Shown: positions 1 through 64,000 of the stretch, piece by piece
Layout: the number at the start of each line of letters is the position of its first letter
How positions within the stretch are numbered: the stretch's first letter is position 1
Virus record (IMG/VR): IMGVR_UViG_3300010938_000951
Coordinates: 186,001 to 250,000 of that record
Strand: one strand, 5' to 3'
Length of the DNA stretch: 64,000 nucleotides
The notes under the pieces: generated by a model
Told to the model about the DNA's origin: nothing
Seen by the model: only the letters and a program-made list of their open reading frames with translations
Databases searched by the model: none
Translations under genes and position numbers: made by a program

Positions 1-2
1 AT

Positions 3-92
3 TTAATCTTTCAAAGAAGGGTTGATGGTCAGAAGATAGCCGCACCCAAAGGTACCATCATTGTACCTATTTCAGACTTGAGGTTTTCATAA
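3..92 (+). CDS. 3' end of an upstream gene (partial, ...LIFQRRVDGQKIAAPKGTIIVPISDLRFS*)
   Basis: Open frame from the window edge to TAA 90-92, which overlaps the ATG of the next gene (TAATG coupling). Confidence 0.45.
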   Translation, partial: LIFQRRVDGQKIAAPKGTIIVPISDLRFS

Positions 93-442
93 TGAATAAA
101 ACGTTTCTTAAGAAAATGAAAGCTCTATTATTAGAGCAAAAAGTAGAATTATTGAAATCTACTGCACAAGATGTGGTTGTTGATAATGAGGGTGATGAGA
201 CCGATGAAATTCAGGCTAATCAATTGATTGAAATGAATCATCAATTAGCTGTGCGCTCGTCTGCTAAAATGTCTCAAATAGAATCAGCTTTGAAAAGAAT
301 TGAAGAGGGAACATATGGCTTATGTCAAGACTGTGAAGATCCAATTCCAGAAAAGAGACTGCTAAGTAATCCATATTTTCAAACATGTGTGTCTTGTGCT
401 GAAGAGCGTGAAGCGGAAGAAAAACAAAGAAAGAGGTTTTGA
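92..442 (+). CDS. dksA: DksA/TraR-family C4 zinc-finger RNAP secondary-channel factor
   Basis: Coiled coil with DxxD tip (GDETDEI), then ALKRIEEGTYGLCQDC...RL..NP....CVSC. Confidence 0.9.
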   Translation: MNKTFLKKMKALLLEQKVELLKSTAQDVVVDNEGDETDEIQANQLIEMNHQLAVRSSAKMSQIESALKRIEEGTYGLCQDCEDPIPEKRLLSNPYFQTCVSCAEEREAEEKQRKRF

Positions 443-1029
443 TCTTGAATACATTAGTACTTGAGCAAACTGAATATGGCGAAGTGCCCATCGATGTGTA
501 TCAGAAATTATCTAGTGATCGTATTCTGTTTCTAACAGAATCTTTAAATGACGAACTTGCGTCTGATATTGTGGCAACTCTACTGCTAAAGGACAGTGAA
601 GACTCTGATGAAAAGATTACACTTTTCATTAATTGTCATGGTGGTGATATTCGCAATGCATTCATGATTTATGATGTTATGACTATGATTAAAGCGCCTA
701 TTGAAACTATCTGTGTTGGCACCGCTATGGATGAGGCCGTTATTTTGTTGTCTGGTGGTACCAAGGGTATGAGATTTGCAACCCCACATGCAATTATTGC
801 AGCAACACAGTTGGTAGCTGGTTGGCATATGCATACAGATTTGCCGGGTGCCCAAGCTGTTTTTGAGCAAGAAAAGCAAGATAATCAGCGCCTAATGGAG
901 ATTCTATCAAAAACAACTGGTAAATCTTTAACTCAGGTCAAAAAAGATTTTGATCGTCGAGTGTTCTTTAATGCCAAAAGTGCTTTGAAGTATGGTTTTA
1001 TTGATAAAATTGTTTCTTATAGTAAGTAA
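439..1029 (+). CDS. ClpP-fold protein, catalytically dead (ClpR-like)
   Basis: PIDVYQKL..DRILFL, FINCHGG and YGFIDKI are ClpP motifs. The triad positions read D, T and R instead of S, H and D. TTG start with GAGG upstream. Confidence 0.85.
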   Translation: MILNTLVLEQTEYGEVPIDVYQKLSSDRILFLTESLNDELASDIVATLLLKDSEDSDEKITLFINCHGGDIRNAFMIYDVMTMIKAPIETICVGTAMDEAVILLSGGTKGMRFATPHAIIAATQLVAGWHMHTDLPGAQAVFEQEKQDNQRLMEILSKTTGKSLTQVKKDFDRRVFFNAKSALKYGFIDKIVSYSK

Positions 1030-1032
1030 GGT

Positions 1033-1632
1033 ATGAATATGAATAAGAAAGAACAGCCACATCAGCCTGATAATTTTCGCATGCAAATGCCATCAGGATA
1101 TGGTGAAAGTTATGTCAAAATGACAAAAAGCCGATCCTTATTCATTTCGGAAAATGTTTCCGATAGATTAGGTGCCGAGCTATCAGCCATGTTATTATAT
1201 TATGATAATCAAGATCCCGAAGCGGATATTAATATTTACATTCATACCAACGGGGGCGCTACTACTGGTATGGCTAATATTTATGATGTAATGCAGATGA
1301 TACATGCCCCAATCAAAACTATTCTTTTAGGTAAAGCATATTCTGCGGGGGCTTGGATTTTAGCTGGTGGTACGAAGGGTAAGCGATATGCCCTTCATAG
1401 CGCTAAAGTTATGATTCATGGCACTCAATTCACTTTTCCTATTCCTGGATTCGATTTCACAAACAGCAAAAATTATTTGGAATTTGTGAACGAAGAAAAT
1501 GATGCAATGTTGAAAGTTTTAGCAAAGCATACAGGTCAACCTTTTGAAAAAATTAAAGCTGACTGCCAGACTGAATATTGGATGGATGCTAAAGCTGCGA
1601 AAGAATATGGCATTATAGATCATATTTTATAA
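1033..1632 (+). CDS. clpP: ClpP protease subunit
   Basis: IYIHTNGG, GKAYSAG (Ser), MIHG (His) and EYGIIDHI; the catalytic Asp position is Glu. Confidence 0.9.
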   Translation: MNMNKKEQPHQPDNFRMQMPSGYGESYVKMTKSRSLFISENVSDRLGAELSAMLLYYDNQDPEADINIYIHTNGGATTGMANIYDVMQMIHAPIKTILLGKAYSAGAWILAGGTKGKRYALHSAKVMIHGTQFTFPIPGFDFTNSKNYLEFVNEENDAMLKVLAKHTGQPFEKIKADCQTEYWMDAKAAKEYGIIDHIL

Positions 1633-1633
1633 G

Positions 1634-2077
1634 ATGAGTGAAATCATTTTTGATTTGGTATATTCTGATTATGACTGGCAGGAGCATCATTTTGTTAAAG
1701 CTCCTGATGGTACTACTCTAGAAGATTTTCAAAAACTTTGTGATAGCCTTATGCCAAAGGCTGGTTACAAGGCCATTCTAAAAAGATCATCCCCTAAAGT
1801 TGGTGGATGGGTTTGTTGGAGTGATGTTGTGGAGTCGTTGGTATCTTTGTTAGAAGAACAGGGATACCAACGAATTATTTTGGGCTCTTATGTTGTAAAC
1901 GGTGGTGTTATTATTCGGCCAGATGACTATGAGGGCAAAGAAAAATTAGGCTTTTCTTGCCAAGCCATTTCATCTTATAATGGTAAATTAGAAAGAAAAT
2001 TGGCCGAGGAACGAAAGGCCAAGAAACAATTAAGAATTGGTCTTTTAAAGAAAAAGGTAGTTCAAATCATTAAATAG
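1634..2077 (+). CDS. hypothetical protein
   Basis: 147-aa ORF tiling between neighbours; no family recognised. Confidence 0.6.
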   Translation: MSEIIFDLVYSDYDWQEHHFVKAPDGTTLEDFQKLCDSLMPKAGYKAILKRSSPKVGGWVCWSDVVESLVSLLEEQGYQRIILGSYVVNGGVIIRPDDYEGKEKLGFSCQAISSYNGKLERKLAEERKAKKQLRIGLLKKKVVQIIK

Positions 2078-2091
2078 CAATAATAACATAT
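2078..2091 (+). promoter_or_regulatory. motif B candidate (late-type) promoter CAATAAT-AACA-TAT
   Basis: 7 nt upstream of ATG 2099, which has no SD; the same motif occurs at six other gene starts. Confidence 0.55.
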
Positions 2092-2098
2092 TTTTATT

Positions 2099-3517
2099 AT
2101 GGAAAAGACCGCCCGAAAACCATCTGCTGACCCAATTCAGGAGAAATTAAGACAAAATAAAGCCAATTGGAACAAAGATGTGTCTGCATTTGTGAATAAT
2201 CTTATTCATCTAAAAAAGATGATGAATGGCTGGCCATCCAAGTTTTTCAAAGAGCGCTCTCGTATTACCGATCCTATTCCGGCGGATCCAGCAACTATTA
2301 TTGGTTCATTGGCGGGTGATTTTCAAGAGTTAGCCCAGAGAGGCAATGCTCTTGTACAAGAACAAATTGACTACTCAAAAAATCGTCGTAAAAGACAACC
2401 AAAGCAATTAAATCTACCACTTCAACAACCAGAGCAATCTCCTCAAGCTCCGGAGGCGCCAAAACCTCCAACACCAGATTTATCAAAGCAACTTTCATTG
2501 GGACTAAATGCTTCAAGTGAAAATACTAAGTTATTTAAGTTAGCGTCTGAGATGGAAGAAAAATATTTTCTCGAATCACAGGCATCAAACCCATTTACTC
2601 GTTTTATTGCTAGATTATTTAATCCAAAGTTTGGGTTTGGTGAGGCAGCTCGTATGCGTCGTTTGCGCATGACAATGTTAGATGGTTGTGCAAAGACTTT
2701 CAAAACTCTTAAAGAATTGCAAGCTACAGTAGTTAAATCTTCAGATGCCAGCATAGAACAGTCTCATAAAATGATGACCATGGCATGGAACAATTGGAAC
2801 ATTGTTTATAGGCTTGTGTCTGCTTTTAAAGGACTTAAACCAGGAGATATTAAAGAGTCCGGCGGAGCTATTGAAGATCCCGAATTAAAACGTCAAAGAG
2901 CCATTGAAGAGGGCCGAGATCCAGATGAATCCACAGAATCTCCGGCCATACCATCATCTCAAATAGTTTCAACGCTAGCTAGTAAGATAAAAGATTTCCG
3001 TGGAAATGCTACTTTTATTGGCGCAACTGTAAGTAATCCACAATTTAGAAACATGGTTTCTTTAATGGAACGACTTGCTGCTATGCCAAAAGGTAAAAAT
3101 TTATCAGTTGATGAAATTGCTGAAATAGAGAAAAATTATAATGAAGCCTTAGTGGCTACTGCTAAAGAATTAGGATTTTCCAATATGAGTTCTTTTAGCC
3201 ATATAGCTCAAACGATGGTTACTGTGGCAAATTCTCCAAAGAAAGAAGCGCAAGAATTACGTGGCTATCTTGGTAAGACAAGACATCAATTAATTCCAGG
3301 ATCAACCTCCGGCTCTAGGTTAGAGATTTATAACCTTATTGGTCAAACCAAAAAAGACATAGATGCTTTAATGGATTTGCTTGAAAAAGGTTTTGAGCGT
3401 GAAAAAATTGAAACGTTAGTGGGCCAAATTCATCGTCAGATGTCTGCTTTGCGTACTATGATTCGTTCTCTATTATATTCTACGAAACCAGAGAAAGCAT
3501 CTTCTCCATTTTTCTGA
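2099..3517 (+). CDS. hypothetical multi-domain helical protein with two clamp-binding-like motifs and K-x-A sites
   Basis: 472 aa; Pro-rich linker containing QLNLPL and QLSLGL; EKTAR, FKLAS and KKEAQ at segment borders. Confidence 0.8.
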   Translation: MEKTARKPSADPIQEKLRQNKANWNKDVSAFVNNLIHLKKMMNGWPSKFFKERSRITDPIPADPATIIGSLAGDFQELAQRGNALVQEQIDYSKNRRKRQPKQLNLPLQQPEQSPQAPEAPKPPTPDLSKQLSLGLNASSENTKLFKLASEMEEKYFLESQASNPFTRFIARLFNPKFGFGEAARMRRLRMTMLDGCAKTFKTLKELQATVVKSSDASIEQSHKMMTMAWNNWNIVYRLVSAFKGLKPGDIKESGGAIEDPELKRQRAIEEGRDPDESTESPAIPSSQIVSTLASKIKDFRGNATFIGATVSNPQFRNMVSLMERLAAMPKGKNLSVDEIAEIEKNYNEALVATAKELGFSNMSSFSHIAQTMVTVANSPKKEAQELRGYLGKTRHQLIPGSTSGSRLEIYNLIGQTKKDIDALMDLLEKGFEREKIETLVGQIHRQMSALRTMIRSLLYSTKPEKASSPFF

Positions 3518-3524
3518 GGCAAAC

Positions 3525-3929
3525 ATGGAACAAGGATATGTTTATTTACATGATAATGTCTTTCCTACATTGCTTGCCATTTCACAGGATGAGCAGTCAC
3601 GTGGTCTAATGCATCAGGAATGGCCTCCACCAGTAATGTCGTTTGTATATGGCATGCCACAGTCTAATAGATTTTGGATGAAGAATACACCAAGCCCCTT
3701 AGATATTGTGTTTTGTCATAAAGGTAAAGTGGCAGAAATTTGTTTTGGTGAACCTCACTCAACTGAAATTATTGGCACTCAGATTAGTGATCTTGTAATT
3801 GAGCTACCATATGGAACAGTAGATTCGATAGGTTTGAAGGTTGGGCAAGCGGCCGGACTTATAAAGCCTACACAAGAAGACCTGCGCAAAATTTTTGCTA
3901 CAAAATACGGACTATTTGTAAAATTCTGA
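3525..3929 (+). CDS. DUF192 (UPF0127) family protein
   Basis: EQSRGLM, FWMKNTPSPLDIVF and VIELPYG motifs. Confidence 0.85.
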   Translation: MEQGYVYLHDNVFPTLLAISQDEQSRGLMHQEWPPPVMSFVYGMPQSNRFWMKNTPSPLDIVFCHKGKVAEICFGEPHSTEIIGTQISDLVIELPYGTVDSIGLKVGQAAGLIKPTQEDLRKIFATKYGLFVKF

Positions 3930-3935
3930 TACCCC

Positions 3936-3963
3936 TTGCATTATTAATTTGTAAGATTATATT
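3936..3963 (+). promoter_or_regulatory. sigma70-like promoter TTGCAT-16-TATATT
   Basis: Intergenic, 12 nt before ATG 3976; same geometry as the site upstream of dnaE. Confidence 0.4.
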
Positions 3964-3975
3964 GATGGGTACGAC

Positions 3976-4959
3976 ATGGATACCGTACAACATTTCAACC
4001 AGATTCTTAGCAGTTTTAATATCAAAGCTACCTGTCTAGATATGCATCAAGTCGATAACTATGTTTATTACGATCTGAAATTGCATCCACGAGCTAAGGT
4101 AAAAGATATTCAAAAGTATGCTGATGAGATTTCATTGACACTTAAGAAAAGTAAACCAAGTGTCAAAGTACTTCATGAACAAGGAGTAGTACGAGTTGAG
4201 TTTGCTTCTCCTCGTGAAACACCACTCAAATTGTTTGACCTGTTTACTAATGATGATGTGCCACAAGGCGGTCTAGTGTGTTTATTAGGACAAACGGTTG
4301 ATGGCAACAAGGTTTGGGTTGATTTACTAGATAATCCTCACTGTTTGGTTGCTGGAACAACTGGTTCTGGTAAAAGTACATTGCTTCATAATATTATTGC
4401 AAACGTATTTAATTATAATGATGCCGACTTATATTTAATTGATCCAAAACGTATTGAATTTTCTCAATATGAAGGTATGAGAAATACTCAAGTCTATAAT
4501 AATTACGATGATGTTGTAGAGTTTTTATCCAACATGATCGATATTATGGAAGACCGATTCATGAAATTGCGAGCTGGTTGGAGCATTCAAGATTTAAAAC
4601 CAGTTTTGATTATTATTGATGAGTTTTCCGATTTAGCAATGCAAGATAAAGGAGATGTGTTCTTTGAGCGACTATGTAGGTTGGCTCAGAAATGTCGTGC
4701 AGCTCGTATTTCTATTATGCTATCAACTCAACGACCATCTGTTAATATCATCAATGGTGCAATTAAGGCTAATTTTCCTGCTCGTATTGCATGTAAAGTT
4801 GCAAGCCATGTAGATTCTAAAGTAATTCTGGACGCGACCGGCGCTGAGAATTTGCTTGGTAAAGGTGATGCTCTATTACGCGATAATTATCGTAATATGG
4901 AACGGTTTCAGGTGGCATATACAGACGCAACAGAAGTTTGCGAAATTTTTAGGTCCTAA
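3976..4959 (+). CDS. FtsK/SpoIIIE-type ATPase (motor domain only)
   Basis: PHCLVAGTTGSGKS, IDPK, IIIDEF, STQRPS and AENLLGKGDAL; no TM or gamma domain. Confidence 0.9.
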   Translation: MDTVQHFNQILSSFNIKATCLDMHQVDNYVYYDLKLHPRAKVKDIQKYADEISLTLKKSKPSVKVLHEQGVVRVEFASPRETPLKLFDLFTNDDVPQGGLVCLLGQTVDGNKVWVDLLDNPHCLVAGTTGSGKSTLLHNIIANVFNYNDADLYLIDPKRIEFSQYEGMRNTQVYNNYDDVVEFLSNMIDIMEDRFMKLRAGWSIQDLKPVLIIIDEFSDLAMQDKGDVFFERLCRLAQKCRAARISIMLSTQRPSVNIINGAIKANFPARIACKVASHVDSKVILDATGAENLLGKGDALLRDNYRNMERFQVAYTDATEVCEIFRS

Positions 4960-6296
4960 TGGAAGCGGCTGTGAGTACATTAAATTTGATGGATGTTGAT
5001 TCGTTGGTAGAAGATTTTCTCCAAGAACGTGAACAAGGCATTACTACATTACATCGAATTTATTTTAAAAGCACTAATCAGCTTTCTTTGCGTGCGCTGA
5101 TTGAAAATCTTAGGGAAGAATTGCGTACAGGTTGTGTAACATTTATCAATAATGGATCGCCACTTGAAGAAATTAATGATTATCTTTTTTATATTGTAAA
5201 TGCTTTTTGTAAAAAACAAACTTCACCAGATGTAAGACACAAGGCCGAATATATTTGTCCCGGCTGTGTTTTTCTGGGTAAAGAATATAGTGTTTTATAC
5301 TTTAATAAAGTGCTGTATTGTGATGAATGCGAAGAGGAGTTTAAAAACTCTACTGATCCTAAAAGGATAACGTTTTTTAAAACCTTTTATCGACATAACA
5401 AAAATGGATATAGATGTCCCGATTGTGAAAGATTTATTCCTCATCCAATAGATAATTCTTATACAGTATCTTGTCCGTATTTTGATTGTATATTTTCTGG
5501 TTCTGTGAGCGATTTGAGTAAGATGCATCATCCTACATCTAAATCAAATCCTGAAAAGTTAATTCTTGATGCTTCTAAAGAAGGTTTTTCTTTAAAAGAT
5601 AATATTCAGACACAAGAAGTAGATGCCTATGCTCAATTAGAGTTTGCTGAAGAGCTACAAGAGAAAATAAAGTCTATTAAAGAAATTATTGAAACACAAA
5701 GCAATAATGCGGCGTACAGTAGCTCTAGTGCAACCGTAAAACATAAACAGTGCGTTTATCAGGCATTTTCCAATTTGTTGGATCGCTTTCCAGAAGAAAT
5801 GGTAGCTTATATACTTAATAGTACAAATAATCATATGGGGTTTCAGCATAAGATATTTCAAGAATATGTTTCTTTAATGGAAGCCTCGTTACCATTTGTG
5901 GTTTTTAAGAATAAAAAGCCAATTAAAATTGATAATATCATGGATGCCAATTTAGGTATTTTTGATGACATATCTATTTTTGAAGGTATTGTTAATGACA
6001 AGTTGATTATTAAGAATGAAACCAAAGAACTATATATTGGTAATAGAAAAAGCGTCTATACTAAACCATATTATATTGGCAAATTACTCAATGTTATTGA
6101 ACGAGATACGAAGAAACCACTTCTTTCTAATGTAAAAGAATATTCGTTTTCCAAAATTCATATGTCTGATGTAAAACCTGGTACATTAGTTACAGTTACT
6201 CATCTTAGAGTCCCACCACATTATCAAATGGGCGGAATGACGTATGTTAACAGAATACGAAAGAAAATTGTGGAAAGAGCAAGGAGCATGACATGA
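4959..6296 (+). CDS. zinc-finger protein, weakly sigma-factor-like
   Basis: Four Cys pairs (CPGC, CDEC, CPDC, CPYFDC) between segments loosely like sigma regions 2 and 3/4. Confidence 0.65.
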   Translation: MEAAVSTLNLMDVDSLVEDFLQEREQGITTLHRIYFKSTNQLSLRALIENLREELRTGCVTFINNGSPLEEINDYLFYIVNAFCKKQTSPDVRHKAEYICPGCVFLGKEYSVLYFNKVLYCDECEEEFKNSTDPKRITFFKTFYRHNKNGYRCPDCERFIPHPIDNSYTVSCPYFDCIFSGSVSDLSKMHHPTSKSNPEKLILDASKEGFSLKDNIQTQEVDAYAQLEFAEELQEKIKSIKEIIETQSNNAAYSSSSATVKHKQCVYQAFSNLLDRFPEEMVAYILNSTNNHMGFQHKIFQEYVSLMEASLPFVVFKNKKPIKIDNIMDANLGIFDDISIFEGIVNDKLIIKNETKELYIGNRKSVYTKPYYIGKLLNVIERDTKKPLLSNVKEYSFSKIHMSDVKPGTLVTVTHLRVPPHYQMGGMTYVNRIRKKIVERARSMT

Positions 6297-6757
6297 AATA
6301 TCCGACAATTAGGCTTCCACCAAAAACTGAAGTGATTAAGATAAATATTTCGGAATCTTTTATGACCCGTGCTCGCTGCAAAGAATGTGGTAAAGGGCCT
6401 GATTACTACTATGCAACTATGAAGCCTTTTATGTGGAAAGAAGTCAAATATTTTATGATCTTTTCTGAGTTTTCTAAAAAGTGGTTTTCGAAAAACTCTG
6501 GTTGGTTTAAAGATTTCGAACCTCGCTATTTTACAAAGGCTGGAGATTTCTCTCGTCGATTAGAAGATAAATCATATAATCCTATTGTACATAGAACAAA
6601 AGGTGCGGATATTAATGACCGCTATAATGTTGTAGAATATATTGGTTGTGGATGCGGCGCTACTATATGGGCATTTAATAATGTTTCAGTACAAAAACGT
6701 CCAGAAATTACGAGCCGAAAGGGTCGATATAAATACCCTCAGAAGTTTTCATATTGA
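6293..6757 (+). CDS. hypothetical protein with Cys pairs
   Basis: ATGA overlap with the previous gene; CKEC and CGC. Confidence 0.6.
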   Translation: MKYPTIRLPPKTEVIKINISESFMTRARCKECGKGPDYYYATMKPFMWKEVKYFMIFSEFSKKWFSKNSGWFKDFEPRYFTKAGDFSRRLEDKSYNPIVHRTKGADINDRYNVVEYIGCGCGATIWAFNNVSVQKRPEITSRKGRYKYPQKFSY

Positions 6758-7154
6758 GTTTTGGCAAGCGCTGGCGAACTTGTTCTTCGAGAAATAAGAA
6801 ATCATCAGCCAATTCTTCAAATAATTTCCATTCACGGTTAATAAGCTTGTAGCAAGAATAATAAGAAAGTCTAGCTACAGTATCATAATATTCTTTGCTT
6901 GCAAATTGAAGATGTTGCGGCGCAATTGTATTGGCAAAAAATATCCAATCTCCTAAATTTTGGTAGACCAAAAAATCTTGTTTGTCACGGGCTTGCGCAA
7001 ACAACAAAGTGACACTATCTTTGGATAAGTCGAACTCGGCGGTCTTAAATTTTCCATAAATGCTAACAATGTATGCTTTTGTATCACGTTGGCACTGGAG
7101 ATCGTTTAGTAGTTCTTCAAAGAAACTACTAATGTTTCTGTGAAATACATCCAT
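6708..7154 (-). CDS. conserved hypothetical protein of bacterial type
   Basis: LGDWIFF...EYYDTVARLSY...LFEELADDF resembles an uncharacterised bacterial family (from recall). ATG 7154 is preferred over TTG 7166 because motif B lies 6 nt upstream. Confidence 0.7.
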   Translation of the reverse strand: MDVFHRNISSFFEELLNDLQCQRDTKAYIVSIYGKFKTAEFDLSKDSVTLLFAQARDKQDFLVYQNLGDWIFFANTIAPQHLQFASKEYYDTVARLSYYSCYKLINREWKLFEELADDFLFLEEQVRQRLPKLNMKTSEGIYIDPFGS

Positions 7155-7160
7155 AAGATG

Positions 7161-7174
7161 ATACAAGAATATTG
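7161..7174 (-). promoter_or_regulatory. motif B candidate promoter CAATATT-CTTG-TAT
   Basis: Minus strand, 6 nt before ATG 7154, no SD. Confidence 0.55.
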
Positions 7175-7190
7175 AAAGACTCGGTGATAA

Positions 7191-8993
7191 ATGAAGACAT
7201 TAGTGATAGTAGAATCGCCAGCTAAGGCAGAAAAAATTCAAGGTTATTTAGGCAAAGACTATATTGTGTTGGCCAGTAAGGGTCACATTACTGATTTGGC
7301 TAAAGGCGGTCGATTTGGTTTGGGAGTTGATATTGATAAAGACTTTCGGCCACACTATGTTTTACAAGAAGATAAAATAGACACTTTAGACATGTTATTG
7401 AAAGCCACCAAGAAGTGCGATAACATTCTAATTGCAAGCGACCCCGATCGTGAGGGTGAAGCTATTGCTTGGCATCTTCAGGAGCGTTTAAAAGATACTG
7501 GATTACCAATTAAAAGAGTGGTTTTCAACGAAATCAAAAAAGATAAGGTTCAGAAGGCCATTAAATCTCCACGAGATGTAGATATTAATTTGTTTCATTC
7601 TCAAGAAGCCCGCCGCATACTAGATCGTTTAGTAGGATTTATGGCCTCACCATTTCTTATGAACTATTTTGGCCCGAAACTTTCTGCCGGTCGTGTTCAG
7701 TCTGTCGTTACTCGTATGGTTATTGACCGTGAGCGTGAGATTGAGGCTTTCGTTCCAGAAACTTTTTGGACTATCAGTGTTATGCTGGCTCCAGCTACAA
7801 ATATGAAGCACGGTTTCATGACTAAGTTTAATGGTCGCCCAACTGATGAAAAAATAGCCAAGTCAGTAAAAAGTACTTTGGATGTTGATCCGTATATTGT
7901 ATCAGAGGTTATTTCTGATGAGGAAGCAAAATATCCTCAACCACCTTTGGTAACTTCCACATTGCAACGAATTATGTCAAAACAGCATGGGTTTAGCGCT
8001 GATCGTACCATGAAAGCTGCGCAATCTCTATATGAAAATGGATATTGTACATATATTCGTACTGACTCTGTTCGAGTTGGCGATGAAGCCTTAGAAGATG
8101 TTCGTAAGTGGATCCAAGATCATAAGTACGGCCTACCTAAGAAGCCTTATTCTTATAAGAATAAGGATGCAGCACAAGATGCTCATGAATGTATTAGACC
8201 ATCGGATTTGACTTTAGAGCCTAATAATAACTATGCAATGGTTGATCCTGATGAAAAGTTGGTGTATGAGACTATTTGGAAGTATTTTGTTGCTAGTCAG
8301 ATGATGCCGGCCATCTATGATACAATGAAAGTTACTGCTCATATTAAAGGAGATCCAACTCATGAGGTGAAAGCATCTGGTAAAGCCCTTAAGAGTCAAG
8401 GATTTTTGGAAATCTTGGGCGTGCAAGATGATTCTAAAATTGATATCCCTGTACTTAAAGTCGGTGATATTCTAAATCGTTTTGGTAAAAATCCGGTTCA
8501 ACTAGAAAAGAAGCAGACACAGCCGCCACCAAGATATTCTGAAGATAAGCTTATTAAAGAATTAGTTACCAAGAATATCGGTCGTCCAGCCACTTATGCT
8601 GAATTGCTAAGTAAGATTAGTTCTCGCAATTATGTTGAGAAAAGGGGCAATGTCTTCCACGCTACAGATTTGGGCAAGAAAATTACCGATGAATTGATTC
8701 AGTTTTTTACTTTCATGGATTATGATTACACCGCAAAAATGGAACAACAACTTGACGAGATTGAAAGTGGAAAAGTTAATCATGTTGATATGTTGAAAAA
8801 GTTTTATCCTGAATTTAAAAAGGAGTTGGACAAGGCATATATTGGTCATGGCGCTAATATGTGCCCCAAATGTGGAAGTCCAATGTCTGTTCGTACAACC
8901 AAAACTGGTAAGTTTTGGGGATGCTCTGGATATCCTAAGTGTAAACACACTGTGAATATTACATCATCACAACCTGTAAATAATGTTGTTTAA
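7191..8993 (+). CDS. topA: DNA topoisomerase IA
   Basis: LVIVESPAKA, ASDPDREGEAIAWH, SAGRVQS, catalytic YIRTDS, GRPATY and a C-terminal CPKCG..C..YPKC ribbon. Confidence 0.97.
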   Translation: MKTLVIVESPAKAEKIQGYLGKDYIVLASKGHITDLAKGGRFGLGVDIDKDFRPHYVLQEDKIDTLDMLLKATKKCDNILIASDPDREGEAIAWHLQERLKDTGLPIKRVVFNEIKKDKVQKAIKSPRDVDINLFHSQEARRILDRLVGFMASPFLMNYFGPKLSAGRVQSVVTRMVIDREREIEAFVPETFWTISVMLAPATNMKHGFMTKFNGRPTDEKIAKSVKSTLDVDPYIVSEVISDEEAKYPQPPLVTSTLQRIMSKQHGFSADRTMKAAQSLYENGYCTYIRTDSVRVGDEALEDVRKWIQDHKYGLPKKPYSYKNKDAAQDAHECIRPSDLTLEPNNNYAMVDPDEKLVYETIWKYFVASQMMPAIYDTMKVTAHIKGDPTHEVKASGKALKSQGFLEILGVQDDSKIDIPVLKVGDILNRFGKNPVQLEKKQTQPPPRYSEDKLIKELVTKNIGRPATYAELLSKISSRNYVEKRGNVFHATDLGKKITDELIQFFTFMDYDYTAKMEQQLDEIESGKVNHVDMLKKFYPEFKKELDKAYIGHGANMCPKCGSPMSVRTTKTGKFWGCSGYPKCKHTVNITSSQPVNNVV

Positions 8994-9016
8994 AGAAAGA
9001 ACGAGTACCCTGATAC

Positions 9017-10327
9017 ATGACAACTAAAGAAGAACACTTGACTCCGGAAGTTTCGGAGGAACAGGAACATCTTTCTCTAGAAAGATTAATTCGACTCAGC
9101 CCGACTCATAGGGTTGGGCCATCAGGTAATGATCAAAGGCCGCCAGCTAATTTTATTGATCTAATGAATTGGACAGTAAAAAATTTTGGTGGTGCCCTTA
9201 AAGATACGGCCAACTTAGAAAAGTTTGTGCATAATCGCATTATTATTGATGGGCAATTTCTTCAGTTTGCCAAAGAGCATAATGTAACTATAGAGTGTTT
9301 GTACAAAGACTCGTCTATCTCGTGGACTACTGAACATGATTTTGAAAAATTCTTTGTACAAGGAGTTTTTTATATCAAGGCCAAAGGTTTAGAGTTTTTG
9401 CACGCCGCTTTGTTTCACAAGGGGAATCAACAAGAAGATGAGGTAAGCTTTTTTATTGTTGTTTCTCAAAAGAACTATGAGTCGTATATCAAATTCCGAA
9501 ATCAATTTGATGATTGGGTTCAGGAACGAGATCGTAGTAATTTACATATTCGTGTAATAGAGGGCGAAGATATTCCTTATACCAAAGATCATTCTTGGGA
9601 GGAATTGTTTTTACCAGAACCAATTAAGAATGAAATTAGGGGGTTAGTTGAAAATTTCTTAGCCTCAAAAGATTTCTATCTAGAAAATAGAATTCCTTGG
9701 AAGCGAGGTATTCTGTTATATGGTAAACCTGGTAACGGAAAAACCTCTATTATTCGTACTATCATCTCTAATTATAATTTTAAACCTGTAACTATTGTTG
9801 CCGGCGCTAATGATGAGGCAGTACGAGAGGCATTTTCTTATGCGGAAGAGCAAAGTCCTTCGTTGCTTTATTTTGAAGACTTAGATTCACTACTTGAAAA
9901 AAGTGTTGATATTTCCTCCTTCCTTAATCTAATGGATGGTATTTCAGCCAAGAATGGCTTATTAGTCATTGCTACGGCTAATGAAGTTAAAAAATTGAAG
10001 ACCAATATCACTGATAGACCTTCAAGATTTGATAGAAAATTCGAAATACCACTTCCAAATGCAGAAATGGCTTATATATATCTTAAAAGATGGTTTGGCA
10101 ATCTCATTACAGCAAAGAAATGTAAGGAACTTGCCAAATATGCTGCTAAGTACGAGTTTTCTTATGCTTACTTAAAAGAATTGTATATCTCTTCTATGTT
10201 TGAAGCTCTTGCACATAATCGCAAAAGCCCAACTGAAAAAGATATTCAAAATGCTCTTAACCGACTAGTTAAAGATAAAAATCTATTGAATGGCGGTTCT
10301 GTTAATATCGATAAGTATTTTAAGTGA
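9017..10327 (+). CDS. AAA+ ATPase (FtsH/BCS1-like AAA domain, soluble)
   Basis: GILLYGKPGNGKT, YFEDLD, ATAN and the SRH RPSRFD. Confidence 0.9.
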   Translation: MTTKEEHLTPEVSEEQEHLSLERLIRLSPTHRVGPSGNDQRPPANFIDLMNWTVKNFGGALKDTANLEKFVHNRIIIDGQFLQFAKEHNVTIECLYKDSSISWTTEHDFEKFFVQGVFYIKAKGLEFLHAALFHKGNQQEDEVSFFIVVSQKNYESYIKFRNQFDDWVQERDRSNLHIRVIEGEDIPYTKDHSWEELFLPEPIKNEIRGLVENFLASKDFYLENRIPWKRGILLYGKPGNGKTSIIRTIISNYNFKPVTIVAGANDEAVREAFSYAEEQSPSLLYFEDLDSLLEKSVDISSFLNLMDGISAKNGLLVIATANEVKKLKTNITDRPSRFDRKFEIPLPNAEMAYIYLKRWFGNLITAKKCKELAKYAAKYEFSYAYLKELYISSMFEALAHNRKSPTEKDIQNALNRLVKDKNLLNGGSVNIDKYFK

Positions 10328-10351
10328 TAAGGTTAAAACGGGTTTTTGAAA

Positions 10352-10726
10352 ATGAAAGACCATAATAGAAAAAACAAGAGGAATACCAAAAAGGCATCGA
10401 GAGGAGGTGAATCGCAGCCAGTCGCCGTCAACGACAAATTCGCACACATTGAACCAGTGCAAGCCCAACCCCTCGAAGTCAAAGTGTATGGGAACAATTT
10501 CGACAAAGCCTTAAGGGCTTTTCGAGCCCTCGTTCAAAAAGAACGTGTTCTCTCGTCATATAAAGAAAAGCAATCGTACGAGAAGCCATCTGACAAACGT
10601 AGGAGAAAGCGCAACGAATCCAAAAGGAAACAACTTGAACTTTGTAGCAAGGGAGACTGTAGACATACAGATCATGCTAAAAACCGTAAGGAAAGAAAGT
10701 TCAAGAGAGGCTCTTCTCCAGAATAA
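10352..10726 (+). CDS. rpsU: ribosomal protein bS21 with N- and C-terminal extensions
   Basis: VKVYGNNFDKALRAFRALVQKERVL..YKEKQSYEKPSDKRRRKR core; ATG 10352 or TTG 10346. Confidence 0.85.
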   Translation: MKDHNRKNKRNTKKASRGGESQPVAVNDKFAHIEPVQAQPLEVKVYGNNFDKALRAFRALVQKERVLSSYKEKQSYEKPSDKRRRKRNESKRKQLELCSKGDCRHTDHAKNRKERKFKRGSSPE

Positions 10727-10738
10727 TCTGGAAACAAC

Positions 10739-11461
10739 ATGTCTGATACTGAAGGTAAAGTTAAACTAATCAAAAATCCTGAGCGAAACAAGCCTGCGGC
10801 ATATAAACCATATGTGCCACAGTATCAGGTACATGGTAAAGAACCTCAAGAATATCATGGTGGTGCAGTGGCGCCTGGTCATCAATTGGCTAGGCCCACT
10901 TCGCTACCAAATGATAATCCAAGAGCCAGAAGAGCGCCGGTGCGTCAACCATATGCCGAAGCGGTTCCTTCACCCATTGGAAGAGGCCGAGGCCCGGTTC
11001 CCAATGTTGGGAATAATATGGAACATACTTGGTCTGGTGTAGATGGAGAAATTGTTGATGATTTATCTAATCCAGAATTTGATAATCAACAACAAATGAT
11101 TGATAATAATGATTTTGTGACCGAAGCGGCGCTAGGGTTCCAAAGTGGCCCAACCGCCGCTGATATTGCTCCAAATTATCAGGTTTTTCCGCCCTCAGCC
11201 ATTGAGCAGGAAATTGAAGCTATTCATCGGCCAGCCGATCCTAATGATTTATTGCCGGTTTTAGCAGAATTAGATGATGAATCTTATTTGTTAATTGTTG
11301 CTGGCGTTCCCGTTTGTTCGGGGCCTAAAGAGGAGATTGAGGATCAAGCAAGGGCTTTGGTATTTGGGGAGCATGAGTTAAGTGATGGAAATCCTGTTCC
11401 AGTTGATGATATAATTATTCTTAAGAGAGTCAAGGTAAAAGTTGGTTTATTCTTAGAATAA
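10739..11461 (+). CDS. hypothetical Pro-rich protein
   Basis: 240-aa ORF with a disordered N-terminus and a small folded C-terminal domain. Confidence 0.7.
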   Translation: MSDTEGKVKLIKNPERNKPAAYKPYVPQYQVHGKEPQEYHGGAVAPGHQLARPTSLPNDNPRARRAPVRQPYAEAVPSPIGRGRGPVPNVGNNMEHTWSGVDGEIVDDLSNPEFDNQQQMIDNNDFVTEAALGFQSGPTAADIAPNYQVFPPSAIEQEIEAIHRPADPNDLLPVLAELDDESYLLIVAGVPVCSGPKEEIEDQARALVFGEHELSDGNPVPVDDIIILKRVKVKVGLFLE

Positions 11462-11468
11462 GGGTATC

Positions 11469-12302
11469 ATGGGACAAGAACCAAGAAAAGCTACTGATGT
11501 ATTACTAGATGTAGAATCAAAAGTAAGTATGTTATTAGATATCATACGTGCTCAAGATTTAAATATTAAAGTATTATCTAACAAATTAAATGAGGTAATT
11601 GGGCGCTTAGATAAACAGCAAGCGGGTCCGCCTAAGATTGTTGTTGAGGCCGTCCAAACTACACCGACCCCACCATCAATGGTGCCTCCTGGATTTACAC
11701 AGCTTCCGGCGGGTGATCCAGAAAAAACTATTCCAGTAGTTGCTGAATCTAAGCTACCACAATCAGAAGTACCAAATGGTTTCCGTCGTAGTTCACGACC
11801 AGAAACTTATGCGGGCGATAACGCTTATTTGCCACATCCTGATCAAGAGTTGAAAATGCCGGTTCAACTTCCGAAAGGAATGAATCGGCAGCAGGCAATG
11901 CAGCCACCTCCGGGACGTTCTGAGGTAACTGTACCACCAGCTATCACTACAAATAAAAATGTAAAATCGCAACCACTACCTCCGCCACAATTAGAAGAAA
12001 GTGAACCTCAACCGCCACCCGCAGTTGGTCAAATTCCAGTCATGCAACGCTGTGTTGATAAGAATGGTAAGTCTATTTTCTTAGCTCCAGTAGAAATTGT
12101 GGATGCAATGAGCGGTCAGCCGGTTTTTAAAACAAGAACAAATGGAACTGGAAAATGGATGGCTTCCCTTGGTATAGGAAGATATCGAGTAACGATCACT
12201 AAGCAAGCTACTTTGAATAAAGAAAAGCTTGAAGCGGTACAAGATATTCAAGTGGATGGCACCCAATCACCACTCGAATTACCGATGATCATCATCAAGT
12301 AA
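11469..12302 (+). CDS. hypothetical protein: N-terminal coiled coil, Pro-rich linker, C-terminal beta-sandwich (carboxypeptidase-regulatory-like)
   Basis: VEIVD...KTRTNGTGKW....GRYRVTITK pattern. Confidence 0.7.
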   Translation: MGQEPRKATDVLLDVESKVSMLLDIIRAQDLNIKVLSNKLNEVIGRLDKQQAGPPKIVVEAVQTTPTPPSMVPPGFTQLPAGDPEKTIPVVAESKLPQSEVPNGFRRSSRPETYAGDNAYLPHPDQELKMPVQLPKGMNRQQAMQPPPGRSEVTVPPAITTNKNVKSQPLPPPQLEESEPQPPPAVGQIPVMQRCVDKNGKSIFLAPVEIVDAMSGQPVFKTRTNGTGKWMASLGIGRYRVTITKQATLNKEKLEAVQDIQVDGTQSPLELPMIIIK

Positions 12303-12314
12303 TTGCGAGGCCCT

Positions 12315-13013
12315 ATGGGTAAAAAATATTCTGTTATTGTAGCTGACCCTCCGTGGTCATTTAAAGATTCTCTAAAAATGTCTGATGTCAAGCGAGGCGC
12401 CCAGGCTAACTATGACACCATGACAATGCAACAAATTCGTGAGATGCCGGTCGAAAGGGTTTGCAATCCCGATGGGGCGGTCTTATGTTTATGGGTGCCA
12501 GGCTCTTTATTACAAGATGGTCTGGACACGATGAAAGCGTGGGGCTTTGAACATAAACAGACTTATGTATGGGTTAAAATTAAGAAACACAAATTCACAC
12601 GTTTCATTAAATGGATTAAGAAAAGCGTATTAAGACACCAGCAAATTGCTTATGATAAATTTGCTTACACTAGAGCGATAAACGCAATTATAAATAACCT
12701 ACCAAATATTGATTGGTCAGAAGAATTGGCATTTGGAATGGGTCGTTTGTTTAGACAAACACACGAGATTTGCTTAATTGGTACACGTGGAAAAATTCTT
12801 AATCAATTGGCTAACAAGTCACAGCGCTCTGTTAGTTTTGCTGAAAATTTGAGACATTCGGCTAAGCCGGATGCTCTCCAAGAATCATTGGAAACAATGT
12901 TTCCAATAGCTCGTAAACTAGAATTGTTCGCCAGGAGACTCCGACCCGGTTGGACTTGTCTAGGTAACGAGATTGATGGTAAAGACATATACGATGCTCT
13001 TGCCGAACTATAA
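12315..13013 (+). CDS. MT-A70 family adenine methyltransferase
   Basis: IVADPPWS, LCLWV, WGF...YVWVK, R..HEICLIGTRG, HSAKP and LELFAR; SD GAGG before ATG 12315. Confidence 0.92.
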   Translation: MGKKYSVIVADPPWSFKDSLKMSDVKRGAQANYDTMTMQQIREMPVERVCNPDGAVLCLWVPGSLLQDGLDTMKAWGFEHKQTYVWVKIKKHKFTRFIKWIKKSVLRHQQIAYDKFAYTRAINAIINNLPNIDWSEELAFGMGRLFRQTHEICLIGTRGKILNQLANKSQRSVSFAENLRHSAKPDALQESLETMFPIARKLELFARRLRPGWTCLGNEIDGKDIYDALAEL

Positions 13014-13028
13014 ACGGAGAATAGAACA

Positions 13029-13538
13029 ATGCCAAAGAAGACGCTATTACTAAACGCAAGTTATGAGGTGCTTTCGTTTATTCCAGAGAGGAAAGTTTTC
13101 AAGTTACTTTTCAAAGACAAAGTAGAAGTTGTTTCTAATTGGGACGAATTTATTGTCTGGGGTAACGGAAAAATTCAGCACCCTTCTATCTTGAGATTGA
13201 AGACTCACGTTAAAAGAAATTACTTCAACTCAAATTTTAGTCGTAAGGCTTTAGTTAAAAGAGATAGAAGTACCTGTCAGTATTGTGGTAAAAAGCTAAC
13301 CGCTTCTCAAATTACAATAGACCACGTGTTACCAAGGGCCCAAGGCGGAATTACTTCTTTCTTGAACTGTGTGGTTTCATGTCAAATTTGTAATAATTCC
13401 AAAGCTGACAAAACGCCTGAACAAGCAGGTATGAAGCTGCTTAAAAAGCCAACCCATCCGTCTTTTTCTGCTCATTATTATGTTGCAGATCCACAAGAAT
13501 ATTGGCATAAAGATTGGGATGACTTTTTACGAGGATAA
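13029..13538 (+). CDS. HNH endonuclease (McrA/HNH_5-like)
   Basis: LLLNASY, RD..CQYCG, TIDHVLPRAQGG and SCQICNNSK. Confidence 0.92.
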   Translation: MPKKTLLLNASYEVLSFIPERKVFKLLFKDKVEVVSNWDEFIVWGNGKIQHPSILRLKTHVKRNYFNSNFSRKALVKRDRSTCQYCGKKLTASQITIDHVLPRAQGGITSFLNCVVSCQICNNSKADKTPEQAGMKLLKKPTHPSFSAHYYVADPQEYWHKDWDDFLRG

Positions 13539-13552
13539 AACCTAGGTTGTCG

Positions 13553-13586
13553 GGAATGGGGATAATCAAAATATTATCCCCATTCC
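13553..13586. repeat. perfect 14-bp inverted repeat GGAATGGGGATAAT-caaaat-ATTATCCCCATTCC
   Basis: Read directly; extendable with TTGTC/GGCAA outer pairs; no U-tract on the + strand. Confidence 0.85.
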
Positions 13587-13623
13587 TTGGGCAATAATAT
13601 GGAATACCTATATACTTTCCCGT

Positions 13624-13630
13624 GATATAT
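13624..13630 (+). promoter_or_regulatory. motif A (T)GATATAT, extended -10-like
   Basis: 10 nt before ATG 13641, inside a CCTATATA/TATATAGG hairpin. Confidence 0.5.
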
Positions 13631-13640
13631 AGGAAGCACC

Positions 13641-13895
13641 ATGACCCAGGTAACATCTTGCAACTGCATTGTTTGTGCAAAAGAGTTCGATCCAGAAGAA
13701 CTTCAGAGCGTTGCTTTATCTAAAATCAATGTAACACGTTTTAAGATTTGCCAGTCATGCCTAGATCATTGTGATCCGGCCGAAGATTATCGTCAAGCTC
13801 GTGAAATTATTAGTTCATATTTGTGGTTTGCTGAGGCTAAGGGCTTGTTTAAAGAAGCCTCTGATCTCTTAGAAGATATTTCTAAGAAAAAATAA
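13641..13895 (+). CDS. small zinc-finger protein
   Basis: CIVC and CQSC pairs; SD AGGA. Confidence 0.7.
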   Translation: MTQVTSCNCIVCAKEFDPEELQSVALSKINVTRFKICQSCLDHCDPAEDYRQAREIISSYLWFAEAKGLFKEASDLLEDISKKK

Positions 13896-13897
13896 TA

Positions 13898-14050
13898 TTA
13901 TAATTCGATGATGATAACTCGTGGAGTTTCTTCATCACTTTTTTCTTGATATTGTGGTGGAGGCGGCTCTAACTCAACATAGAGCGGTTGTAACTCATCT
14001 TCTTTCTTCTTTTTTTCGATTTTGTGAATAAAAGGAAAGAACGTGTCCAT
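13898..14050 (-). CDS. 50-aa small protein not in the ORF track (MDTFFPFIHKIEKKKKEDELQPLYVELEPPPPQYQEKSDEETPRVIIIEL)
   Basis: Perfect GGAGG SD 4 nt before the ATG, motif B upstream, and it fills an otherwise empty gap. Confidence 0.8.
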   Translation of the reverse strand: MDTFFPFIHKIEKKKKEDELQPLYVELEPPPPQYQEKSDEETPRVIIIEL

Positions 14051-14070
14051 ATGGCCTCCGGTCTGTGTAT

Positions 14071-14084
14071 ATGTTGGAATATTG
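14071..14084 (-). promoter_or_regulatory. motif B candidate promoter CAATATT-CCAA-CAT
   Basis: Minus strand, 11 nt upstream of the GGAGG SD of the 50-aa ORF. Confidence 0.55.
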
Positions 14085-14086
14085 GT

Positions 14087-14287
14087 ATGATGTGCTCATC
14101 CTGTTCCAAGTTAGCTCTATTATTTATTAATAGCAAGCAATGCATGCGTTGTCAAGGGTCAGTCGTTATTAATATGGCTGTAATTTGTGAAGTTTGTTCT
14201 GCAAATGATAAAATTTGTACTGTTTGTTTGAAAAAATTAACTCCTTTGCAGCCTAAGCCGGGCGGTTGCAACTGTGGTAAAAAGTGA
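14087..14287 (+). CDS. small Cys-rich double zinc-ribbon protein
   Basis: CSSC, CMRC, CEVC and CTVC. Start moved from 14024 to ATG 14087 to avoid overlapping the divergent gene. Confidence 0.7.
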   Translation: MMCSSCSKLALLFINSKQCMRCQGSVVINMAVICEVCSANDKICTVCLKKLTPLQPKPGGCNCGKK

Positions 14288-14300
14288 TTACCCTTAGAAA

Positions 14301-14307
14301 GATATAT
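14301..14307 (+). promoter_or_regulatory. motif A GATATAT
   Basis: Exactly 8 nt before def ATG 14316. Confidence 0.5.
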
Positions 14308-14315
14308 AGGTAAGT

Positions 14316-14843
14316 ATGATAATCACAAATAATGAAGCAGCGCTCCGTGTGTTTTGCGAGCCTGTCACTATGGATGAAGTTGGCTCACTTATAGATACAC
14401 TAGAAAAAGAGCTAGAGTACGCTAATCGTTTGGGAAAAAACGGAATTGGATTAGCGGCACCACAAATAGGTATCGCAAAAGATATTGCTATTGTTAGGTT
14501 GCCAAAAATGAACTTTAATTTAGTTAATGCTAAATTAGTTCAAGGATATGATCCTGCTGTGTTTACAGACGAAGGTTGTTTGTCTTTCCCTGGTCGTCTA
14601 GAAAATACCACTAGATTTCAAGAGGTTCATATAACTAATAATTTGGTTGAACCGTATAGTTTTATTGCGACAGGTTTTGTGGCAGTTGTATGTCAACACG
14701 AATTGGATCATTTAAACTCTACACTATTTATGGATCGTAGTATCCCAAAACAGACACCAGTAGTTAGAAAAGCAAAAATCGGACCAAATGAGCCATGTGT
14801 TTGCGGATCTGGCAAAAAATATAAAAAGTGTTGTGGTCGATGA
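14316..14843 (+). CDS. def: peptide deformylase with C-terminal SEC-C motif
   Basis: [17 protein letters not shown] and QHELDH; ends [21 protein letters not shown]. Confidence 0.95.
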
Positions 14844-15025
14844 AATGTCCAAAATGTAAGAGTTCCCGAACGCGCAAAGTATGGGTACATGAATCTAATT
14901 GGCATGTTGGGCACCAAATATGTCAGGATTGTGGCCATCAGGATGATTGGCTTTTATTTTGTGACCCGCCAATAATTATTAAATCTGAACCTTATATTAT
15001 AGATCCGGGAGATTCAAATGAGTGA
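14840..15025 (+). CDS. small zinc-ribbon protein
   Basis: ATGA coupling with def; CPKC and CQDC. Confidence 0.6.
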
Positions 15026-15269
15026 TAAAAAAGAATTAAATACTGATATTTTAATAGCAGACATAATGCTACGCCTAACTGCTTTAGAAAAGCTTTTAAT
15101 TGAAAAGGGGCTATTAACACAAGCAGAATTAGCCACTACAACTGATGAGTTAGCTAAAAGAGTAGCTAAAGTTGTTTTAGAAAAGGTACAAGCATCAAAA
15201 CAAGTAGAAGAATTTGTTGCTGATTTAGAAAAATCAACAGGTACAGATAAAAAGGGCCTTGATAATTAA
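15018..15269 (+). CDS. hypothetical helical protein
   Basis: SD GGAG; tiles with neighbours. Confidence 0.65.
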   Translation: MSDKKELNTDILIADIMLRLTALEKLLIEKGLLTQAELATTTDELAKRVAKVVLEKVQASKQVEEFVADLEKSTGTDKKGLDN

Positions 15270-15568
15270 TGCAGTTCATTACTCAAGAAGATGAAATACA
15301 AATTAATTTACCATTACAAGCTTTGTATTTTTATGCATCTTGGATGCCGTACCATAGTAAATTTCTTACTATGATATCAAAAACAGAAGAAAAACACAAA
15401 AACATATCCTTTTTTGCTATTGATGTAGATGCTTTCCCTAATCAATGTAAGAGATTTTCTATTGATTCTATTCCTGAAGTAATAGTTTTAAAGGAAGGTA
15501 AAGAAATAAAGAGGATTAGCGGGCTTACTCTTACTAGTGCTTTTAGAAGCGCTTTTGCTGATATATAA
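15269..15568 (+). CDS. thioredoxin-fold protein lacking CxxC
   Basis: FYASWMPYH in place of FWAxWCxxC; IDVD; F.I.SIP....K.GK.I.R..G. Confidence 0.8.
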   Translation: MQFITQEDEIQINLPLQALYFYASWMPYHSKFLTMISKTEEKHKNISFFAIDVDAFPNQCKRFSIDSIPEVIVLKEGKEIKRISGLTLTSAFRSAFADI

Positions 15569-15593
15569 ATCTTGAAACCGAATGGAGCAAGTT

Positions 15594-15989
15594 ATGCCAA
15601 AAAAATCAAGCAAAAAGACCAAAGTAACTAAACCTGCAAAAAAGACAGTAAAGAAGACTAAGAAGGTAGAGCAAGTAACTACTCCTCCAGCAGTTGTTGC
15701 TCCGGTGCCCCTTCCTCCACCACCCCCTGTTAAAACAGAGGCCGAAAAAATTTGGGATGAGATTAAAGATCGTCCAATCGAAATGTTCGGTCTGCCAGAT
15801 CAATATGTATTCCAACATACAACTTTTGTAACTGTGGAGCCAAGTGCATTATATGTAACGATTCGATCAAGTGCCACTCTTCCATCTTTAGAAGCAGCAA
15901 TTGCTCCTCATTTTACCGTTGAGCTGGCTGATAAGTTTGTAGTTATTAGGCGCGTCCCAAAACCACTAATCCCATCTAAAAAGAGATAA
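15594..15989 (+). CDS. hypothetical protein with basic N-terminus
   Basis: GGAG SD before ATG 15594; motif A at 15560-15566. Confidence 0.7.
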   Translation: MPKKSSKKTKVTKPAKKTVKKTKKVEQVTTPPAVVAPVPLPPPPPVKTEAEKIWDEIKDRPIEMFGLPDQYVFQHTTFVTVEPSALYVTIRSSATLPSLEAAIAPHFTVELADKFVVIRRVPKPLIPSKKR

Positions 15990-15992
15990 TGT

Positions 15993-16523
15993 ATGACAAA
16001 TAGAAATGGACAGCCGCCACCACCAGGACAAAATACTTTACAGGGCCCAGACGAATATACGCCTAAAATTGGCGTGAAAGGTCAGGGACAATCTATGTTT
16101 GATAGTAGAAGGAAAAAACCTACTCAGCAAGAATTTCAACAACAAGTGCAGCAAACACAAGAAACTTTGTCTGGATATAAAAAACGTGCGGCTGATTTGT
16201 TTTTACAATTTCAAAAAGCAATGGCAGATAAAACTCTGCCGCAAAATCGTAATATATTCAATATAGAATCTGAAAAAGAACTTCTACAAAATATGATTGT
16301 TTTGGCGGCCGAGATTAACAGCGATCCTAATGAAAGAGAAAGTGAAGGATCGTTAACTTGGATTGTTTTGTTATTAAAGACTTGTTTTGCGCAGCGAGAT
16401 AGGTTAAATGAGCTAGAGTATACGCTGGCTCAACTTCAAAAGAAGATAGATCCAACTGCTATGGCCGACTTCATTAATAAAGAAATTATTAAGGCGCTTG
16501 ACAGTAAAAAAGGTAATGAATAA
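15993..16523 (+). CDS. hypothetical helical/coiled-coil protein
   Basis: 176-aa ORF tiling with neighbours. Confidence 0.7.
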   Translation: MTNRNGQPPPPGQNTLQGPDEYTPKIGVKGQGQSMFDSRRKKPTQQEFQQQVQQTQETLSGYKKRAADLFLQFQKAMADKTLPQNRNIFNIESEKELLQNMIVLAAEINSDPNERESEGSLTWIVLLLKTCFAQRDRLNELEYTLAQLQKKIDPTAMADFINKEIIKALDSKKGNE

Positions 16524-16710
16524 GTTGATTATGACACCCAAAGAGCTACTTTTATCTTTAATTTCCGAAGAAAAAGAGCGCTTCGGCCAATATTCACAAT
16601 TATGCGCACTATATCAAATACCTCCCGATCCAATAGCGATAGCAAGACACCAGGGGAAACTGGAAGTGTTGCAGCGGCTTTTGCAGGAAAAGATTATTAT
16701 CAAGAGCTAA
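16516..16710 (+). CDS. small hypothetical protein
   Basis: ATG overlapping the previous stop; amphipathic helical 64 aa; overlaps the next ORF by 109 nt. Confidence 0.5.
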   Translation: MNKLIMTPKELLLSLISEEKERFGQYSQLCALYQIPPDPIAIARHQGKLEVLQRLLQEKIIIKS

Positions 16711-17219
16711 TTGGTAAAGCCAATACGGTACCTATTATTAAGTTATTCCGTCATTATGGCGTGCGTTTAGATGCGTATAATAAGAAAACGACTTGCCCAT
16801 TTAAATCTCATGCAGGAGGGCGTGAGCGTTCACCTTCTTTTTGGTACTATCCGGATACCAATACATTCCATTGTTTTGGTTGTCACAAGGGGCCTTCTTG
16901 TTGTGATTTTGTAGCTGAAATGGAACAGTGTACAAAAGTACAAGCAGCACAGAAAATACTACAACTGTATGAATCAGATGTAGATGAGGATAATGTGTAT
17001 AACGCTCAAGATTTTGAGGCGCGCCTCAAAATAATGATGGATTTTTCTGACACCGTGCGTGATTTTTATCAGACTTATTCGACCGAAGAATCCAGGGTAT
17101 ATGTTGAGCAAGCGTGCAAAAAATTCGACACGCTGAACCATAAAAAGAAGCTTAATAATGAAGCGCTGAGTCGCATTGTTGAGCAACTTAAAGAATACAT
17201 AAACCTATATAAACCATGA
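16602..17219 (+). CDS. CHC2 zinc-finger protein (DnaG zinc-binding-domain-like)
   Basis: CPFKSH...ERSPSF...FHCFGC...DFV; true start uncertain. Confidence 0.85.
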   Translation: MRTISNTSRSNSDSKTPGETGSVAAAFAGKDYYQELIGKANTVPIIKLFRHYGVRLDAYNKKTTCPFKSHAGGRERSPSFWYYPDTNTFHCFGCHKGPSCCDFVAEMEQCTKVQAAQKILQLYESDVDEDNVYNAQDFEARLKIMMDFSDTVRDFYQTYSTEESRVYVEQACKKFDTLNHKKKLNNEALSRIVEQLKEYINLYKP

Positions 17220-18409
17220 CTAATGCCATAATTCTTGGCGATGTGCATCTGGGTAAAGGAACAAACATTGGCAAAGGCGGTGTTGGTTCTACTCTTAATA
17301 GCCGCATCGTTGATCAACTAAATTTATTAGACTGGACGTTAGATCGTGCAGTAGAGCATCATGCCGATCACATCATCATCACCGGAGACGTGTTTGAAGA
17401 GCCTAGACCACATCCAGGTCTGATTACATTATTTATCGCATGGCTAAAGAAATGTCAAGTCCATGATGTTAGCGTTCACATCATTGTTGGAAATCACGAT
17501 ATTTTACGCAATGGGCTTGTATCAAATTCCCCGCTCGATATCGTTAGCGAAGTCGAACTAGAAGGGATTAGTGTCTATAAAGACATTAACACCATCATAC
17601 TTGGCACAACAGCATTTACACTGGTGCCATTTCGTGATAGAAAATCATTTAGTGTCAATTCTAATGCGGAAGCAATTTCGCTTGTACGCGATAGCCTTGT
17701 CTATGAACTAGCTAGTATCCCAACTACCTATCGAAAAGTGTTAGTGGGACATTTGGCTATTGAGGGATCAATTCCTATCGGCGATGAAATTGATGATTTG
17801 ACCAATGAGTTGTTTTGTCCTTTGGATATGTTTCAAGGATATGACTATGTTTGGATGGGCCATGTTCATAAGCCGCAAGTAATGAAAAAGAAAAATCCTT
17901 ACATCGCCCATATTGGAAGTATGGATATTTCTAACTTTGGCGAAACTGATCATGCAAAGCATATTGTCATCTTCAATTGCGAAGAGGATAATTGGACAAG
18001 GGAATTTTTGCCCACTAGGCCCTTGCAAAAGATTGCCATCAGTGTTCCAAAAGATACAGAAGATACAACCTCCTATGTTTTAGATGAAATTAAGAAAGCG
18101 GGCGTTCAAGATAAAGCGATCGTTAAGGTCGAAGTGTCTCTAACTTCTCCAGACTTGAAATCAATCAATAAAGCCGCTATCGAGAAATATTTGACAGGTC
18201 ATGGTGCCTTTAATGTAAATGCCATTTACGAATCTAAAAAAGTTAATCTTATTAAAAAGGATAATACCAATACAATCGATTCAAAAATGGATGTGGCCGC
18301 TGCTATTAAGACCTATGCACAAACATATATAGAAGATGCTCTGCGTCCAGGTTTTATTGAATTGGCTATGGAAATTCATAATACCTATAAATCCGAGGGC
18401 AAAGAATGA
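17216..18409 (+). CDS. sbcD: SbcD/Mre11-like metallophosphoesterase nuclease
   Basis: GDVHLG, TGDVFE, VGNHD, GHL, GHVHKPQ and GSM. Confidence 0.92.
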   Translation: MTNAIILGDVHLGKGTNIGKGGVGSTLNSRIVDQLNLLDWTLDRAVEHHADHIIITGDVFEEPRPHPGLITLFIAWLKKCQVHDVSVHIIVGNHDILRNGLVSNSPLDIVSEVELEGISVYKDINTIILGTTAFTLVPFRDRKSFSVNSNAEAISLVRDSLVYELASIPTTYRKVLVGHLAIEGSIPIGDEIDDLTNELFCPLDMFQGYDYVWMGHVHKPQVMKKKNPYIAHIGSMDISNFGETDHAKHIVIFNCEEDNWTREFLPTRPLQKIAISVPKDTEDTTSYVLDEIKKAGVQDKAIVKVEVSLTSPDLKSINKAAIEKYLTGHGAFNVNAIYESKKVNLIKKDNTNTIDSKMDVAAAIKTYAQTYIEDALRPGFIELAMEIHNTYKSEGKE

Positions 18410-20631
18410 GACCATCTAGATTATATGTAAAAGATTTTATGTGCTATGATGACGCGTATATTGATTTCTCACAATTCAATTCGGCTCTTATCATAGGCAA
18501 ATCAGATAATCCAGATGTTTCCAATGGTGTTGGCAAGACTACGCTTTTTAGAGCAATTGAATATGTTCTTTTTAATTACTCGGATGTTAATCTGGAAGAT
18601 ATTATTCGTGATGATGCTGATAAGTGCAGTGTAACTCTTGATTTTATTGTAGGTAACGAGGAATACAGAGTCACGCGCACACGCACGCGCAAGGGTACAA
18701 CCGATCTTACTCTTTACAAACGTACTGCGTTGGATGGCGAAGAAACAGAAGTATTGCATTCTATTAATGGAGATCGTTACATTCCCTTATTAGATGATGT
18801 AGAAAAATACTGGAAAGACATATCTGGACGTCGTGCCGCTGACACTGACAAAGAGTTAGCAAAACTAGTTAAGGTGAATTTGAAATCCTTTAGGATATTT
18901 ATTCACTTCTTACAACGTGATTTTGGTGGGTTAACAACAGCTACACCTGAAACGCGTAAAAAGATTTTGAAAGATGCTTTGAATTTAATTGTGTATTCAA
19001 AATTAGAAAAGCTTGCTAAAGAGAAATCGTCCGCCCTTCAAAAAGAGTCGGACAAATTTCGCACACTCATCAACAGCTTAGGGGATCCTGATGCTACTAT
19101 GGCAGAAATCTCTAGCAAATTAATAGATGTGGAAAAAGAAATTTCTAGTCGTTCACTTAAAGTTGGAGATTTAGAAGTTCAGATAAACGCAGCTAATGAA
19201 AATGTCAATAGGCTTGTTAATGAGCACTCTAATTTAGAAAGTAAATTCTCTAATTTGGTCGAGAAAGAACAATCTCTTAACGTAGAGAAAACCAAAATAG
19301 AAACATCTATTAAAGAATATACTACTAAAAAATCTAATGTTATTAAGGTTGCCCATGAGGCCGTAGCTGAGCTTAAACAATTGGAAGAAACTCAAATCAA
19401 ACTAGTTGATTTAGATTATAATCAAATAGATGTTCTTTCCGAAAAGATTGTTTCAAATAAAGAAAAAATAGCCCAACTAAGCCTTACTATTCAAAATGAT
19501 TTGGCAAGAGTCGATAAGTTAAGAAAACCTATTCCTGAAGATGGCGAATGTGAAGAATGTCGCCAACCAATTACGGCAGAACATAGAAAAATTTGCCAAC
19601 AGAAACTTGATCAGGAGTTGCGTGAGAAGCAGGTTAATATTCAGTCTTGTAAGAAGGATATTGCTGCATTGAATGCTGAAAATGCCGTTCATCAGCAAAC
19701 CATTAATACATTAACGCTTTCTAAACAGCACCTAGAAAGTATTAACAACAAAATCTCTGCCAAGAAAAAAGAAGTTACTGATAAGCGTGCCATTCATGAT
19801 GAGTATAAGGTATTATTGGATAAGTTTACCTCTGAATTAGAAGATAAAATTAAAGAGATGGATGCTATTACTGAGCAGCTTCAAAACTCTTCTGCGATTA
19901 AAGAGGCAAAAATTCTTGAAAAACAAATTCAAGAAGAGAGGCAAAAAGCAAAATCTATTGAATCACAGATTCTTATCAATAATAAAGAACTGAATCATTT
20001 TAATAGCACCAAAGCTGTTTTACAACATGATTTAAATCAAAGAATAGATGAAAAGCGCAAGAAAATAGAATATACAAAGTTGCTAAAAGAAATTGAAGAC
20101 AAGTTAGGTATGTACCCAGCAGTTGTTCAAGCTTTTTCTAGTACTGGTATTCCTAATTTGATTATACAAAATGTTCTTGATGATTTACAAATTGAGGCCA
20201 ATACATTGCTAGCTCAATTAAAACCGGGTCTACAATTATCTTTCTCAGTTGAGAAAACCGTAGAAAAGACAGGCGATCAAGCAGATACATTAGATATTCA
20301 TTATACCGTTAATGGTAAGAAACGATATTATGAAAATATTTCTGGGGCCATGCAATTAGCAGTTAACTTTAGTTTAAAGTTAGGTCTATCTTTCTTGTTG
20401 CAAAAATTAAGTGGCGTAGATGTTCGCTTCTTGTTGTTAGATGAGATTGATCAATCTTTAGATAAAGCTAGTGTAGATTTCTTTGCTGATATAGTGAAGC
20501 TCTTTTCTAAAGACTATACTATATTGGTCATTACTCATAATGATCGTTTGAAAGATAAATTCTCACATGCAGTGTTAGTGGAACAAGATATAAATATGGT
20601 ATCACGTGCGAAGGTTGTATCTTCGTGGTGA
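18406..20631 (+). CDS. sbcC: SbcC/Rad50-like SMC ATPase
   Basis: NGVGKTT, Q-loop LQRD, coiled coil with zinc hook CEEC, signature ISGA and LLLDEID. Confidence 0.92.
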   Translation: MRPSRLYVKDFMCYDDAYIDFSQFNSALIIGKSDNPDVSNGVGKTTLFRAIEYVLFNYSDVNLEDIIRDDADKCSVTLDFIVGNEEYRVTRTRTRKGTTDLTLYKRTALDGEETEVLHSINGDRYIPLLDDVEKYWKDISGRRAADTDKELAKLVKVNLKSFRIFIHFLQRDFGGLTTATPETRKKILKDALNLIVYSKLEKLAKEKSSALQKESDKFRTLINSLGDPDATMAEISSKLIDVEKEISSRSLKVGDLEVQINAANENVNRLVNEHSNLESKFSNLVEKEQSLNVEKTKIETSIKEYTTKKSNVIKVAHEAVAELKQLEETQIKLVDLDYNQIDVLSEKIVSNKEKIAQLSLTIQNDLARVDKLRKPIPEDGECEECRQPITAEHRKICQQKLDQELREKQVNIQSCKKDIAALNAENAVHQQTINTLTLSKQHLESINNKISAKKKEVTDKRAIHDEYKVLLDKFTSELEDKIKEMDAITEQLQNSSAIKEAKILEKQIQEERQKAKSIESQILINNKELNHFNSTKAVLQHDLNQRIDEKRKKIEYTKLLKEIEDKLGMYPAVVQAFSSTGIPNLIIQNVLDDLQIEANTLLAQLKPGLQLSFSVEKTVEKTGDQADTLDIHYTVNGKKRYYENISGAMQLAVNFSLKLGLSFLLQKLSGVDVRFLLLDEIDQSLDKASVDFFADIVKLFSKDYTILVITHNDRLKDKFSHAVLVEQDINMVSRAKVVSSW

Positions 20632-20640
20632 GGAGGTTGG

Positions 20641-21267
20641 ATGTATAGAATTGCGATTTGCGGTAAAGCTAACACTGGCAAGAATACATTAGCTAACCTA
20701 CTTTATCAAGAAGCCTACGAAAAAGATAATGCGACATTGATATCCAATGGGGGACTAGGCTTGCAAGCTTATTCTGGGAAGTTTATGGCGTTTGCTGATC
20801 CAATCAAAGAAATTGTGATGACTATGTTTCCTAGAGCTAACAAGGAATGTTTATATGGCCCATCTCATTTGCGCGCAGAAATTATTCCTGGCGCTTTTAA
20901 AGATGGTAAACCGTTAACATATAGACAGGCTTTAATTGATATTGGTACAGAAGTAGGACGCAAATATAGTGATAGAATTTGGTTAGATAATTTTGATCAT
21001 CGTTTTGAAGAAATATCTAAAAAGAAATTGAACATTGTTGTAGTGACTGACGTTCGTTTTCGCAATGAATTTGACCACCTTAAGGAAAAGGGGTTTTTCC
21101 AAATCCGATTGTATCGAGATACAGGCGCTCCTGAGATCCAACATATTAGTGAAACTGGTCAAAGCTCTATTAAGGACGAAGAGTTTGACTATGTATTAAT
21201 CAACAATAAATCTCTGGAAGAATTAAAAGAGGAGGTTCGTTGTCAGATCATACCCAGAATTTCTTAA
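20641..21267 (+). CDS. deoxynucleoside monophosphate kinase
   Basis: CGKANTGKNT, FADPIK, IGTEVGR, VTDVRF.NE and HISE. Confidence 0.85.
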   Translation: MYRIAICGKANTGKNTLANLLYQEAYEKDNATLISNGGLGLQAYSGKFMAFADPIKEIVMTMFPRANKECLYGPSHLRAEIIPGAFKDGKPLTYRQALIDIGTEVGRKYSDRIWLDNFDHRFEEISKKKLNIVVVTDVRFRNEFDHLKEKGFFQIRLYRDTGAPEIQHISETGQSSIKDEEFDYVLINNKSLEELKEEVRCQIIPRIS

Positions 21268-21617
21268 TAGAAAAGGCTATTAATACTTTCGTATATGCTC
21301 AAATGAGCGTTGAAGCCCTGAAAAAGAATTTCGTACCTAAATACCTGGCGACAGGAGAGCAAAAATTCTATCGCTTTCTAATCCTCTACGCTCTAAATAA
21401 ACTAATATATATTGAAAAAGGCTCCTTCAAGGGTAAATCACCCGAGTTGGAGTTTTTAGATTATTATGACCAATTCATAATTTTGTATAGAAGAGAAGGT
21501 GAGGATGTTTATCTTGAGCTAGCCCGAGTATTTAGAAAGGCAGCGCATAAAGTTTATCGAGTTATGTTAAAAAAGAATATGACCGAGAGAAACGCAAAAT
21601 TCCTCAATTTGGTATAA
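21240..21617 (+). CDS. hypothetical protein (true start may be ATG 21303)
   Basis: ORF track; a motif-B-like TAATACT-TTCG-TAT lies 8 nt before ATG 21303. Confidence 0.6.
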   Translation: MSDHTQNFLIEKAINTFVYAQMSVEALKKNFVPKYLATGEQKFYRFLILYALNKLIYIEKGSFKGKSPELEFLDYYDQFIILYRREGEDVYLELARVFRKAAHKVYRVMLKKNMTERNAKFLNLV

Positions 21618-21618
21618 T

Positions 21619-22653
21619 ATGGCAGTTATCAGCGTTACAATTACACAATCATCAGAACAAATAGTCGCCGGAATTCCTAAAACAGTTTCTATAACTACTA
21701 ACATTCCAGCTACTATTGTTTATACATTGGATGGAACTGATCCGACCTTGTTTTCTACTATTTATACTGGTCCAATCTTTTTACCATTTGATGAATTATT
21801 AGTAACTCTCAAAGTACTAGCCACTAATGGTGTCGATTCTTCTCCAATAGTTGTTGAGCAGTATATGACTGATATAGTTAATAGTAATGCTCGTTTGCCA
21901 CATGCTAGTACTACCGCTCAAGCTGGAAGTGTAATTCCTGATGCATATCCTTTTGGTACTCCGCCTTTTCAACCTCGGCAAGGTTATTTGAATCCGGCTG
22001 ATGCTGGACCATATGGCGGGGCGGTTTATAATCCGGCTTTACCGGCCACCCCTACAGGTTTTGATGGCCAGGGTAACCCAACAGGCTATACTAACCAACC
22101 ATACAATATTACAAATTATCAGGTTACATATACAAATAGAGACGCCTCAGGTAATCAGGGCGGTAATATTGGGAACATACCCGGTAAAACTACGTTACCA
22201 TATCCAAGCGATGTGCAGCCAGATAGGGGACAAACTTCTGGACAGGGACCAGAAGAAAGCAGTCAGTTTACATCATTGTTTGATCCTAGGGCAATGGTTA
22301 TTTTTCAAGATTTTAGCAAAGAAGACCCTAACGATCCGCCACAAATTAATAGACAGTTTTTTACACTGGAAAACCCAGAAAGAGCAAGAGACGGCACATT
22401 TTATTTTAATACAGGACAAGATGCCTCTGCTCCAATTAGTGGTTCATTTGTAAGGGCACATTATAATCCACGCACAAATACTATTACGCACTATTATAGA
22501 GACTCTTGGTCGAATAAATGGATTATTTCAACGGCCCCATATCAACCTACGGGTACATTTGATGGGAACATGGCTCAAATGGCCATGGGAACCAAGAGTG
22601 GCGCTGGCGTTGTTTTTGAATGGCTTCCATTTGCAAGACGTGTTCTATTCTAA
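21619..22653 (+). CDS. protein with N-terminal chitobiase/Fn3-associated domain
   Basis: ATIVYTLDGTDPT..STIYTGPI....TLKVLA; the rest is low-complexity P/G/T/N. Confidence 0.75.
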   Translation: MAVISVTITQSSEQIVAGIPKTVSITTNIPATIVYTLDGTDPTLFSTIYTGPIFLPFDELLVTLKVLATNGVDSSPIVVEQYMTDIVNSNARLPHASTTAQAGSVIPDAYPFGTPPFQPRQGYLNPADAGPYGGAVYNPALPATPTGFDGQGNPTGYTNQPYNITNYQVTYTNRDASGNQGGNIGNIPGKTTLPYPSDVQPDRGQTSGQGPEESSQFTSLFDPRAMVIFQDFSKEDPNDPPQINRQFFTLENPERARDGTFYFNTGQDASAPISGSFVRAHYNPRTNTITHYYRDSWSNKWIISTAPYQPTGTFDGNMAQMAMGTKSGAGVVFEWLPFARRVLF

Positions 22654-22694
22654 ATCGATATATAGATTATTATACATTAAACGAAAGAATATTA

Positions 22695-23480
22695 ATGACA
22701 GAAGATTTACGTTTGTCGGTTAGCAAGACCAAGACCTTCTTGGATTGTAAAGCTAAGTATAAATTTTGCTACATTGAAAAGTTACCACGAAAAGATTGGG
22801 ATTTTCATATTTTTGGTAAGTTTTGCCATAGTGTTTTAGAGTATTTTCATAAACAATATATTGAGGGGTGCTTGTTACCATATAATGTTACTATGAATGA
22901 TGCTTTTAAGCATGCACTTTCTGAATTTAAAGATAAGATGACTCCTGAAATGAAAAAGGAATGTTGGCAAATTATTGACCAATATCTGCGTTTAATTACA
23001 AAAGATAAACAAAGTGGTATGCCAGCCAACGTAATTGCTGTGGAAAAAAGATTTGATTTTGCCATCGCAGAAAATCTTGTTTTAAACGGAGCAATTGACA
23101 GGATTCAATTAGATGACGATAATGTTATCCACGTGGCGGACTACAAGACCACCAAACATAAAAAATATTTGAAAAATGATTTCTTCCAACTTTTAACGTA
23201 TGCTTATGTTATAGTGTCCCAAGACCCAACTATAGAAAAAGTTAGAGCATCGTATATTTTACTCAGACACAATTTTGAATATGTAACAACTGAGTTTAAC
23301 AAGGAAGAAATTTTGGCAGTAAAAGATAAATATGAAGAATACGCAAAACAGATGCTTGCAGAAAAGGAGTTCCCTCCTAATCCAACCAACCTCTGTAATT
23401 ACTGCGATTATTTACAAGAATGTCCTGCCGGCAAGAGTAAAGCTTTTGATCAACAAGTTTACGGTGAAGTTAACTGGTAA
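22695..23480 (+). CDS. PD-(D/E)XK nuclease, Cas4/RecB-like with Fe-S staple cysteines
   Basis: LSVS...DC; G.F.H..LE; VEKRF; G.IDRI; DYKT; CNYC...ECP. Motif A at 22657. Confidence 0.88.
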   Translation: MTEDLRLSVSKTKTFLDCKAKYKFCYIEKLPRKDWDFHIFGKFCHSVLEYFHKQYIEGCLLPYNVTMNDAFKHALSEFKDKMTPEMKKECWQIIDQYLRLITKDKQSGMPANVIAVEKRFDFAIAENLVLNGAIDRIQLDDDNVIHVADYKTTKHKKYLKNDFFQLLTYAYVIVSQDPTIEKVRASYILLRHNFEYVTTEFNKEEILAVKDKYEEYAKQMLAEKEFPPNPTNLCNYCDYLQECPAGKSKAFDQQVYGEVNW

Positions 23481-23489
23481 GAGGAAACA

Positions 23490-24737
23490 ATGCAAATTGA
23501 AGTAACTGAATTAGAACCATGCAGACTGTCTGTTCACTATGAGGCTAACTTCCTGGAAATCTCTGATAAGAGAGCAGAAGTTGAAAGTGCTTTTAAGAAA
23601 GCTCCTGTACCAGGATTTAGACCAGGTAAAGTACCACCTGAAGCTATTAGAGTTCATTATCGTCAACAGATTGACGACTCTCTAAAGCGCGCGCTTGCAG
23701 AAGATGCATTTCACAATACTCTTTTCGAAAAGAAAATTAGACCACATGGTGCCCCACGTTTTAATAGTTTACTATTAGACGGCGGTAAGTTTACTTGTGA
23801 CTTTGAAATTCTAACCAAGCCCGATTTTGAAGTGCCTGCTTGGAAAGATATGGAAGTCGCAAAGCCACACGGGGAAATGGAAGCGTCTGTTCTAGCCGAG
23901 AAAATGATGCAAGAGTTGCGTGTTCGTTTAGGTGAAGTATCTCCTTATACCGATACTGATTTCGTTCAATCTGGAGACAATGTCATCATTGATTATAAAG
24001 GCACCGTAGATGGTCAAGTTGTTGATAGTCTAGTGGCTGAAGGAGAGATGATTACTATTGGTAATAGCCCATTAGCCGCTTTTGATAACAACTTATTAGG
24101 TATGTCCTTAGATGAAGTCCGTGAATTTGATTTCGTGGCACCTCCACAAGGATTACCATCTTTAGCTGGTAAAACTGTTCACTTTACAGTCACATTGAAG
24201 ATGGGCTCTAAGACCGTTCCATGTGCCCTAGATGATGAAATGGCAAAAAAGATGGGTAAAAATACGTTTGAAGAATTACAGGAAACTGTATCTCAAGCAG
24301 CTTTTGCTCGTGCAGCTAATATGAATAAGATGGCAGTTCAAGAAGCAGTAGCTAGAAAACTTATTACTAGTGTTGATATTAAAGTTCCAAATTGGATGTC
24401 TTTATCTGAAGCGCAATATCTAAGCCACCAATCCCAACTAGATTGGAATGCTATGCAAGATTCAGACAGAGAGAAAATGATTGAAATGGCCGAGCAAAAT
24501 GTTAAGTTATCTTTGATTCTAGATAAGATTAGAGAATCTGAGCCGGAAGCACAGCTAACTGACCAGGAAGTGTTTGAAATTATCAAACAAAATTTGGCCA
24601 ATACCAAAGTGACGCAAAGTTTAGATGAGGTCATTCAGCAAATGAATAAGACAGGTTATCTACAAATTTTGTTCCAGCGCATTAAAGATGAAAATACTAT
24701 GGATTACATAGTAAAGTCAGTAAAGTTGATTGATTAA
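23490..24737 (+). CDS. tig: trigger factor
   Basis: Ribosome-binding loop PGFRPGKVP; FKBP segment GDNVIIDY.G..DG...FD..L.GM; C-terminal KLSLILDKI. Confidence 0.93.
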   Translation: MQIEVTELEPCRLSVHYEANFLEISDKRAEVESAFKKAPVPGFRPGKVPPEAIRVHYRQQIDDSLKRALAEDAFHNTLFEKKIRPHGAPRFNSLLLDGGKFTCDFEILTKPDFEVPAWKDMEVAKPHGEMEASVLAEKMMQELRVRLGEVSPYTDTDFVQSGDNVIIDYKGTVDGQVVDSLVAEGEMITIGNSPLAAFDNNLLGMSLDEVREFDFVAPPQGLPSLAGKTVHFTVTLKMGSKTVPCALDDEMAKKMGKNTFEELQETVSQAAFARAANMNKMAVQEAVARKLITSVDIKVPNWMSLSEAQYLSHQSQLDWNAMQDSDREKMIEMAEQNVKLSLILDKIRESEPEAQLTDQEVFEIIKQNLANTKVTQSLDEVIQQMNKTGYLQILFQRIKDENTMDYIVKSVKLID

Positions 24738-24753
24738 TATAGGAGAAAGTATA

Positions 24754-25074
24754 ATGGGAAAGAAAGATAATGGTCCGCTAACTTCATTACCAAAGAAGTG
24801 GGATGATCTCATTAAAAAGATGCCAGAGTTCAAAGACACCGCTGATGCTGCTAGTGTCGAAGAGCTAAAGAAAATTATTGTTGACTGTGAAGGAAATATT
24901 TACACAGTTAGTAGAGAAGAAGAAGCTGATGATAAACTCACTGCTGCCAGAGAAATGGCCAAAGAATTATCAGCACCTTATCGCGATGCAAAGAAAGTAC
25001 AACAAGCAAAAATTCAATATGCTCTACTTTGCTTGGAGAGTAAGGGAGTAGACTTAGATAATAAAGGCGACTAA
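24754..25074 (+). CDS. hypothetical helical protein
   Basis: AGGAG SD before ATG 24754. Confidence 0.7.
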   Translation: MGKKDNGPLTSLPKKWDDLIKKMPEFKDTADAASVEELKKIIVDCEGNIYTVSREEEADDKLTAAREMAKELSAPYRDAKKVQQAKIQYALLCLESKGVDLDNKGD

Positions 25075-25352
25075 TGAAGGTCGAAAGGTTCCTAATTCAA
25101 GCATGCTGTAATAAAAAGCAGATTGTCTTTAAATTAGACAAAACTGTTGATCAAAGTTTGCTTGAAGTTCTGAAAAGTAATGGGTTCACAGAAGCTGCCC
25201 ACTTTACTAAAGCAGGAATGCTATATGCCGATAATCTGGACTTAATAGTGACGGGTCCATTTGGTGGCGATAAGCTCAATGCTAAGTGTAAAAAAGCAGA
25301 TTGTGACCAAATCCTCAATGATTTTGAGGCTTTACTTGTCAGAACGGGGTGA
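25074..25352 (+). CDS. hypothetical protein
   Basis: TAATG coupling. Confidence 0.65.
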   Translation: MKVERFLIQACCNKKQIVFKLDKTVDQSLLEVLKSNGFTEAAHFTKAGMLYADNLDLIVTGPFGGDKLNAKCKKADCDQILNDFEALLVRTG

Positions 25353-26020
25353 TAATGGCAAAGGGTAAAGGTTCTATCGCTGAAATCAGAAAGAAAGTTA
25401 CCAAAACCCACGAATTCATTTCGACTTCTTATCATGAGGCTGGACACACGGTTTTTGCGTTGTTGCACCTTATGAAAGTCAGCTCTGTGTCTGTTTTTGA
25501 AAATAAACATTTTAAAAGAGTTCATGGAATTTGTTATTATGATTATCCTAGTGATTTTGATGAAATTCAAGATCCTGATTTGTTAAATACTTTACTTAAA
25601 GCCGAAATTGGTGTTAGTTATGCTGGTTTAATTGCAGAAACTTCTTTGTTTAGAAGTATTTCTGGTTCTAAGCAGACGCCAACTTTTATCAGTTACGGTT
25701 CGGCCGATGATAATAAATCAGCCCGAGAGGTGATTAAAAAATATAATCTAGCACCTCCTGGGCCTAAAAGAACAGCTTATAAAAGAAAAATTATGAATGA
25801 AGTTCAATCTGAGCTTCATTCTCACTGGGACGCGGTAATGGTTATAGCTCATGCGCTATTTCGCCATCGCCGTTTGTCCTTTGTTGATCTTCAAGACTTG
25901 CTTACTAAAAAAACACATAATAAAAAGTTTTGGAAAGATCAATTCAAAAAGATTAGTTATTTTTACGATAATAGCCAAAACCTTGACGAAAAAGATTTAA
26001 AATCTATATTGTCAAGGTAA
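25349..26020 (+). CDS. stand-alone peptidase M41 (FtsH protease domain)-like metalloprotease
   Basis: SYHEAGH, YAGLIAE, GSADD and the terminal helices IAHAL...L...DL.DLL. Confidence 0.8.
   Translation: MIMAKGKGSIAEIRKKVTKTHEFISTSYHEAGHTVFALLHLMKVSSVSVFENKHFKRVHGICYYDYPSDFDEIQDPDLLNTLLKAEIGVSYAGLIAETSLFRSISGSKQTPTFISYGSADDNKSAREVIKKYNLAPPGPKRTAYKRKIMNEVQSELHSHWDAVMVIAHALFRHRRLSFVDLQDLLTKKTHNKKFWKDQFKKISYFYDNSQNLDEKDLKSILSR
25980..26018 (+). promoter_or_regulatory. 39-bp interrupted palindrome overlapping sigma70-like promoter TTGACG-16-TATATT
   Basis: ACCTTGAC-N5-AGATTT-A-AAATCT-N5-GTCAAGGT, about 125 nt upstream of dnaE. Confidence 0.55.
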
Positions 26021-26142
26021 TGTAAGACCCACACCGTATTCCCTGGCACAGTACACGCAGTCTATCCTTAGATTGAAAATTCCCCTGAGATTGGGTAAGA
26101 TGTACACACGTGTTACAATACACAACCATATCAGGAGGTCAT

Positions 26143-29100
26143 ATGACCGACTTTGTTTCTCTGCATAATCAGACGCAGTTTTCTATTCTTGATTCAATTA
26201 TTACACCAAAGGCCCTTTTCAAACGAGCAAAAGAGTTAGGACAAACAGCGATTGCAGTTACTGATCATGGCTCTTTAGCTGGAGCCTGGGATGCCTGGAA
26301 AGCTTCAAAAGAAACTGGTGTCAAACTTATTATTGGATGCGAGTGTTATTTTCAAGATGATGCATCTAATGTTAATGAAAAGTTCCGCCATATTGTATTG
26401 TTGGCGAAGAATGCCGTTGGATATCGTAATCTTTTGACGTTAAATAAGAAAGGTTTCGATCAGAGTTCTTTTGTAGGTAAGCGCGTTTATTCTGTACTTG
26501 ATTGGAAGTTGCTGGAGCAGCATGCTGAGGGTTTAATTTGTTTAACAGCATGTGGTAATGGTATCATCAGCCAACCTATTATGAAGGGTAAAATGGATGA
26601 AGCAGAGAAAACTCTATTGCGACTTAAAGATTTGTTCGGTGATAATTTAGGTATTGAAATTCAGCCTAACAATATGAAGCGCGGTTCAAATATTTTTAAT
26701 GATGAAATCGATCAAGATTTTTTGAACAGACAATTAGTGAAGCTTGGCAAGAAACACAATGTTCGTGTTGTGGCTGCCTGTAATGCTCATTATCTAACTA
26801 AAGAAGATGCGGATGTACATGATGCATTCCTTGCTATTGGTGCGCATCAACCAAAGCATTCTGGTTTTCGTTTAAAGTATCCTGTACCAGAATTTTATCT
26901 CAAAACTGGCGATGAAGTTAAAGAGTTTTTTGCCAGAGTGTATCGCGATGACGCACAAACATTCGTTGACAATTCTGTATATTTTGCTAATCTGTGTGAA
27001 AAGCCTGAGTGGATTGATCCAAAGTTTTCCAATCCATCTGGCAAAGAGCTTCCTGTATTTCCTGTTAAAGATGAACCAGATTATCTGGAATTCCGTGACT
27101 GGGTTATTCAGCAATCAGAAAGCATTCAAAAATTAGAGGAAGACAAGCTTTTCTTACGTTATCGTTGTATTAAACGTTTTGATTCTCGTGTAAAGAACCT
27201 TACTCCAGAGCAGCGTGAACAATATAATAAACGCATAGAAGAAGAGTTAGATGTTTTAGAGTACCACGGATTCTCCAGCTATATGCTCATTGTAGCAGAT
27301 TTTATAGAATGGGCTAGAAAAAATGAAATTGCTGTTGGTGAAGGCCGCGGCTCTGTTGGTGGTTCACTAGTAGCGTATTTGCTAGGAATCCATCAAGCAG
27401 ATCCGATTAAATATAATTTGATTTTTGCTAGATTCCACAACAAAGAGAAGTCCAGCTTCCCTGATATTGATACCGACTTTGCACCGTCTGGTCGTGAAAA
27501 AGTACAAAACTATCTACGCCAGAAATATGGTGAAGATCATGTGGCGCACGTTAGTAACGTAAATACTATTACACCAAAAGTGTATGTTAAAGACATTGCT
27601 CGTATTTTTGAATTTGGCGGCTCTAAAGAGGAGGCGTTTAAGATTGGTAATGAAATCGCTAATTGTATTCCGGCGGAAATTCATTCTATTGAGGATGCAT
27701 TGGCAAAAGTTCCGCTATTTGCGGAATACGCCAAGAAATATCCAGAGTTCGAAAGATACAAGGATATCTGTGGAAAGTACCGTGCTTGGTCCACTCACGC
27801 CGGTGGTATTATCATCTCCGCTCGTCCCCTGACTGGACTTGTTCCACTCAGAAAGGATAAGGATGGAGCACTAGCTATTGAGTATGATAAGGATAAGGCC
27901 GAAGAAAATGGTCTAGTCAAAATGGATACCTTGGGCCTTTCAACTTTAGATATTATTGGCCAAGCTATGAAGCTGATCAAAGAGTCTGGAAAGACTCTTC
28001 CGGAAGATATTAATTATGACGAGTACGATCAAAGTGCTTACGATGTAATTTCAAATGGCGACACTTTCTGTGTCTTTCAGCTTGGAACATCTGGTGGAAC
28101 TATTGATTTGTGCAAACAAATCAAGCCAAGGTCTATCAATGATATTAGTTATATTAACTCACTTGCTCGCCCATCTGCTCGCGATATGAGAAAAGATTTT
28201 ATCTTAACCAAAGATGGCAAGAAACCATTCGCACTACTACATCCTACTTTGGGTCGAGCATTTAATAATACATTTGGATTTGGTCTCTACGAAGAGTCTC
28301 TAATGTATTTAGCTCAAGATGTAGCTGGTTGGAGTTTGCACTCTGCTGACCGTTTGCGAAAACTTACGAAGGAAAAAGGTAAGAATCCCAAGAAAGCTCA
28401 AGAATGGCGCGCGGAATTTATTAAAGATGCCATTGCCAACAATGTTAATGAAAATATTGCTAAACGCATTTGGGATGAGGTCGTAGATAAATTCCAGGGT
28501 TATGGTTTTAATATGTCTCACTCTATCTTGTATTCTATGACAAGTTACAAGACAGCATACTTAAAAGCACACTACCCAATTGAATTTTTAATGGCCAACT
28601 TAATGGCTGAAGTTAAGTCTAATGCACCAGATGCAAAAGGCAATATTGAGAAAATCAAAAAGGAAATTCGTAAACGTAGAGTTAAAATTGTTCCGCCTGA
28701 TATCAATAAATCACAACTCGCTTATACTATCGAAGATGGTAACAAACTAATTACTGGGCTAGATGCTATTAAATTTGTTGGTATTGATGCCATTAAGGAT
28801 ATTATTGAGAAACGACCATTTACTAGCTTCTTTGATTTTATGTCTAGAGTTAGTTCGAAAACAGTACGTGCGAATAGTATTCAGGCTTTGGCGGCATGTG
28901 GCGCGCTTGATTCCTTCGGAATTTCTCGTAAGCTAATGTATCTGTATTGTTCAGATTACCGCAAGAAACTACAAGTGTGGCTTAAAAAGCACGATCCAAC
29001 TAAAGAAGAGTTTATTTATCCTTGGCCAGCAGAACCCAATTGGTCTATGCCGGAAATATATGCTTTAGAGCATTATTACCTTGGTGAATCATTTACTTGT

Positions 29101-29655
29101 AAACCTGCGTTAGCGTATGGTAAATTTTTTGATGGTGATGCTGTGACTGTTCAAGAAATTAAACGCATGAAAGATAAGGCCAATGTATCATCAGTGAAAG
29201 GTATTATTCGCGATTTCTTTGAATTCCGTGTTAAAAAAGAGGGCAAGTATTATGGTCAAGCCATGATCAAGGCTGTCATTGAAGACAAGAATGGCGATCA
29301 ATGTACTTTAACTATTTTCCCGGATCGTTGGAAAATCGTACAAGAACGAATTCAAGAACTTAACAAAAAAGCCGAATTCGATATAGGTATAGCATTGTTC
29401 TTCTCTGGTAACACGAATTCTTATGAAGACGACATGGGAATCATATTGGATCAATTATACCACATTGCATTACCGCCCTCTCTTCCGGCCGATCTAAAAG
29501 CTAAGAAAATAAACCTTAAAGAGGCAAAAGCTAAGCTTTTCGGAGAAGTACCCGAGGAAAAACCTAAGAGTCCTCAAGAGATACTTGATCAAATAGAGGA
29601 TACTTTATATGATGAGGGTCTTATCGACTTGGATGACGAATCTGAGGATGACTGA
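26143..29655 (+). CDS. dnaE: DNA polymerase III alpha subunit (family C)
   Basis: PHP domain (TDHG, HIVLLAKN), GRGS.GGSLVAY, PDIDTDF, STHAGG, KMD.LGL and YGFN.SH; AGGAGG SD before ATG 26143. Confidence 0.97.
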   Translation: MTDFVSLHNQTQFSILDSIITPKALFKRAKELGQTAIAVTDHGSLAGAWDAWKASKETGVKLIIGCECYFQDDASNVNEKFRHIVLLAKNAVGYRNLLTLNKKGFDQSSFVGKRVYSVLDWKLLEQHAEGLICLTACGNGIISQPIMKGKMDEAEKTLLRLKDLFGDNLGIEIQPNNMKRGSNIFNDEIDQDFLNRQLVKLGKKHNVRVVAACNAHYLTKEDADVHDAFLAIGAHQPKHSGFRLKYPVPEFYLKTGDEVKEFFARVYRDDAQTFVDNSVYFANLCEKPEWIDPKFSNPSGKELPVFPVKDEPDYLEFRDWVIQQSESIQKLEEDKLFLRYRCIKRFDSRVKNLTPEQREQYNKRIEEELDVLEYHGFSSYMLIVADFIEWARKNEIAVGEGRGSVGGSLVAYLLGIHQADPIKYNLIFARFHNKEKSSFPDIDTDFAPSGREKVQNYLRQKYGEDHVAHVSNVNTITPKVYVKDIARIFEFGGSKEEAFKIGNEIANCIPAEIHSIEDALAKVPLFAEYAKKYPEFERYKDICGKYRAWSTHAGGIIISARPLTGLVPLRKDKDGALAIEYDKDKAEENGLVKMDTLGLSTLDIIGQAMKLIKESGKTLPEDINYDEYDQSAYDVISNGDTFCVFQLGTSGGTIDLCKQIKPRSINDISYINSLARPSARDMRKDFILTKDGKKPFALLHPTLGRAFNNTFGFGLYEESLMYLAQDVAGWSLHSADRLRKLTKEKGKNPKKAQEWRAEFIKDAIANNVNENIAKRIWDEVVDKFQGYGFNMSHSILYSMTSYKTAYLKAHYPIEFLMANLMAEVKSNAPDAKGNIEKIKKEIRKRRVKIVPPDINKSQLAYTIEDGNKLITGLDAIKFVGIDAIKDIIEKRPFTSFFDFMSRVSSKTVRANSIQALAACGALDSFGISRKLMYLYCSDYRKKLQVWLKKHDPTKEEFIYPWPAEPNWSMPEIYALEHYYLGESFTCKPALAYGKFFDGDAVTVQEIKRMKDKANVSSVKGIIRDFFEFRVKKEGKYYGQAMIKAVIEDKNGDQCTLTIFPDRWKIVQERIQELNKKAEFDIGIALFFSGNTNSYEDDMGIILDQLYHIALPPSLPADLKAKKINLKEAKAKLFGEVPEEKPKSPQEILDQIEDTLYDEGLIDLDDESEDD

Positions 29656-29684
29656 TATATAAGACATTAGTTGATAATAAAATG

Positions 29685-29743
29685 CCCGACAAATCGGGAA
29701 AATGATATAGATGATATCATTTGTATACAAAATCTATGCATAG
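29685..29743. repeat. cluster of short palindromes
   Basis: CCCGA-caaa-TCGGG, ATGATATCAT, TTTGTATACAAA and CTATGCATAG, read directly. Confidence 0.8.
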
Positions 29744-29757
29744 TAAGGAATGAAGTT

Positions 29758-30702
29758 ATGCCAAAGATAAAGCTAAAGGAATGGGCCGATAGACACAATC
29801 TGTCTTACATTACCGCAAATAGACATTTCCACGCAGGATTAATTCCTGGGGCTAGTCAGCTTGACTCTGGCACAATTCTTGTAGAGGATGACTCACCGGA
29901 GCAAACTATGGCTGGAACTGCTAGCACAAATGATGCAATGTCTCTCTTTTTAAAGAAAACGGTTGAATTTAGTAAGAATAATTCTTCTGTAGAGGATTTT
30001 GCAGCTTATGTTATCTCGAATTTTAGACTACAATTGAATAATACCACTGAACATTCTCCTAGATATTCAAAAAATAGACCGAAATCAGAAGATGTACAAA
30101 AGCATTTCCAGCAATTTTTGCCAGATAAAGAGTCTCAAGAAAGATTAAAGGAAGTTAAAAACCTTATCAAGGAGGGCAAGCCTGCTGGTGAAGTTATCCC
30201 AGCCGGCCTGTCTCAACAGGCATCTGAACTATCTCAAGTATTAGGAAACGCTCCTCCATTTGAAAGAATTCATCCTGATCCAGATGGTTTAGGAGATGAA
30301 TTTAGACTTATGCTTTCTGAAGCAGCCGCAGGGATGGCTTCAGATGGAAGAACGCCTACTGAAGGTTTGGTATCACGAAGTGTTGATTTTAACACAACTC
30401 CACAACAAATCAACTATACCGGCTCTACAAGCCAAACCTTCAGTAGCACCTCTTCTATAATTGGTGGCATGTCTGTTAATGCTAGTCATTTAGCTGGGGG
30501 CGCCCCATTTGGAGAGGTTAGCACGAATGGAATATTTTTAGCAGCAACGCCAGCATCAGTTTCTGTTCCAGTTACTTTCCAGCCAACTCAAAAAGAATTA
30601 CTATCAGCCACTCAAGTTATAGAAACTGCCGAAGCTGATGATCTTAGTGAAACCAACGAATTCCCACGTAAGCGTGGCAGAAAACCATCCAAGAAGAGAT
30701 AA
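29758..30702 (+). CDS. DNA-binding protein: IS607-TnpA-like/MerR-type HTH, low-complexity middle, AT-hook-like tail
   Basis: IKLKEWADRHNLSYITANRHFHAGLIPGASQLDSGTILV; ends RKRGRKPSKKR; SD AAGGA before ATG 29758. Confidence 0.75.
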   Translation: MPKIKLKEWADRHNLSYITANRHFHAGLIPGASQLDSGTILVEDDSPEQTMAGTASTNDAMSLFLKKTVEFSKNNSSVEDFAAYVISNFRLQLNNTTEHSPRYSKNRPKSEDVQKHFQQFLPDKESQERLKEVKNLIKEGKPAGEVIPAGLSQQASELSQVLGNAPPFERIHPDPDGLGDEFRLMLSEAAAGMASDGRTPTEGLVSRSVDFNTTPQQINYTGSTSQTFSSTSSIIGGMSVNASHLAGGAPFGEVSTNGIFLAATPASVSVPVTFQPTQKELLSATQVIETAEADDLSETNEFPRKRGRKPSKKR

Positions 30703-30704
30703 GA

Positions 30705-31724
30705 ATGCAATTACCTAATCGTTTATCTCAGTTGTTACAGAAACAAACTGATAGATTATTAAAAGACCTATTGTCTGAGAATCCTGATGTTCTTAAGAGT
30801 TATGTTAATGGTGGTCTTGCTGCCGTCGGTGCAGTATTAGCGCCAATTAATGTGTTTATGAGGCATTTATTAACAGTTCAGGGACTAGATCCTGATGCTG
30901 TGCCAGGAGAGAAACAAAGGGCATTGATACGGGCAGCTTTCAATAGTACATTTGAAAATAATCACGAAAAAGATTATGATGATGATTATGATGTTTCTTG
31001 GGTTCATAAAAAGTATAATTCTATAAAAGACAAATTCAATGTCACAGAAGATAAGTTTATGGCCCTAACTGATTTGTCAAAATTAGATAATGCCCCTCCA
31101 GTTTTGACAAAAGTAAAATTTGATGAGCTGGTTCAAGATATTAATCCAGTAGCTCCCGAGTCTGAGAAGCGCGAATTGCCTTTAGTTAAAACATATATGC
31201 AAGATGAAATTCAGGCGCTTAAAGAATTTGTGGAGACTATGGATAAACACAGCCAAAAGGCTGGAATTAAAACATCTACTAAAAAAGCCAATAAGGGTAA
31301 GAGGCCAGGCGCTAGAGTTCGTAGGGTAACCAGCTCTACAACCATCAAAGATGAACCAACAACATTAGAAGTGAAGTCTGATCGTGTTGTGCGACCATCA
31401 TCTAAGAAATTGCCAGCTCGTAATTTGAAAGATTTAACCGCACAAAAGAAAGAGAAAGTTAAAGCTATTAAAGAAGCAACCCCTGAATTTCAAGCAGAAT
31501 TAAAAGCAAAATTAGCAAAAGCAACAGAACTAACTAGTCTTATGATAGAAAAGGGACTTTGCAGAGCAGATGATCAATCTCGTAAAGATCAAATTGAATC
31601 AATGTTGTCTTGGACAGATAATAATTTTGATGCACTAGAAAGAGTAATTAACAAATATTCTCCTACTAAAGATGCAGTGGCTGAGAATAAATTCAAGGGC
31701 TCTTTTAGAAGAGTTCAGAAATAA
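30705..31724 (+). CDS. hypothetical protein with a C-terminal domain paralogous to the scaffold C-terminus
   Basis: 20/52 gapless identity with aa 1134-1185 of the 59151 protein. Confidence 0.8.
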   Translation: MQLPNRLSQLLQKQTDRLLKDLLSENPDVLKSYVNGGLAAVGAVLAPINVFMRHLLTVQGLDPDAVPGEKQRALIRAAFNSTFENNHEKDYDDDYDVSWVHKKYNSIKDKFNVTEDKFMALTDLSKLDNAPPVLTKVKFDELVQDINPVAPESEKRELPLVKTYMQDEIQALKEFVETMDKHSQKAGIKTSTKKANKGKRPGARVRRVTSSTTIKDEPTTLEVKSDRVVRPSSKKLPARNLKDLTAQKKEKVKAIKEATPEFQAELKAKLAKATELTSLMIEKGLCRADDQSRKDQIESMLSWTDNNFDALERVINKYSPTKDAVAENKFKGSFRRVQK

Positions 31725-31731
31725 GGTACAA

Positions 31732-32187
31732 ATGCCAATTAGACGTGTTCAACAACAATCAGACAGAGGAAGTATTCGTGATTTGCAAAATGGAGATGAC
31801 GAAAAGTATCCTCCAACTGACTACGAATTACGCGTAAAAGAATTGTATGAACACGCTTTGGTTACTAAAAATCAAGCCTTAGTTGACTCCCTGGGCTTGA
31901 TTCCAATTAATGGTTCTGCTAATGATCCAGTTTCTATTTTTAGACACCGTGAATATATAAAGTCTCTTAGTTCAGAACTGGCGGATAAAATACAACAGAC
32001 AGCTAAAGAGATTGAAGGTTGTTTACATGTGGATGAAACGTCTTTGCCACAAGAAGTTAAGTGGTCTAGATATAAACAGGCTCATTCTTTGGCGGCTATT
32101 TGTGAGGATATTGATATAGTTAAAGTGGCAAGTGCTGATGGTGGTACTTATACTAGAGCGAAAAGAAGTTTTAGAAGGGTAATCTAA
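31732..32187 (+). CDS. hypothetical protein
   Basis: AAGGT SD before ATG 31732; ends KRSFRRVI. Confidence 0.7.
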   Translation: MPIRRVQQQSDRGSIRDLQNGDDEKYPPTDYELRVKELYEHALVTKNQALVDSLGLIPINGSANDPVSIFRHREYIKSLSSELADKIQQTAKEIEGCLHVDETSLPQEVKWSRYKQAHSLAAICEDIDIVKVASADGGTYTRAKRSFRRVI

Positions 32188-33020
32188 TGAAGTGTGTATC
32201 CTGCGAAACAGAAATTAATCCAAAATGGAAGCATGCGATAGACATAAATGTGTGTCCATTCTGTGGTAAACATATCATGGAAGAGCATCTTAAAAATTGT
32301 CTAACTACTTTGGCTGCTGCCATGGATGCTATGTTAAAATATCCTGAGCAGTTAGATGATTGGCTATTGTCAAATCATAATTATATCAAAACGGATTCTC
32401 CTAATCTGAAACAGTTTCTTCCCAAAGAGGCTTTTAAAGAAATTCGTAAAGAGCTTGATGAGCAAGAGTTTCAGGAAAAGAAAAAATCTATCGTCAAAAT
32501 TAAAGTACCTACTGACGACGGTGATATTGTGGAACAAGAAGTGGTTGTCGAGAAGATGGTTACTGATGACAGGACTCAAACATTCCATGATCGCGCAAAC
32601 AATATGTTGAAGCAAGAGAAAGCCGTGGATGGTGACCCTAAAAGTGTCGCCGCAAAAACTAGGGATCTTAAAGCGATGGCAGAAAAAATCAAGCGAGAAG
32701 TTGCCGCGCAAGCGGAAGGTGGTATGGCACCTATGATCAGCAAAGAGATGATGGCCGAAGCAGATCCAGAAGCTGTACGAGAATTTCAGTCCATGATTGC
32801 TTCTGGTGATATAGTGTCTTCAAGTTTGCCTGCTGCCGCTGATGGTGATGATGACGATATTCCAGATGTTGTATTGGCTATGGCTAATATGAAAAAATCT
32901 GGATCTAAAGATGGTGGGGCTAACGAAAAAGATTTACATGCATTAGCAAAAATGCAAGCTAAAGCGCAGGGAGCTTCTAAACGATTGGGTTCTGGTAAAG
33001 GAAGTTTTTCAAGGGGATAA
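32187..33020 (+). CDS. hypothetical protein with N-terminal zinc ribbon
   Basis: CVSC and CPFC; ends KGSFSRG. Confidence 0.75.
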   Translation: MKCVSCETEINPKWKHAIDINVCPFCGKHIMEEHLKNCLTTLAAAMDAMLKYPEQLDDWLLSNHNYIKTDSPNLKQFLPKEAFKEIRKELDEQEFQEKKKSIVKIKVPTDDGDIVEQEVVVEKMVTDDRTQTFHDRANNMLKQEKAVDGDPKSVAAKTRDLKAMAEKIKREVAAQAEGGMAPMISKEMMAEADPEAVREFQSMIASGDIVSSSLPAAADGDDDDIPDVVLAMANMKKSGSKDGGANEKDLHALAKMQAKAQGASKRLGSGKGSFSRG

Positions 33021-33023
33021 ACC

Positions 33024-33329
33024 ATGGCAGTCAGAGTCGTTGACAATAAGAAACTGGAAATGACAGATGATGAATGGGATATGTACCAAAAAATCTGCAA
33101 ATCATATACAGATATGACGGGTAAGGGCGAAGACCTTTTCATGGATCTTTTTGAGACTAACGATGATGGAATTATTGTTTTTCTAAAGCCGCCCTCTAAA
33201 AGAAGAACGAGCTTAGAAGTATTTTTATTTTTGATGTCATTAATGCAACACCAACATTTACGATTAATGCACCAACAAATTGATGAAGCAGTGGCCGAAA
33301 TAAAGAAAAACAATAAGGCCACTAAATAA
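33024..33329 (+). CDS. hypothetical protein
   Basis: AGGGG SD; tiles with neighbours. Confidence 0.7.
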   Translation: MAVRVVDNKKLEMTDDEWDMYQKICKSYTDMTGKGEDLFMDLFETNDDGIIVFLKPPSKRRTSLEVFLFLMSLMQHQHLRLMHQQIDEAVAEIKKNNKATK

Positions 33330-33383
33330 TTATTTGTCGAGAAAAAGTTCGCATAATTCAATTTAACAGGGAGAAAGACAAAC

Positions 33384-33893
33384 ATGAGCCAACCAGTAAG
33401 ACTAGGCGATGTTTTAGGTTCTAACCTTGAGGAAGATTTCAAGAATTTCGACCTCACGGAAATTCAAAAAGTATTAGAACAGCTAAGGGATGCAGATGCT
33501 ATTGATTTGGCACATGCAGAGCTTTTACAACAACAAGCATTAAGGGGAGCAGATATCTTAGCAGATTATCTAGCTAAGATGGTAAAGACAGTAGCGTATC
33601 TAGAATCGAAAGTGAATAGTACGAAGAATAAAGTGTCCTTAGATTATGTTGCGCCAGATGGCTCAAGAACGACAGTGGACATGAAGAAATGGGCAGGAGA
33701 ATCATCGCCCGAAGTCGAAGCAGTACAAATAAAATTAGCAGAAGCCAAGGGCGGTAAGATGGCCCTGGACCGAAAATACGAGATTTTAATCAAAGCTCAC
33801 CACCATTTTAAAGATATTGCGGGCGGGCTTCGAAAGACGATCCTCGGTTATAGTTCAGGGGCTGGCAACGCACCTGGCGAAGGCTACGAATAA
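33384..33893 (+). CDS. coiled-coil protein, possibly a UvsY-like recombination mediator
   Basis: All-helical heptad pattern and position directly upstream of recA; the function is inferred. Confidence 0.55.
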   Translation: MSQPVRLGDVLGSNLEEDFKNFDLTEIQKVLEQLRDADAIDLAHAELLQQQALRGADILADYLAKMVKTVAYLESKVNSTKNKVSLDYVAPDGSRTTVDMKKWAGESSPEVEAVQIKLAEAKGGKMALDRKYEILIKAHHHFKDIAGGLRKTILGYSSGAGNAPGEGYE

Positions 33894-33904
33894 GAGGAGA
33901 AAAA

Positions 33905-35104
33905 ATGTCAGATGATAAGAAAAAGAAAGCCGATAAGCTAACCGCATTTTTCCGAAGTTTCGCAGATGCAGACGCTCAGCTAGACGTTAGACTTGCCCAT
34001 GAAACCGTGGGAGAAAAGTTGCCAGTCATTTCGACGGGCTCATTAGCTCTTGATGATGCACTTTCATCCGGTGGATTGCCAAAAGGTAGATTAATTCAAT
34101 ATTATGGCGCTCCTGGTAGCGGTAAAACTTTGATGACCATGTTGGCAATCAAAGAAGCACAACTTCAAGATCCAACATCTCAACAAATGTTTATTGATGC
34201 TGAAGGTACTTTTGATGCCAAATGGGCAGAGACTTTAGGGTTAGATTCATCTAGAATTATTGTTGTTGACGGTGAAACGGCTGTTATTGGTCGTAACTGT
34301 TTTGAGATGATTCTTGGCGTTCCAAAAGAAGACAAAAAGACTCATGAGCTAGTCGGCAAATCGAAACAAGGCTTGCTCGATATGATTATGGCAGGAGAGT
34401 TTAATATCAATATGGTTGTATTAGACTCACTTGGTGCCATTATTCCACCAGGCGAAGATGTTTCGGTTGTTGGAAAGATGAATATGGCCTTATTGGCAAG
34501 GTTCTTAACTACTACTTTCCGTAAGCTTTCTCTTGATGCAAATAGAGCGCAAGTGCCATTTATTTTCATCAATCACAAGAAAGCTAATATGGATCCTTAT
34601 GGTGTGGACCATTCGTTCTCTGGCGGAAATACTTATGCTCACTTCTTGAGCGCTAACGTTTACTTTGAAGCGGTAGCACGTGCAGATGCACAAATCTTGG
34701 ATGAAAAAGAGCAAAAGGTCGGACATACGATGCGTGCAACCATTGAAAAATCGAAGTTTGGCCCTTACCCACGTAAGTGCGAATTCAAAGTTAACTTCGG
34801 AATCGGCGTTATAGATAAGCACGAAGAAATCGCACAATTAGCTGTTGATTACAATGTAATTGTAAAGACCTCTACTGTAACCCATGAATATGGCGATCAG
34901 AAATGGGTCGGATTCAACAAAGTGTGTGAAGCTATTAAAGACAATCCTGCATTAGCTGAGGAGTTGGTTGTTAAAATTGGCCAAGCTCGTGAAGCAAAGT
35001 GGGATGCAGCCCGCAAGGAACAAGAGGCAAAAAAAGCCAGTGTAACTGCCAGTGATGATGCTGGTCTTGAAGTAGAATCAAAAAAGAGTAAGAAAGGTAA
35101 GTAA
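33905..35104 (+). CDS. recA: RecA recombinase
   Basis: ISTGSLALD..L..GGLPKGR, YGAPGSGKT, FIDAE, VLDSL and KSKFG. Confidence 0.95.
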   Translation: MSDDKKKKADKLTAFFRSFADADAQLDVRLAHETVGEKLPVISTGSLALDDALSSGGLPKGRLIQYYGAPGSGKTLMTMLAIKEAQLQDPTSQQMFIDAEGTFDAKWAETLGLDSSRIIVVDGETAVIGRNCFEMILGVPKEDKKTHELVGKSKQGLLDMIMAGEFNINMVVLDSLGAIIPPGEDVSVVGKMNMALLARFLTTTFRKLSLDANRAQVPFIFINHKKANMDPYGVDHSFSGGNTYAHFLSANVYFEAVARADAQILDEKEQKVGHTMRATIEKSKFGPYPRKCEFKVNFGIGVIDKHEEIAQLAVDYNVIVKTSTVTHEYGDQKWVGFNKVCEAIKDNPALAEELVVKIGQAREAKWDAARKEQEAKKASVTASDDAGLEVESKKSKKGK

Positions 35105-35106
35105 TT

Positions 35107-35457
35107 ATGCCAATTGATTTGGGCCCTAATAGTCTTTTAGGTGCACAAGCACCTTCGCTCAAGAAACCTCCATTTCTAATTACATTAGAAGATGGTGTTT
35201 CAGGGAAGACTCGTAATTTTCAGAGATTTATTTCTTTGGATAAGCCTGAATCTGTAAACGGCTTTGTCCAAGTCAAAGGAATTTTCTGTGATAAAGACGA
35301 AGACGAAATAATCAAAAGCTTTGCGGACATCTTGACAAATACTTCTAAAGAATTAATTTTGGAGATGATGTTTCCGCTACACAGAATTCATAGCATTAGA
35401 AGTTTAGTATTTAATGCAGTGAAATCTGTAACAACCCCCAATAAAGAATCTAAGTAA
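35107..35457 (+). CDS. hypothetical protein
   Basis: 116-aa ORF tiling after recA. Confidence 0.65.
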   Translation: MPIDLGPNSLLGAQAPSLKKPPFLITLEDGVSGKTRNFQRFISLDKPESVNGFVQVKGIFCDKDEDEIIKSFADILTNTSKELILEMMFPLHRIHSIRSLVFNAVKSVTTPNKESK

Positions 35458-35486
35458 GATATTATGGTTATGAAAGCGAGTAATAG

Positions 35487-35807
35487 ATGAAAAGGAATGT
35501 TCGTAAAGTTTATCTAGGTACTGTTTGGCCAGACCCAGCAGACATAGATGAGTTGGTCTTTACAAAGATCAATACGGTATTAAGTGGCCAATCTGGTAGC
35601 AACTGGACTGGAACAATGTCAAAACTGATGACTGCTATTAACAGAGTTTCTAGCAGGCGTCAGAGAGATCAATTGCCCGGTTCCCCTGGTGCTCTCAGAG
35701 TGGTAATCAATAGAATAGCCAATAGGCTACGTAACAGAGGTATTGGAGTAAGATTTGGCCGTACCACTGACCACGCCCGCACTCGTTACGTAAGATTTAC
35801 ACAATAA
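35487..35807 (+). CDS. basic hypothetical protein, possibly winged-helix DNA-binding
   Basis: Arg-rich helix-helix-beta-hairpin pattern (W.GTMS.L...RLR..GI.V.F.R). Confidence 0.55.
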   Translation: MKRNVRKVYLGTVWPDPADIDELVFTKINTVLSGQSGSNWTGTMSKLMTAINRVSSRRQRDQLPGSPGALRVVINRIANRLRNRGIGVRFGRTTDHARTRYVRFTQ

Positions 35808-35892
35808 TGTGATAGAGCTACGATCGATTGTTTTGTTAAGTAGATAAACGTACTAGAAAAGTACAAAGAAGAAATAACATTTGGAGATCAAA

Positions 35893-36612
35893 ATGAGTAC
35901 ATTCGGTGAAGTATCTTGGAATGATGATGTGTTCCCAGGCGATAACAAGAAGCAAACAAACAGCAAAGACCTCTTTCTTCGTTTAGATGAGGGTCCGAAC
36001 GAAATCCGTATTCTGACCCAGCCACACCAGTACTTGGTACACAAGTACAAGAAAGAAGGTGACAACGGTTTCGGACAGAAAGTTCAGTGCTCCGCAATCC
36101 ACGGAAGCTGCCCTCTCTGTGCGGATGGCGATAAGGCCAAGCCACGTTGGTTGTTAGGTGTCATTAGTCGTAAGACTAACACCTACAAGATTTTGGATAT
36201 CTCTTTCGCTGTGTTTTCACAGATTAGAAAGTATAACAAGAATCCAAGATTTGGTGATCCAACCAAATATGACATCAACATTGAAGTTGATAAGAACGGT
36301 GGTGCCACTGGATATTACAGTGTTCAAGCCTTACCAAAGGAACCACTATCAGCCGCTGACCAAGTAATTAAGGACAGCATTGATTTTGATGACCTGAAGC
36401 GCAGAGTCACTCCTCCTACCCCTGAAAAAGTTCAGGCTAGATTGGACAAGATCAATGGTGTAACGACCAACGGTGCACCAGCTCCTTCCGCATCGGCCCC
36501 AGCCGCTGCTAAGAAAAGCACCAAGGCTGCCGCTCCAGCCGTCAGCATGACTGATGATGAGGAACTAGATAAGTCCTTTCCTAACTATGAAGGTGACGAA
36601 GCTCAGTCCTAA
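35893..36612 (+). CDS. single-stranded DNA-binding protein, T4 gp32-like
   Basis: FLRL..G.N.IRIL, H..C..CPLC zinc site, GDP..YDI.I and an acidic C-tail; GGAG SD before ATG 35893. Confidence 0.8.
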   Translation: MSTFGEVSWNDDVFPGDNKKQTNSKDLFLRLDEGPNEIRILTQPHQYLVHKYKKEGDNGFGQKVQCSAIHGSCPLCADGDKAKPRWLLGVISRKTNTYKILDISFAVFSQIRKYNKNPRFGDPTKYDINIEVDKNGGATGYYSVQALPKEPLSAADQVIKDSIDFDDLKRRVTPPTPEKVQARLDKINGVTTNGAPAPSASAPAAAKKSTKAAAPAVSMTDDEELDKSFPNYEGDEAQS

Positions 36613-36635
36613 ATCTATCACTCCCTAGATAGTCA

Positions 36636-36675
36636 AAAGGCCCATAACCTATTTGGTTATGGGCCTTTCTGTTTT
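36636..36675 (+). terminator. intrinsic terminator after ssb
   Basis: AAAGGCCCATAACC-tattt-GGTTATGGGCCTTT (14-bp perfect stem) followed by a T-rich run. Confidence 0.85.
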
Positions 36676-36679
36676 ATTT

Positions 36680-36686
36680 GATATAT
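36680..36686 (+). promoter_or_regulatory. motif A TGATATAT(T)
   Basis: Immediately after the terminator and exactly 8 nt before ruvC ATG 36695; no usable SD. Confidence 0.55.
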
Positions 36687-36694
36687 TACCAGGT

Positions 36695-37267
36695 ATGGTT
36701 AAAACGGTCTTAGGATTCGACGCATCGAGTACGACTATTGGTTATTCTATATTAAGTTGGGACGAAACAACAAATAATATAGCCTTTGTCAAAGCCGGCT
36801 ACATTAAACCAAAGAAGACAGGATCTATTATTGAAAGAATAGTAGATACTAGAAATCAGGTTCAAAAAGTTATTGTTGATGCTAAACCTGATTATATTTC
36901 AATTGAAGAGATTATTCAATTTATGAAAGGCAAAAGCACAGCAAAAACTATTATTATGTTGACTACATTTAATAGGATGATTTGTTTAACGGCTTATGAT
37001 TATCTTGGTAAAGAACCTACTCTTTATAGTGTTATGACTATTCGTCATGGATTAAAGACCACCAAAGATTTACCAAAAAAAGAAGATATGCCGGCCCTTG
37101 TCGCCCAACATTTAGGAATTACGTTTCCCTACGAGTATAATAAGAAGGGCGGCATTAAAATCGAAAGCTATGACAAAGCTGACGGTGTTGCAGTGGCCCT
37201 TTATCACGCATTGGCCTTATCGGGCAAGGTGAAATCTAAAGGAAAGTCTAAAGGCAAGAAGAAATGA
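36695..37267 (+). CDS. ruvC: RuvC-like Holliday junction resolvase
   Basis: VLGFDASS..GY, ISIEE and DKADG.AVA. Confidence 0.85.
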   Translation: MVKTVLGFDASSTTIGYSILSWDETTNNIAFVKAGYIKPKKTGSIIERIVDTRNQVQKVIVDAKPDYISIEEIIQFMKGKSTAKTIIMLTTFNRMICLTAYDYLGKEPTLYSVMTIRHGLKTTKDLPKKEDMPALVAQHLGITFPYEYNKKGGIKIESYDKADGVAVALYHALALSGKVKSKGKSKGKKK

Positions 37268-38193
37268 ATTTAAAGGAAGCCTACGCAATTTTAGAATTGT
37301 CTCCCGGTGCCACGCCAGAGGAAGTCAAGAAGAAGTACCGAGAACTTACTAAAAAATATCACCCTGACATAAATAAAGAGCCGGGAGCAGAAGAGAAGTT
37401 CAAGAAAATTAATGAAGCTCATGAAGTTGTCAAGACTGGTAAAAGTACTGATTTACAGGATCGTATGCCAAGACAGGGAGGGTTTCATCGTCAACAGCAA
37501 TTCATTCAATTAGAAAATGTTGAAATGTTTACAACTATTTCTTTCAAGGAATCTGTTTTAGGTTGTAAGAAAGAGATTAAATATGATCGTCAAACCAAAT
37601 GCCAAAATTGTAATGGTCAAGGTGAAATAAGACTCCATAATGGCTGCAAAAAATGTGGTGGGCGAGGGCAGATTACTACTCGGCAAGGAAATATGATAGT
37701 TATGACCACTTGTGATGAGTGTTATGGTCGTTCTAATGTATCAACCTGTGATGTATGTAGTGGTAATGGTACCGTCCAGGCGCACGCATCTGTGCACGTG
37801 TCTATACCTGCGGGTATTGTAAATGGCAATACATTGCGATTGCAGGGTATGGGAAATTTTGCCGGCTCTTTTATGGGTCTAGCTGATCAATATACAGATG
37901 CATTTTTGCATGTAGCAGTTACTCCAGAGCCTGGATTATCTTTAGATGGGCAAAATGTAATAAGTACGCTTACTATTTCGTTATTAGATGCATTGCGTGG
38001 CTGTAAACGTATGGTGAAAACCATTCATGGTGAAAAAGAAATTCAAATTAAACCGCAATCCAGAAATCATGATGAGGTAATTATTCCTCATCATGGGGTA
38101 AATAATATGGGTAATCAAAAGGTTATTTTGGATGTAGAATACCCTAAGAATACTGATAAATTGATTAGTGTTCTATTAGATGAGGTAGTATAA
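37264..38193 (+). CDS. dnaJ: DnaJ (type I-like: J domain, four Cys repeats, C-terminal domain; G/F region short)
   Basis: YHPD, CQNCNGQG, CKKCGGRG, CDEC and CDVCSGNG. Confidence 0.93.
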   Translation: MNLKEAYAILELSPGATPEEVKKKYRELTKKYHPDINKEPGAEEKFKKINEAHEVVKTGKSTDLQDRMPRQGGFHRQQQFIQLENVEMFTTISFKESVLGCKKEIKYDRQTKCQNCNGQGEIRLHNGCKKCGGRGQITTRQGNMIVMTTCDECYGRSNVSTCDVCSGNGTVQAHASVHVSIPAGIVNGNTLRLQGMGNFAGSFMGLADQYTDAFLHVAVTPEPGLSLDGQNVISTLTISLLDALRGCKRMVKTIHGEKEIQIKPQSRNHDEVIIPHHGVNNMGNQKVILDVEYPKNTDKLISVLLDEVV

Positions 38194-38555
38194 TGCCACT
38201 TGCATTACATTGTACGAATACGCACATAGATAAATTTGGAAAAAAGAAAACTTGCGGTCAAGTTGAGCCATATATGGATCCAAAGACTGAACAGGTATTT
38301 TGTCCGTTATGCGATAATGAAATGCCGAATGTGACGCATTTTACAAAAGTTACCTTAAAAAATCTTAAACAATTTCGTACTAAACCACAAATTCCATTTG
38401 GCGTTAAGTGCCAAAATTGCGGGAAAGAAGCACAACCACAAATTGTAGGCGACGATATAGTGTGTCCTGGGTGTGCAAAACCTCATTCTCATTTAAGCGA
38501 GCCTTTCAAGCTTATGTTGAAAGATAAGCTACGAACCGTAAATAAAGACGTATAA
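38193..38555 (+). CDS. multi-zinc-ribbon protein
   Basis: CPLC, CQNC and CPGC plus N-terminal Cys residues; coupled to the primase core. Confidence 0.75.
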   Translation: MPLALHCTNTHIDKFGKKKTCGQVEPYMDPKTEQVFCPLCDNEMPNVTHFTKVTLKNLKQFRTKPQIPFGVKCQNCGKEAQPQIVGDDIVCPGCAKPHSHLSEPFKLMLKDKLRTVNKDV

Positions 38556-39319
38556 TGCTGGAAAAGATAGTTGAATCTTGCCGATTTTTGCTAAATAGCT
38601 ATCCGGACGCGCGGCCTAGCAAGTCCTATCTTGATTCGCGCCTTAGTGATAAAAGCCAAGAGCTTTTTCAGTTTGGCTATTTTCCTGGCGTACAAAATAT
38701 GTCGGTGTTAACAGATTTAGTAGGTGAAGAGGCCCTTGCCAAAGAAAAGCTTCTATTTTCTAAGGAAATAGAAGATTCGTTATTTCCACGTAAAGTGCAG
38801 TATTGTTATTTTGAGGATTATCCCTTGGTAATGCCTTTTAAAGATCCTTATGGTAAGGTTGTTGGCCTAGTAGGTAGGACACTTTTGCCCGATAAGGAAC
38901 AAAAGGAAAAGGGAATTTCTAAATACAAAAATACTAAATTTGAAAAGGGTAATTTTCTTTTTGGTCTTTATGAAAACAAACAGTCTATTTTAGACCGGGG
39001 ATTTGTTTATATTGTAGAGGGTCAAATAGATGTAATTAAGGCTTCAGAAGTAGGATTAAGAAATATTGTAGCTTTAGGAAATTCTAATATGACTTCCTAT
39101 CAATTTTCAGTCATTAGCAGATACTCTAATAACATATTTTTGCTATTAGATAATGACGAAGCGGGTCAAAAAGGGAGGAAACGGATCGTTAATAAGTTTG
39201 GGCAATTTGCCAATATTCGTAATTTTTACTTACCTGACGACTACAAAGATATAGATGAATACATCACTAAACGAGGAATTAGTGATCAGGGAGAGCTATC
39301 TTTTGGTGTCAAAGATTGA
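38555..39319 (+). CDS. dnaG: DNA primase catalytic core (no zinc-binding domain, no helicase-binding domain)
   Basis: P..D..G.VVG..GR, KYKNT, LFGL, VEG..DV and toprim LDNDEAG. Confidence 0.92.
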   Translation: MLEKIVESCRFLLNSYPDARPSKSYLDSRLSDKSQELFQFGYFPGVQNMSVLTDLVGEEALAKEKLLFSKEIEDSLFPRKVQYCYFEDYPLVMPFKDPYGKVVGLVGRTLLPDKEQKEKGISKYKNTKFEKGNFLFGLYENKQSILDRGFVYIVEGQIDVIKASEVGLRNIVALGNSNMTSYQFSVISRYSNNIFLLLDNDEAGQKGRKRIVNKFGQFANIRNFYLPDDYKDIDEYITKRGISDQGELSFGVKD

Positions 39320-39351
39320 AATTTCTTAGAAATTTTCATCTTTCCTCTATT

Positions 39352-39358
39352 GATATAT
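39352..39358 (+). promoter_or_regulatory. motif A TGATATAT(T)
   Basis: Intergenic, 35 nt before ATG 39394. Confidence 0.45.
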
Positions 39359-39393
39359 TGTGATTGTATCTTTTCTTTATCTAGGGGTCAAAG

Positions 39394-39834
39394 ATGGAAC
39401 GTAGAAAAAATCGCAGTGACAAATACCAGTGGGTTTTGCTTGAAACAGTTTGTTCAAATGATATGATGGAGGCGTTTTGCAATGAGGATAGTATCTCAGC
39501 AAGACTTAATCCGTTTGAATACAATGAGGACTTAATTGAATTAGAAGAGCAGCTCAAAAAAGAGTTTTGGAGGGTGGTTGATACTTTATTGACTCCAAGA
39601 CAAAGAGAAGTAATTAGACTTTATGCTGATGGCTATACCCAGATGGAGATAGCTAAAATGCTGAATGTAAATCAAAGCAGCATTACAAAAAGCCTTAACG
39701 GAAACGTAGATTATAAGAATGGAAAGAAAATCTATGGCGGGGCTAGAAAGAAAATCCGTAAGATAATTGAAAATGATGAGAAAATCAAGGATATTCTCAG
39801 CAAAATGGCAGAGTGTCGTGATGAAAAGTGGTAA
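39394..39834 (+). CDS. sigma-70 region-4-like HTH protein
   Basis: LTPRQREVIRLY..GYTQMEIAKMLNVNQSSI. Confidence 0.85.
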   Translation: MERRKNRSDKYQWVLLETVCSNDMMEAFCNEDSISARLNPFEYNEDLIELEEQLKKEFWRVVDTLLTPRQREVIRLYADGYTQMEIAKMLNVNQSSITKSLNGNVDYKNGKKIYGGARKKIRKIIENDEKIKDILSKMAECRDEKW

Positions 39835-39887
39835 TATTCTGAAATCTACGTAGTAGGTATATTGCCAATAAAGTACAGAATTAGTAT

Positions 39888-39901
39888 CAATATTACTCTA
39901 T
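39888..39901 (+). promoter_or_regulatory. motif B candidate promoter CAATATT-ACTC-TAT
   Basis: Marks the start of the head module, upstream of ATG 39938. Confidence 0.55.
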
Positions 39902-39937
39902 TTAAGATAGGGTACGTTCTGTTCAACGGGAGACATA

Positions 39938-40402
39938 ATGCCAAAATTTAATATAGATTACTCAGGTTTGGCCAATCAGATTACAAAGAGGGCTTATCGT
40001 CTTTCTGATGTAAAAGATCAGTTAGAAACTGTGGCTTTTGATGTGGTTAGATTTAAGGATGGCGACAAGGGTGCTGAACTTTGGCAAGTTCAAAGCGCAG
40101 ATGATGGAGATTACATCGTTGCCTTATATGATGAAGAAGAGGTTGAAAAAACTGCTTCTGCTAATCCTTGGGGCGTTTACGTTTCTAAGAATGGACATGA
40201 TTTACAAGTTTCTTACAAGGGAGATCCTCTTGTAAGATTTGCTGCTTCCAAGCTTGGAATTCCAAGTTCAGAGCTACATAAGGCTGAACAGTACCTACCA
40301 GAAAAGCTTGCCACAAATAAGAAGCTCGTCAAAGCACTTTTGAGTGAGCTAAGTGAAACAGCTAGACTAGAGGTATCCAAGAGATACCCGGAACTGGTAT
40401 AA
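39938..40402 (+). CDS. hypothetical (putative head-associated) protein
   Basis: GGGAG SD; KRAY and EKTAS sites. Confidence 0.75.
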   Translation: MPKFNIDYSGLANQITKRAYRLSDVKDQLETVAFDVVRFKDGDKGAELWQVQSADDGDYIVALYDEEEVEKTASANPWGVYVSKNGHDLQVSYKGDPLVRFAASKLGIPSSELHKAEQYLPEKLATNKKLVKALLSELSETARLEVSKRYPELV

Positions 40403-40417
40403 TAGAATAGGTGTTCA

Positions 40418-42016
40418 ATGAGCCTTGATAAAATACATCAACTAGTAGGTACCTTAGCTAAAGCAGTAGATGACAATCAGAAGATTGCCACTCCAATTTT
40501 AGCTGCCAAATTAGCAAGATATGTTGAAGCCTATCCTCAAGATAAAACCATCGGCGCAATGTCTCGTGTTATCGACAAGATGGCTAGCAACAATACAAAC
40601 TTTATTCGTAAAGCAGAACTAAAGTCCCTTTACGCAAAACTGTATCAGCATGGCACAAAATTTGCTGAGTTATTTACAGATGAGCTAGGCGAAACAGCCG
40701 AGCCAGAAATTACTACTTATCAACGTGATGAGGCTGTCAAAGCTGTTGATTACCGTGCAGGCGATCAGGTTTTGGCTAATGCATTGGAAAGCGTATTTGA
40801 TAAACATGCTCCGCTTAAGATGTATTCACAGCCGGTAGCTGAAAAAGCTATGAGATCCGTAGGTACTACCTTGGACGCTTGGAACTTGAAACCATCTCAT
40901 TTAACTGTTAGTGATGGTAATGACAAATTTATTGTTATTAAAGCTGATTATGAAACTCCAAAAGGAGTTACATCTTTCTACGTCCCAGTAGAAGTAAATA
41001 AAAATGATGTGGTTGAACCTCAGGTTTTTATGGGCAATACTGGTCCAGAAGATTTGAATCATACAACTATTAAGGCTTATCTAAGACAACAAGCAGGCAC
41101 CAAAACTAAGATTGGAGCTACTGATATTCTAACTGCATTGACACATGCAACTAGCAGTAAGCGTGAAATTTCTGCGGCTGAATTAGCTGTTACCAGAATG
41201 AATGCAGAGCGTGCTGGTCAATCAGAATTTTTCCAAGGACAAGTTGTTGGGTTGAAAGTAGAAGCCGCTCCAAAGAGCGATGTTTCTCTTCCTAAGTCTG
41301 ATGAATTTGTGTCTTTTGAAGATAAGTTTACTACTCCACAAGGGCTTGCTTCTTGGAGATTTGGTGCTGAAAAAGTAGGTACTGCTAAGGCGCATATCTC
41401 TCGTGAACTACAATCCATGGGATTTGCAAATCACCAAGTAGTTATCACTGGCAATGATGAAAATACCATTTTCTGTGGCGTTTCTCTAGATACTGGTAAA
41501 GTTGCTTTTACTGTTCCAGTAAAAGTTGCTAATAACAAGCTACAAAAACCAACTATTATGTTATGTAATGGTTCTATTGCTACATTTGATAGAAAAGGTA
41601 TTAATAGCTTAGTTTCTGAAAATAAAACAGATGTTAAAGTTGCTGCTGTAGCTTCTAATATGGCATCTCTCAAGCCAAGCGAAGTTGTTAATAATTTACG
41701 TCAGGCTTTGGCAGAAGAAAATTATGCAAAGGCAGAAGATGCTCTCAATGTATTAGCTAATGCTGGTGATGAGAAGGCATATGCACTTGCGTTCCAGTTA
41801 TATATGACAGGGTTAGCTGGTGTCAAAACTGCTGAAACTAAGTGCTCTAAGATGATTAAGAGCGCTAATAGTGAATATCCGATCTGTTCGCATACGGGGC
41901 TACCTGTCAACAAGGTATACCAAGATAAGAATGGATATTGTCGCCCATTATATCGTAAAGGTATGGACGAGACTTACGAGGGAGCTTCCTTTATTAACGC
42001 CAAGATTTTCGGGTGA
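40418..42016 (+). CDS. hypothetical (putative head-associated) protein with two similar alpha/beta segments and a C-terminal Cys motif
   Basis: 532 aa; FYVPVEV and FTVPVKV segments; C..CSHTG..C. Confidence 0.8.
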   Translation: MSLDKIHQLVGTLAKAVDDNQKIATPILAAKLARYVEAYPQDKTIGAMSRVIDKMASNNTNFIRKAELKSLYAKLYQHGTKFAELFTDELGETAEPEITTYQRDEAVKAVDYRAGDQVLANALESVFDKHAPLKMYSQPVAEKAMRSVGTTLDAWNLKPSHLTVSDGNDKFIVIKADYETPKGVTSFYVPVEVNKNDVVEPQVFMGNTGPEDLNHTTIKAYLRQQAGTKTKIGATDILTALTHATSSKREISAAELAVTRMNAERAGQSEFFQGQVVGLKVEAAPKSDVSLPKSDEFVSFEDKFTTPQGLASWRFGAEKVGTAKAHISRELQSMGFANHQVVITGNDENTIFCGVSLDTGKVAFTVPVKVANNKLQKPTIMLCNGSIATFDRKGINSLVSENKTDVKVAAVASNMASLKPSEVVNNLRQALAEENYAKAEDALNVLANAGDEKAYALAFQLYMTGLAGVKTAETKCSKMIKSANSEYPICSHTGLPVNKVYQDKNGYCRPLYRKGMDETYEGASFINAKIFG

Positions 42017-42019
42017 CCC

Positions 42020-42847
42020 ATGAGTGTAATTAGGTTGGCAGACCTCTTAGCGCATAAATATGAGCTGGCGTCTGAGGGAGCCGCCTCATTGCAGAGCGTC
42101 ATGCGTGATGTTGAGACTAAGATAAAAGACGCTTACAGAAATTATATTGACCTTAAGACTATTACGTCTAAAGCGTACAATGCTATTCCTATTATGGCTC
42201 ATCAGGGCGAGCCACATAGTCAAAAAATAGTAGGTCATATGCAGATTATTACTGCAAATATTAATGACCTTATCAAGCATCCCGCACGTTTATTTAAAGC
42301 TATTAATAAAGTTTTAGCTCTAATTTCTTCTTTAGACGAAGCCATTAAGAATACTAAAAAGAAGTCACCAGAGCATTTACCAACTCAACAAGTTCTTAAC
42401 GCTACATTAAGTGATTTAAGTAGACTAGAAAATTCATTAAAAAGGTTCTCTTCATTAATGGTAGGCGCTGCTAAATTACTTAAGCCATTTGTTCCGCCTG
42501 ACGAAGAAGGTAAAGGCGCAGAACTTGAAGGTGATGTAGTTGTACCAGAAGCTTTACCATTAACTAAGAATGAAAGAAGACAATTCTTTTTAATGTATCC
42601 AAATGAAGCTGCAGCTTATGGATTTACTGGACCATCTTTGATCGACAATCTAGATATTGTTCTTCAGATTTTGGAAGAGCCCGGAATGTCTAAAGAATTT
42701 GATAAATTTGTTAGAGCAATCAAGCAACAAGAGATACCTAGAAATGGTGCTTTAATTAAGGGATTAGCTGATAAAATTAGACAATTAATAGAGCGCAGAC
42801 AGACTAATGTTTCTGCATTAGAGAACAAACCAACTTTTGAGGAATAA
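42020..42847 (+). CDS. hypothetical helical protein
   Basis: 275-aa ORF in the module. Confidence 0.7.
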   Translation: MSVIRLADLLAHKYELASEGAASLQSVMRDVETKIKDAYRNYIDLKTITSKAYNAIPIMAHQGEPHSQKIVGHMQIITANINDLIKHPARLFKAINKVLALISSLDEAIKNTKKKSPEHLPTQQVLNATLSDLSRLENSLKRFSSLMVGAAKLLKPFVPPDEEGKGAELEGDVVVPEALPLTKNERRQFFLMYPNEAAAYGFTGPSLIDNLDIVLQILEEPGMSKEFDKFVRAIKQQEIPRNGALIKGLADKIRQLIERRQTNVSALENKPTFEE

Positions 42848-42858
42848 GAGGCTACACT

Positions 42859-43572
42859 ATGAGAATTTCTGAACTATTGAATGCAATGGCTTCTTGGCTA
42901 GAAAGCCCAAACAACGAAGCTCTGTTGCTTGCTGAAGCTGATGAAAAGTGCATGCAAGTAGTAGCAGAATCTTGTGTTCTAGCTGCTGCTCTGTTAAAGA
43001 AGGCGGCTGATGAAGTGGATGTTCTTGAGCCACCAAGCGCTTCTGCAATTACTCCAGAGTCAGTAGAAGAGACTGCTGCTTTAGCGCAAGCTTTAGATGA
43101 GTCCGGTGATCCACAACTTAAGAGAGTTGCGTCTGTATTAGATGAGCTTCTTTTAACTATTGCTGCCCCACCAAATGCTTACGCTGAGCGTAAAGATTTA
43201 GTCGATTCAAGAGCAGAAGAAATTAGAAAAAAGTATGAAGGGCCTCGCAAAGATTTGCACAAATATAACCAAATTGAGAAATCAGAAAAGGCCATTGAGA
43301 ACAGTGGTTTTACCAAAGAATATAAAATTCTAGAAGCCCCTCTCAGTTCACGTTACTGCCCAGACCATCCAGGTGCGCAAATTGCACGTGTAGGCGAGCA
43401 CGTATGGCAATGTGAGCTTGATAAAAAAACTTACAATTTTGAAACTGGTTTTGAATTAGCTAATGGCTCAAAGGTTCCTGGTGGAGATGTATCACAACAA
43501 ACTAATGGCTTAGATACTCCATTCCATGCAATCTTTGATACACGTGAGGGAAGACTGGGCTATAACAAGTGA
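42859..43572 (+). CDS. hypothetical protein with helical module and CPDH..C motif
   Basis: GAGG SD; LAQALDESGD; RYCPDHPG..WQCELD. Confidence 0.75.
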   Translation: MRISELLNAMASWLESPNNEALLLAEADEKCMQVVAESCVLAAALLKKAADEVDVLEPPSASAITPESVEETAALAQALDESGDPQLKRVASVLDELLLTIAAPPNAYAERKDLVDSRAEEIRKKYEGPRKDLHKYNQIEKSEKAIENSGFTKEYKILEAPLSSRYCPDHPGAQIARVGEHVWQCELDKKTYNFETGFELANGSKVPGGDVSQQTNGLDTPFHAIFDTREGRLGYNK

Positions 43573-43721
43573 TTGACCAAGAAATTGAAAACTTCACAAA
43601 GGTCATAAGAGAGGTTTTGTTACAGTTAGATCCGGAGGCGGCTCGGCTTTTCTTAGACCGTTTCACGGAGAAATTGAATGAACAAAAACGCACTCAAAAA
43701 AATTCTGGAACATCCAGATAA
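43569..43721 (+). CDS. 50-aa mini-protein not in the ORF track, paralogous to the C-terminus of the next gene
   Basis: GTGA coupling with the previous stop; MIDQEIENFTKVIREVLLQLDPEAARLFLDRFTEKLNEQKRTQKNSGTSR; 17/36 identity. Confidence 0.7.
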   Translation: MIDQEIENFTKVIREVLLQLDPEAARLFLDRFTEKLNEQKRTQKNSGTSR

Positions 43722-44436
43722 AGATGAGATTATTGCTAAATTAGTTTTGGATTATCCTCCAAAAGATATTCATGAATGGCTTGCTGGCAAATATACAAAT
43801 GTCAGTGAAGCTAAATTTGTTGTTGCTGAAAAATCAATTAAAGTATTCAAAGATAACTATCTAGACGTCTATTCCATGATCCGAGAAGACATGATGAAGA
43901 CGAAACAAGCTGTGGCTACCAGCACAGAAGAACAGCTTGAATTAGCTGTTAAAAACAACTCTACTTATAAGAGTAAGATGTTAGAATTAGCTGGTAAAGA
44001 AATAGATGTACGTCAAATGGTTGCCCATTTGTGCATTGCTATCGAAACGCGCTTAGGTCAAGTATTTGATGAAATTCAAGAGGACCCACGCAATATCAAT
44101 ACAAAGATTGATCGTGTTTTGATTGAGTATGGTGAGTTATTAGGGGGCCTTTTGGAAAAATACTATAAATTCACAGAGAACCCGGCAGATATGGTTATCC
44201 AGCACAACGTGACTTTGCAGGCTGTGGATCAGCATATTTCGGTATTTCATGATGTAATCCGAGATGTTTTGTCTCAATTAGATTTGGAAAGCTCTATGTT
44301 ATTTATGGAACTTTTTCAAGCTAAAATGGCTAAGCTAAAGGCTCCAACTCAGGAAAAACCTCTAAATACGGACATGAAATTAGCCGAAGCCAAGCTACTT
44401 AATGAAACAATTAACCAAAAGTTAAACAATCAATAA
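43678..44436 (+). CDS. possible terminase small subunit
   Basis: N-terminal HTH-like segment (HPDKDEI..KL..D..PKDI.EWL), long helices and a C-terminal IQHNVTLQ segment; upstream of TerL. The function is inferred. Confidence 0.5.
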   Translation: MNKNALKKILEHPDKDEIIAKLVLDYPPKDIHEWLAGKYTNVSEAKFVVAEKSIKVFKDNYLDVYSMIREDMMKTKQAVATSTEEQLELAVKNNSTYKSKMLELAGKEIDVRQMVAHLCIAIETRLGQVFDEIQEDPRNINTKIDRVLIEYGELLGGLLEKYYKFTENPADMVIQHNVTLQAVDQHISVFHDVIRDVLSQLDLESSMLFMELFQAKMAKLKAPTQEKPLNTDMKLAEAKLLNETINQKLNNQ

Positions 44437-46274
44437 TGCCAGAAAATAAACCTTCTAAAACTCCAATTATCGATATGCCTTCCAAAAAGCAATTGGCAAA
44501 GGTTATTGGACCTTATTCTGATAAAGAATTAGAGCTTACTCCAGAAATGGAAGAGAAGATGAAGAAGCTTATGGAGTTTTTTGATTTCTATGGAATAGAT
44601 TATAGTAAATTCAAACCAGAGTTTCTGTCATTTATAACAGATAAGAAGGCTTATCCTAATTATGATCAGTATCAATATATTGCCGGCCAACATGATTTAA
44701 AAAAATGGATGTATGCTCTGAAAGATATCCACTACAAACAAAAAGCGGGATTCCCATATCGTGAGGCTATTAAACGAGCAACTCAAGGTTGGGCGAAGAT
44801 GGAAATTTATGATTTCCTAAATTGGCTAAGGTTTTACGAAGAAGGGGCTCACATGAAATATAAGTTTGCACAAGTCTGGTATGAAAATGGTCAGCCAGGT
44901 TACTTCTTACATATAAAGCCAGATGCTCCTAAGGAGCCAGCACCTCATTACGATGCTAATGCTGTCAATGACGCTCGTGAAGAGGCAGAGCGCAGAGAAG
45001 AAAAAAGACAGCTTATTGAAAAACAACGTTCTAAGATTATAGGACGTTTGGATTCTGCGGAAAAACTTTTGCGCTCTCAAGAGGGTCAAGAGTTTGCTGG
45101 TAAAGAGTTAGAAAATTTGATGGAAGCTATTTACACTCTTAAAAAGAAAGTGCAGCTTGTTAATAAACTTAGCGTCTCTACTCGTTTGTATGAAGACATG
45201 ATCGTTCGTGAAGGAAATGTTCTTAAGCGTAATGGTTTTACCAAAGCTGCTGAAGTTTTATATTCTTTGGCTCAAACTCCTGGTGCGTCTGGAGAATCTG
45301 CTCAAGGCACACCAGAGGCTGGTGCTGTTCCACCACCATCCCCACCAGCAGATCCATCAGGAGCAGGTAATCCTGGTGCTCCCGGAGGATTACCAATGCC
45401 ACCTCCGCCAGGCGCCCCAAATATACAGACCCCTGTGGGTGGTGACCAAAATGATCCCCCTCAACCAAAAGGCATTAAAGAATTCATTGATAATATGAAT
45501 GAGGGCAATAAGACAGATGCTTCAGAATCTGATGATGAATTAGAAGTAGAAGATTCTGAAGATACATTAATGGTAACAGAAGCTCAAGCTGTTGCGCCTG
45601 TAACTCCACCGCCTCCCCCGGCCGCATTGGAAGATGTTCCAATGACAGACGCCCCTCCACCAGATAGAAATCCTCCCGCATTCGTCCCAGAGGCTACCCC
45701 TAAAGAACCAACCAAAACAGAAGAAGAGCCATTAGAAGTAACTGAAGAAGATTTGCCACCACCAGGCGGAGATACTCCTTCTGGCGGCGCTGGTGCCAGC
45801 ATAGATAGTAAAATCGATAGTGCATTTCAAAATGTAACAATGGAAGAAATTGTATCTGAATTGGAAGATATCTCTACATATTTTAAAGTGCGTGAGATAC
45901 CAAGACGTTTAGCACGTTTAGATATGATGTTTGATGCTAAGGGAATTTCAGCTTATTTCCCAAGTTTAGCTGAAGCTCAAAACAGAGCTTTGGATGCTAA
46001 CAACTATATTGCTACTCGTATTGATGATATTCTAGCCAAAGTACGTGGAGCTATGGCTACATCTGATATCGCCACCAAATTAAAAACAGATCAAGAAAAA
46101 GAAAAACAGCGCAAACAGATGAGAAAAGAGCAAGAAAATGCTGAACTTGAGGGAGCAACTCCAACAGAAAAAGAAACGCCAACAGTAGAATTAGGTGAGC
46201 TAGGAACTCCTCCGGCTCCTCCAGCAGCCCCAGCAGCTCCTCCAGCGGCCCCACCAAGACCACCAGCAGTCTAA
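44436..46274 (+). CDS. hypothetical (putative internal head) protein with long Pro/acidic linkers
   Basis: 612 aa; KKAY, KFAQ, SLAQ and TEAQ borders. Confidence 0.8.
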   Translation: MPENKPSKTPIIDMPSKKQLAKVIGPYSDKELELTPEMEEKMKKLMEFFDFYGIDYSKFKPEFLSFITDKKAYPNYDQYQYIAGQHDLKKWMYALKDIHYKQKAGFPYREAIKRATQGWAKMEIYDFLNWLRFYEEGAHMKYKFAQVWYENGQPGYFLHIKPDAPKEPAPHYDANAVNDAREEAERREEKRQLIEKQRSKIIGRLDSAEKLLRSQEGQEFAGKELENLMEAIYTLKKKVQLVNKLSVSTRLYEDMIVREGNVLKRNGFTKAAEVLYSLAQTPGASGESAQGTPEAGAVPPPSPPADPSGAGNPGAPGGLPMPPPPGAPNIQTPVGGDQNDPPQPKGIKEFIDNMNEGNKTDASESDDELEVEDSEDTLMVTEAQAVAPVTPPPPPAALEDVPMTDAPPPDRNPPAFVPEATPKEPTKTEEEPLEVTEEDLPPPGGDTPSGGAGASIDSKIDSAFQNVTMEEIVSELEDISTYFKVREIPRRLARLDMMFDAKGISAYFPSLAEAQNRALDANNYIATRIDDILAKVRGAMATSDIATKLKTDQEKEKQRKQMRKEQENAELEGATPTEKETPTVELGELGTPPAPPAAPAAPPAAPPRPPAV

Positions 46275-46282
46275 GGAGATAA

Positions 46283-47053
46283 ATGAAACTCCGTGAACTG
46301 CTTCAAGAAATGAAGAGAGTCCAGGTAAATATAGGCGCATCTACGCCGTATATTTGCGGAGGTACGCCCAGAGATAAATACATGGGCAAATTAGAAAATA
46401 TTGCAGACATAGATATGACTACTGGAGATAAAACTGTAGACTATCTATCTCAAGAATTTTATTTAACATTACGTAAAAGGTATAACGTTACTAGAAAAAC
46501 TATGGATGATGGACATAGTACGATTTTCATTGGCAGTTTGAAAATTGATTTCTCTTCAAATTTTATTGTACCAAATATTGATCAAGAGCTGGCAAAATTA
46601 GGAATTACTAAACCAACAGATATGCAACGCGAAATGTTTAGTCGTGATTTTACTTGCAACTCATTATTGCTTACTACAGATTTAAAACAAGTTTTAGACC
46701 CAACCAAAAGAGGATTCAAAGATATTAAAGATAAGAAAATACGTACTTGTTTATCACCAGAAATTACATTAACATCTAATAGAAATAGGGTGGTAAGGGC
46801 TATTTATTTAGCTTGTAAATTGGATTTCGATATAGACGATTCAATTATAGATTTTGTGCGCCAACATCCAGATTCTGTAAAAATCTCAACTGAGAAATCT
46901 ATGAATGATAAGTTGAATGAAGCGTTCTCTAGAAATCCAGAGAAGGCTGCAGCACTTATTACACAAATGAATCTCTGGAGCTATATTCCAATTACAGAAA
47001 AAGTTTATCCATATTATATAAAACAAATTAAAGGTAAAACTAATGTCGGTTAA
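46283..47053 (+). CDS. class II CCA/poly(A)-type nucleotidyltransferase (head-neck domains) with variant templating motif
   Basis: GGTPRD, DID, SRDFT.N and DP..G..D; SNRNR in place of EDxxR. Confidence 0.88.
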   Translation: MKLRELLQEMKRVQVNIGASTPYICGGTPRDKYMGKLENIADIDMTTGDKTVDYLSQEFYLTLRKRYNVTRKTMDDGHSTIFIGSLKIDFSSNFIVPNIDQELAKLGITKPTDMQREMFSRDFTCNSLLLTTDLKQVLDPTKRGFKDIKDKKIRTCLSPEITLTSNRNRVVRAIYLACKLDFDIDDSIIDFVRQHPDSVKISTEKSMNDKLNEAFSRNPEKAAALITQMNLWSYIPITEKVYPYYIKQIKGKTNVG

Positions 47054-47795
47054 TAAGCAAGCCTATTTTCAGGGTGGTGGCGGTGTAAATGAGCCAAAAC
47101 CAAAGAAGAAGAAATATAAATCTGATCCTGCTATTGTAGTTCAGCCAAGGTTCAAAGAGCCGTTTTATCGCAATTACGATTTATACAATGTTCCGGGCGA
47201 GCACGGCCCAGGCGCCGGTTGGCACGACATGAAAAAGTATAAATCGGTTTCAGAATTTCTAAAAGCCAAAAGAAAGAAGCTGAAGGACAAGTACAAAGCC
47301 GACGACTCTTGGATTTTGGATGATAATTCAAAAACGAAGAAAAATCCAAATATTGAAGCTCGTGCCGCCGTTTTTGAGGAAATTATTAAAAACGCTATCG
47401 ATTTTCCAATTGATGATCAGATTGATGAGGGGTTGGGCGGACCATTTGAGACAGATACTGTTAATGATAATCCAGTAGGATATGCTAATTTAACAGGCGG
47501 AAAATTAGATGAATATTTGCCAAAAAATGATTTTGAAGGTAAATTACCAACTAATTTAGATTTTGGTAGGGACTATGTTGAGAGGCAAGAGCCTGGTCGT
47601 GGGCTATTAGATGATATTATTGAAAAACTTTTCAATAAGTATTTACCAGCATCGGAAACAGATTTATTTGGATTACCAGATGGTATTGAACCAAATTCTG
47701 ATTTAGATGCAGAACAGACAATGGATGTAGAAGAGCCATTTACTGGAACATCCGATATTGGCACTGATATGTATAAGGATAATTGGATCGTCTAA
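47043..47795 (+). CDS. hypothetical protein, largely disordered, sharing an N-terminal peptide with the scaffold repeats
   Basis: NKQAYFQGGGGVNEP is identical to a 59151-protein segment. Confidence 0.8.
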   Translation: MSVNKQAYFQGGGGVNEPKPKKKKYKSDPAIVVQPRFKEPFYRNYDLYNVPGEHGPGAGWHDMKKYKSVSEFLKAKRKKLKDKYKADDSWILDDNSKTKKNPNIEARAAVFEEIIKNAIDFPIDDQIDEGLGGPFETDTVNDNPVGYANLTGGKLDEYLPKNDFEGKLPTNLDFGRDYVERQEPGRGLLDDIIEKLFNKYLPASETDLFGLPDGIEPNSDLDAEQTMDVEEPFTGTSDIGTDMYKDNWIV

Positions 47796-47810
47796 AACCA
47801 ATCATTATCA

Positions 47811-47839
47811 TTGCATACAACCGCATATTATCATATAAA
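47811..47839 (+). promoter_or_regulatory. sigma70-like TTGCAT-17-TATAAA overlapping motif-B variant GCATATT-ATCA-TAT (47823-47836)
   Basis: Intergenic, upstream of the GAGGT SD and ATG 47863. Confidence 0.5.
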
Positions 47840-47862
47840 GAAAGCACTCTAGAGGTACCTAA

Positions 47863-48939
47863 ATGACTTTACAATCGACAGCACAACAGCTATACGTCAT
47901 AGACCCGGTTTCCCCAGCGTCACAACTACCAGCTCATGACGAACATTCAGTTATAGCTATACCTCCACACCTACACCATGGTGGCGAGGAAGAGCTTATG
48001 AGTGGGCCTATTGAAGTGTCCGAGCCGGGGGAAATTGAAATTCTTATAGAAGACATTCCAGGCGCTCCTCCAGGAACTAAGGATCCAGAAATTGAAGTTG
48101 TTGATGAATCATTGCAAGTTGAAGATAACAATGAAGCAAAAAAGGAAACCGAAAAAGACGAAAAGGGTAGTAAATGGAATTGGTCAAAGCACGGTCCACA
48201 TGGCTTTGTAGCTTGGGTCAAGGAAAGACTTGATTCTGTTCCAAAACACTCAGGATACGATTCTGCCGGACTAGAGCGCGCCATGGCTTACATGGAAAAA
48301 TTAGACAATGAAATTTCTAAGGCCATGAGAATGGATCTTGATTCTGAATTAGACGCCAATCAGGTCGAGAAGATTCGCTCTCAATTAGATGAAGGTTTAG
48401 CTCGTTTGCGTGATCGTCTTGATAAGGTTAAAGAATCCAAAAAGTCTTCTCGTAAAAAGAAGAAGACCGCTGCCGATTTGAAGTCTCAAATTGACAAAGT
48501 GCTTGAAAAATATGCAGATGAAGATTTACAAGCATGGGTAGAGGATACTGGTGTTCCAGGCGAAGAATGGAGCGCAGAAAAAGTAATTGTACAACTCGCT
48601 AATGAAGGCTTTGAACCTGGTTTTGAAGGCACTAACATCGTTAAAGAGGCTCAAAAAATTACTGGTGTGCAAGGTGTTTATGTAACCGTTCCTCTTTTAA
48701 TCTCTAGGGTGGCTCGTGTTTGCATTAATGGTACTGTATCTGCGGGACATGATATTGAAGATTTATACAGACGCCAAGTAGCTAAGTATAAATTAGATGA
48801 TCGTGAGCAGGCTGAAGTAAGACAATTACTATGGGATATGGGCTATCCACTTCGTGAAGACCGTGGATTCTTCCCAGAAGATGACCTAGAAGTATACGAT
48901 ACTGATAACATGGATTGGGCAGCTAACTACAGGGCATAA
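47863..48939 (+). CDS. hypothetical (putative head) protein
   Basis: 358 aa; STAQ, KKTAA and VKEAQ borders. Confidence 0.8.
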   Translation: MTLQSTAQQLYVIDPVSPASQLPAHDEHSVIAIPPHLHHGGEEELMSGPIEVSEPGEIEILIEDIPGAPPGTKDPEIEVVDESLQVEDNNEAKKETEKDEKGSKWNWSKHGPHGFVAWVKERLDSVPKHSGYDSAGLERAMAYMEKLDNEISKAMRMDLDSELDANQVEKIRSQLDEGLARLRDRLDKVKESKKSSRKKKKTAADLKSQIDKVLEKYADEDLQAWVEDTGVPGEEWSAEKVIVQLANEGFEPGFEGTNIVKEAQKITGVQGVYVTVPLLISRVARVCINGTVSAGHDIEDLYRRQVAKYKLDDREQAEVRQLLWDMGYPLREDRGFFPEDDLEVYDTDNMDWAANYRA

Positions 48940-48940
48940 T

Positions 48941-49573
48941 ATGGTTAAAAATTCTAGACACCAAGGTGTCATTAGTAGACAATCTGATGAATCTTATAGC
49001 GAAGATCATTGGTTGAAGGAGTTTGAAAACAAACTTCAAAAAACCAGCGTACAGCCTCGTGGTCATAGCCTATTTGATCAGATTAGCTCCATCATGAATA
49101 CTAAATCCAAATATCCATCAGTACAAGCTGCAGTTGATGATATGATGCAGCGCAGTGGATTAACAGCTTATTTGGATAATGTTAAAACATCTACAGAAGA
49201 AACTTCAGGCAAACCAAAGAAAACCGCTCAATTAAAAGAAGACTCTAAAATTCCTGATGTAATTAAAGCTAAACCAAGCATCAAACACACTCTAGAGAAT
49301 ATTATCAGGGAAACAAGAGGAAATATTCCAGTTCCAGCTATAATTAGTCGTTTGCGAGCCCTTCATGCGGCTGATATTAGTGATGAAAGTGCTTGGGAAG
49401 ATGAGAAACTCATTCGTTTAGTTAGCAGTTGTAATCTACAAGCCAAGAAGGACAATCCTGGAAACTATGATCATTTTGATGATCTAGGTAGAGGAGACCA
49501 TTCTACTGCTGATTCTGATATTGATGCGTCCAATACTGATGCATTTAACGCTTTAATGCCTGCAAAAATTTAA
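48941..49573 (+). CDS. hypothetical (putative head) protein
   Basis: 210 aa; KKTAQ. Confidence 0.75.
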   Translation: MVKNSRHQGVISRQSDESYSEDHWLKEFENKLQKTSVQPRGHSLFDQISSIMNTKSKYPSVQAAVDDMMQRSGLTAYLDNVKTSTEETSGKPKKTAQLKEDSKIPDVIKAKPSIKHTLENIIRETRGNIPVPAIISRLRALHAADISDESAWEDEKLIRLVSSCNLQAKKDNPGNYDHFDDLGRGDHSTADSDIDASNTDAFNALMPAKI

Positions 49574-49587
49574 GTGCTTTGCACTTA
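49571..49587. repeat. palindrome TAAGTGC-ttt-GCACTTA containing both convergent stop codons
   Basis: TAA 49571-73 (+ gene) mirrors TAA 49585-87 (- gene). Confidence 0.85.
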
Positions 49588-50091
49588 CCCAGCCTGTTTT
49601 TGAGTATTTCTAGTGGGCCTAATTACTATTTCAGGCTTATCATGTGGACAATATCCAAAAAATCCTTTAGCACAGTTGCAATTATAGCATAATAATTGAT
49701 ATTCTTCTTTAGGAAAGTTATTTTTAATTAGCCAACGGTATAATTTACCACCAGATTTCTTACCATTTTGTCGTCGATCTTCTGCACCATCATTATTTAT
49801 GTGATCAATAGTTAGAAATTCTAAGGTAGTTTCCCCACAACAAGTGCATTTGCCACCATAGGCTTCTATAATTTTTTGTTTAACACTAAGATCATAAACT
49901 CTTTGTTGTTCTCTTATTATTTCTTTTCTATTTGTATATCTTCTTTTGCTATATTCTTTACAACAAAAGATACACATATATTTAGCCTGTTTAATATCGG
50001 AAGGTCTAGTATTATCTTTAGTTAGGCTTTTGAAGCATACAGTGCAGCTTTTGCCTTCAAAACTATATTGTCGTTTTTTCTTATCTGTCAT
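49585..50091 (-). CDS. His-Me finger (HNH-like) endonuclease with N-terminal zinc finger, inverted
   Basis: CTVC and CIFC; YGGKCTCCGE..LTIDHINNDG..YQLLCYNCNCAK. Confidence 0.88.
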   Translation of the reverse strand: MTDKKKRQYSFEGKSCTVCFKSLTKDNTRPSDIKQAKYMCIFCCKEYSKRRYTNRKEIIREQQRVYDLSVKQKIIEAYGGKCTCCGETTLEFLTIDHINNDGAEDRRQNGKKSGGKLYRWLIKNNFPKEEYQLLCYNCNCAKGFFGYCPHDKPEIVIRPTRNTQKQAG

Positions 50092-50117
50092 GGGTATATT
50101 TCAGAATATATCCATGA
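50088..50117. promoter_or_regulatory. palindrome TCATGGGTATATT-tcag-AATATATCCATGA containing both divergent start codons; candidate bidirectional promoter
   Basis: 13-bp arms with one mismatch; G(A/G)TATAT lies 14 nt before each ATG. Confidence 0.7.
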
Positions 50118-51991
50118 ACAATGATACTTATAAAGAAATGTTTTATAGGTTTAAGGATAAGCTAGCTAATCTTGATCCGGTAGAATTTTGCCAGAAACAT
50201 TTAACACTTGAAGGAGAGCCATTTTCTCTCGTAGGCAACGGGTATAAACCTTTCAGCGATATCTATAGATACATTGGAATTAAGGCATTAGAAAAAGATT
50301 CTAAACCAGTTATTCTAGTAAAGGGACGTCAGGTAGGTGCTACTACCATGGCAAGCGCCCTTGAAATGTATTTCATGGGCTCTGGTTTATTTGGAGATGG
50401 ATTCCGTCCACCAATTCGTGTTATTCATGCTTTTCCTCAATTAGAATTAGCGGCAGCTTATTCAAAAACTAAACTCAATCAAATGATTTCTCAGGCTAAA
50501 ATCCCTGAGGGAGCCGTAGAAAATAAAGCATCTCGTCCAAAGTCTTTCATGCAGCAATTGCTTGATACTACGACTGCTACTAATGACTCTTTACATTTTA
50601 AACAATTCTTGGGCGGAAATCACTTGTGGATTGAATCTACTGGTGTAGATGCCGACAGAATCATGGGTCGTACCGCTGATATCATATTTTTTGACGAGGT
50701 ACAGAAAACTACCAGTGTAGCTATTGGAAACGCGCTTAAAATTTTAACCAACGCCAAATATGGTAAGCCAACTAAAGGCGTACAAGTATTTTTTGGAACG
50801 CCACGTCGTAAGGGATCTGATTATCATAAGATGTGGCAATCATCATCTCAGCAGTATTATTATCTTGGATGCGAAAAATGCGAAAAGCATTTTCCTCTTT
50901 ATACTCCAGGTTCTGATGATTGGGAAAAAGTTTGGATTCACGGTATGATTGTTAAATGTACCCATTGTGGTCATGAACAAGATAAACTACAAGCACAAGA
51001 ACGTGGTAAGTGGGTTCCGCTAAAAGATCCAAACGATCCAGATTGCGCAATGGTTGGGTTTCATATTAACCAACTTTACATGCCAAAATTTACACGAGAA
51101 GATATTGAAAAAGAAAAGCCTGGTAAACATCCGATCAACACAGAGCGCGTTTTTCAAAATGAGGTTCTTGGAGAGTTTTATCAAGGTGATGCTACCCCAA
51201 TGTCTCCAGAAGACATTCGTGTAAATTGTGCCGATTTCGAAAGAAAATTTAGCCCTCGTATTTTGCCAGCTAAAGGTGTAACGCAACAATTAACTGTACT
51301 TGGAATCGACTACGGTGCACGTTCAGATTTGGAACAACTAGCAGACCCAGAAAGAGTAAGACCAGCAGGACAATCTTATAGTACAGCAGTTGTATTACAA
51401 ACAAAAGGCCCAAGTATACTATCAATTGAGTTTGCTACCAAATTTAAACGAAATGACATAGAAAGCAAAAAAGGTATAATTGATCAGTTGATGAGACAGT
51501 ACAGTATACAATTGGCTATTGGAGACATTGGTTATTCTAATGACTTCTCATCTCTATTGCATAATACATACGGAGATAGATACTTAGTGTCTCGTGCTCA
51601 TAATAAAGTTAATGAGCATGTTAAGTTCAATCATGAAGCTTTTCCAAAAGAAATTGTTTTTGAAAGAGATTTTTATATTAGTGAACTTTACGATCAAATG
51701 AAAAAAGGATTAGTTAGGTTTCCATATGGCGATTATGAGAAAATCGCATGGCTTATTGATCATTGTTGTAGTATGGAATTAAAACCATCTATTTCTAAAT
51801 ATGGAGATCATACAGTACATTATGTTAAAGGCGGCACTCCAAACGATGGATTTATGGCATTATTAAATGCTTATTTGGCCTATAAATTCCTGGTAAGTCG
51901 AGGGTTTACAAATAATAATCCAACATTACACAATACTAAAAACTTGACGAAACCTATGGTAATTACTGGCTATGTACCTAGGAAGTTCTAA
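50114..51991 (+). CDS. terL: terminase large subunit
   Basis: VKGRQVGATT, FFDEVQ, FGTP, CEKC/CTHC, GIDYG, DIGY and NDG..ALLNAY. The start is ATG 50114, not 49946. Confidence 0.92.
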   Translation: MNNDTYKEMFYRFKDKLANLDPVEFCQKHLTLEGEPFSLVGNGYKPFSDIYRYIGIKALEKDSKPVILVKGRQVGATTMASALEMYFMGSGLFGDGFRPPIRVIHAFPQLELAAAYSKTKLNQMISQAKIPEGAVENKASRPKSFMQQLLDTTTATNDSLHFKQFLGGNHLWIESTGVDADRIMGRTADIIFFDEVQKTTSVAIGNALKILTNAKYGKPTKGVQVFFGTPRRKGSDYHKMWQSSSQQYYYLGCEKCEKHFPLYTPGSDDWEKVWIHGMIVKCTHCGHEQDKLQAQERGKWVPLKDPNDPDCAMVGFHINQLYMPKFTREDIEKEKPGKHPINTERVFQNEVLGEFYQGDATPMSPEDIRVNCADFERKFSPRILPAKGVTQQLTVLGIDYGARSDLEQLADPERVRPAGQSYSTAVVLQTKGPSILSIEFATKFKRNDIESKKGIIDQLMRQYSIQLAIGDIGYSNDFSSLLHNTYGDRYLVSRAHNKVNEHVKFNHEAFPKEIVFERDFYISELYDQMKKGLVRFPYGDYEKIAWLIDHCCSMELKPSISKYGDHTVHYVKGGTPNDGFMALLNAYLAYKFLVSRGFTNNNPTLHNTKNLTKPMVITGYVPRKF

Positions 51992-52015
51992 AGCGCCTAA
52001 ATACTGAGCTTTACT

Positions 52016-52022
52016 GATATAT
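52016..52022 (+). promoter_or_regulatory. motif A TGATATAT
   Basis: Intergenic between TerL and portal. Confidence 0.4.
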
Positions 52023-52068
52023 CATATTTTGTGTATTCTAGTAGAGGGTATAGTGGAACAGAGGTTAC

Positions 52069-53943
52069 ATGGCTGGTATTAAAAAATCGGGATTAGGAGA
52101 TCATCCGTCCTTTTCAGCAAAGTTCTTACAGGGCAGATCCACCACCCCTCAAGTAAGTGCTATTATGGCTCAGGGTGTTTCTGGAGAAAGAAGAGTTATT
52201 CTTTCAGACGAAGTAGACCAAGGATATTTTAGAGACGGTTCTGGGCCAAGTTTAAATAAAATGGCACTAAATTCTCCCACAAGTGCTTCAAATGTAGTCT
52301 CTTCAGTGGGTTTCAAGAAAAATGCTCAAGTAGTTTCTTCAGTTGGAGGAATGTTTCGTGGTATTCATGGAGATTCCGTTAAGCAAACTCCTGAAGTATA
52401 TTCCCCTCTTTGGCTTAATAGTAATCTAAACCTTCCCAGGGACCGTGCAACAATCAATGCATGGTGTCGTAGCTTTTTTGCTTTAAATCCATTTGTACAC
52501 AATGCTATTAGTTTACATAGCACTTATCCTATTAGCAAGCTTTCTATTAAATGTCCAAACAAAGATATTGAAAAATTCTTTGATGATATGATTGAAGAAA
52601 TTGATTTAATGAATATTTGCGTACAAATTGCCCAAGAATATTGGCTTTTAGGAGAAGCATTTGTTTATGCAGAATTAGATGAAGGTAAAGGCAAGTGGAG
52701 TCGCCTACACATTCAGAATCCAGATTTTATGCTTGTCAAACGTACGGTTGTAGCAAGCGAACCAATCATCATGCTTCGTCCTGATGAAAACCTCAAAAAA
52801 ATTATTTTCTCAAATCGTCCAACTGATATTGAACAACGTAAACAATTAAATCAACACATCATTGATTCTGTTAGACGTGGTGAAAATATTCCACTAGACA
52901 ATTTCCACGTATCACATTTGGCTCGTCGTATTAGTCCATACGAAATCAGAGGCACAGGATTACCTGTTTGTATTTTCCGTCAGTTAATGTTATTCGACAA
53001 ATTGCGTGAATCTAAATATGCACAGTCTGATAATATGATCAATCCATTGACTTTGGTTAAGATTGGTTCGGCTGATTATAAGCCAACTTTTGCTGACCTA
53101 GAAGCTTGGAGAAGTGTATTTGAAGAAGCGCAGTACGATAAAGACTTTAAGATATTTACCCATGAAGGAGTAGCGGTTGAAAGAGTAGGTTGGGGACAGG
53201 GAATCTATGATATCTCTGGAGATATTACTCAGCTACTTAAAGAAATTTTTATTGGGTTATTCGTACCACCTGTTATGATGGATGGTGGCGATACTACCAC
53301 TTATGCTAATGCTGGTGTAGCTTTGGACGTTCTTCGTCAGAGGTACATGCAGTTCCGTAACATGATGTCCATTTGGTTAAAGAATAAGATTTTTGCTCCA
53401 ATCTCCAAAATTCAAGGGTTTTATGACTACTCTGGTGGAGAGAAACAACTTATTGTTCCTGAAATTGATTGGAATCACATGTCATTATTTGATGCTGGAG
53501 ATTATATCAATAGTTTAATGACATTATCTCAAGGACAAGCGGATCAAAAGAGAGTATCTATTCATACTCTTTATCGTTCATTGGGTCTTGAGTACGAAGA
53601 TGAAGTACGTAAAATGCGTAAAGAAAATATTCAAAATGCAATTGCTAAGAAAGAAATTGCCGCGTTAGATCAAATGGATCTAAATGCTCTTCGTGCTTTG
53701 GATGATGAGGATGAAATTCCAGAACCAAAACAACCGGGTGCTGGACAAGAACAACCAGTACCAGGAGAGATGCCAGGAGGAGCACCGGGTGGATTACCAG
53801 ATTTGGGTCTACCAGGCGGTGGCCCTCCACCACCTCCACCACCAGGTGGCGGTGGACCTCCACCACCACCTCCTCCGCCACCAGAAGGCGGTCCACCAGG
53901 CGGTGGACCTCCAGCAGGCGGAGCACCTCCACCAGCTCCATAA
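52069..53943 (+). CDS. portal protein with Pro/Gly-rich C-terminal tail
   Basis: Follows TerL; WCRSFF..NP.V.NAI, HLARR.SPYE.RG..LP and PLTLVKIG portal-type motifs; GAGG SD. Confidence 0.85.
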   Translation: MAGIKKSGLGDHPSFSAKFLQGRSTTPQVSAIMAQGVSGERRVILSDEVDQGYFRDGSGPSLNKMALNSPTSASNVVSSVGFKKNAQVVSSVGGMFRGIHGDSVKQTPEVYSPLWLNSNLNLPRDRATINAWCRSFFALNPFVHNAISLHSTYPISKLSIKCPNKDIEKFFDDMIEEIDLMNICVQIAQEYWLLGEAFVYAELDEGKGKWSRLHIQNPDFMLVKRTVVASEPIIMLRPDENLKKIIFSNRPTDIEQRKQLNQHIIDSVRRGENIPLDNFHVSHLARRISPYEIRGTGLPVCIFRQLMLFDKLRESKYAQSDNMINPLTLVKIGSADYKPTFADLEAWRSVFEEAQYDKDFKIFTHEGVAVERVGWGQGIYDISGDITQLLKEIFIGLFVPPVMMDGGDTTTYANAGVALDVLRQRYMQFRNMMSIWLKNKIFAPISKIQGFYDYSGGEKQLIVPEIDWNHMSLFDAGDYINSLMTLSQGQADQKRVSIHTLYRSLGLEYEDEVRKMRKENIQNAIAKKEIAALDQMDLNALRALDDEDEIPEPKQPGAGQEQPVPGEMPGGAPGGLPDLGLPGGGPPPPPPPGGGGPPPPPPPPPEGGPPGGGPPAGGAPPPAP

Positions 53944-53962
53944 TCTTTTAATTCAATTGAAT

Positions 53963-54020
53963 AACCCTCTCTTGTGAATAATCCAGCATTGTTTTAGCTA
54001 TTACGCACAAGTAGAGGGTT
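53963..54020 (+). promoter_or_regulatory. long hairpin occluding the SD of the 54025 gene and enclosing motif B (GAATAAT-CCAG-CAT, 53976-53989)
   Basis: AACCCTCT-CTTGTG pairs with CACAAG-t-AGAGGGTT (14 bp, one bulge). Confidence 0.65.
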
Positions 54021-54024
54021 TTCC

Positions 54025-55281
54025 ATGGATAAATTAGCTCAAAGTAAAAGACAAACGGGTCGTGGCTTTTTCAATAAATTGAGAGAGCAAGTTAATAGAC
54101 CAGGTGCCATTTTAGAAGGTATTTTCAAACCAGAGCTAGATAGAGTTATGAAATCTCTAGGCGAGCTAGATGACCGTGTTCGTTCTGAAATTACTGGTAC
54201 TAAAATTGGTAATGCTGAAGAGCCAGCTATTAAAATGTCTGGCAAAGACCTATTAAAGGAAGCTCGTAAAGCTTTTAATCGTCGAGAATATATGAGTGGA
54301 GTTTCTGATTTGGCTATGTTCCACAAGAAACTTCAAAATATGGCAAATGATATCGACAAGTTTTTTGTTGATGTTAATAAAATCCATCATAAATTTTTAT
54401 TCCAAGGAGTTGACGAAGAAAAGTTAAAGAGACTTCGTGAACATATGGAGCCAAAAGCGGCTTCTGTAATTGCAGACCAATTACTTAAAGAAGCTGGCCT
54501 TATTGATGAGATCGTTAATATTGTTTCTAGACGTGGTCGTGGTTTAGCTGCTTGGGAAAAGAAGTATCCAAAGGAAACTAAAGCATTACGTGAAGGTGGT
54601 TCTCGTTTGATTGATCAGGCAGAAGCTACTTTAGAGAGTGTTATTTCTGCTTTGAAAGAAATGGCTACAGCTCGCGCCATTCGCAGACCAGATGATTATA
54701 TGGATGCAGCCGCTAAAATTAAAGCAGCTTTTAATAAGTTTGATTCCGGCGATAAAGGATTTAGATCGTTTTATCAAAATGCAGTAATGCCTTGGATGAA
54801 AATTAAAGATGAAATTGAAAAGCAACAACAAGCTCAACAGCCAACCGTACCAACTACCACCGGGCCAAAACCAGGACAAGTAGAATTGGGTGGGCAACCT
54901 CCAACACCACCAATGCCACCGCCTCCTCCAACCACTCCAGGCGGAACACCTGCTCCTGTGCCGGCACAATCTCCTCCAGCAACACCTCCATCCAAGCCAG
55001 TTTTACAATTAATGCCAGAAGAGGATGAAGCCGCTCCAGATACTGAAAAGACGCCACCACCTCCACCAGAACCTCCTGTTAAAGTTCGTGTTGCGCCTTC
55101 AGTTAATCCTCCAAAGGTTAGAGTTGCTCATTCTAGTTTTTATAAATCATTAGAGGCAATGAGTAATGAAGATCCTCGTATTGTCTGCGCATATGTTACC
55201 AAGTATGCTAAATCTATTCAAGGAGATGATCCAGAAACAGCTATTAAATTGTTTTCTATTGTTAAGCAAATAAAGGGCTAA
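54025..55281 (+). CDS. hypothetical helical protein with Pro-rich linker (putative internal head protein)
   Basis: MDKLAQ, LKEAG and RVAHS borders. Confidence 0.8.
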   Translation: MDKLAQSKRQTGRGFFNKLREQVNRPGAILEGIFKPELDRVMKSLGELDDRVRSEITGTKIGNAEEPAIKMSGKDLLKEARKAFNRREYMSGVSDLAMFHKKLQNMANDIDKFFVDVNKIHHKFLFQGVDEEKLKRLREHMEPKAASVIADQLLKEAGLIDEIVNIVSRRGRGLAAWEKKYPKETKALREGGSRLIDQAEATLESVISALKEMATARAIRRPDDYMDAAAKIKAAFNKFDSGDKGFRSFYQNAVMPWMKIKDEIEKQQQAQQPTVPTTTGPKPGQVELGGQPPTPPMPPPPPTTPGGTPAPVPAQSPPATPPSKPVLQLMPEEDEAAPDTEKTPPPPPEPPVKVRVAPSVNPPKVRVAHSSFYKSLEAMSNEDPRIVCAYVTKYAKSIQGDDPETAIKLFSIVKQIKG

Positions 55282-55285
55282 AAAT

Positions 55286-56305
55286 ATGGGAAAACAGGTG
55301 CCAAAGACAAATACACCAGTCTCAGACGCACAAATGGCACAGGCAATTGTAAATGTCTGGCAGCGTTTGTTTGGCACAGCTCCGTCTAAAGAGCAGGTGT
55401 ATATGATTATGGCACAAAACGCTATTGAAACTGGTCGTGATAGAAAATCTATGCACAATTATAATGTTGGCAATATTATAGTTGGAACTACCGATCATGA
55501 TTATTTTCTTGGCGGAGATTGGATGTATGCCGACAAAGCGCAAACCGTAAAAAAACCAATCACTCAAAAATTTCGCGCCTACAATACCCTAGAGGAAGGT
55601 GTATCTGATTATCTTAATTTGTTAAGTAAAAGTAGAAGATATGCAACAGCTTGGCAGCATATTTTACATCCAGATATTCGTGCTTATTCTAAAGCACTTC
55701 ATGATGCTGGATATTATGGAGCCAAGGAAGAAGATTACACAAAAGGACTGCTCGGACAATTTAAAAGTTTCGATAAAGGTAATTCTTACTCGGTTGCTAT
55801 GTCTGGTAGCCGTAATCAACCATCTACAATGGTTGCTAAACAGGAAACGCAAGATATGGGCGAGTTAAATCAAGTTATACAAAATCTAATGAATGAGTTT
55901 AGATTATCTGCCACCAATTATAATTTGAAAAAATTATATAAAGCAGCTTTACCTACTCATAATATACTGATTACAATCAAAGCTAGCGATCGTGTTAGTG
56001 CAATTGAATTCTCTCAAGTTCTTTGTGCCGCTTTGGATGAAGATTTACTTTCTACTTCATATCCTCATACTGATGGCAATGAAGTAGAAGTAGAATGTTC
56101 CATTTCTGGCCCTGAGCAAGAATGTTTTGCGGCCGTTAAACAAATGACAGAAGCTGTTGCTGAAACATTTAAAGATGCTACAACGAAAATTGGTGGAATT
56201 ACTGTTAAAACACAGTTAATTATGAATAAAAAATCATCTTATCAACCCATCAGTCCTAGAAGCGCTGATACTAACCACAGGAATTTCCTGCTTAAATTCA
56301 TTTGA
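55286..56305 (+). CDS. GH73 glucosaminidase-like peptidoglycan hydrolase fused to an unknown C-terminal domain
   Basis: AQNAIETG, YNVGNI, FRAY.TLEEG..DY..LL...RY and AL..AGYY. Confidence 0.82.
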   Translation: MGKQVPKTNTPVSDAQMAQAIVNVWQRLFGTAPSKEQVYMIMAQNAIETGRDRKSMHNYNVGNIIVGTTDHDYFLGGDWMYADKAQTVKKPITQKFRAYNTLEEGVSDYLNLLSKSRRYATAWQHILHPDIRAYSKALHDAGYYGAKEEDYTKGLLGQFKSFDKGNSYSVAMSGSRNQPSTMVAKQETQDMGELNQVIQNLMNEFRLSATNYNLKKLYKAALPTHNILITIKASDRVSAIEFSQVLCAALDEDLLSTSYPHTDGNEVEVECSISGPEQECFAAVKQMTEAVAETFKDATTKIGGITVKTQLIMNKKSSYQPISPRSADTNHRNFLLKFI

Positions 56306-56314
56306 GGAAACACA

Positions 56315-56710
56315 ATGCCAACTGAACAACAAATTTTGGATGCGGTGCAGAATCATCAAGGTTCAGGAAAGACTTTTGCTGAATTTCTAGCTGAAGTATT
56401 CAAGGACAAGTTCATTGAGATTTACGTTGGTGACTCTTATGAAGACGTCAGTACAGAACAAATTTCTACTACTTATCCTGCCGTATTTTGTGGAAAAGTA
56501 ATAGCTGCTTATCGAGAGTGTTTAATTATTAATTGCGCTTTTGTGACTAGGAATAAAACTCTAGCTCTTGGAAATATAATGTTTATTAATGAAAGAGCAA
56601 TAAGAGCACTTAATGAAATTGATGGTAATGGCACATTAGAAGAAATGATGCTTAGAAGTAAAGAGTCTTTAGAGATTAGAGAAAGATTTATACTTAACAA
56701 AACGAAGTGA
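56315..56710 (+). CDS. hypothetical beta-rich protein
   Basis: GAGGA SD; 131 aa. Confidence 0.7.
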   Translation: MPTEQQILDAVQNHQGSGKTFAEFLAEVFKDKFIEIYVGDSYEDVSTEQISTTYPAVFCGKVIAAYRECLIINCAFVTRNKTLALGNIMFINERAIRALNEIDGNGTLEEMMLRSKESLEIRERFILNKTK

Positions 56711-56713
56711 GCA

Positions 56714-57466
56714 ATGAGAAACCTAGATGATATTTTACAGCTTGCTAGCACTTATGAAGAACAGTGCATACAAGATTTGGTAAAAGTGGCGAAGATTCGT
56801 CAATTACCAGATGGTAAGTATCGTGTGCTTTCTCAAAAGGGCAAAGATTTAGGTACATATAAATCTAGAAAAGCTGCCGAAAAGCGTCTTCGTCAGGTAG
56901 AGTTTTTTAAACACTTAGACAAGTCTAAAGCTGATGATCAGGGCAATGCAATTGCTCCAATTGATTTAACTAGTGCTGATGAATTTAGTTACTCTGCTCT
57001 TATGAGAAAACTACGTCAAGAAGCCTCTCCAGAACAAGTTAGAGTATTTCTTACTATTTTTAAATCACAATTTGATAAAGCTGTCAAAAGTAAAGTTCAT
57101 AAACCAGAGAGAATAGCTTTACAAAATGCTATTATCAAGTTTCATAAGATACATCCAGTAAAACTTGATAAAAAGATGGTTAAATGTGCTGCTGTGGCTG
57201 AATTAGGAGATCCTGACAGTGTTGGTAGATATTTAGCTGATATTGTTAAATTCATGTTAGCTAGATTGCCACCTCAAAAGCGCCCAAGAGCAGCACAAGT
57301 ATTGAAACAAAAATTCACTGTAATGAGCGAGAATGCAATTGCAGGTAAAAACATGCCGCCAGCCGCTGTGTATGGTCAGGCAATTACTTTCGTTAAACAC
57401 GTTCTTTTCAACCAAGATGCCACATACATTAGAAATGTGTTGAATAGTTTGTCGAGGAACCTATGA
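56714..57466 (+). CDS. hypothetical protein with a basic domain of phage head-gene type
   Basis: KIRQLPDGKYRVLS.KGK.LGTY.S...A.KRLRQVEFFKH. Confidence 0.75.
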   Translation: MRNLDDILQLASTYEEQCIQDLVKVAKIRQLPDGKYRVLSQKGKDLGTYKSRKAAEKRLRQVEFFKHLDKSKADDQGNAIAPIDLTSADEFSYSALMRKLRQEASPEQVRVFLTIFKSQFDKAVKSKVHKPERIALQNAIIKFHKIHPVKLDKKMVKCAAVAELGDPDSVGRYLADIVKFMLARLPPQKRPRAAQVLKQKFTVMSENAIAGKNMPPAAVYGQAITFVKHVLFNQDATYIRNVLNSLSRNL

Positions 57467-58233
57467 TCAAAAGATTTCGCCCAGTAATTCCTGGGGTTTT
57501 GTATCGTGGGTCAGCTCCAACTCCACAAGATGTGTTAGAGTTAAAAGATAAACTAGGAATCAAAAAAATTGTCAGTTTAGATAAAAAAGCTGGTGAAGCT
57601 ATTTCTCGTGCTTGTAAAATGTTGGGTATTGATCAGGTAAAATTATATATTGAACATGATAGAAAAACACTTTACGATTTCCTGTCTCAAAATATGAGAA
57701 AATTATTTTTAGAAGACGGTCCTACATTTGTACATTGTCAAGAAGGAAAAGATCGAACAGGATTAGCTTGCGCAATGGTAAAGTGCAAATTTTTAGGAAT
57801 GAATCCAGAAAAAGCAATACAAGAAGCAAAATCACTAGGGTTTGGTATAGGTTTACCTCTTAATATAACGAATACTTACGAAAAGATAATACGTCATTGT
57901 AAGCCAGAGAAAGACACAAATAGTGCTGATATAGTGTCAAATGAAAGAGAATATAAGGGTGATAATCGCGACTCTTTTCTAGACGAAGCACATCAAGGAT
58001 CTTTTGCTCCTCACCTAGATCATACGCGCCAAAACCCAATGGACGCCGTCTACACTTATATAAATGATCAGTCGCCTACTCGTCAAAATTATCCAGATAC
58101 ATCATTATTTCGGTATGATCCTGAGAAGGGTGATGTAATTCCTAATGTTGGCGAATTTGATAATGATGCTGGACAAAGGGGATTCGGTCCAACAGAAAAC
58201 TACAATGGTTTCTTTTCAGAGGTAGGGCACTGA
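57463..58233 (+). CDS. Cys-dependent (dual-specificity/tyrosine) phosphatase with acidic tail
   Basis: LYRGSAP and HCQEGKDRTG (CX5R). Confidence 0.9.
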   Translation: MIKRFRPVIPGVLYRGSAPTPQDVLELKDKLGIKKIVSLDKKAGEAISRACKMLGIDQVKLYIEHDRKTLYDFLSQNMRKLFLEDGPTFVHCQEGKDRTGLACAMVKCKFLGMNPEKAIQEAKSLGFGIGLPLNITNTYEKIIRHCKPEKDTNSADIVSNEREYKGDNRDSFLDEAHQGSFAPHLDHTRQNPMDAVYTYINDQSPTRQNYPDTSLFRYDPEKGDVIPNVGEFDNDAGQRGFGPTENYNGFFSEVGH

Positions 58234-58896
58234 ATGATTAAAAAGTCTTATTCTGTACAAATGAGCTATGACGTGACTGATAGTGAAAGACATCAGGCAG
58301 AGAGAGCGCTTGTGTATTTTAAGGCCGCTGAAAAGTATTTGACACAAGCATCTGATCATTTGAACATTATGAAGACCCCTTTTAAAGATAATCCTGATAT
58401 GACACCAGATGATGTAATGAAAGCTCGTGCTGTTATTAGGCGTTTTCGTGATAAAGCCATTGAAAATTTTGATAGATTTAAGAAGGTCGCATTTGATTGT
58501 GTAAATTTAATGCAAACATTTTCTAGTGATACACAAACACTCAAATTGATGAAATCATTCATTTCATCAGTTGATGATTTAGAAGTTAGTGTTAATCAAT
58601 TTGCTGATTTATTTAATGATTTACAATCAAAGGATTTTGTCAAAGATGTAGTTTCTGCTATTGAATCTATTCAAAAACAGTGTGATGAGATTGATGAAAT
58701 CATTGATGAAAGAATAAAATCTCATATTCAAACAAATATCTTAGCTACTAGTTGGGTAGATTCAATTAGTAATGACTTGCAAATGAAAATAGAGAAGAAA
58801 ACCCCATTAATTGTGGATCTTTATAATCAAAGGCAAGAACAATTAAATGAAGCGGTGGAGGAAAGAAGCACAGGTTCAAGCCAAGAAAAATGGTAA
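58234..58896 (+). CDS. hypothetical helical-bundle protein
   Basis: 220 aa, all-helical pattern. Confidence 0.75.
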   Translation: MIKKSYSVQMSYDVTDSERHQAERALVYFKAAEKYLTQASDHLNIMKTPFKDNPDMTPDDVMKARAVIRRFRDKAIENFDRFKKVAFDCVNLMQTFSSDTQTLKLMKSFISSVDDLEVSVNQFADLFNDLQSKDFVKDVVSAIESIQKQCDEIDEIIDERIKSHIQTNILATSWVDSISNDLQMKIEKKTPLIVDLYNQRQEQLNEAVEERSTGSSQEKW

Positions 58897-58946
58897 TATC
58901 TCTGTATAATAGATAAAGTTTTCGGTTTTAAACCGGAAATTTGTAG

Positions 58947-58960
58947 CAATATTACATTAT
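58947..58960 (+). promoter_or_regulatory. motif B candidate promoter CAATATT-ACAT-TAT
   Basis: Upstream of the 58990 ORF and the protease gene. Confidence 0.55.
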
Positions 58961-58989
58961 ACCTGTGTGGTCTCCCATTTGGAGAGTTT

Positions 58990-59145
58990 ATGTTTATTAA
59001 ACACGGTGATGGAAAAATACTAAACGTTGTTGATAGCGAAGAATTAACTGAAGAACAAAAGAACGCTGTCAAGAAGGTTTCTAAAGAGTTCGTCAAGCAA
59101 TCTGACGAGTCAACTGATTCTTCTAAAAAGAAGTCAGGGAGCTAA
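58990..59145 (+). CDS. 51-aa small protein not in the ORF track (MFIKHGDGKILNVVDSEELTEEQKNAVKKVSKEFVKQSDESTDSSKKKSGS)
   Basis: GGAGAG SD; ends 5 nt before the protease ATG. Confidence 0.7.
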   Translation: MFIKHGDGKILNVVDSEELTEEQKNAVKKVSKEFVKQSDESTDSSKKKSGS

Positions 59146-59150
59146 TATAC

Positions 59151-62100
59151 ATGACCATTATTAAATTAGGCGAAGCTCACGAGATTAAATTGGAAAGCAT
59201 GGAATCATGTCTTCCAGAATTGAGTGCTGATGTCTTAGAGAACTTTAGGAAATTTGCTGCTAATCTAAAGAAGATTGCACCTAAAGCAGAAGACTTTCTT
59301 TATTTTTCTGCTGTCATGATGCATGCCGCAGAAGCATCTGCATTAAACGAAGATGGTACACCAAAATTAACACTTAAAGGTGAGCCAGTACAAGTTGGAT
59401 GGGATACTAGCGGAGGCACATGGAAGTGGATTAGCAATGATCCAAGTATTCGACCATATAAAAATTCTAATGGCGATATATTTCCAGAAGCCGAATTAAC
59501 CAAAGCTTATAAAAAATGGAAGCACAAGCCTCTTTGCGTGGATCATAAATCAAGTTCAGTAGACCACGTTAGAGGCTTTATTGTTGATACTTATTATGAT
59601 CGCAATCTCAAGAGAGTAATTGCATTATGTGCCTTAGATAAGGCCGGATTCCCTCAATTAGCCAGACAAGTAGCTACTGGCGTTTCAACTTGCGTATCAA
59701 TGGGTACAGCAGTTGGTAGGGCAATTTGCTACGATTGTGGTAGAGTCGCTCGTGCAGAGCAGGACTTCTGCAATCATATGAAAAACAAGACTTGCTACGG
59801 CGAAATCAACGTAGACCTTAATCCAATTGAGTTGTCTATCGTTGTAAATGGTGCTGATCCTAGAGCCAACATCAAAAACATCATCGCCGCAGCTAACACC
59901 ATGAATACGTACCTTGAAAATCGTGCTAAGGAACTAGAAAAACTTGCCGATCTCAAGTTTCATGCTACTATTGGTGTAGATGACCCACAAGGTCATGAGG
60001 GTGGCGGTTCTGCAACTTTCAATGTTCAAGCAAATGACATTGACAAGTTCAAAACTGATTTAGATGAAGCATTTAGGAAAGTTCAAGAGTTTAAAAACGT
60101 AAAAATTTCTGAACTAGATACTAATTCTTCAGCATCTAATCAATCGTCGGGTTCGATTGCCATGGATGAAGGCGCACCCACGGATTCTGGATTGGCTCTC
60201 CAAACTCCGCAAACTAACAGGTTTGCATCCGCAGATGTAGAGGCGGAATCATTGGCTGAGCTTCAGCAAGTTACTGCATCAATTGAAGCAACGTTAAGTC
60301 AAATGAAAAAGAGCTTGGATAAGTTAGCTAAAACTACTTCTACAAAAACACAAGAGGAAAATATGTCTGGATCAAAAGAAATTAATAAGCAAGCTTATTT
60401 CCAGGGCGGCGGTGGCGTAAATGAGCCAACTCCAGGTCAAGTTAAGTATCCAAAAGACGGACTCAATGAGCAGCTTCGTGAGAACGAGGATAAGCACATG
60501 GTGGGTCAGCCTCCTTTCCCTGAGGTAGGTCCAGTCGATGGTATGCACCCTTCACCAGCTTCGGCTGATCCTTCTGGGGAGTTAGAGCGTAAGAAGATGC
60601 TCGCTCGTGCAGAAGCAGAAGAGCGTGCTCTTAAGCGTAATGCCATTGTAAATATGGTTAAGGATACACTAAAGAACAAAGAAGCCTACTGGCAAGGTGG
60701 TGGCGGTGTTAACGAGCCAACTCCAGGTAAGGCAAAGTATCCAAAGGATAAACTAAACGAAGAACTTCGTGATTACGAAGATAAGCAGATGGTTGGTCAA
60801 CCACCATTCCCTGGCGTTGGTCCAGTTGATGGTTTGCATCCATCTCCATCTTCAGCAGATCCAAAAGACGAATTAAAGCGCAAGCAAATGCTCGCACGCG
60901 CACAACTACGTGCAAGATTCGTTAAGGCTGCAAATAATGATGGAACTCAAAACAAAGCAAAGAGCGCTTGGGAAGTATTCCTAGGTGATAAGCTATTGTT
61001 AACTGCTTCTGTTGATGAACTATCCGGAGGCAATACTGCAGTTCTATATGATTCAATTGCAACCAAAGAATTTGGTACTAAGTTAATTGAAAAAGTTAAG
61101 GTACAAGGCGCTGATGCTGTATCTAAACTAATCAAGAAGGCACAAGGCGCTCCTCCAGCTCCTCCTCCAGGTGACCCATCTAGCGCAGCTCCTCCAGCCG
61201 ATCCAGGCGCAGGCGCTCCAGATGCTGGTCCTCCAGCAGAAGATACGGGTGGTTCTGGCGATCCAAAGCAAACTGCCGTCGAACTTTCTGAAAAAGTAAG
61301 AGACCTAAGCTCTGATCTAGTCGAAGCTGTTCGTGCTTTAACTGGCGAACAAGCTGAGATGGGTGGTCCAGAAGCTGGTGGTGTTGGTGGTCCTGCTGGT
61401 GGTCCAATGGCCGCTGATGACCAAGATGCTCGTAAGAAGAAGGATGACAAAGAATCTACCGCTTCTGATAGCTTCAGTGCTAATACTCTTAACACTTTAA
61501 GAAAAGAACTTAATGGCGCACTAACTCATGCCATGAAAGAATCTATTGCGGAACTTGCTGAGCACAAGCAAGAACTAGATATGATTGCTGGTATGTATGA
61601 CAAGGGTGCTGTAACTCCATCTAACCAGGAGTTTGTGGGTACTATCGTAGAAGATGCATTAAATGAAGCTAAAACTGCCGTAGCAGATGGTTTCAAACTA
61701 ATGACAGCTTTTGTTAAGTATGCTCGTGGTACTAAGGCCATTGTCAAGCGTGCTGAAATTGAATCAGAATTGCAAGCACTAGCCGAAGGAGATACCGAAA
61801 TGAGCGACAAAGAAGATAGTCACTCCGCAGACGGCGGTGACTTGATGGGACTAATTAACGACACCAATGCAGATTTGGATGCCGTTCAAGAGATGATGGG
61901 TGATGACCAAAGCCACGAAGGCAGTTTAGATGAACTTCTAGACGAACCAGTAGGCGAAGAATCACTAGGAGGTCTTGAAGGAGAGGATCTACTAACAGGT
62001 TTGGCTGACGATAACGACCTTACTTTCGAACAAGGTGAGAAAGTTCCACCAGAGTTGGCCGGAAAGAAGTTAACTATGGCATCTTATGATGATAGAGCTG

Positions 62101-62846
62101 GTCGTGCAGCCCTCAGAGCCAAGTTGGCCGCTGATGCTCTCGGCAAGGAAGAGGATGGAGAAGTCCAAGATATGTCTAAACAAAAGTTTAGTGATATGTT
62201 AGACGCTTCTCAGAAGCACACTGATGGTCAAACTGAGTTGGATGTTAAACCATCTGATAGTCTTGGATTAGTTGAAACTGTTCAAGAAGTAAACAAGGCC
62301 ATGATGGATGTTGCTAAGGCTCCACCAAAGGTTCGTAAAGAAGCAGAAGTTATTCAGAGACTTGTTTCTGAAGGTAAGCTTGATCCAAAGGACGTAGATG
62401 CTCTAGCATCCTACGGATTAGATGGCGAAGCAGTTGCTTACTGGAAGAAGTATTATGGTGAAGTTGATGGCGGAAGTGAATTTGCTAGTGAATTGGTAAA
62501 GGAACACGTCAAGTCAGCAATGGAAGAAGAGCTTAACAAGTTCCGCGTCAAGTTAGCTCGCGCATACGAACTTACCTATGACATGGTTGATCGTGGACTA
62601 TGCCGTCATGACAGAGCAACTATCTCTGATCAAGTTGACCAAATTATGAAGTTTAATGATGATGCATTCGAATCTCTAAAGAAGGTTGTTGCCCGTCATG
62701 AACCAGGTGCCCTCCGCAAGGCAGCAGGTACCATTCCACAAGTTGGTCTTAGAGTTGATGGAGAATTCTCTCCAGCTCAAGCAGTAGAGGATGACTCTTA
62801 CGCCCAGTTGTCAGCCCTCTTTGGTAACAAAAAGGGTGTGTTCTAA
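59151..62846 (+). CDS. prohead maturation protease (HK97/assemblin-fold) fused to a long scaffold
   Basis: KPLCVDH..RGFIVD, VSMG, CYDC..CNH insertion and ELSIV..GADP.A; followed by acidic/helical repeats and a hydrophobic C-terminal tail. Confidence 0.82.
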   Translation: MTIIKLGEAHEIKLESMESCLPELSADVLENFRKFAANLKKIAPKAEDFLYFSAVMMHAAEASALNEDGTPKLTLKGEPVQVGWDTSGGTWKWISNDPSIRPYKNSNGDIFPEAELTKAYKKWKHKPLCVDHKSSSVDHVRGFIVDTYYDRNLKRVIALCALDKAGFPQLARQVATGVSTCVSMGTAVGRAICYDCGRVARAEQDFCNHMKNKTCYGEINVDLNPIELSIVVNGADPRANIKNIIAAANTMNTYLENRAKELEKLADLKFHATIGVDDPQGHEGGGSATFNVQANDIDKFKTDLDEAFRKVQEFKNVKISELDTNSSASNQSSGSIAMDEGAPTDSGLALQTPQTNRFASADVEAESLAELQQVTASIEATLSQMKKSLDKLAKTTSTKTQEENMSGSKEINKQAYFQGGGGVNEPTPGQVKYPKDGLNEQLRENEDKHMVGQPPFPEVGPVDGMHPSPASADPSGELERKKMLARAEAEERALKRNAIVNMVKDTLKNKEAYWQGGGGVNEPTPGKAKYPKDKLNEELRDYEDKQMVGQPPFPGVGPVDGLHPSPSSADPKDELKRKQMLARAQLRARFVKAANNDGTQNKAKSAWEVFLGDKLLLTASVDELSGGNTAVLYDSIATKEFGTKLIEKVKVQGADAVSKLIKKAQGAPPAPPPGDPSSAAPPADPGAGAPDAGPPAEDTGGSGDPKQTAVELSEKVRDLSSDLVEAVRALTGEQAEMGGPEAGGVGGPAGGPMAADDQDARKKKDDKESTASDSFSANTLNTLRKELNGALTHAMKESIAELAEHKQELDMIAGMYDKGAVTPSNQEFVGTIVEDALNEAKTAVADGFKLMTAFVKYARGTKAIVKRAEIESELQALAEGDTEMSDKEDSHSADGGDLMGLINDTNADLDAVQEMMGDDQSHEGSLDELLDEPVGEESLGGLEGEDLLTGLADDNDLTFEQGEKVPPELAGKKLTMASYDDRAGRAALRAKLAADALGKEEDGEVQDMSKQKFSDMLDASQKHTDGQTELDVKPSDSLGLVETVQEVNKAMMDVAKAPPKVRKEAEVIQRLVSEGKLDPKDVDALASYGLDGEAVAYWKKYYGEVDGGSEFASELVKEHVKSAMEEELNKFRVKLARAYELTYDMVDRGLCRHDRATISDQVDQIMKFNDDAFESLKKVVARHEPGALRKAAGTIPQVGLRVDGEFSPAQAVEDDSYAQLSALFGNKKGVF
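60384..60902 (+). repeat. two ~76-aa coding repeats with 97-aa (291-nt) period in the scaffold
   Basis: NK(Q/E)AY(F/W)QGGGGVNEPTPG..KYPKD.LNE.LR..EDK.MVGQPPFP.VGPVDG.HPSP.SADP..EL.RK.MLARA. Confidence 0.95.
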
Positions 62847-62872
62847 AGCTTAAACCTAGAACGAGGATACAA

Positions 62873-63559
62873 ATGAAAAACCAAAGCGTATCAGATTTTG
62901 TAGCTGCAACAATGAATGCAGTTCTAAACAGCAAAGAACACAAATCGCTGTTTGATGTCCAGTACAAGTATGCTCAAGACATGAATGATGCAAAGCATAA
63001 GAAAGATTCTATGTGCGCCGAGCACGGTAAGATGGATTCATGTGAGGCAGATGATAACGATGCTCGCAAGGCAAAGAAGGATTCTGACGAAGACGAATCT
63101 TCTGCATGGGATGATAATGATGCTCGCAAGAAGAAGGATCCTGATGATGACGATTCTTGCATGGCCGATGATGATAATGATGCACGCAAGAAGAAGGATT
63201 CTGACGAAGACGACTCTTCTGCCGATGATGGTCTAGAGACTTCTGCCGCATTTGATGTTGCTATTGATAGTCTTCTAACTGCATCTGCCGCCCTTGATTC
63301 TGTTGGTCTTGGACGTGGTTCTGCTCTTACTTTGAAGATTGCCTCTCTAGTTGTTGAAGCTAAGAAGAAGGACAAGGATTCTAAGAAGAAGGATTCTAAG
63401 AAAGATTCTAAGAAGGACTCACAGTCTGCTAAAGACAAGAAGTCTGACAAGAAGGACTCCAAGAAGGATTCTAAGAAAGACTCACAGTCTGCCAAGGATA
63501 AGAAGTCTTCTGATAAGAAAGACTCTAAGAAGGACGACAAGAAGTCTTCTAAGAAATAA
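62873..63559 (+). CDS. low-complexity K/D/S-rich protein (putative internal head/DNA-binding)
   Basis: GAGGA SD; DDNDARKKKD x3 and KKDS repeats. Confidence 0.8.
   Translation: MKNQSVSDFVAATMNAVLNSKEHKSLFDVQYKYAQDMNDAKHKKDSMCAEHGKMDSCEADDNDARKAKKDSDEDESSAWDDNDARKKKDPDDDDSCMADDDNDARKKKDSDEDDSSADDGLETSAAFDVAIDSLLTASAALDSVGLGRGSALTLKIASLVVEAKKKDKDSKKKDSKKDSKKDSQSAKDKKSDKKDSKKDSKKDSQSAKDKKSSDKKDSKKDDKKSSKK
63050..63230 (+). repeat. three degenerate 60-nt coding repeats (DDNDARK..KD)
   Basis: Copies begin at 63050, 63110 and 63170. Confidence 0.85.
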
Positions 63560-63573
63560 TTATCAGAGGAATA

Positions 63574-64000
63574 ATGTTCAAACAAGGCAGCTTTGAGGAC
63601 GAACTCTATCGTTCGATGGAGAAGACTTTAGTCAAAAACCAAACCGAAAATAGACACGGATTCAATAAGCTAGCCAAAGCTACTGATCTTTTGAATACTG
63701 CGGCCGATATTTTCGACCGTGCAGGCATGCGCAAAGAATCAGAAGAAGTTACAAAAGTCTTGCGATCAGTTGCTATTGATCAATTGATCAGCGAGGCTTT
63801 TTCTTTGTCTGATTTAATGAGTAAAATCGATGTTTTAGGCATCAATGAGCATGATTTGCATAATATGTTAGAAATGTCTACGCCAGCTCAATTGATTACT
63901 TTGGCAAAGAAAATTGCTAGTGTTCTTAAAGGAGATAGCTCTCTATCCGAAGAGGCAGAGAAGTTAGCTAAAGAACATGATATTACTGATCCAGAAGTTA
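63574..64000 (+). CDS. hypothetical protein, 3'-truncated by the window (MFKQGSFEDELYRSMEKTL...)
   Basis: GAGGA SD; open to the window end. Confidence 0.75.
   Translation, partial: MFKQGSFEDELYRSMEKTLVKNQTENRHGFNKLAKATDLLNTAADIFDRAGMRKESEEVTKVLRSVAIDQLISEAFSLSDLMSKIDVLGINEHDLHNMLEMSTPAQLITLAKKIASVLKGDSSLSEEAEKLAKEHDITDPEV

What the first reader, a model, noticed from the sequence alone, without database searches (positions are those of the whole stretch)
439..1632. Phage-encoded ClpR/ClpP pair: one dead and one active subunit in tandem
Seen, against E. coli ClpP: the first gene has GTAMDEA (Ser to Asp), AATQL (His to Thr) and DFDRR (Asp to Arg), so all three triad residues are lost. The second keeps GKAYSAG and MIHG, with Glu at the Asp position. 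Established: heteromeric ClpP/ClpR cores occur in cyanobacteria and plastids. Inference: a phage heteromeric protease core, or decoy rings that capture host ClpX/ClpA. No Clp ATPase is in the window.
Basis: partly seen in the sequence, partly recalled or inferred. Interest (0 to 1): 0.6.

Follow-up and report, generated by a model that had tools for sequence, protein, structure and literature searches.

The report
Huge-phage dead-plus-active ClpP gene pair
A clade of very large bacteriophages (about 430-500 kb) always carries two adjacent ClpP protease genes, one with its catalytic residues destroyed and one intact, which resembles the ClpP/ClpR protease cores of cyanobacteria and chloroplasts but probably arose separately inside phages.

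Summary
Window 445-1029 (+) and 1039-1632 (+) are two full-length ClpP-family genes (PF00574, E 1.9e-47 and 8.4e-46). They lie 3-9 nt apart in a huge-phage genome whose identical proteins sit on a 490,794-bp contig.

Aligned to E. coli ClpP, gene 1 has Asp/Thr/Arg at the Ser/His/Asp triad positions. Gene 2 has Ser/His/Glu.

The dead state is conserved, not a one-off:
- 120 of 120 closest homologues of gene 1 lack the triad.
- All 43 IMG/VR contigs with a gene-2 relative at 40% identity or more carry a triad-less paralogue directly upstream.
- Every gene-2 orthologue keeps Ser-His-Asp or Ser-His-Glu.

Both genes are under equally strong purifying selection (dN/dS about 0.04-0.08) and co-diverge. 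The best tree makes them sister clades, which fits one duplication in a phage ancestor.

Only the dead copy keeps the canonical mature ClpP N-terminal hairpin. No ClpX/ClpA-type ATPase with a docking loop was found in this record or in 8 near-complete relatives.

My best reading is a heteromeric, ClpP/ClpR-like core, probably driven by host unfoldases. Co-assembly has only weak computational support (ipSAE 0.51, best control 0.00). I found no description of such a phage pair in the searched literature. I rate it a new variant of a known kind, of moderate interest.

The parts
92..442 (+). DksA/TraR-type C4 zinc-finger protein (116 aa). Its stop (TGA 440-442) abuts the start of the dead ClpP gene. 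It is the first gene of the conserved block.
   Evidence: PF01258, E 4.2e-11; phrog_54. A homologue lies directly upstream of the pair in all 36 pair-bearing loci of the first IMG/VR scan (L016-L050, L053), in L014 and in L063, and also upstream of the single ClpP in L051 and L052.
445..1029 (+). Gene 1: catalytically dead ClpP paralogue (ClpR-like), 194 aa from TTG 445 (196 aa if from TTG 439). Triad positions are Asp98, Thr123 and Arg174 in 196-aa numbering (codons 730-732, 805-807, 958-960). An invariant Glu99 follows the former nucleophile. The N-terminus begins at the mature ClpP N-terminus with a canonical hairpin and no propeptide.
   Evidence: PF00574, E 1.9e-47. Alignment to E. coli ClpP. 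Triad columns in 120 homologues: D 119/120; T73/S40/N6/A1; R 119/120. Dead in all 43 IMG/VR pairs. dN/dS 0.04-0.08. AF2 model plus Foldseek: ClpP fold, TM 0.76-0.80.
1039..1632 (+). Gene 2: catalytically competent ClpP, 197 aa from ATG 1039 (199 aa if from ATG 1033). It has Ser104, His129 and Glu181 in 199-aa numbering (codons 1342-1344, 1417-1419, 1573-1575). Its N-terminal region is divergent, variable and shortened, without the canonical hairpin. It has a 5-residue insert just after the catalytic His.
   Evidence: PF00574, E 8.4e-46. Alignment. S 120/120, H 120/120, E 111 and D 8 of 120. SHD or SHE in all 43 IMG/VR pairs. AF2 pLDDT 83.7, with no structure predicted for residues 1-33. Foldseek finds ClpP over 168 core columns.
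1634..2077 (+). orf147, a small protein of unknown function. It starts 2 nt after gene 2 and is present only in the window's closer relatives.
   Evidence: No Pfam or PHROG hit. Homologue found in L014, L016, L017, L021, L022, L024 and L044, with a marginal match in L026. Atlas search gave no lead.
2099..3517 (+). orf472, a conserved neighbour of unknown function with a Pro/Gln-rich low-complexity stretch. It follows the pair across the whole clade.
   Evidence: tblastn homologue downstream of the pair in all pair-bearing loci examined. No Pfam, PHROG or Atlas lead.
3525..3929 (+). DUF192 protein, the end of the conserved block.
   Evidence: PF02643, E 1.3e-15. Conserved downstream in nearly all loci, including the single-ClpP loci L051 and L052.

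Best explanation
The two genes are a conserved module of a clade of about 430-500 kb tailed phages. Gene 1 is a ClpP paralogue that lost all three catalytic residues. Gene 2 is a paralogue that kept a working triad, Ser-His-Asp ancestrally and Ser-His-Glu in the window's subclade.

Shown here:
- Both have the ClpP fold.
- The dead/active split is universal in the clade.
- The genes are always adjacent in the order dead then active, a few bases apart or overlapping, inside a conserved block (dksA-like, dead, active, orf472, DUF192).
- They co-diverge and are equally constrained.
- The best tree makes them sister clades, consistent with one duplication in a phage ancestor.

Inferred:
- They are co-translated and assemble into one heteromeric ClpP barrel. 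The dead subunit is a structural or allosteric and docking subunit, and the active subunit supplies the proteolytic sites, as in ClpP3/ClpR or two-ring ClpP1P2 cores.
- Only the dead subunit keeps the mature-type N-terminal gating hairpin and tightly conserved pocket residues. It is therefore the likelier face for an AAA+ unfoldase.
- Nearly all complete relatives encode no Clp unfoldase, so the unfoldase is most likely the host's ClpX, ClpA or ClpC.
- The purpose would be to give the phage its own degradation chamber for remodelling the infected cell's proteome.

Asp98/Glu99 and Arg173/Arg174 now occupy the former active site. They may form a salt-bridge cluster that fixes the subunit in an assembly-competent conformation. 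This point is speculative.

The confidence of 0.6 is for co-assembly into one heteromeric core. That the genes are a conserved dead-plus-active ClpP pair is close to certain (about 0.95).
For: Family and fold.

Conserved loss and conserved retention. These cover 120 of 120 close homologues and a triad-less paralogue upstream in 43 of 43 contigs. Every gene-2 orthologue is SHD or SHE.

Strict co-occurrence from both sides: the gene-1-seeded scan gave 36 of 36 and the gene-2-seeded scan gave 43 of 43, which is 43 distinct contigs. L014 and a 383-kb contig, L063, add two more.

Exactly two ClpP genes occur in each of five 97-100% complete relatives.

Selection: dN/dS is 0.04-0.08 for both genes. 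Mean pairwise divergence is equal, 0.456 against 0.466, and Mantel r is 0.85 with 0 of 2000 permutations reaching it.

Origin:
- The dead clade has 99-100 support and the active clade 92-93.
- The two are sister at SH-aLRT 90 in the first tree.
- The constrained dead-plus-active clade is 0.36 lnL better than the free tree, with p-AU 0.51.
- A single active ClpP sits in the same dksA...DUF192 context in L051 and L052.

Operon: there is a 3-9 nt gap, a Shine-Dalgarno motif inside the end of gene 1, and no promoter- or terminator-like site between the genes.

N-terminus and pocket.

No Clp ATPase or ClpS.

Complex prediction: weak support. ipSAE is 0.51 against a best control of 0.00. Runs agree in at least 92% of contacts, and the partner's pLDDT is at least 83. 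The mark was reached by 51 of 78 solved complexes and by 2 of 108 mismatched pairs. A score of 0.60 or under was seen in only 5 of those solved complexes and in all 4 mismatches that passed.

Not a head protease: the NCBIfam head-maturation models score far below cut-off. Terminase and portal lie 48 kb away.
Against: No experiment or read data were available.

The complex score is weak. It may also reflect the model's memory of solved ClpP oligomers, so it cannot separate hetero- from homo-oligomers.

Co-divergence and co-occurrence are expected for any two linked essential genes and do not prove binding.

Pocket residues are hydrophobic and conserved in both paralogues, so sequence does not settle which face docks an ATPase.

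The host is unknown, so no host unfoldase could be examined.

The sister relationship of the two clades depends on sparse outgroups. It is not recovered in the free search once long-branch viral ClpP-like sequences are added.
Confidence: 0.6

Rival explanations
1. Decoy or dominant-negative. The dead subunit acts on its own. It forms inert rings, or mixes into host ClpP rings, and so sequesters host ClpX/ClpA/ClpC or poisons host ClpP. This would protect phage proteins from host proteolysis or block ClpP-dependent defence. The active paralogue would have a separate job.
For: The dead copy keeps the canonical ATPase-contacting N-terminal hairpin and conserved pocket positions. It is under strong purifying selection despite being inactive. 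No phage Clp unfoldase is present.
Against: A decoy would not need an obligatory active partner. Yet the active paralogue is present immediately downstream in 43 of 43 contigs and co-diverges with the dead copy. No genome with the dead copy alone was found.
Confidence: 0.15
2. Gate-less, unfoldase-independent protease. The active paralogue lacks the N-terminal gating hairpin. A ring or barrel containing it would therefore have a permanently open pore and degrade unfolded or nascent host proteins without any AAA+ partner, much as ADEP-activated or N-terminally truncated ClpP does. The dead subunit would only stabilise the barrel.
For: The gene-2 family's N-terminus is shortened, variable and predicted to be unstructured. 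Seven of 8 near-complete relatives have no Clp-type ATPase, and the one that has an AAA_2 protein lacks an evident IGF/IGL docking tripeptide. It is established for bacterial ClpP (my own knowledge, not tested here) that N-terminal truncation or ADEP binding opens the pore.
Against: The dead partner conserves a full gating hairpin and pocket, which would be pointless without an unfoldase. The extra N-terminal residues of gene 2 could simply be a propeptide that is cleaved off. No structural model of the pore could be made with the tools available.
Confidence: 0.15
3. Virion morphogenesis. The pair is a ClpP-like prohead protease or scaffold system that processes capsid proteins.
For: PHROG families hit by both proteins are annotated as head maturation protease. 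[quoted passage not shown]
Against: The PHROG hits are weak (E 1e-7 to 1e-23) next to Pfam ClpP (1e-46). The NCBIfam ClpP-related head-maturation model scores 42.6 and 49.7 bits against a cut-off of 120. Both are full-length canonical ClpPs at about 35% identity to E. coli ClpP. The genes sit between a DksA-like regulator and FtsK, topoisomerase and replication genes, 48 kb from terminase and portal.
Confidence: 0.05
4. The dead copy is a decaying duplicate (pseudogene in progress) with no function.
For: All three catalytic residues are lost, and the stem branch to the dead clade is long (branch length 1.03).
Against: The reading frame is intact in every relative. dN/dS is 0.04-0.08, and divergence equals that of the active copy. 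Motifs are invariant, including Glu after the former nucleophile and the N-terminal hairpin.
Confidence: 0.01

Closest known systems
Cyanobacterial ClpP3/ClpR and plastid ClpP/ClpR cores (non-catalytic ClpR subunits assembled with catalytic ClpP in one tetradecamer)
   Same: A ClpP-fold paralogue has lost the Ser-His-Asp triad, is kept under selection and is encoded with a catalytic paralogue. The presumed role is structural or docking within a mixed core. The plastid system is described in PMC6508832. The cyanobacterial details are from my own knowledge.
   Different: The pair is encoded by a phage, not a cell or organelle. The trees suggest the dead copy arose by duplication of the phage's own ClpP, so the likeness is convergent rather than by descent. 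No cyanobacterial ClpR sequence was in the tree. Ring arrangement and stoichiometry are unknown. The active partner uses Glu instead of Asp in this subclade.
Two-ring heteromeric ClpP1P2 cores (Mycobacterium, Listeria, Streptomyces, Chlamydia, Pseudomonas)
   Same: Tandem paralogues share the labour, with one ring docking the unfoldase and the rings activating each other. Solved ClpP1P2 chains are among the best structural matches, for example 4u0g, 6iw7, 9ndj and 8yd0. Papers listed include PMC6889138, PMC9765437 and PMC12451819.
   Different: In those systems both paralogues keep at least Ser and His. Listeria ClpP1 has Asn for Asp (my own knowledge). Here one paralogue is completely dead. 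The candidate docking face, which keeps the N-terminal hairpin, belongs to the dead subunit.
ClpP genes of jumbo and huge phages in general (for example phage G ClpP plus ClpX)
   Same: ClpP is a frequent auxiliary gene of large phages. Supporting papers are PMC7824862, PMC11748809, bioRxiv 10.64898/2026.10.24.761521 and phage G in PMC12484599. [quoted passage not shown]
   Different: None of these papers, and none of the six literature searches run, describes one copy as catalytically dead or the two as an obligate pair. Phage G carries its own ClpX, whereas this clade does not.

Membership tests
ClpP family (Pfam PF00574, MEROPS S14 fold) | Full-length match to the CLP_protease profile above the gathering score | tested here: met
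   Gene 1 scores 161.9 bits and gene 2 scores 156.6 bits, against a cut-off of 20.2.
ClpP family (Pfam PF00574, MEROPS S14 fold) | ClpP three-dimensional fold | tested here: met
   AF2 models have pLDDT 71.3 and 83.7. The best Foldseek PDB matches are all ClpP, with TM 0.76-0.80.
Catalytic ClpP (ATP-dependent Clp endopeptidase proteolytic subunit, NCBIfam TIGR00493 / NF001368) | Ser-His-Asp catalytic triad | tested here: not met
   Gene 1 has Asp/Thr/Arg. Gene 2 has Ser/His/Glu, so Ser and His are met and Asp is replaced conservatively.
Catalytic ClpP (ATP-dependent Clp endopeptidase proteolytic subunit, NCBIfam TIGR00493 / NF001368) | Score above the curated equivalog or subfamily cut-off | tested here: not met
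   Against NF001368 the scores are 171.5 and 154.2 bits (cut-off 249). Against TIGR00493 they are 145.9 and 135.3 bits (cut-off 308.6).
ClpR-type non-catalytic ClpP paralogue | Loss of the catalytic triad, with the fold retained and under purifying selection | tested here: met
ClpR-type non-catalytic ClpP paralogue | Co-assembly with a catalytic ClpP paralogue in one core | tested here: inconclusive
   The genes are always adjacent and co-diverge. The complex prediction gives weak support only, 0.51 against a best control of 0.00. No experiment was possible.
ClpR-type non-catalytic ClpP paralogue | Common descent with cyanobacterial or plastid ClpR | tested here: inconclusive
   The dead clade groups with its own active partner: sister at SH-aLRT 90, and the constrained clade is not rejected, p-AU 0.51. 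Gene 1 scores best against the generic ClpP model NF001368. No cyanobacterial ClpR sequence could be added to the tree.
Two-ring ClpP1P2 heterotetradecamer | Two tandem ClpP paralogues | tested here: met
Two-ring ClpP1P2 heterotetradecamer | Homoheptameric rings of each paralogue stacked face to face, with the unfoldase docking on one ring only | not testable with these tools
   The size limit of the complex tool excludes 14-mers and no coordinates are returned. The only indirect hint is that the N-terminal hairpin is kept in gene 1 alone.
ClpP-related phage head-maturation protease (NCBIfam NF045542 / NF045540) | Score above the cut-off and a position in the head-assembly module | tested here: not met
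   The scores are 42.6 and 49.7 bits against a cut-off of 120. Terminase and portal lie at 49946-53943, 48 kb away.

The most novel reading that the evidence does not exclude
The pair is a phage-built protease made for host takeover. A permanently dead ring keeps the canonical docking hairpin and captures the host's AAA+ unfoldases. A gate-less active ring, which lacks the N-terminal hairpin, forms an open and deregulated chamber. Infected cells would then suffer ADEP-like uncontrolled proteolysis, or re-routed ClpX/ClpA/ClpC-driven proteolysis, that the host ClpP regulation cannot restrain. On this reading, the dead-subunit architecture of the kind seen in ClpR would have evolved convergently in viruses as a weapon rather than for housekeeping.
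Probability: 0.15. Interest if true: 0.8.

Novelty: new variant of a known kind. Interest (0 to 1): 0.55.

Why it matters
Catalytically dead ClpP paralogues (ClpR) are so far a hallmark of cyanobacteria, plastids and apicoplasts, and why they exist is still debated. This looks like an independent origin of the same architecture in viruses. It is widespread: 43 IMG/VR contigs and several hundred protein clusters in metagenomes. It is also strictly conserved.

That gives a second natural experiment on what a dead subunit contributes to a Clp core. The candidates are assembly, allosteric activation, unfoldase docking and reduced site number.

ClpP is reported as one of the most common auxiliary genes of huge phages (PMC11748809; bioRxiv 10.64898/2026.10.24.761521). 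Knowing that in this clade it is an obligate dead-plus-active pair without its own unfoldase turns a vague 'proteostasis' annotation into a testable host-takeover hypothesis. The proteins are small and soluble, so biochemical tests are straightforward even though the phages are uncultured.

Tried and rejected
- **Nucleotide search against GenBank phages:** no match. tblastn found only ClpPs at 42% identity or less, so there is no cultured close relative.
- **Phage-borne unfoldase.**
  - AAA_2 gave only sub-threshold hits in the own record; the ORFs underneath have MoxR- or BCS1-like AAA features by inspection of their translations, without a family scan.
  - The window's AAA protein (9017-10327) is classic-clade, PAN/Cdc48/FtsH/BCS1-like, with no ClpP-docking tripeptide evident.
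  - One relative (G004) has a 739-aa ClpA/ClpB-like protein, but I found no IGF/IGL tripeptide at the expected D2 loop. I therefore do not count it as a ClpP partner.
  - No ClpS was found.
- **Conserved neighbours orf147 and orf472:** there are no Pfam, PHROG or ESM-Atlas leads.
- **Host.**
  - One pair-bearing 383-kb contig is binned in a Chitinophagales MAG, and a weak hit lies in a Saprospirales MAG.
  - Against that, Shine-Dalgarno-like motifs precede about 50% of genes, against 12% at random positions. By my own knowledge this is atypical for Bacteroidota, so I leave the host unresolved.
- **Complex prediction of gene 1 with gene 2:** weak support only. ipSAE is 0.51 against a best control of 0.00. 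Both proteins are ClpP-family, so the pass may come from memory of solved ClpP oligomers.
- **Pseudogene reading:** rejected on dN/dS and conservation.
- **Alternative genetic code:** not needed. Both frames are open under table 11, and the 'stop inside' flagged is gene 2's own terminal TAA.
Full report
**What is there**

The window is positions 186001-250000 of a 266,899-bp IMG/VR virus record that CheckV rates 62% complete. Proteins identical to both genes lie on a 490,794-bp contig. Near-complete relatives measure 433-481 kb, and one has direct terminal repeats.

The window encodes phage hallmark genes:
- terminase large subunit at 49946-51991 and portal at 52069-53943;
- a phage-type DNA polymerase, SbcCD and a UvsX-like recombinase.

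It also carries typical huge-phage extras: ribosomal protein S21, peptide deformylase and topoisomerase. Almost all genes are on the + strand. No tRNA gene lies in the window. It is a huge tailed phage.

**The two genes**

ORFs 439-1029 and 1033-1632 both match Pfam CLP_protease end to end, at E 1.9e-47 and 8.4e-46. They match about 110 distinct solved ClpP sequences at E down to 1e-37.

The likelier starts are TTG 445 and ATG 1039. Each lies 7-8 nt downstream of a Shine-Dalgarno-like motif (AAGAGG and AAGG), and database gene calls for the homologues are 194 and 197 aa.

The upstream DksA-like gene ends at 442. Gene 1 ends at 1029 and gene 2 at 1632, and the next ORF starts at 1634. No promoter-like or terminator-like site lies between the ClpP genes. 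They therefore look co-transcribed and possibly translationally coupled.

**Checking the triads**

I aligned both proteins with E. coli K-12 ClpP, taken from NC_000913.3.

| Triad position | Gene 1 | Gene 2 |
|---|---|---|
| Ser | Asp98 | Ser104 |
| His | Thr123 | His129 |
| Asp | Arg174 | Glu181 |

The codon coordinates were verified.

**Is the loss conserved?**

Yes, without exception.
- In the 120 best database homologues of gene 1 (63-100% identity), the Ser column is D in 119 and N in 1. The His column is T 73, S 40, N 6 and A 1. The Asp column is R in 119 and Q in 1.
- In the 120 best homologues of gene 2, the columns are S 120, H 120, and E 111 or D 8.
- An IMG/VR scan seeded with the gene-1 family found 38 loci. 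The 36 at 43% identity or more all have a gene-2 orthologue immediately downstream.
- A scan seeded with the gene-2 family found 43 loci at 40% identity or more, and all 43 have a triad-less paralogue immediately upstream. Together these are 43 distinct contigs.
- A 492-kb JGI contig and a 383-kb contig binned in a Chitinophagales MAG add two more.

In deeper branches the dead copy shows many different residue combinations: D/N/K/A/F/H/Y/G/S at the first site, T/S/N/G/E/D at the second, and R/K/T/Q/I/L/V/G at the third. It never has a complete triad. The partner is always SHD or SHE. Glu for Asp is a derived state confined to the window's subclade of 10.

A Glu directly after the former nucleophile is invariant in the dead family. 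Five relatives that are 97-100% complete hold exactly two ClpP genes each.

**Selection and history**

dN/dS against five or six relatives is 0.04-0.08 for both genes. Synonymous sites are near saturation, so these values are rough.

Across 37 distinct pairs the two families have the same mean divergence, 0.456 against 0.466. Their distance matrices correlate at Mantel r 0.85, with 0 of 2000 permutations as high.

In a 79-row tree:
- the dead clade has support 100 and the active clade 92;
- the two are sisters at SH-aLRT 90;
- their internal topologies are largely congruent.

When 21 divergent single viral ClpP-like sequences were added, the free search placed 18 long-branch sequences beside the active clade. 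The tree with dead plus active held as one clade is nevertheless 0.36 log-likelihood units better, with p-AU 0.51.

Two more distant contigs (L051, L052) carry a single Ser-His-Asp ClpP in the same dksA-like ... DUF192 context. This looks like the pre-duplication state.

The simplest history is one tandem duplication in an ancestor of this phage clade. The upstream copy then lost catalysis once, along a long stem branch (1.03 against 0.38), and has been under tight constraint since. Outgroup sampling is thin, so this history is likely rather than proven.

**Features that bear on mechanism**

*The dead subunit.* It begins almost exactly at the mature N-terminus of E. coli ClpP, with no propeptide. 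That fits a protein that cannot process itself. It keeps the canonical N-terminal hairpin sequence, which is nearly invariant across the family. AF2 predicts the hairpin, though with low confidence.

*The active subunit.* Its N-terminal segment is variable and charged. It lacks about 12 residues of the hairpin, and no structure is predicted for it. It also carries a 5-residue insert just after the catalytic His. The dead subunit carries a 3-residue insert in the handle helix.

*Docking pocket.* I checked the positions that line the IGF-loop/ADEP pocket in E. coli ClpP, using a residue list from my own knowledge. They are hydrophobic and conserved in both families, so they do not discriminate between them.

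*Oligomerisation sensor.* The Asp-Arg 'oligomerisation sensor' next to the catalytic Asp is kept in the dead copy (DFDRR). In the window's active copy it is replaced by QTE.

**Unfoldases**

No AAA_2 (ClpX/ClpA/ClpB-type) protein is present in the own record. None was found in 7 of the 8 relatives that are at least 90% complete.

The eighth relative has a 739-aa ClpA/ClpB-like protein. I could not find an IGF/IGL tripeptide at the expected loop in it. No ClpS was found.

The window's AAA protein at 9017-10327 belongs to the classic clade. BCS1-like AAA proteins are known in jumbo phages (PMC7824862).

**Interpretation**

The data fit a heteromeric ClpP core best. The dead subunit would be an obligatory structural, allosteric or docking partner, and the active subunit would provide the proteolytic sites. 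Host Clp unfoldases are the likely motors.

I put about 0.6 on co-assembly into one core. I put about 0.35 on the specific idea that the dead subunit forms the unfoldase-docking face.

The complex predictor gave weak support. The score was 0.51 and the best of 3 controls was 0.00. The three runs agreed in at least 92% of contacts, and the partner's pLDDT was at least 83. By the tool's calibration, 51 of 78 solved complexes and 2 of 108 mismatched pairs reach the mark. Scores of 0.60 or below were seen in only 5 of those solved complexes and in all 4 mismatches that passed. Both chains belong to a family with many solved oligomers, so the pass may be from memory. I treat it as a minor point.

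The rivals are:
- a pure decoy role for the dead subunit, disfavoured because the active partner is obligatory;
- an unfoldase-independent, gate-less protease, which is compatible with the missing hairpin and missing unfoldases but sits awkwardly with the conserved hairpin on the dead subunit;
- a head-maturation role, disfavoured by scores and position;
- a decaying pseudogene, rejected.

**Comparison with what is known**

Functionally the closest systems are the ClpP/ClpR cores of cyanobacteria and plastids (PMC6508832) and the two-ring ClpP1P2 cores of actinobacteria, Listeria, Chlamydia and Pseudomonas (structural matches).

Membership by descent in ClpR is not supported, because the dead copy groups with its own phage partner. 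Both proteins are ClpP-family members by profile and fold. Both fall below NCBI's curated ClpP cut-offs.

ClpP genes in large phages are well known. One survey even counted two Clp protease pVOGs near bS21 genes (PMC9723584). None of the six literature searches run found any description of a dead-plus-active pair. The held library is incomplete, so this absence is indicative only.

**Limits**

- No read or expression data are available.
- The host is unresolved.
- No 14-mer modelling was possible and no coordinates were returned, so the proposed Asp98/Glu99-Arg173/Arg174 salt-bridge cluster and the ring arrangement are inference.

Noticed in passing
window 92-442 (+): A DksA/TraR-type zinc-finger protein with an acidic coiled-coil-tip-like motif (D-x-x-D). 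It is always encoded directly upstream of the ClpP pair, abutting its start, in every pair-bearing locus checked. It also precedes the single ClpP in L051 and L052. It may link RNA-polymerase control and proteolysis in one early operon.
   Followed up: partly
window 9017-10327 (+); also G000:C1 12720-14348 and 88248-89435: Three classic-clade AAA+ ATPases, each with a large N-terminal domain. In the window's copy the AAA module is nearest to proteasome-activating nucleotidase, Cdc48, FtsH and BCS1. None has Clp-type AAA_2 features. Their substrates are unknown.
   Followed up: partly
window 10346-10726 (+) and 14316-14843 (+): A phage-encoded ribosomal protein S21 with an N-terminal extension of about 43 residues, and a peptide deformylase with a C-terminal SEC-C zinc motif. 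Both are translation-related auxiliary genes within 13 kb of the ClpP pair.
   Followed up: no
window 3976-4959 (+) and 7191-8993 (+): A short FtsK/SpoIIIE-like ATPase (327 aa, motor domain only) and a bacterial-type topoisomerase I/III with a Zn ribbon, just downstream of the ClpP block.
   Followed up: no
window 59151-62846 (+); GC rises to 0.42-0.45 at 60-64 kb: A 1231-aa protein whose residues 105-213 weakly match a head-maturation-protease PHROG. It may be the real prohead protease or a fusion protein. The region has a higher GC content than the rest of the window (0.34-0.41).
   Followed up: no
L054:1210-3429 (-), in the 472,749-bp relative G004: One relative of the clade encodes a 739-aa two-ring ClpA/ClpB-like AAA+ protein that has neither the ClpB middle domain nor an evident IGF/IGL ClpP-docking tripeptide. 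It is unclear whether it serves the ClpP pair.
   Followed up: partly
L122 (IMGVR_UViG_3300033066_001736), upstream ClpP copy: One divergent 'dead' copy keeps Ser at the nucleophile position but has Glu at the His position and Gly at the Asp position (S-E-G). It is the only case seen with any triad residue retained.
   Followed up: no
whole record G000 (266,899 bp): Shine-Dalgarno-like motifs precede about 50% of + strand ORFs, against 12% at random positions. The only binning hints, however, point to Bacteroidota (Chitinophagales and Saprospirales MAGs), a phylum that by my own knowledge rarely uses Shine-Dalgarno motifs. IMG/VR labels the record 'provirus', yet a relative has direct terminal repeats.
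   Followed up: partly

What the first reader, a model, noticed from the sequence alone, without database searches (positions are those of the whole stretch)
2078..58960. Recurrent bipartite promoter motif B: (C)AATAwT-N4-(T/C)AT
Seen at 2078(+), 7174(-), 14084(-), 39888(+), 47823(+, GCATATT variant), 53976(+, GAATAAT variant) and 58947(+), with a possible weaker copy at 21281. All are intergenic with a fixed 4-nt spacer. The motif precedes the starts of the head-module blocks, the isolated virion-like 2099 gene, and both minus-strand genes of the left arm, which need their own promoters. At 2099 and 7154 it ends 7 and 6 nt before an SD-less ATG, which is leaderless geometry. Inference: a phage late promoter read by a phage sigma-like factor.
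Basis: partly seen in the sequence, partly recalled or inferred. Interest (0 to 1): 0.65.

Follow-up and report, generated by a model that had tools for sequence, protein, structure and literature searches.

The report
Conserved huge-phage promoter motif CAATAWT-N4-YAT
The repeated motif is real: it is a strand-specific promoter element, without a -35 box, that is conserved across a clade of uncultivated 200-480 kb soil and groundwater phages; these phages encode their own sigma factor, but who reads the motif and where transcription starts remain inferred.

Summary
The window is bases 186,001-250,000 of a truncated 266.9-kb huge-phage record with 65 tRNA genes and no cultured relative.

**Observation: confirmed.** All listed copies exist.
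- In the window alone the strict pattern is only weakly enriched: 6 matches against 1.95 expected.
- Genome-wide, AATAWT-N(k)-YAT in sense-strand intergenic DNA gives 15 hits at k=4. Other spacers give 0-5, apart from a TATAT echo at k=6. The antisense strand gives 3.
- Orthologous upstream regions in 10-49 non-identical relatives keep the motif and its 4-nt spacer at every listed site, including 21281.

**What it is.** It is most likely a promoter with no -35 box.
- It precedes virion-module blocks and two isolated minus-strand genes.
- It precedes three genes with no Shine-Dalgarno (SD) sequence, where YAT lies 6-10 nt before the ATG.
- In five more complete relatives it precedes a 209-aa sigma-factor gene.
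- At most tRNA operons it is fused in phase with an extended -10 element, TGnTATAWW.

**Interpretation: partly supported.**
- A phage sigma exists in the clade but lies beyond this record's end.
- The motif is not restricted to late genes.
- True leaderless geometry belongs to a second class, TATAWW-N7-ATG.

The register (which half is the -10 element) and the reading factor are unresolved without 5'-end data.

The parts
2078..2091 (+). Motif copy CAATAAT-AACA-TAT, 7 nt before the SD-less ATG of gene 2099-3517
   Evidence: Conserved in 10 relatives as (C/T)AATAAT-N4-YAT-N6-8-ATG.
7161..7174 (-). Motif copy CAATATT-CTTG-TAT, 6 nt before the SD-less ATG 7154 of minus-strand gene 6708-7154. It lies in a 36-nt divergent gap with the topoisomerase gene 7191-8993.
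   Evidence: TTTCAATAWT-N4-(Y/A)AT is conserved in relatives.
13592..13605 (+). Variant copy CAATAAT-ATGG-AAT directly after a terminator-like hairpin.
   Evidence: Conserved in relatives.
13623..13631 (+). Second-class element TGATATATA (extended -10 type), 9 nt before ATG 13641
14071..14084 (-). Motif copy CAATATT-CCAA-CAT, 20 nt before ATG 14050 (GGAGG SD) of a 50-aa minus-strand ORF 13898-14050
   Evidence: Conserved as nAATATT-N4-YAT in relatives.
14300..14308 (+). Second-class element AGATATATA, exactly 7 nt before the SD-less ATG of the deformylase-like gene 14316-14843 (leaderless geometry)
21281..21294 (+). Weaker copy TAATACT-TTCG-TAT, 8 nt before the SD-less ATG 21303, in a 35-nt intergenic gap
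   Evidence: Relatives carry GTATAWT-N4-YAT-N8-10-ATG at this position.
39350..39359 (+). Second-class element TTGATATATT upstream of the sigma-r4-like gene
   Evidence: conserved in most relatives.
39394..39834 (+). Gene for a 146-aa sigma-70 region-4-like / LuxR-type HTH protein; candidate trans-acting factor
   Evidence: Sigma70_r4 and r4_2 above cut-off. PHROG sigma-factor families. 85-99% identical among relatives. Fold matches to sigma region 4 and GerE are only weak.
39832..39845 (+). Variant copy TAATATT-CTGA-AAT, the first of a tandem pair.
   Evidence: GG(T/C)AATAWT conserved.
39888..39901 (+). Motif copy CAATATT-ACTC-TAT, 36 nt before ATG 39938 (GGGAGA SD)
   Evidence: Conservation 8-9 of 10 over CAATATT and TAT in 22 relatives.
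47803..47816 (+). Copy CATTATC-ATTG-CAT, the clade-conserved copy upstream of gene 47863-48939.
   Evidence: Consensus in 37 relatives is GATTATT-ATTA-CATATAA.
47823..47836 (+). Listed copy GCATATT-ATCA-TAT. Only moderately conserved; decays in distant relatives.
52014..52023 (+). Second-class element CTGATATATC upstream of the portal gene 52069-53943
   Evidence: TGATATAT conserved in about 50 relatives. Portal assignment.
53976..53989 (+). Motif copy GAATAAT-CCAG-CAT, 35 nt before ATG 54025. Relatives mostly carry TG-TATAAT-N3-G-YAT.
   Evidence: ATAAT and AT conserved in about 9 of 10 of 49 sequences.
58894..58907 (+). Copy TAATATC-TCTG-TAT, the first of a tandem pair.
58947..58960 (+). Motif copy CAATATT-ACAT-TAT, 29 nt before ATG 58990 of a conserved 51-aa ORF that precedes the 1231-aa gene 59151-62846
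   Evidence: Relatives carry TTGTrGyAATAAT-N4-TATAAT.
19805..19818 (-). Pattern match inside coding sequence with no downstream minus-strand gene. Treated as a chance match.

Best explanation
Motif B is a genuine promoter element of an uncultivated huge-phage clade. Its full form is (T/G)n-(C/T/G)AATAWT-N4-YAT(A), and it has no -35 box.

**Transcription units it heads:**
- the virion-module blocks of the window;
- two isolated minus-strand genes;
- three SD-less genes with very short leaders;
- the clade's own sigma-factor gene (seen in relatives);
- most tRNA operons, where it is fused in phase with an extended -10 element (TGnTATAWW).

**Most likely mechanism (inferred).** Host core RNA polymerase is redirected by a phage-encoded specificity factor. 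The candidates are the 209-aa sigma found in all more complete relatives, the 146-aa sigma-region-4-like protein encoded at 39394-39834, or both. In this reading (register B) the heptamer (C)AATAWT acts as the -10-like recognition element. In relatives it is often a perfect TATAAT or TATATT. Transcription then starts at the conserved YA 5-6 nt downstream.

**Graded confidence.**
- Real, conserved, functional cis-element: about 0.95.
- Promoter: about 0.85.
- Needs a phage-encoded factor: about 0.55.
- Register B, with the upstream half as the -10: about 0.55-0.6.
For: **Shown.**
- Spacer-specific, strand-specific intergenic enrichment.
- Conservation of both halves and of N4 at orthologous sites in 10-49 relatives with 30-90% protein identity.
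- Ten of the 14 PWM >= 14-bit copies that lie upstream of tRNA genes end 8-17 nt before the tRNA 5' end. This rules out a translational role.
- The motif is the only conserved element in the 36-nt gaps upstream of the two minus-strand genes, which have no upstream gene on their strand.
- Host-type -35/-10 matches in the window are at chance: 57 against 60 and 66 against 64. Clear TTGACa-N17-TAnAnT promoters occur almost only in the left ~155 kb of the record (one more at the tRNA-Thr cluster, ~173 kb).
- No conserved -35 lies upstream of the motif.
- No T7-type or beta-subunit polymerase genes are found in the record or in five relatives. For the T7-type family the search had no positive control.
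- All five relatives encode a 209-aa sigma with regions 2 and 4.
- The r4-like protein is 85-99% conserved.

**For register B.**
- ATAAT is the most conserved block, about 9 of 10.
- It is TATAAT or TATATT in many relatives.
- The sixth base of the downstream hexamer is T in only about half of the sites, by my reading of the alignments.
- At genes 2099, 7154(-) and 21303 the YATnnn hexamer lies only 3-7 nt from the conserved ATG. A start 6-8 nt after that hexamer would usually fall at or beyond the start codon.
Against: - No transcript 5' ends are available, because no RNA run holds the sequence.
- The sigma gene lies outside this truncated record, so its link to the motif is by clade, not by this genome.
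- The motif precedes the sigma gene itself in all five relatives. That is awkward if this sigma is its only reader.
- At tRNA copies the downstream half is a textbook extended -10 (TGnTATAAT). At site 58947 in most relatives it is a perfect TATAAT. Both favour the rival register.
- The same extended -10 element alone drives the portal gene and the r4-like gene. So temporal classes cannot be separated by sequence.
- The composite PWM is not enriched in the distant relative G005.
Confidence: 0.55

Rival explanations
1. Host-sigma reading (register A). The downstream YATAWW is an ordinary -10 hexamer read by the host primary sigma. CAATAWT, then at about -23 to -17, is an auxiliary upstream box. 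It would replace the -35 or the TG extension, either through sigma region 3 contacts or through a phage activator such as the r4-like protein.
For: - tRNA copies read TGnTATAWW with the motif fused at fixed phase.
- Their hexamer ends 8-17 nt before the tRNA 5' end, as expected for a start about 7 nt downstream.
- Relatives carry a perfect TATAAT as the downstream half at 58947 and TATAAC at the sigma gene.
- Promoter logic would be modular: a -10 plus either a -35, a TG extension or the CAATAWT box.
- It avoids the bootstrapping problem of a sigma gene driven by its own promoter class.
Against: - At genes 2099, 7154(-) and 21303 the hexamer lies only 3-7 nt from the conserved ATG, so a canonical start would remove or clip the start codon.
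- The base that would be -7T is T in only about half of the sites, while the third base T is nearly invariant. This is unlike sigma-70 -10 statistics (established knowledge).
- Window copies lack TG at -15/-14.
- From my own knowledge, a sequence-specific box at -23 to -17 has no precedent. It would collide sterically with sigma region 3.
- The variant at 13592 has AATACC as its downstream half.
Confidence: 0.3
2. Not a promoter. The motif would be an operator for a phage DNA-binding protein that overlaps real promoters. Alternatively it would be an RNA-level signal, such as a processing or cleavage site, at the 5' side of tRNA and mRNA units.
For: - The AATATT core is palindromic.
- An inverted repeat with compensatory changes brackets the 53976 copy.
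- The motif often lies next to hairpins.
- The second element, TGATATAT, could be the true promoter wherever both occur.
Against: - Strong strand asymmetry: 15 against 3 intergenic hits.
- CAATAAT is not palindromic.
- At 7174(-), 14084(-), 2078, 21281, 39888 and 53976 I saw no other conserved promoter-like element in the gap.
- The two minus-strand genes have no upstream transcription to be processed.
Confidence: 0.08
3. Chance recurrence of an AT-rich word in AT-rich intergenic DNA.
For: - Inside the window alone the relaxed pattern is not enriched: 12 against 8.9.
- One strict match is clearly coding (19805).
- A CAATATT word at about 16590 lies in coding sequence.
Against: - Spacer specificity, strand bias, reversed-pattern controls and column-shuffled PWM controls.
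- Conservation of motif and spacing at orthologous sites while the flanks diverge.
Confidence: 0.02

Closest known systems
T4-type late promoters (TATAAATA read by gp55 with gp33 and the gp45 clamp). Comparison from established knowledge; jumbo-phage sigma repertoire as described in PMC7824862.
   Same: - Short AT-rich -10-like element with no -35 box.
- Heads virion genes.
- Host core polymerase is redirected by small phage-encoded sigma-family proteins.
- The clade encodes both a small sigma and a single-HTH region-4-like protein. These are the two kinds of jumbo-phage sigma described in PMC7824862.
   Different: - The sequence is (C)AATAWT-N4-YAT, not TATAAATA.
- There is a second conserved half at a fixed 4-nt spacing.
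- The clade's sigma has both region 2 and region 4, whereas gp55 is region-2-like only.
- The motif also drives tRNA operons and the sigma gene itself.
- gp33, gp45 and clamp dependence were not tested.
Extended -10 (TGnTATAAT) promoters that work without a -35 box, as used for the middle and late genes of Thermus phages such as P23-45 (from my own knowledge, not checked here).
   Same: - The tRNA copies carry TGnTATAWW and lack a -35 box.
- A switch from -35/-10 promoters (left arm) to -35-less promoters (right arm) is seen in this genome.
   Different: - Window copies lack the TG.
- A conserved heptamer lies 4 nt upstream of the hexamer, which ordinary extended -10 promoters do not have.
T4 middle promoters (sigma-70 -10 plus a MotA box at -30, with AsiA); sigma appropriation.
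   Same: Possible architecture of a host -10 plus a phage-specific upstream box that replaces the -35 (rival register A).
   Different: - The box would sit at -23 to -17, not at -30.
- There is no TGCTT-type sequence.
- No AsiA or MotA C-terminal domain was found in the record or in four relatives, although those searches had no positive control.
Leaderless-mRNA promoters (a -10 hexamer about 6-8 nt before the ATG).
   Same: The SD-less genes 2099, 7154(-) and 21303 have the motif at a short, conserved distance from the ATG.
   Different: - The distance varies: YAT to ATG is 6-10 nt.
- It fits leaders of 8-12 nt rather than a start at the A of the ATG.
- The sharp N7 geometry belongs to the separate TATAWW class.

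Membership tests
Canonical sigma-70/sigma-A -35/-10 promoter | TTGACA-like hexamer 16-18 nt upstream of the -10 hexamer | tested here: not met
   - No conserved -35 in either register.
- Consensus scan of the window is at chance.
- Only a few tRNA copies also have a TTGACA, for example genome 173014 and 51686.
Canonical sigma-70/sigma-A -35/-10 promoter | TATAAT-like -10 hexamer with -11A and -7T | tested here: inconclusive
   Both halves are -10-like. AATAWT keeps A2 and T6 in nearly all copies. YATnnn keeps A2 but has T6 in only about half.
Extended -10 promoter | TG at -15/-14 of the hexamer | tested here: not met
   Met in the tRNA copies (G at PWM position 11 in 77%). Absent from the window copies: their N4 is AACA, ACTC, ATCA, ACAT or CCAA, and some have a TG abutting YAT instead.
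T4-type late promoter system | TATAAATA octamer at -10 | tested here: not met
   The consensus is (C)AATAWT-N4-YAT. Only some relatives read CATATAAAT upstream of gene 47863.
T4-type late promoter system | gp55-like sigma (region 2 only) plus a gp33-like flap-binding co-activator | tested here: inconclusive
   Relatives encode a 209-aa sigma with region 2 and region 4. A 146-aa protein with only a region-4-like domain is also present. Orthology to gp55 or gp33 was not tested.
T4-type late promoter system | Activation by a DNA-loaded sliding clamp | not testable with these tools
   Needs biochemistry.
T4 middle (MotA/AsiA) promoter system | MotA box centred at -30, plus MotA and AsiA genes | tested here: not met
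   No such box. PF09010 and PF09158 are not found above cut-off in G000, G001, G002, G004 or G005, but neither search had a positive control.
Phage-polymerase promoter (T7-like or multisubunit phage RNAP) | A phage-encoded RNA polymerase | tested here: not met
   - PF00940 and PF00562 are absent from the record and from five relatives, three or four of which are 97% or more complete.
- The PF00940 search had no positive control.
- Divergent phiKZ-like, YonO-like or N4-like polymerases were not searched.
Leaderless-mRNA promoter | Fixed distance of about 6-8 nt from the -10 hexamer to the A of the ATG, with no SD | tested here: not met
   Absence of an SD is met. The distance from YATnnn to the ATG is 3-7 nt, and from AATAWT to the ATG 13-17 nt. 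The separate TATAWW class meets the rule at N7.

The most novel reading that the evidence does not exclude
The motif is read as one bipartite unit by a minimal phage sigma, possibly together with the separate region-4-like protein as a split specificity factor. The two recognition elements would be only 4 bp apart, a promoter geometry not described for any sigma-70-family factor. At tRNA operons the in-phase fusion with a host-type extended -10 would form a dual promoter. Two polymerase forms would start about 10 nt apart, keeping phage tRNA synthesis on before and after the switch to the phage sigma.
Probability: 0.15. Interest if true: 0.7.

Novelty: new member of a known kind. Interest (0 to 1): 0.45.

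Why it matters
Huge phages of soil and groundwater are known almost only from metagenomes, and their transcription programmes are unknown. This work gives three promoter classes for one large clade:
- host-type -35/-10 promoters;
- TGATATAWW;
- (C)AATAWT-N4-YAT.

Each class has exact sites. The clade also has candidate readers: a 209-aa sigma and a highly conserved region-4-only protein.

This allows transcription-unit annotation of relatives of 200-480 kb. It suggests how up to 65 phage tRNA genes are expressed. It also provides short templates for in vitro tests of sigma redirection without needing to culture the phage. The result is useful rather than surprising, because phage-specific promoters without a -35 box are a known kind.

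Tried and rejected
- **Similarity searches.** Megablast of the window against cultured phages found nothing. TerL and DnaE reach only 25-33% identity to cultured phages, so no described promoter set can be transferred.
- **Expression data.** No RNA run holds the sequence. Only soil and groundwater DNA contigs hold small shares of it. Read laying was therefore not used, and no 5' ends are available.
- **Replication in the distant relative G005 (361 kb, 33% GC).**
  - The G000-trained PWM is not enriched.
  - EM was dominated first by a 43-copy repeat and then by AT-rich noise.
  - Only the spacer profile gave a modest signal.
- **First EM script.** It timed out.
- **A third register** (hexamer = last 3 nt of N4 plus YAT, giving N6-7 to the ATG). 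Rejected, because the base that would be -11 is not A (C at 2078, T at 7174).
- **CAATATT at about 16590**, directly before ATG 16602. It lies in an ORF (16531-16710) that varies at synonymous positions, so it is coding rather than a promoter.
- **RNAalifold on the 53976 region.** It gave no consensus structure. A hand-drawn stem has partial support only.
- **Fold search of the r4-like protein.** There was no hit at E <= 0.001. Sigma region 4 and GerE matches have high probability but weak E-values, and mean pLDDT is 69.
- **AsiA, MotA, T7-type RNAP and RpoB family searches.** All were negative.
- **Major capsid gene.** It was not identified. PHROGs and Pfam found nothing informative for genes 47863 and 54025. 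So 'head module' rests on TerL, the portal and a protease-like segment only.

Full report
**Context.** The window is bases 186,001-250,000 (+) of a 266,899-bp IMG/VR virus record estimated 62% complete.
- About 91% of the crudely called ORFs (351 of 386) are on the + strand.
- GC content is about 38%.
- The record carries 65 tRNA genes, all on the + strand between 8 and 180 kb.
- The window holds several replication genes: a DnaE-type polymerase, an SbcC-like protein, a topoisomerase-like protein, a primase and a DnaJ. It also holds TerL, the portal and a protease-like segment.
- No cultured phage is close. Megablast finds nothing, and TerL and DnaE reach 33% identity at most.
- IMG/VR holds a large clade of relatives, with contigs up to 481 kb and TerL at 68-91% identity.
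- Small shares of the DNA occur in soil and groundwater metagenomes. No RNA run holds it.

- Within the window the strict pattern is only marginally enriched: 6 against 1.95 expected, with 3 of 100 shuffles reaching 6. The relaxed pattern is not enriched.
- The whole record settles it. AATAWT-N(k)-YAT in sense-strand intergenic DNA gives 15 hits at k=4. Other spacers give 0-5, and k=6 gives 9, which is the TATAT echo of the same sites. The antisense strand gives 3.
- 15 of the 26 forward hits are intergenic, although intergenic DNA is 7.6% of the genome (p = 6e-11).
- An EM search on intergenic DNA, not seeded with the motif, converges on sSAATAAt-n-tGnTATAwa.
- The resulting PWM scores 14 bits or more at 20 forward sites (15 intergenic) and at 2 reverse sites.

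**Conservation.** I fetched orthologous regions from relatives and aligned the sequences upstream of the genes that follow each copy.
- The motif and its 4-nt spacer are kept while the flanks diverge. The sites and numbers of relatives are:
  - 2078: 10 relatives
  - 7174(-): 10
  - 14084(-): about 10
  - 21281: 11
  - 39888: 22
  - 53976: 49
  - 58947: about 30
- At 53976 the block ATAAT and the AT of YAT are conserved in about 9 of 10 sequences, while the three bases between are free.
- At 47823 the conserved copy is the neighbour at 47803.
- Further copies appear at 13592, 39832 and 58894. The last two form tandem pairs with 39888 and 58947.
- A CAATATT word at about 16590 is coding, and 19805(-) is a chance coding match.

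**What it does.** Four facts point to a promoter.
- Ten of the 14 PWM >= 14-bit copies that lie upstream of tRNA genes end 8-17 nt before the tRNA 5' end, so the signal acts on transcription, not translation.
- The two minus-strand genes sit alone among plus-strand genes. Each has a gap of only 36 nt upstream, in which the motif is the conserved element.
- Host-type -35/-10 matches in the window are at chance. Clear cccTTGACa-N17-TAnAnT promoters occur almost only in the left ~155 kb of the record; one more sits at the tRNA-Thr cluster, about 173 kb.
- The orientation always follows the downstream gene.

**A second promoter-like class.** TGATATAWW emerged as the most enriched intergenic word. 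GATATATA occurs 12 times against 0.14 expected from coding frequency.
- On its own it precedes the portal gene in about 50 relatives, the sigma-r4-like gene, and genes 13641 and 14316.
- Perfect TATAAT, TATATA or TATATT hexamers peak exactly 7 nt before start codons. Eight genes show this, against 0-5 at any other distance. This is the true leaderless geometry of this genome.

**Who reads it?**
- Neither the record nor five relatives (83-100% complete) encode a T7-type polymerase or a beta-subunit-like polymerase.
- The record has no Sigma70_r2 hit. It encodes a 146-aa protein whose only recognisable domain is a sigma region-4 / LuxR-type HTH. This protein is 85-99% identical among relatives. 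Its fold matches to sigma region 4 are weak.
- All five relatives encode a 209-aa sigma with region 2 and region 4. In PDB and NCBIfam searches it is nearest to primary-like sigmas.
- By synteny offsets, that gene would lie about 80 kb beyond the end of this record (coordinates).
- In all five relatives the sigma gene is preceded, about 45 nt upstream, by TATCAATAAT-N4-TATAAC or a close variant.
- Jumbo phages without their own polymerase are known to carry both a minimal single-HTH sigma and a more complete one (PMC7824862).
- So a phage-encoded reader is plausible but unproven. The position of the motif before the sigma gene means either autoregulation or that the motif belongs to the class preceding sigma-dependent transcription.

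**Which half is the -10?**

*Register A (YATAWW is the -10).*
- It is favoured by the tRNA copies, which read TGnTATAAT.
- It is also favoured by perfect TATAAT at 58947 in relatives.

*Register B (AATAWT is the -10, YA is the start).*
- The upstream half is more strongly conserved.
- In many relatives it is TATAAT or TATATT.
- A T at the sixth base of the downstream half is only weakly conserved.
- At three SD-less genes, 2099, 7154(-) and 21303, YATnnn lies only 3-7 nt from a conserved ATG. A start 6-8 nt after that hexamer would usually fall at or beyond the start codon.
- Register B instead gives SD-less leaders of about 8-12 nt.

I favour register B at about 0.55-0.6. Under it, the tRNA copies would be in-phase fusions of two promoters.

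**Verdict.**
The motif is a promoter and is probably dependent on a phage factor. It is not specifically late and not truly leaderless.
- It is a new member of a known kind: a phage-specific promoter without a -35 box.

Noticed in passing
G000 genome 8,441-179,348 (outside the window); tRNA-CTA at 176,544-176,700: The record has 65 tRNA genes, all on the + strand. Two have anticodon CTA (amber suppressors). TAG ends only 13 of 374 called CDS, and only 1 of 89 to the right of 186 kb. Twelve of the 13 TAG stops are followed by another stop within 1-18 codons, which suggests leaky or suppressed TAG.
   Followed up: partly
G000 genome 1.5-155 kb, e.g. 2227, 16490, 57798, 93370, 148059; window 3941-3968: Host-type promoters cccTTGACa-N17-tAcAtT are confined to the left arm and the tRNA-Thr cluster. 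One look-alike, CCCCTTGCAT-N16-TATATT, is conserved upstream of window gene 3976.
   Followed up: partly
window 13623, 14300, 29652, 39350, 52014; genome 177178, 179351, 179831: Second promoter-like class TGATATAWW. GATATATA occurs 12 times in intergenic DNA against 0.14 expected. Perfect hexamers peak exactly 7 nt before SD-less ATGs, in 8 genes. The element is conserved before the portal gene in about 50 relatives.
   Followed up: partly
window 53967-53978 with 54006-54018: An inverted repeat (CTTrTG ... CAyAAG, extending to CCCTCT/AGAGGG with the SD) brackets the 53976 motif copy. Pairing is 67.5% against 32-51% in the slid controls, and 8 of 36 relatives show A-U to G-C swaps at one pair. 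Read-through transcripts could fold over the SD, whereas transcripts started inside the loop could not.
   Followed up: partly
window 52024-52068: The portal 5' region downstream of TGATATAT (ATTTAGTGTATTCTAGTAGAGGGTATAGTGGAA...) is conserved in about 50 relatives, far more than a plain leader would need.
   Followed up: no
window 49585-50091 (-) and 49946-51991 (+): A 168-aa minus-strand ORF sits directly in front of TerL. TerL homology in relatives starts at residue 51-63 of the ORF, so the real TerL start is probably downstream of the TTG at 49946.
   Followed up: no
window 58990-59145: A conserved 51-aa ORF (MFIKHGDGKI...) lies between the 58947 motif and the 1231-aa gene. Its SD lies in a small hairpin.
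   Followed up: no
window 16531-16710 and 16602-17219: A 59-aa ORF that varies at synonymous sites overlaps the 205-aa ORF in another frame. This could be a mis-called start or a frameshift.
   Followed up: no
relative G005 (loci L137-L155): About 43 copies of a 14-24-nt repeat containing CCCATCGGTCAACC are found, mostly intergenic. On the other strand it reads GGTTGACCGATGGG, that is, a TTGACC box.
   Followed up: no
loci L131-L135 (relatives G001-G005): A 206-209-aa sigma factor (regions 2 and 4) is conserved in all five relatives and missing from this truncated record. The motif lies about 45 nt upstream of its ATG in each.
   Followed up: yes

What the first reader, a model, noticed from the sequence alone, without database searches (positions are those of the whole stretch)
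2405..2506. Two tandem beta-clamp-binding-like motifs in a candidate virion-delivered protein
Seen: QLNLPL (2405-2422) and QLSLGL (2489-2506), 28 aa apart in a disordered Pro-rich linker. Established: E. coli Hda uses QLSLPL and Pol IV uses QLVLGL to bind the dimeric clamp, which has two pockets. The gene follows motif B and carries K-x-A sites, one just after the second motif (LFKLAS). Inference: a bivalent clamp ligand, perhaps packaged and matured in the head, that blocks host replication or recruits the clamp to the phage DnaE. No clamp gene is in the window.
Basis: partly seen in the sequence, partly recalled or inferred. Interest (0 to 1): 0.7.

Follow-up and report, generated by a model that had tools for sequence, protein, structure and literature searches.

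The report
Huge-phage protein with two clamp-binding motifs
A conserved protein of unknown function in a roughly 490-kb phage carries, in a floppy linker, two short peptides that match the docking motif bacterial proteins use to grip the DNA sliding clamp, so it probably latches onto both pockets of the host clamp; there is no sign that it travels in the virus particle.

Summary
ORF 2099-3517 (+), 472 aa, encodes QLNLPL (aa 103-108) and QLSLGL (aa 131-136). Both fit the canonical beta-clamp-binding motif, and both lie in a low-confidence, Pro-rich linker between all-helical domains.

Chance is unlikely: two strict QLxLxL within 40 aa is about 3e-5 per protein. Across 250 family members, motif matches number 120 against 18 in shuffles, and they pile up at exactly these two sites. 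The motifs are islands of conservation in a fast-evolving spacer. Distant relatives swap the hexapeptide for the pentapeptide QLSLF or QLNLF. A co-fold with an E. coli DnaN dimer places one motif in each cleft (score 0.70, best control 0.02), though that may partly reflect memory of solved complexes.

Only about a quarter of homologues carry a motif. The linker exists in three exchangeable forms that do not follow the protein tree. Clamp binding is therefore an accessory, lineage-specific trait of an orphan core protein, not the reason the family exists.

Complete relatives encode DnaE but no recognisable clamp or clamp loader. DnaE lacks a clamp motif whatever the linker type.

The K-x-A sites (3 seen, 3.6 expected) and virion delivery are unsupported. 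Whether binding inhibits the clamp or tethers to it is undecided.

The parts
2099..3517 (+). Gene X: 472-aa orphan, all-helical protein (P0001), a conserved core gene of a clade of huge phages.
   Evidence: ORF. More than 280 homologues and 547 clusters at 50% identity. No Pfam, PHROG or PDB-sequence match. AF2 model is all-alpha, pLDDT 78.8. Fold searches are uninformative.
2099..2398 (+). N-terminal conserved helical hairpin (aa 1-100); the most conserved part of the family.
   Evidence: Invariant and near-invariant columns. Helices 12-42 and 64-99, pLDDT 86-92.
2405..2422 (+). Clamp-binding-like motif 1, QLNLPL (aa 103-108).
   Evidence: Family hot spot with 55 matches at this column. 81% identity across type-A pairs that are only 40% identical elsewhere. 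Docks in the cleft of one DnaN protomer in the co-fold.
2423..2488 (+). Pro-rich, fast-evolving spacer (aa 109-130) between the motifs.
   Evidence: pLDDT 38-49. 27% identity among type-A pairs. Start-to-start spacing of the motifs has mode 28 and range 19-31.
2489..2506 (+). Clamp-binding-like motif 2, QLSLGL (aa 131-136), built on the family-wide conserved P-D-L-S-x-Q-L.
   Evidence: 38 matches at this column. Replaced by QLSLF, QLNLF or QLALF in distant members. Docks in the cleft of the second protomer.
2591..3514 (+). C-terminal all-alpha domain (aa 165-472), ending in a conserved P-F-F.
92..2077 (+). Conserved upstream neighbours: DksA-like zinc finger (92-442), ClpP paralogue lacking Ser and His (439-1029), ClpP with Ser and His (1033-1632), and a 147-aa orphan (1634-2077).
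   Evidence: Pfam. Alignments to PDB 3q7h. The DksA and both ClpP genes precede X in all 16 IMG/VR loci; the 147-aa orphan was found in only part of them.
26110..29655 (+). Phage DnaE (Pol III alpha) without a recognisable clamp-binding motif; context for the clamp question.
   Evidence: Pfam. Motif scan. Same region in relatives.

Best explanation
Gene X encodes a conserved orphan helical protein of a clade of huge phages (genomes about 450-500 kb).

In this phage and in a minority of its relatives, the disordered linker between the N-terminal hairpin and the C-terminal helical domain carries two short linear motifs, QLNLPL and QLSLGL. I infer that these are genuine beta-clamp-binding motifs.

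The phage clade encodes no recognisable clamp, so the target would be the host DnaN dimer. The Pro-rich spacer of about 22 residues would let one molecule plug both hydrophobic clefts of one ring at once (avidity).

I think the most likely consequence is that X is tethered to host clamps, on or off DNA, while shutting out the host's clamp clients: Pol III, the clamp loader delta subunit, Hda and repair enzymes.

Shown here: motif presence, consensus fit, disordered context, family-wide enrichment at two fixed sites, SLiM-type conservation, and a co-fold that passes its controls.

Inferred, not shown: actual binding, the identity of the host clamp, and whether the outcome is inhibition, recruitment or both.
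For: - Both peptides fit Q-aliphatic-x-[L/M]-x-[F/L]. Motif 1 is one residue from Hda's QLSLPL, and relatives carry exactly QLSLPL at site 2.
- The motifs lie in a low-pLDDT linker, which is where such motifs usually reside.
- Across 250 family members there are 120 motif matches against 18.4 in shuffles (maximum 33). Proteins with two or more number 37 against 0.7. 93 of the 120 fall at the two linker columns.
- Among type-A pairs only 40% identical elsewhere, site 1 is 81% identical, site 2 59% and the spacer 27%. In motif-less type-B pairs the values are 32%, 40% and 28%.
- Among the family sequences matching the motif at these sites, the third and fifth residues vary (N/P/E at site 1; S/A/E/Q and G/P/A at site 2), as expected for this motif. 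Distant members switch to the pentapeptides QLSLF, QLNLF or QLALF at the same place, which is the known hexamer/pentamer degeneracy of the motif.
- The two motifs are gained or lost together: in independent pairs, 8.3 go the same way against 0.1 the opposite way, median p 0.008. Spacing is conserved around 28.
- Co-fold with 2 x E. coli DnaN: ipSAE 0.70 (0.69-0.71) against a best control of 0.02. That mark was reached by 51 of 78 solved complexes and 2 of 108 mismatched pairs. Runs agree in at least 85% of contacts and partner pLDDT is about 60. Motif 1 contacts residues 172-177, 242, 247, 320, 344-346 and 360-366 of one protomer; motif 2 contacts the same cleft of the other.
- No DnaN (PF00712, PF02768, TIGR00663) and no PF13177 clamp-loader subunit was found in the record or in four relatives, two rated 100% complete. 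All encode DnaE.
- There is a precedent: phage Mu MuC uses two such motifs to engage the host clamp (PMC12867686).
Against: - 70% of the 250 family members have no strict motif at all, so the family's core function does not need the clamp.
- The Q-L of site 2 belongs to a family-wide conserved P-D-L-S-x-Q-L that is kept in motif-less forms (QLGKGL, QMGKQL). Part of that conservation therefore has another cause.
- The co-gain and co-loss of the two motifs could simply reflect exchange of an 84-nt-spaced cassette by recombination.
- The co-fold used E. coli DnaN as a stand-in because the host is unknown. Many clamp-peptide complexes are solved, so the pass may come from memory and shows likeness, not binding.
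- I could not run the obvious negative control, a type-B linker from a close homologue.
- A third of type-A proteins have QLSLP[S/T/A/H/N] at site 2, lacking the final hydrophobic residue.
- A very divergent phage clamp could escape the Pfam and TIGRFAM models.
Confidence: 0.55

Rival explanations
1. Dedicated host-replication inhibitor. X exists to sequester the host clamp by stapling both clefts, stopping host DNA synthesis early in infection, possibly after delivery from the virion.
For: Bivalent geometry and the co-fold. The phage has no clamp of its own to be harmed. Phage clamp inhibitors exist, such as Twort Gp168 (PMC8565349). MuC overexpression is lethal through its clamp motifs.
Against: A 472-aa protein with about 400 conserved structured residues is far more than a clamp plug needs. 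70% of orthologues lack the motifs yet keep the rest. There is no evidence of packaging: the gene lies in a replication/proteostasis block and K-x-A is at chance.
Confidence: 0.15
2. Clamp adaptor for the phage replisome. X bridges the host clamp to the phage DnaE, which has no clamp motif of its own.
For: DnaE lacks the internal Qxx[LM]F motif upstream of its OB-domain segment. No clamp or clamp loader is encoded. X lies in the replication gene region.
Against: DnaE is equally motif-less in relatives whose X carries a type-B or motif-free linker (G001, G002). Those phages replicate without this bridge, so there is no compensatory pattern.
Confidence: 0.12
3. Adaptor of the neighbouring phage ClpP-like/ClpP pair. 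X delivers the clamp, or clamp-bound proteins, to the phage-encoded protease for degradation.
For: In all 16 loci examined, X follows the two ClpP genes, directly or after a 147-aa orphan ORF. The first ClpP paralogue has lost Ser and His and the second keeps them, suggesting a specialised hetero-complex. X ends in a conserved hydrophobic P-F-F.
Against: This rests on gene order alone, in a genome where every gene is on one strand. No unfoldase partner was identified. There is no known precedent for such an adaptor fold.
Confidence: 0.05
4. Not clamp-related. The Q-L-x-L-x-L peptides are docking sites for another partner (for example a chaperone such as DnaK/DnaJ, or another phage protein), or a neutral variant of a low-complexity linker spread by recombination.
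For: Most homologues lack them. The linker forms are exchanged as cassettes regardless of the protein tree. Leu-rich peptides flanked by basic residues also resemble generic chaperone sites (my own knowledge). The phage encodes DnaJ and trigger factor.
Against: Gln is kept as the first motif residue at both sites, and the Q-L of site 2 is near-invariant even in motif-less forms. The hexamer-to-pentamer (QLSLF) switch and the exact QLSLPL copies are specific to the clamp motif. Site conservation is far above that of the spacer. The co-fold passes its controls.
Confidence: 0.2

Closest known systems
[quoted passage not shown]
   Same: Same hexapeptide class, Q-L-x-L-x-L, in a flexible segment. 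Motif 1 differs from Hda's by one residue, and relatives carry QLSLPL exactly. In the co-fold both dock in the cleft between clamp domains II and III.
   Different: Hda and Pol IV each carry one motif, at a terminus of a protein with known catalytic or AAA+ function. X carries two internal motifs in one linker and has no homology to either protein.
Phage Mu MuC (Mor/C family late-transcription activator) with two clamp-binding motifs
   Same: A phage protein that engages the host clamp through two near-consensus motifs; overproduction is toxic through the clamp (PMC12867686).
   Different: MuC is a small DNA-binding transcription factor with pentapeptide motifs at its two termini (QHDLF, QPDLF). 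X is a 472-aa orphan with two hexapeptides 28 residues apart in one linker. There is no sequence or fold relation, and no evidence that X acts in transcription.
Phage Twort Gp168 and other phage clamp inhibitors
   Same: A phage protein aimed at the host DnaN (PMC8565349; PMC11139829).
   Different: Gp168 occupies the DNA channel, not the canonical cleft, and is a small dedicated inhibitor.
IS transposases with clamp-binding motifs
   Same: Mobile-element proteins in which a clamp motif is an add-on to an unrelated core function (PMC4549789).
   Different: The core function (transposition) is known, and I know of no tandem arrangement spanning both clefts (own knowledge).
Tandem disordered PCNA-binding motifs (for example Spd1; multi-PIP polymerases)
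   Same: Several clamp motifs in one disordered region, giving avidity or competition (cited in PMC11139829).
   Different: Eukaryotic trimeric PCNA and PIP/APIM motifs rather than the bacterial dimeric clamp.

Membership tests
Beta-clamp-binding proteins (carriers of a canonical CBM short linear motif) | Peptide matching Q-aliphatic-x-[L/M]-[F/L] or Q-aliphatic-x-[L/M]-x-[F/L]. | tested here: met
   QLNLPL (aa 103-108) and QLSLGL (aa 131-136). Definition from PMC11139829.
Beta-clamp-binding proteins (carriers of a canonical CBM short linear motif) | Motif lies in an accessible, flexible region (a terminus, disordered linker or loop). | tested here: met
   pLDDT 38-54 over aa 101-140 in the AF2 model.
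Beta-clamp-binding proteins (carriers of a canonical CBM short linear motif) | Motif conserved in homologues, with key positions 1, 2, 4 and the last fixed and the others free. | tested here: inconclusive
   Conserved in this way within the type-A subset down to 35-40% overall identity. Absent from about 70% of the family.
Beta-clamp-binding proteins (carriers of a canonical CBM short linear motif) | Motif docks in the hydrophobic cleft between domains II and III of DnaN. | tested here: met
   Prediction only. ipSAE 0.70 against a best control of 0.02; that mark was reached by 51 of 78 solved complexes and 2 of 108 mismatched pairs. Cleft residues 172-177, 242, 247, 320, 344-346 and 360-366 are contacted by each motif on separate protomers. 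May reflect memory of solved complexes, and E. coli DnaN was used as a proxy.
Beta-clamp-binding proteins (carriers of a canonical CBM short linear motif) | Physical, motif-dependent binding to DnaN. | not testable with these tools
   Needs pull-down, ITC or two-hybrid with Q-to-A and L-to-A mutants.
Virion-packaged (ejected) phage proteins processed by a prohead protease | Gene in or next to the head/structural module, with enriched and conserved protease cleavage motifs. | tested here: not met
   The gene lies in the conserved DksA / ClpP-like / ClpP / X / DUF192 / FtsK-like / TopA block, with the terminase about 47 kb away. K-x-A occurs 3 times against 3.6 expected.
Virion-packaged (ejected) phage proteins processed by a prohead protease | Detected in virion proteomes. 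| not testable with these tools
   No cultured relative: tblastn against 50,697 phage records found nothing.
Mor/MuC clamp-dependent transcription activators | Sequence or fold homology to Mor/C. | tested here: not met
   No Pfam hit and no structural match to any known family.

The most novel reading that the evidence does not exclude
X is a host-takeover factor of huge phages that staples both clefts of the host sliding clamp with a single disordered linker. This clamp-binding linker is one of three interchangeable cassettes that recombine through the phage population, giving a presence/absence polymorphism of clamp hijacking. It may be tuned to the host or driven by host defence, and it may work together with the adjacent phage ClpP-like/ClpP pair or the motif-less phage DnaE.
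Probability: 0.12. Interest if true: 0.75.

Novelty: new member of a known kind. Interest (0 to 1): 0.5.

Why it matters
Huge phages encode a bacterial-type replicative polymerase. In this clade they encode no recognisable clamp or clamp loader, so how they deal with the host replisome is open.

A conserved orphan protein that plugs both clefts of the host clamp would give a concrete, testable handle on that question. It would add a second phage example, after Mu MuC, of two-motif clamp engagement. It would also be a natural bivalent ligand of the bacterial clamp, and a recent review of the clamp (PMC11139829) says the role of several motifs in one partner is not yet understood.

The cassette-like presence or absence of the motifs offers natural negative controls for such experiments.

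The finding is still a prediction, and the family's core function remains unknown.

Tried and rejected
- Annotation of X found nothing usable. I tried Pfam (single protein and all 104 members), PHROGs, PDB sequence search, Foldseek against PDB, BFVD, AFDB clusters and the ESM Atlas, and the protein atlas. The only real hit is an uncharacterised phage homologue.
- No cultured relative was found: megablast and tblastn against GenBank phages returned nothing.
- Host identification failed. Scans of GTDB genomes with the X profile and with the phage S21 found nothing, so E. coli DnaN was used as a proxy.
- I looked for a compensatory pattern, a clamp motif in DnaE where X lacks one. There is none.
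- I looked for a DNA-level repeat or RNA feature under the motifs. The codons differ and the repeats are trivial.
- K-x-A cleavage sites are at chance.
- A third 'QLSLF' site at family position 397 sits in a conserved, confidently folded loop whose Gln is often K, E or G. I treated it as structural, not as evidence.
- A negative-control co-fold (type-B linker) and an X-DnaE or X-ClpP co-fold could not be run, because the cap is one job.

Full report
**Where the window comes from.** All long ORFs lie on the + strand and GC is about 38%. The window is part of an IMG/VR virus record of 266,899 bp. That record was cut from a 490,849-bp JGI metagenome contig.

Genes in and around the window include:
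- a DksA-like zinc finger, two ClpP paralogues, DUF192 and an FtsK-like ATPase;
- topoisomerase I, ribosomal protein S21, IF3 and HU;
- peptide deformylase and a primase zinc ribbon;
- an Mre11/Rad50-like pair, trigger factor, DnaE (Pol III alpha) and RecA;
- DnaJ, a Cas4-like nuclease and a GpA-type large terminase.

This is the gene content described for huge phages (PMC7162821). No cultured relative exists in GenBank phages.

**The observation.** Window 2405-2506 translates to QLNLPLQQPEQSPQAPEAPKPPTPDLSKQLSLGL, inside ORF 2099-3517, 472 aa, here called X.

Both hexapeptides fit the published canonical clamp-binding motif, Q-aliphatic-x-[L/M]-x-[F/L] (PMC11139829).

Shuffling X gives two loose matches within 40 residues in 0.4% of trials. 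Two strict QLxLxL within 40 residues are expected at about 2.6e-5 per protein. X is the only ORF of the 267-kb record with two matches. The two peptides use different codons, so this is not a DNA repeat.

**What X is.** X has more than 280 close homologues, and a profile search finds 547 clusters at 50% identity. None is annotated. The source contigs reach 506 kb.

Pfam, PHROGs and PDB sequence searches are empty. An AF2 model built on 104 homologues is entirely helical (pLDDT 78.8, pTM 0.48). It shows a confident N-terminal hairpin (aa 12-99), a confident C-terminal helical domain (about aa 180-465) and a low-confidence stretch at aa 101-180 that holds both motifs. Fold searches return only an uncharacterised phage homologue.

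In all 16 IMG/VR loci the order DksA / ClpP-like / ClpP / X / DUF192 / FtsK-like / 445-aa orphan is kept; a 147-aa orphan ORF sits just before X in part of them. X is the fastest-evolving member, about 35% identical where its neighbours are 50-65%.

**Are the motifs selected?** Among 250 family members of at least 350 aa, strict motif matches number 120 against 18.4 in shuffles (maximum 33). Proteins with two or more matches number 37 against 0.7. The matches concentrate at family positions 103 (55 matches) and 131 (38 matches).

Among the sequences that match the motif at these two columns, the third and fifth residues vary: N/P/E at site 1, and S/A/E/Q and G/P/A at site 2.

Distant members carry the pentapeptides QLSLF, QLNLF or QLALF at the second site. 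This is the known hexamer/pentamer degeneracy of the motif.

Among motif-bearing ('type A') pairs only 40% identical elsewhere, site 1 is 81% identical, site 2 59% and the spacer 27%. Motif-less type-B pairs show 32%, 40% and 28%. Site 1 was used to define type A, but site 2 was not. Start-to-start spacing is 26-31 in most two-motif proteins, with mode 28. This is the pattern of short linear motifs embedded in a disordered spacer.

**But the motifs are not a family-wide trait.** Only 24% of the 250 proteins have at least one strict linker motif, and only 12% have two. The linker comes in three forms:
- type A: KQLNLPL ... QLSLGL or QLSLPL;
- type B: KAPAAPQ ... QLGKGL or QMGKQL;
- type C: a different stretch of about 35 residues, H-x-K-R-x-T-x-x-T-L-x-x-L-E-x-x-x-G-P, ... 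QLGKGL.

On a tree built without the linker columns, each motif needs 18 changes of state among 104 proteins. The two motifs change together: in independent pairs, 8.3 go the same way against 0.1 the other way, median p 0.008.

The linker type is discordant with the rest of the protein:
- P0012 (A) is 80% identical to P0019 (B) outside the linker but 50% within it. Its linker is 76% identical to that of P0009, which is 53% identical elsewhere.
- P0033, P0046 and P0053 carry type C inside clades of type A and B.

I read this as cassette exchange by recombination, an inference. It means the co-occurrence of the two motifs may reflect physical linkage as much as function. It also means the core function of X does not require clamp binding.

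**Predicted complex.** X aa 95-148 was folded with two copies of E. coli DnaN. The score was ipSAE 0.70 (runs 0.69-0.71), against 0.02 for the best of three controls. That mark was reached by 51 of 78 solved complexes and 2 of 108 mismatched pairs. Runs agree in at least 85% of contacts, and partner pLDDT is about 60.

Motif 1 contacts residues 152/155, 172, 174-177, 240-247, 320, 344, 346, 360 and 362-366 of one protomer. Motif 2 contacts the same cleft of the other protomer, so the spacer bridges the two clefts of one ring.

Three caveats apply. Many clamp-peptide complexes are solved, so the pass may be memory of likeness. The host is unknown, so E. coli DnaN is a proxy. The negative control with a type-B linker could not be run.

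**Clamp context.** No DnaN is detectable with PF00712, PF02768 or TIGR00663, and no PF13177 clamp-loader subunit. This holds in the record itself and in four relatives, two of them rated 100% complete (480 and 448 kb). All five encode DnaE.

The phage DnaE has no Qxx[LM]F-type motif where bacterial alpha subunits carry it (location from my own knowledge), upstream of the segment aligned to 'EHYYLGESF'. The same is true in relatives whose X has a type-B or motif-free linker. There is therefore no compensatory pattern, which weakens the idea that X is the obligatory bridge between the host clamp and phage DnaE. A very divergent phage clamp cannot be excluded.

K-x-A occurs 3 times against 3.6 expected. 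'LFKLAS' belongs to a family-wide conserved helix, L-I-K-L-A. The gene lies in a replication/proteostasis block about 47 kb from the terminase. Nothing supports packaging or head maturation.

The upstream ClpP genes are true ClpP homologues. They match solved bacterial ClpP structures at about 119-130 bits, rather than being obvious prohead proteases. The first has lost the catalytic Ser and His, and the second keeps them.

**Verdict.** The most likely reading is that the type-A linker of X is a bivalent ligand of the host sliding clamp: an accessory module on an orphan core protein of huge phages, confidence about 0.55.

Whether it blocks the clamp, rides on it, or feeds it to the neighbouring protease is not decided by the data.

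The kind of interaction is well known. The nearest precedent for a two-motif phage protein is Mu MuC (PMC12867686). I therefore rate this a new member of a known kind, with unusual features: two motifs in one linker predicted to span both clefts, and a cassette polymorphism.

Noticed in passing
window 439-1029 and 1033-1632: There are two adjacent ClpP paralogues. Aligned to a solved ClpP (PDB 3q7h), the first has Asp in place of the catalytic Ser and Ala in place of His (GTAMDEA, IIAATQ), like the inactive ClpR subunits. The second keeps Ser and His. The pair is conserved in all 16 related loci.
   Followed up: partly
window 3284-3313 (X aa 396-405) and relatives P0101, P0110, P0114, P0120, P0125, P0134, P0140: In 13 family members a conserved, confidently folded loop reads H-Q-L-S-L-F-D-K-T-S, the exact consensus pentapeptide for clamp binding. 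Here it reads HQLIPGSTSG. Ten of those 13 members lack linker motifs. The Gln is often K, E or G in other members, so the loop may be purely structural.
   Followed up: partly
window 2356-2520 (X aa 86-140) compared with P0004, P0012, P0019, P0033, P0046, P0053: The linker of X exists in three sequence forms that do not follow the tree of the rest of the protein, which looks like cassette recombination within a gene.
   Followed up: yes
window 26110-29655; G001-G004: The phage DnaE has no recognisable clamp-binding motif. The clade, including two records rated 100% complete, has no detectable DnaN or delta-prime/tau-type clamp-loader subunit. How this polymerase achieves processivity is open.
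   Followed up: partly
window 3503-3514 (X C-terminus): The extreme C-terminus of X ends in a conserved P-F-F, after a near-invariant Pro464. A terminal hydrophobic tag next to ClpP genes might be a docking or degradation signal. Not tested.
   Followed up: no
proteins P0193, P0196, P0206, P0225, P0229, P0237 (distant family members): These longer relatives (570-691 aa) appear to carry the N-terminal domain twice: a second 'K-x-W-N-K ... N-G-K-S-x-K-F' segment follows the first.
   Followed up: no
window 14316-14843; 23490-24737; 37264-38193; 10346-10726: The phage encodes a peptide deformylase with a C-terminal SEC-C motif, a trigger factor, a DnaJ and ribosomal protein S21. This is an unusually full set of co-translational and proteostasis genes.
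   Followed up: no
G000 and G001 (IMG/VR records): IMG/VR labels these records 'provirus', although the source contig is 490,849 bp and phage-like genes (S21, IF3, HU, ClpP) extend beyond the record. The label looks like a trimming artefact, not evidence of integration.
   Followed up: no
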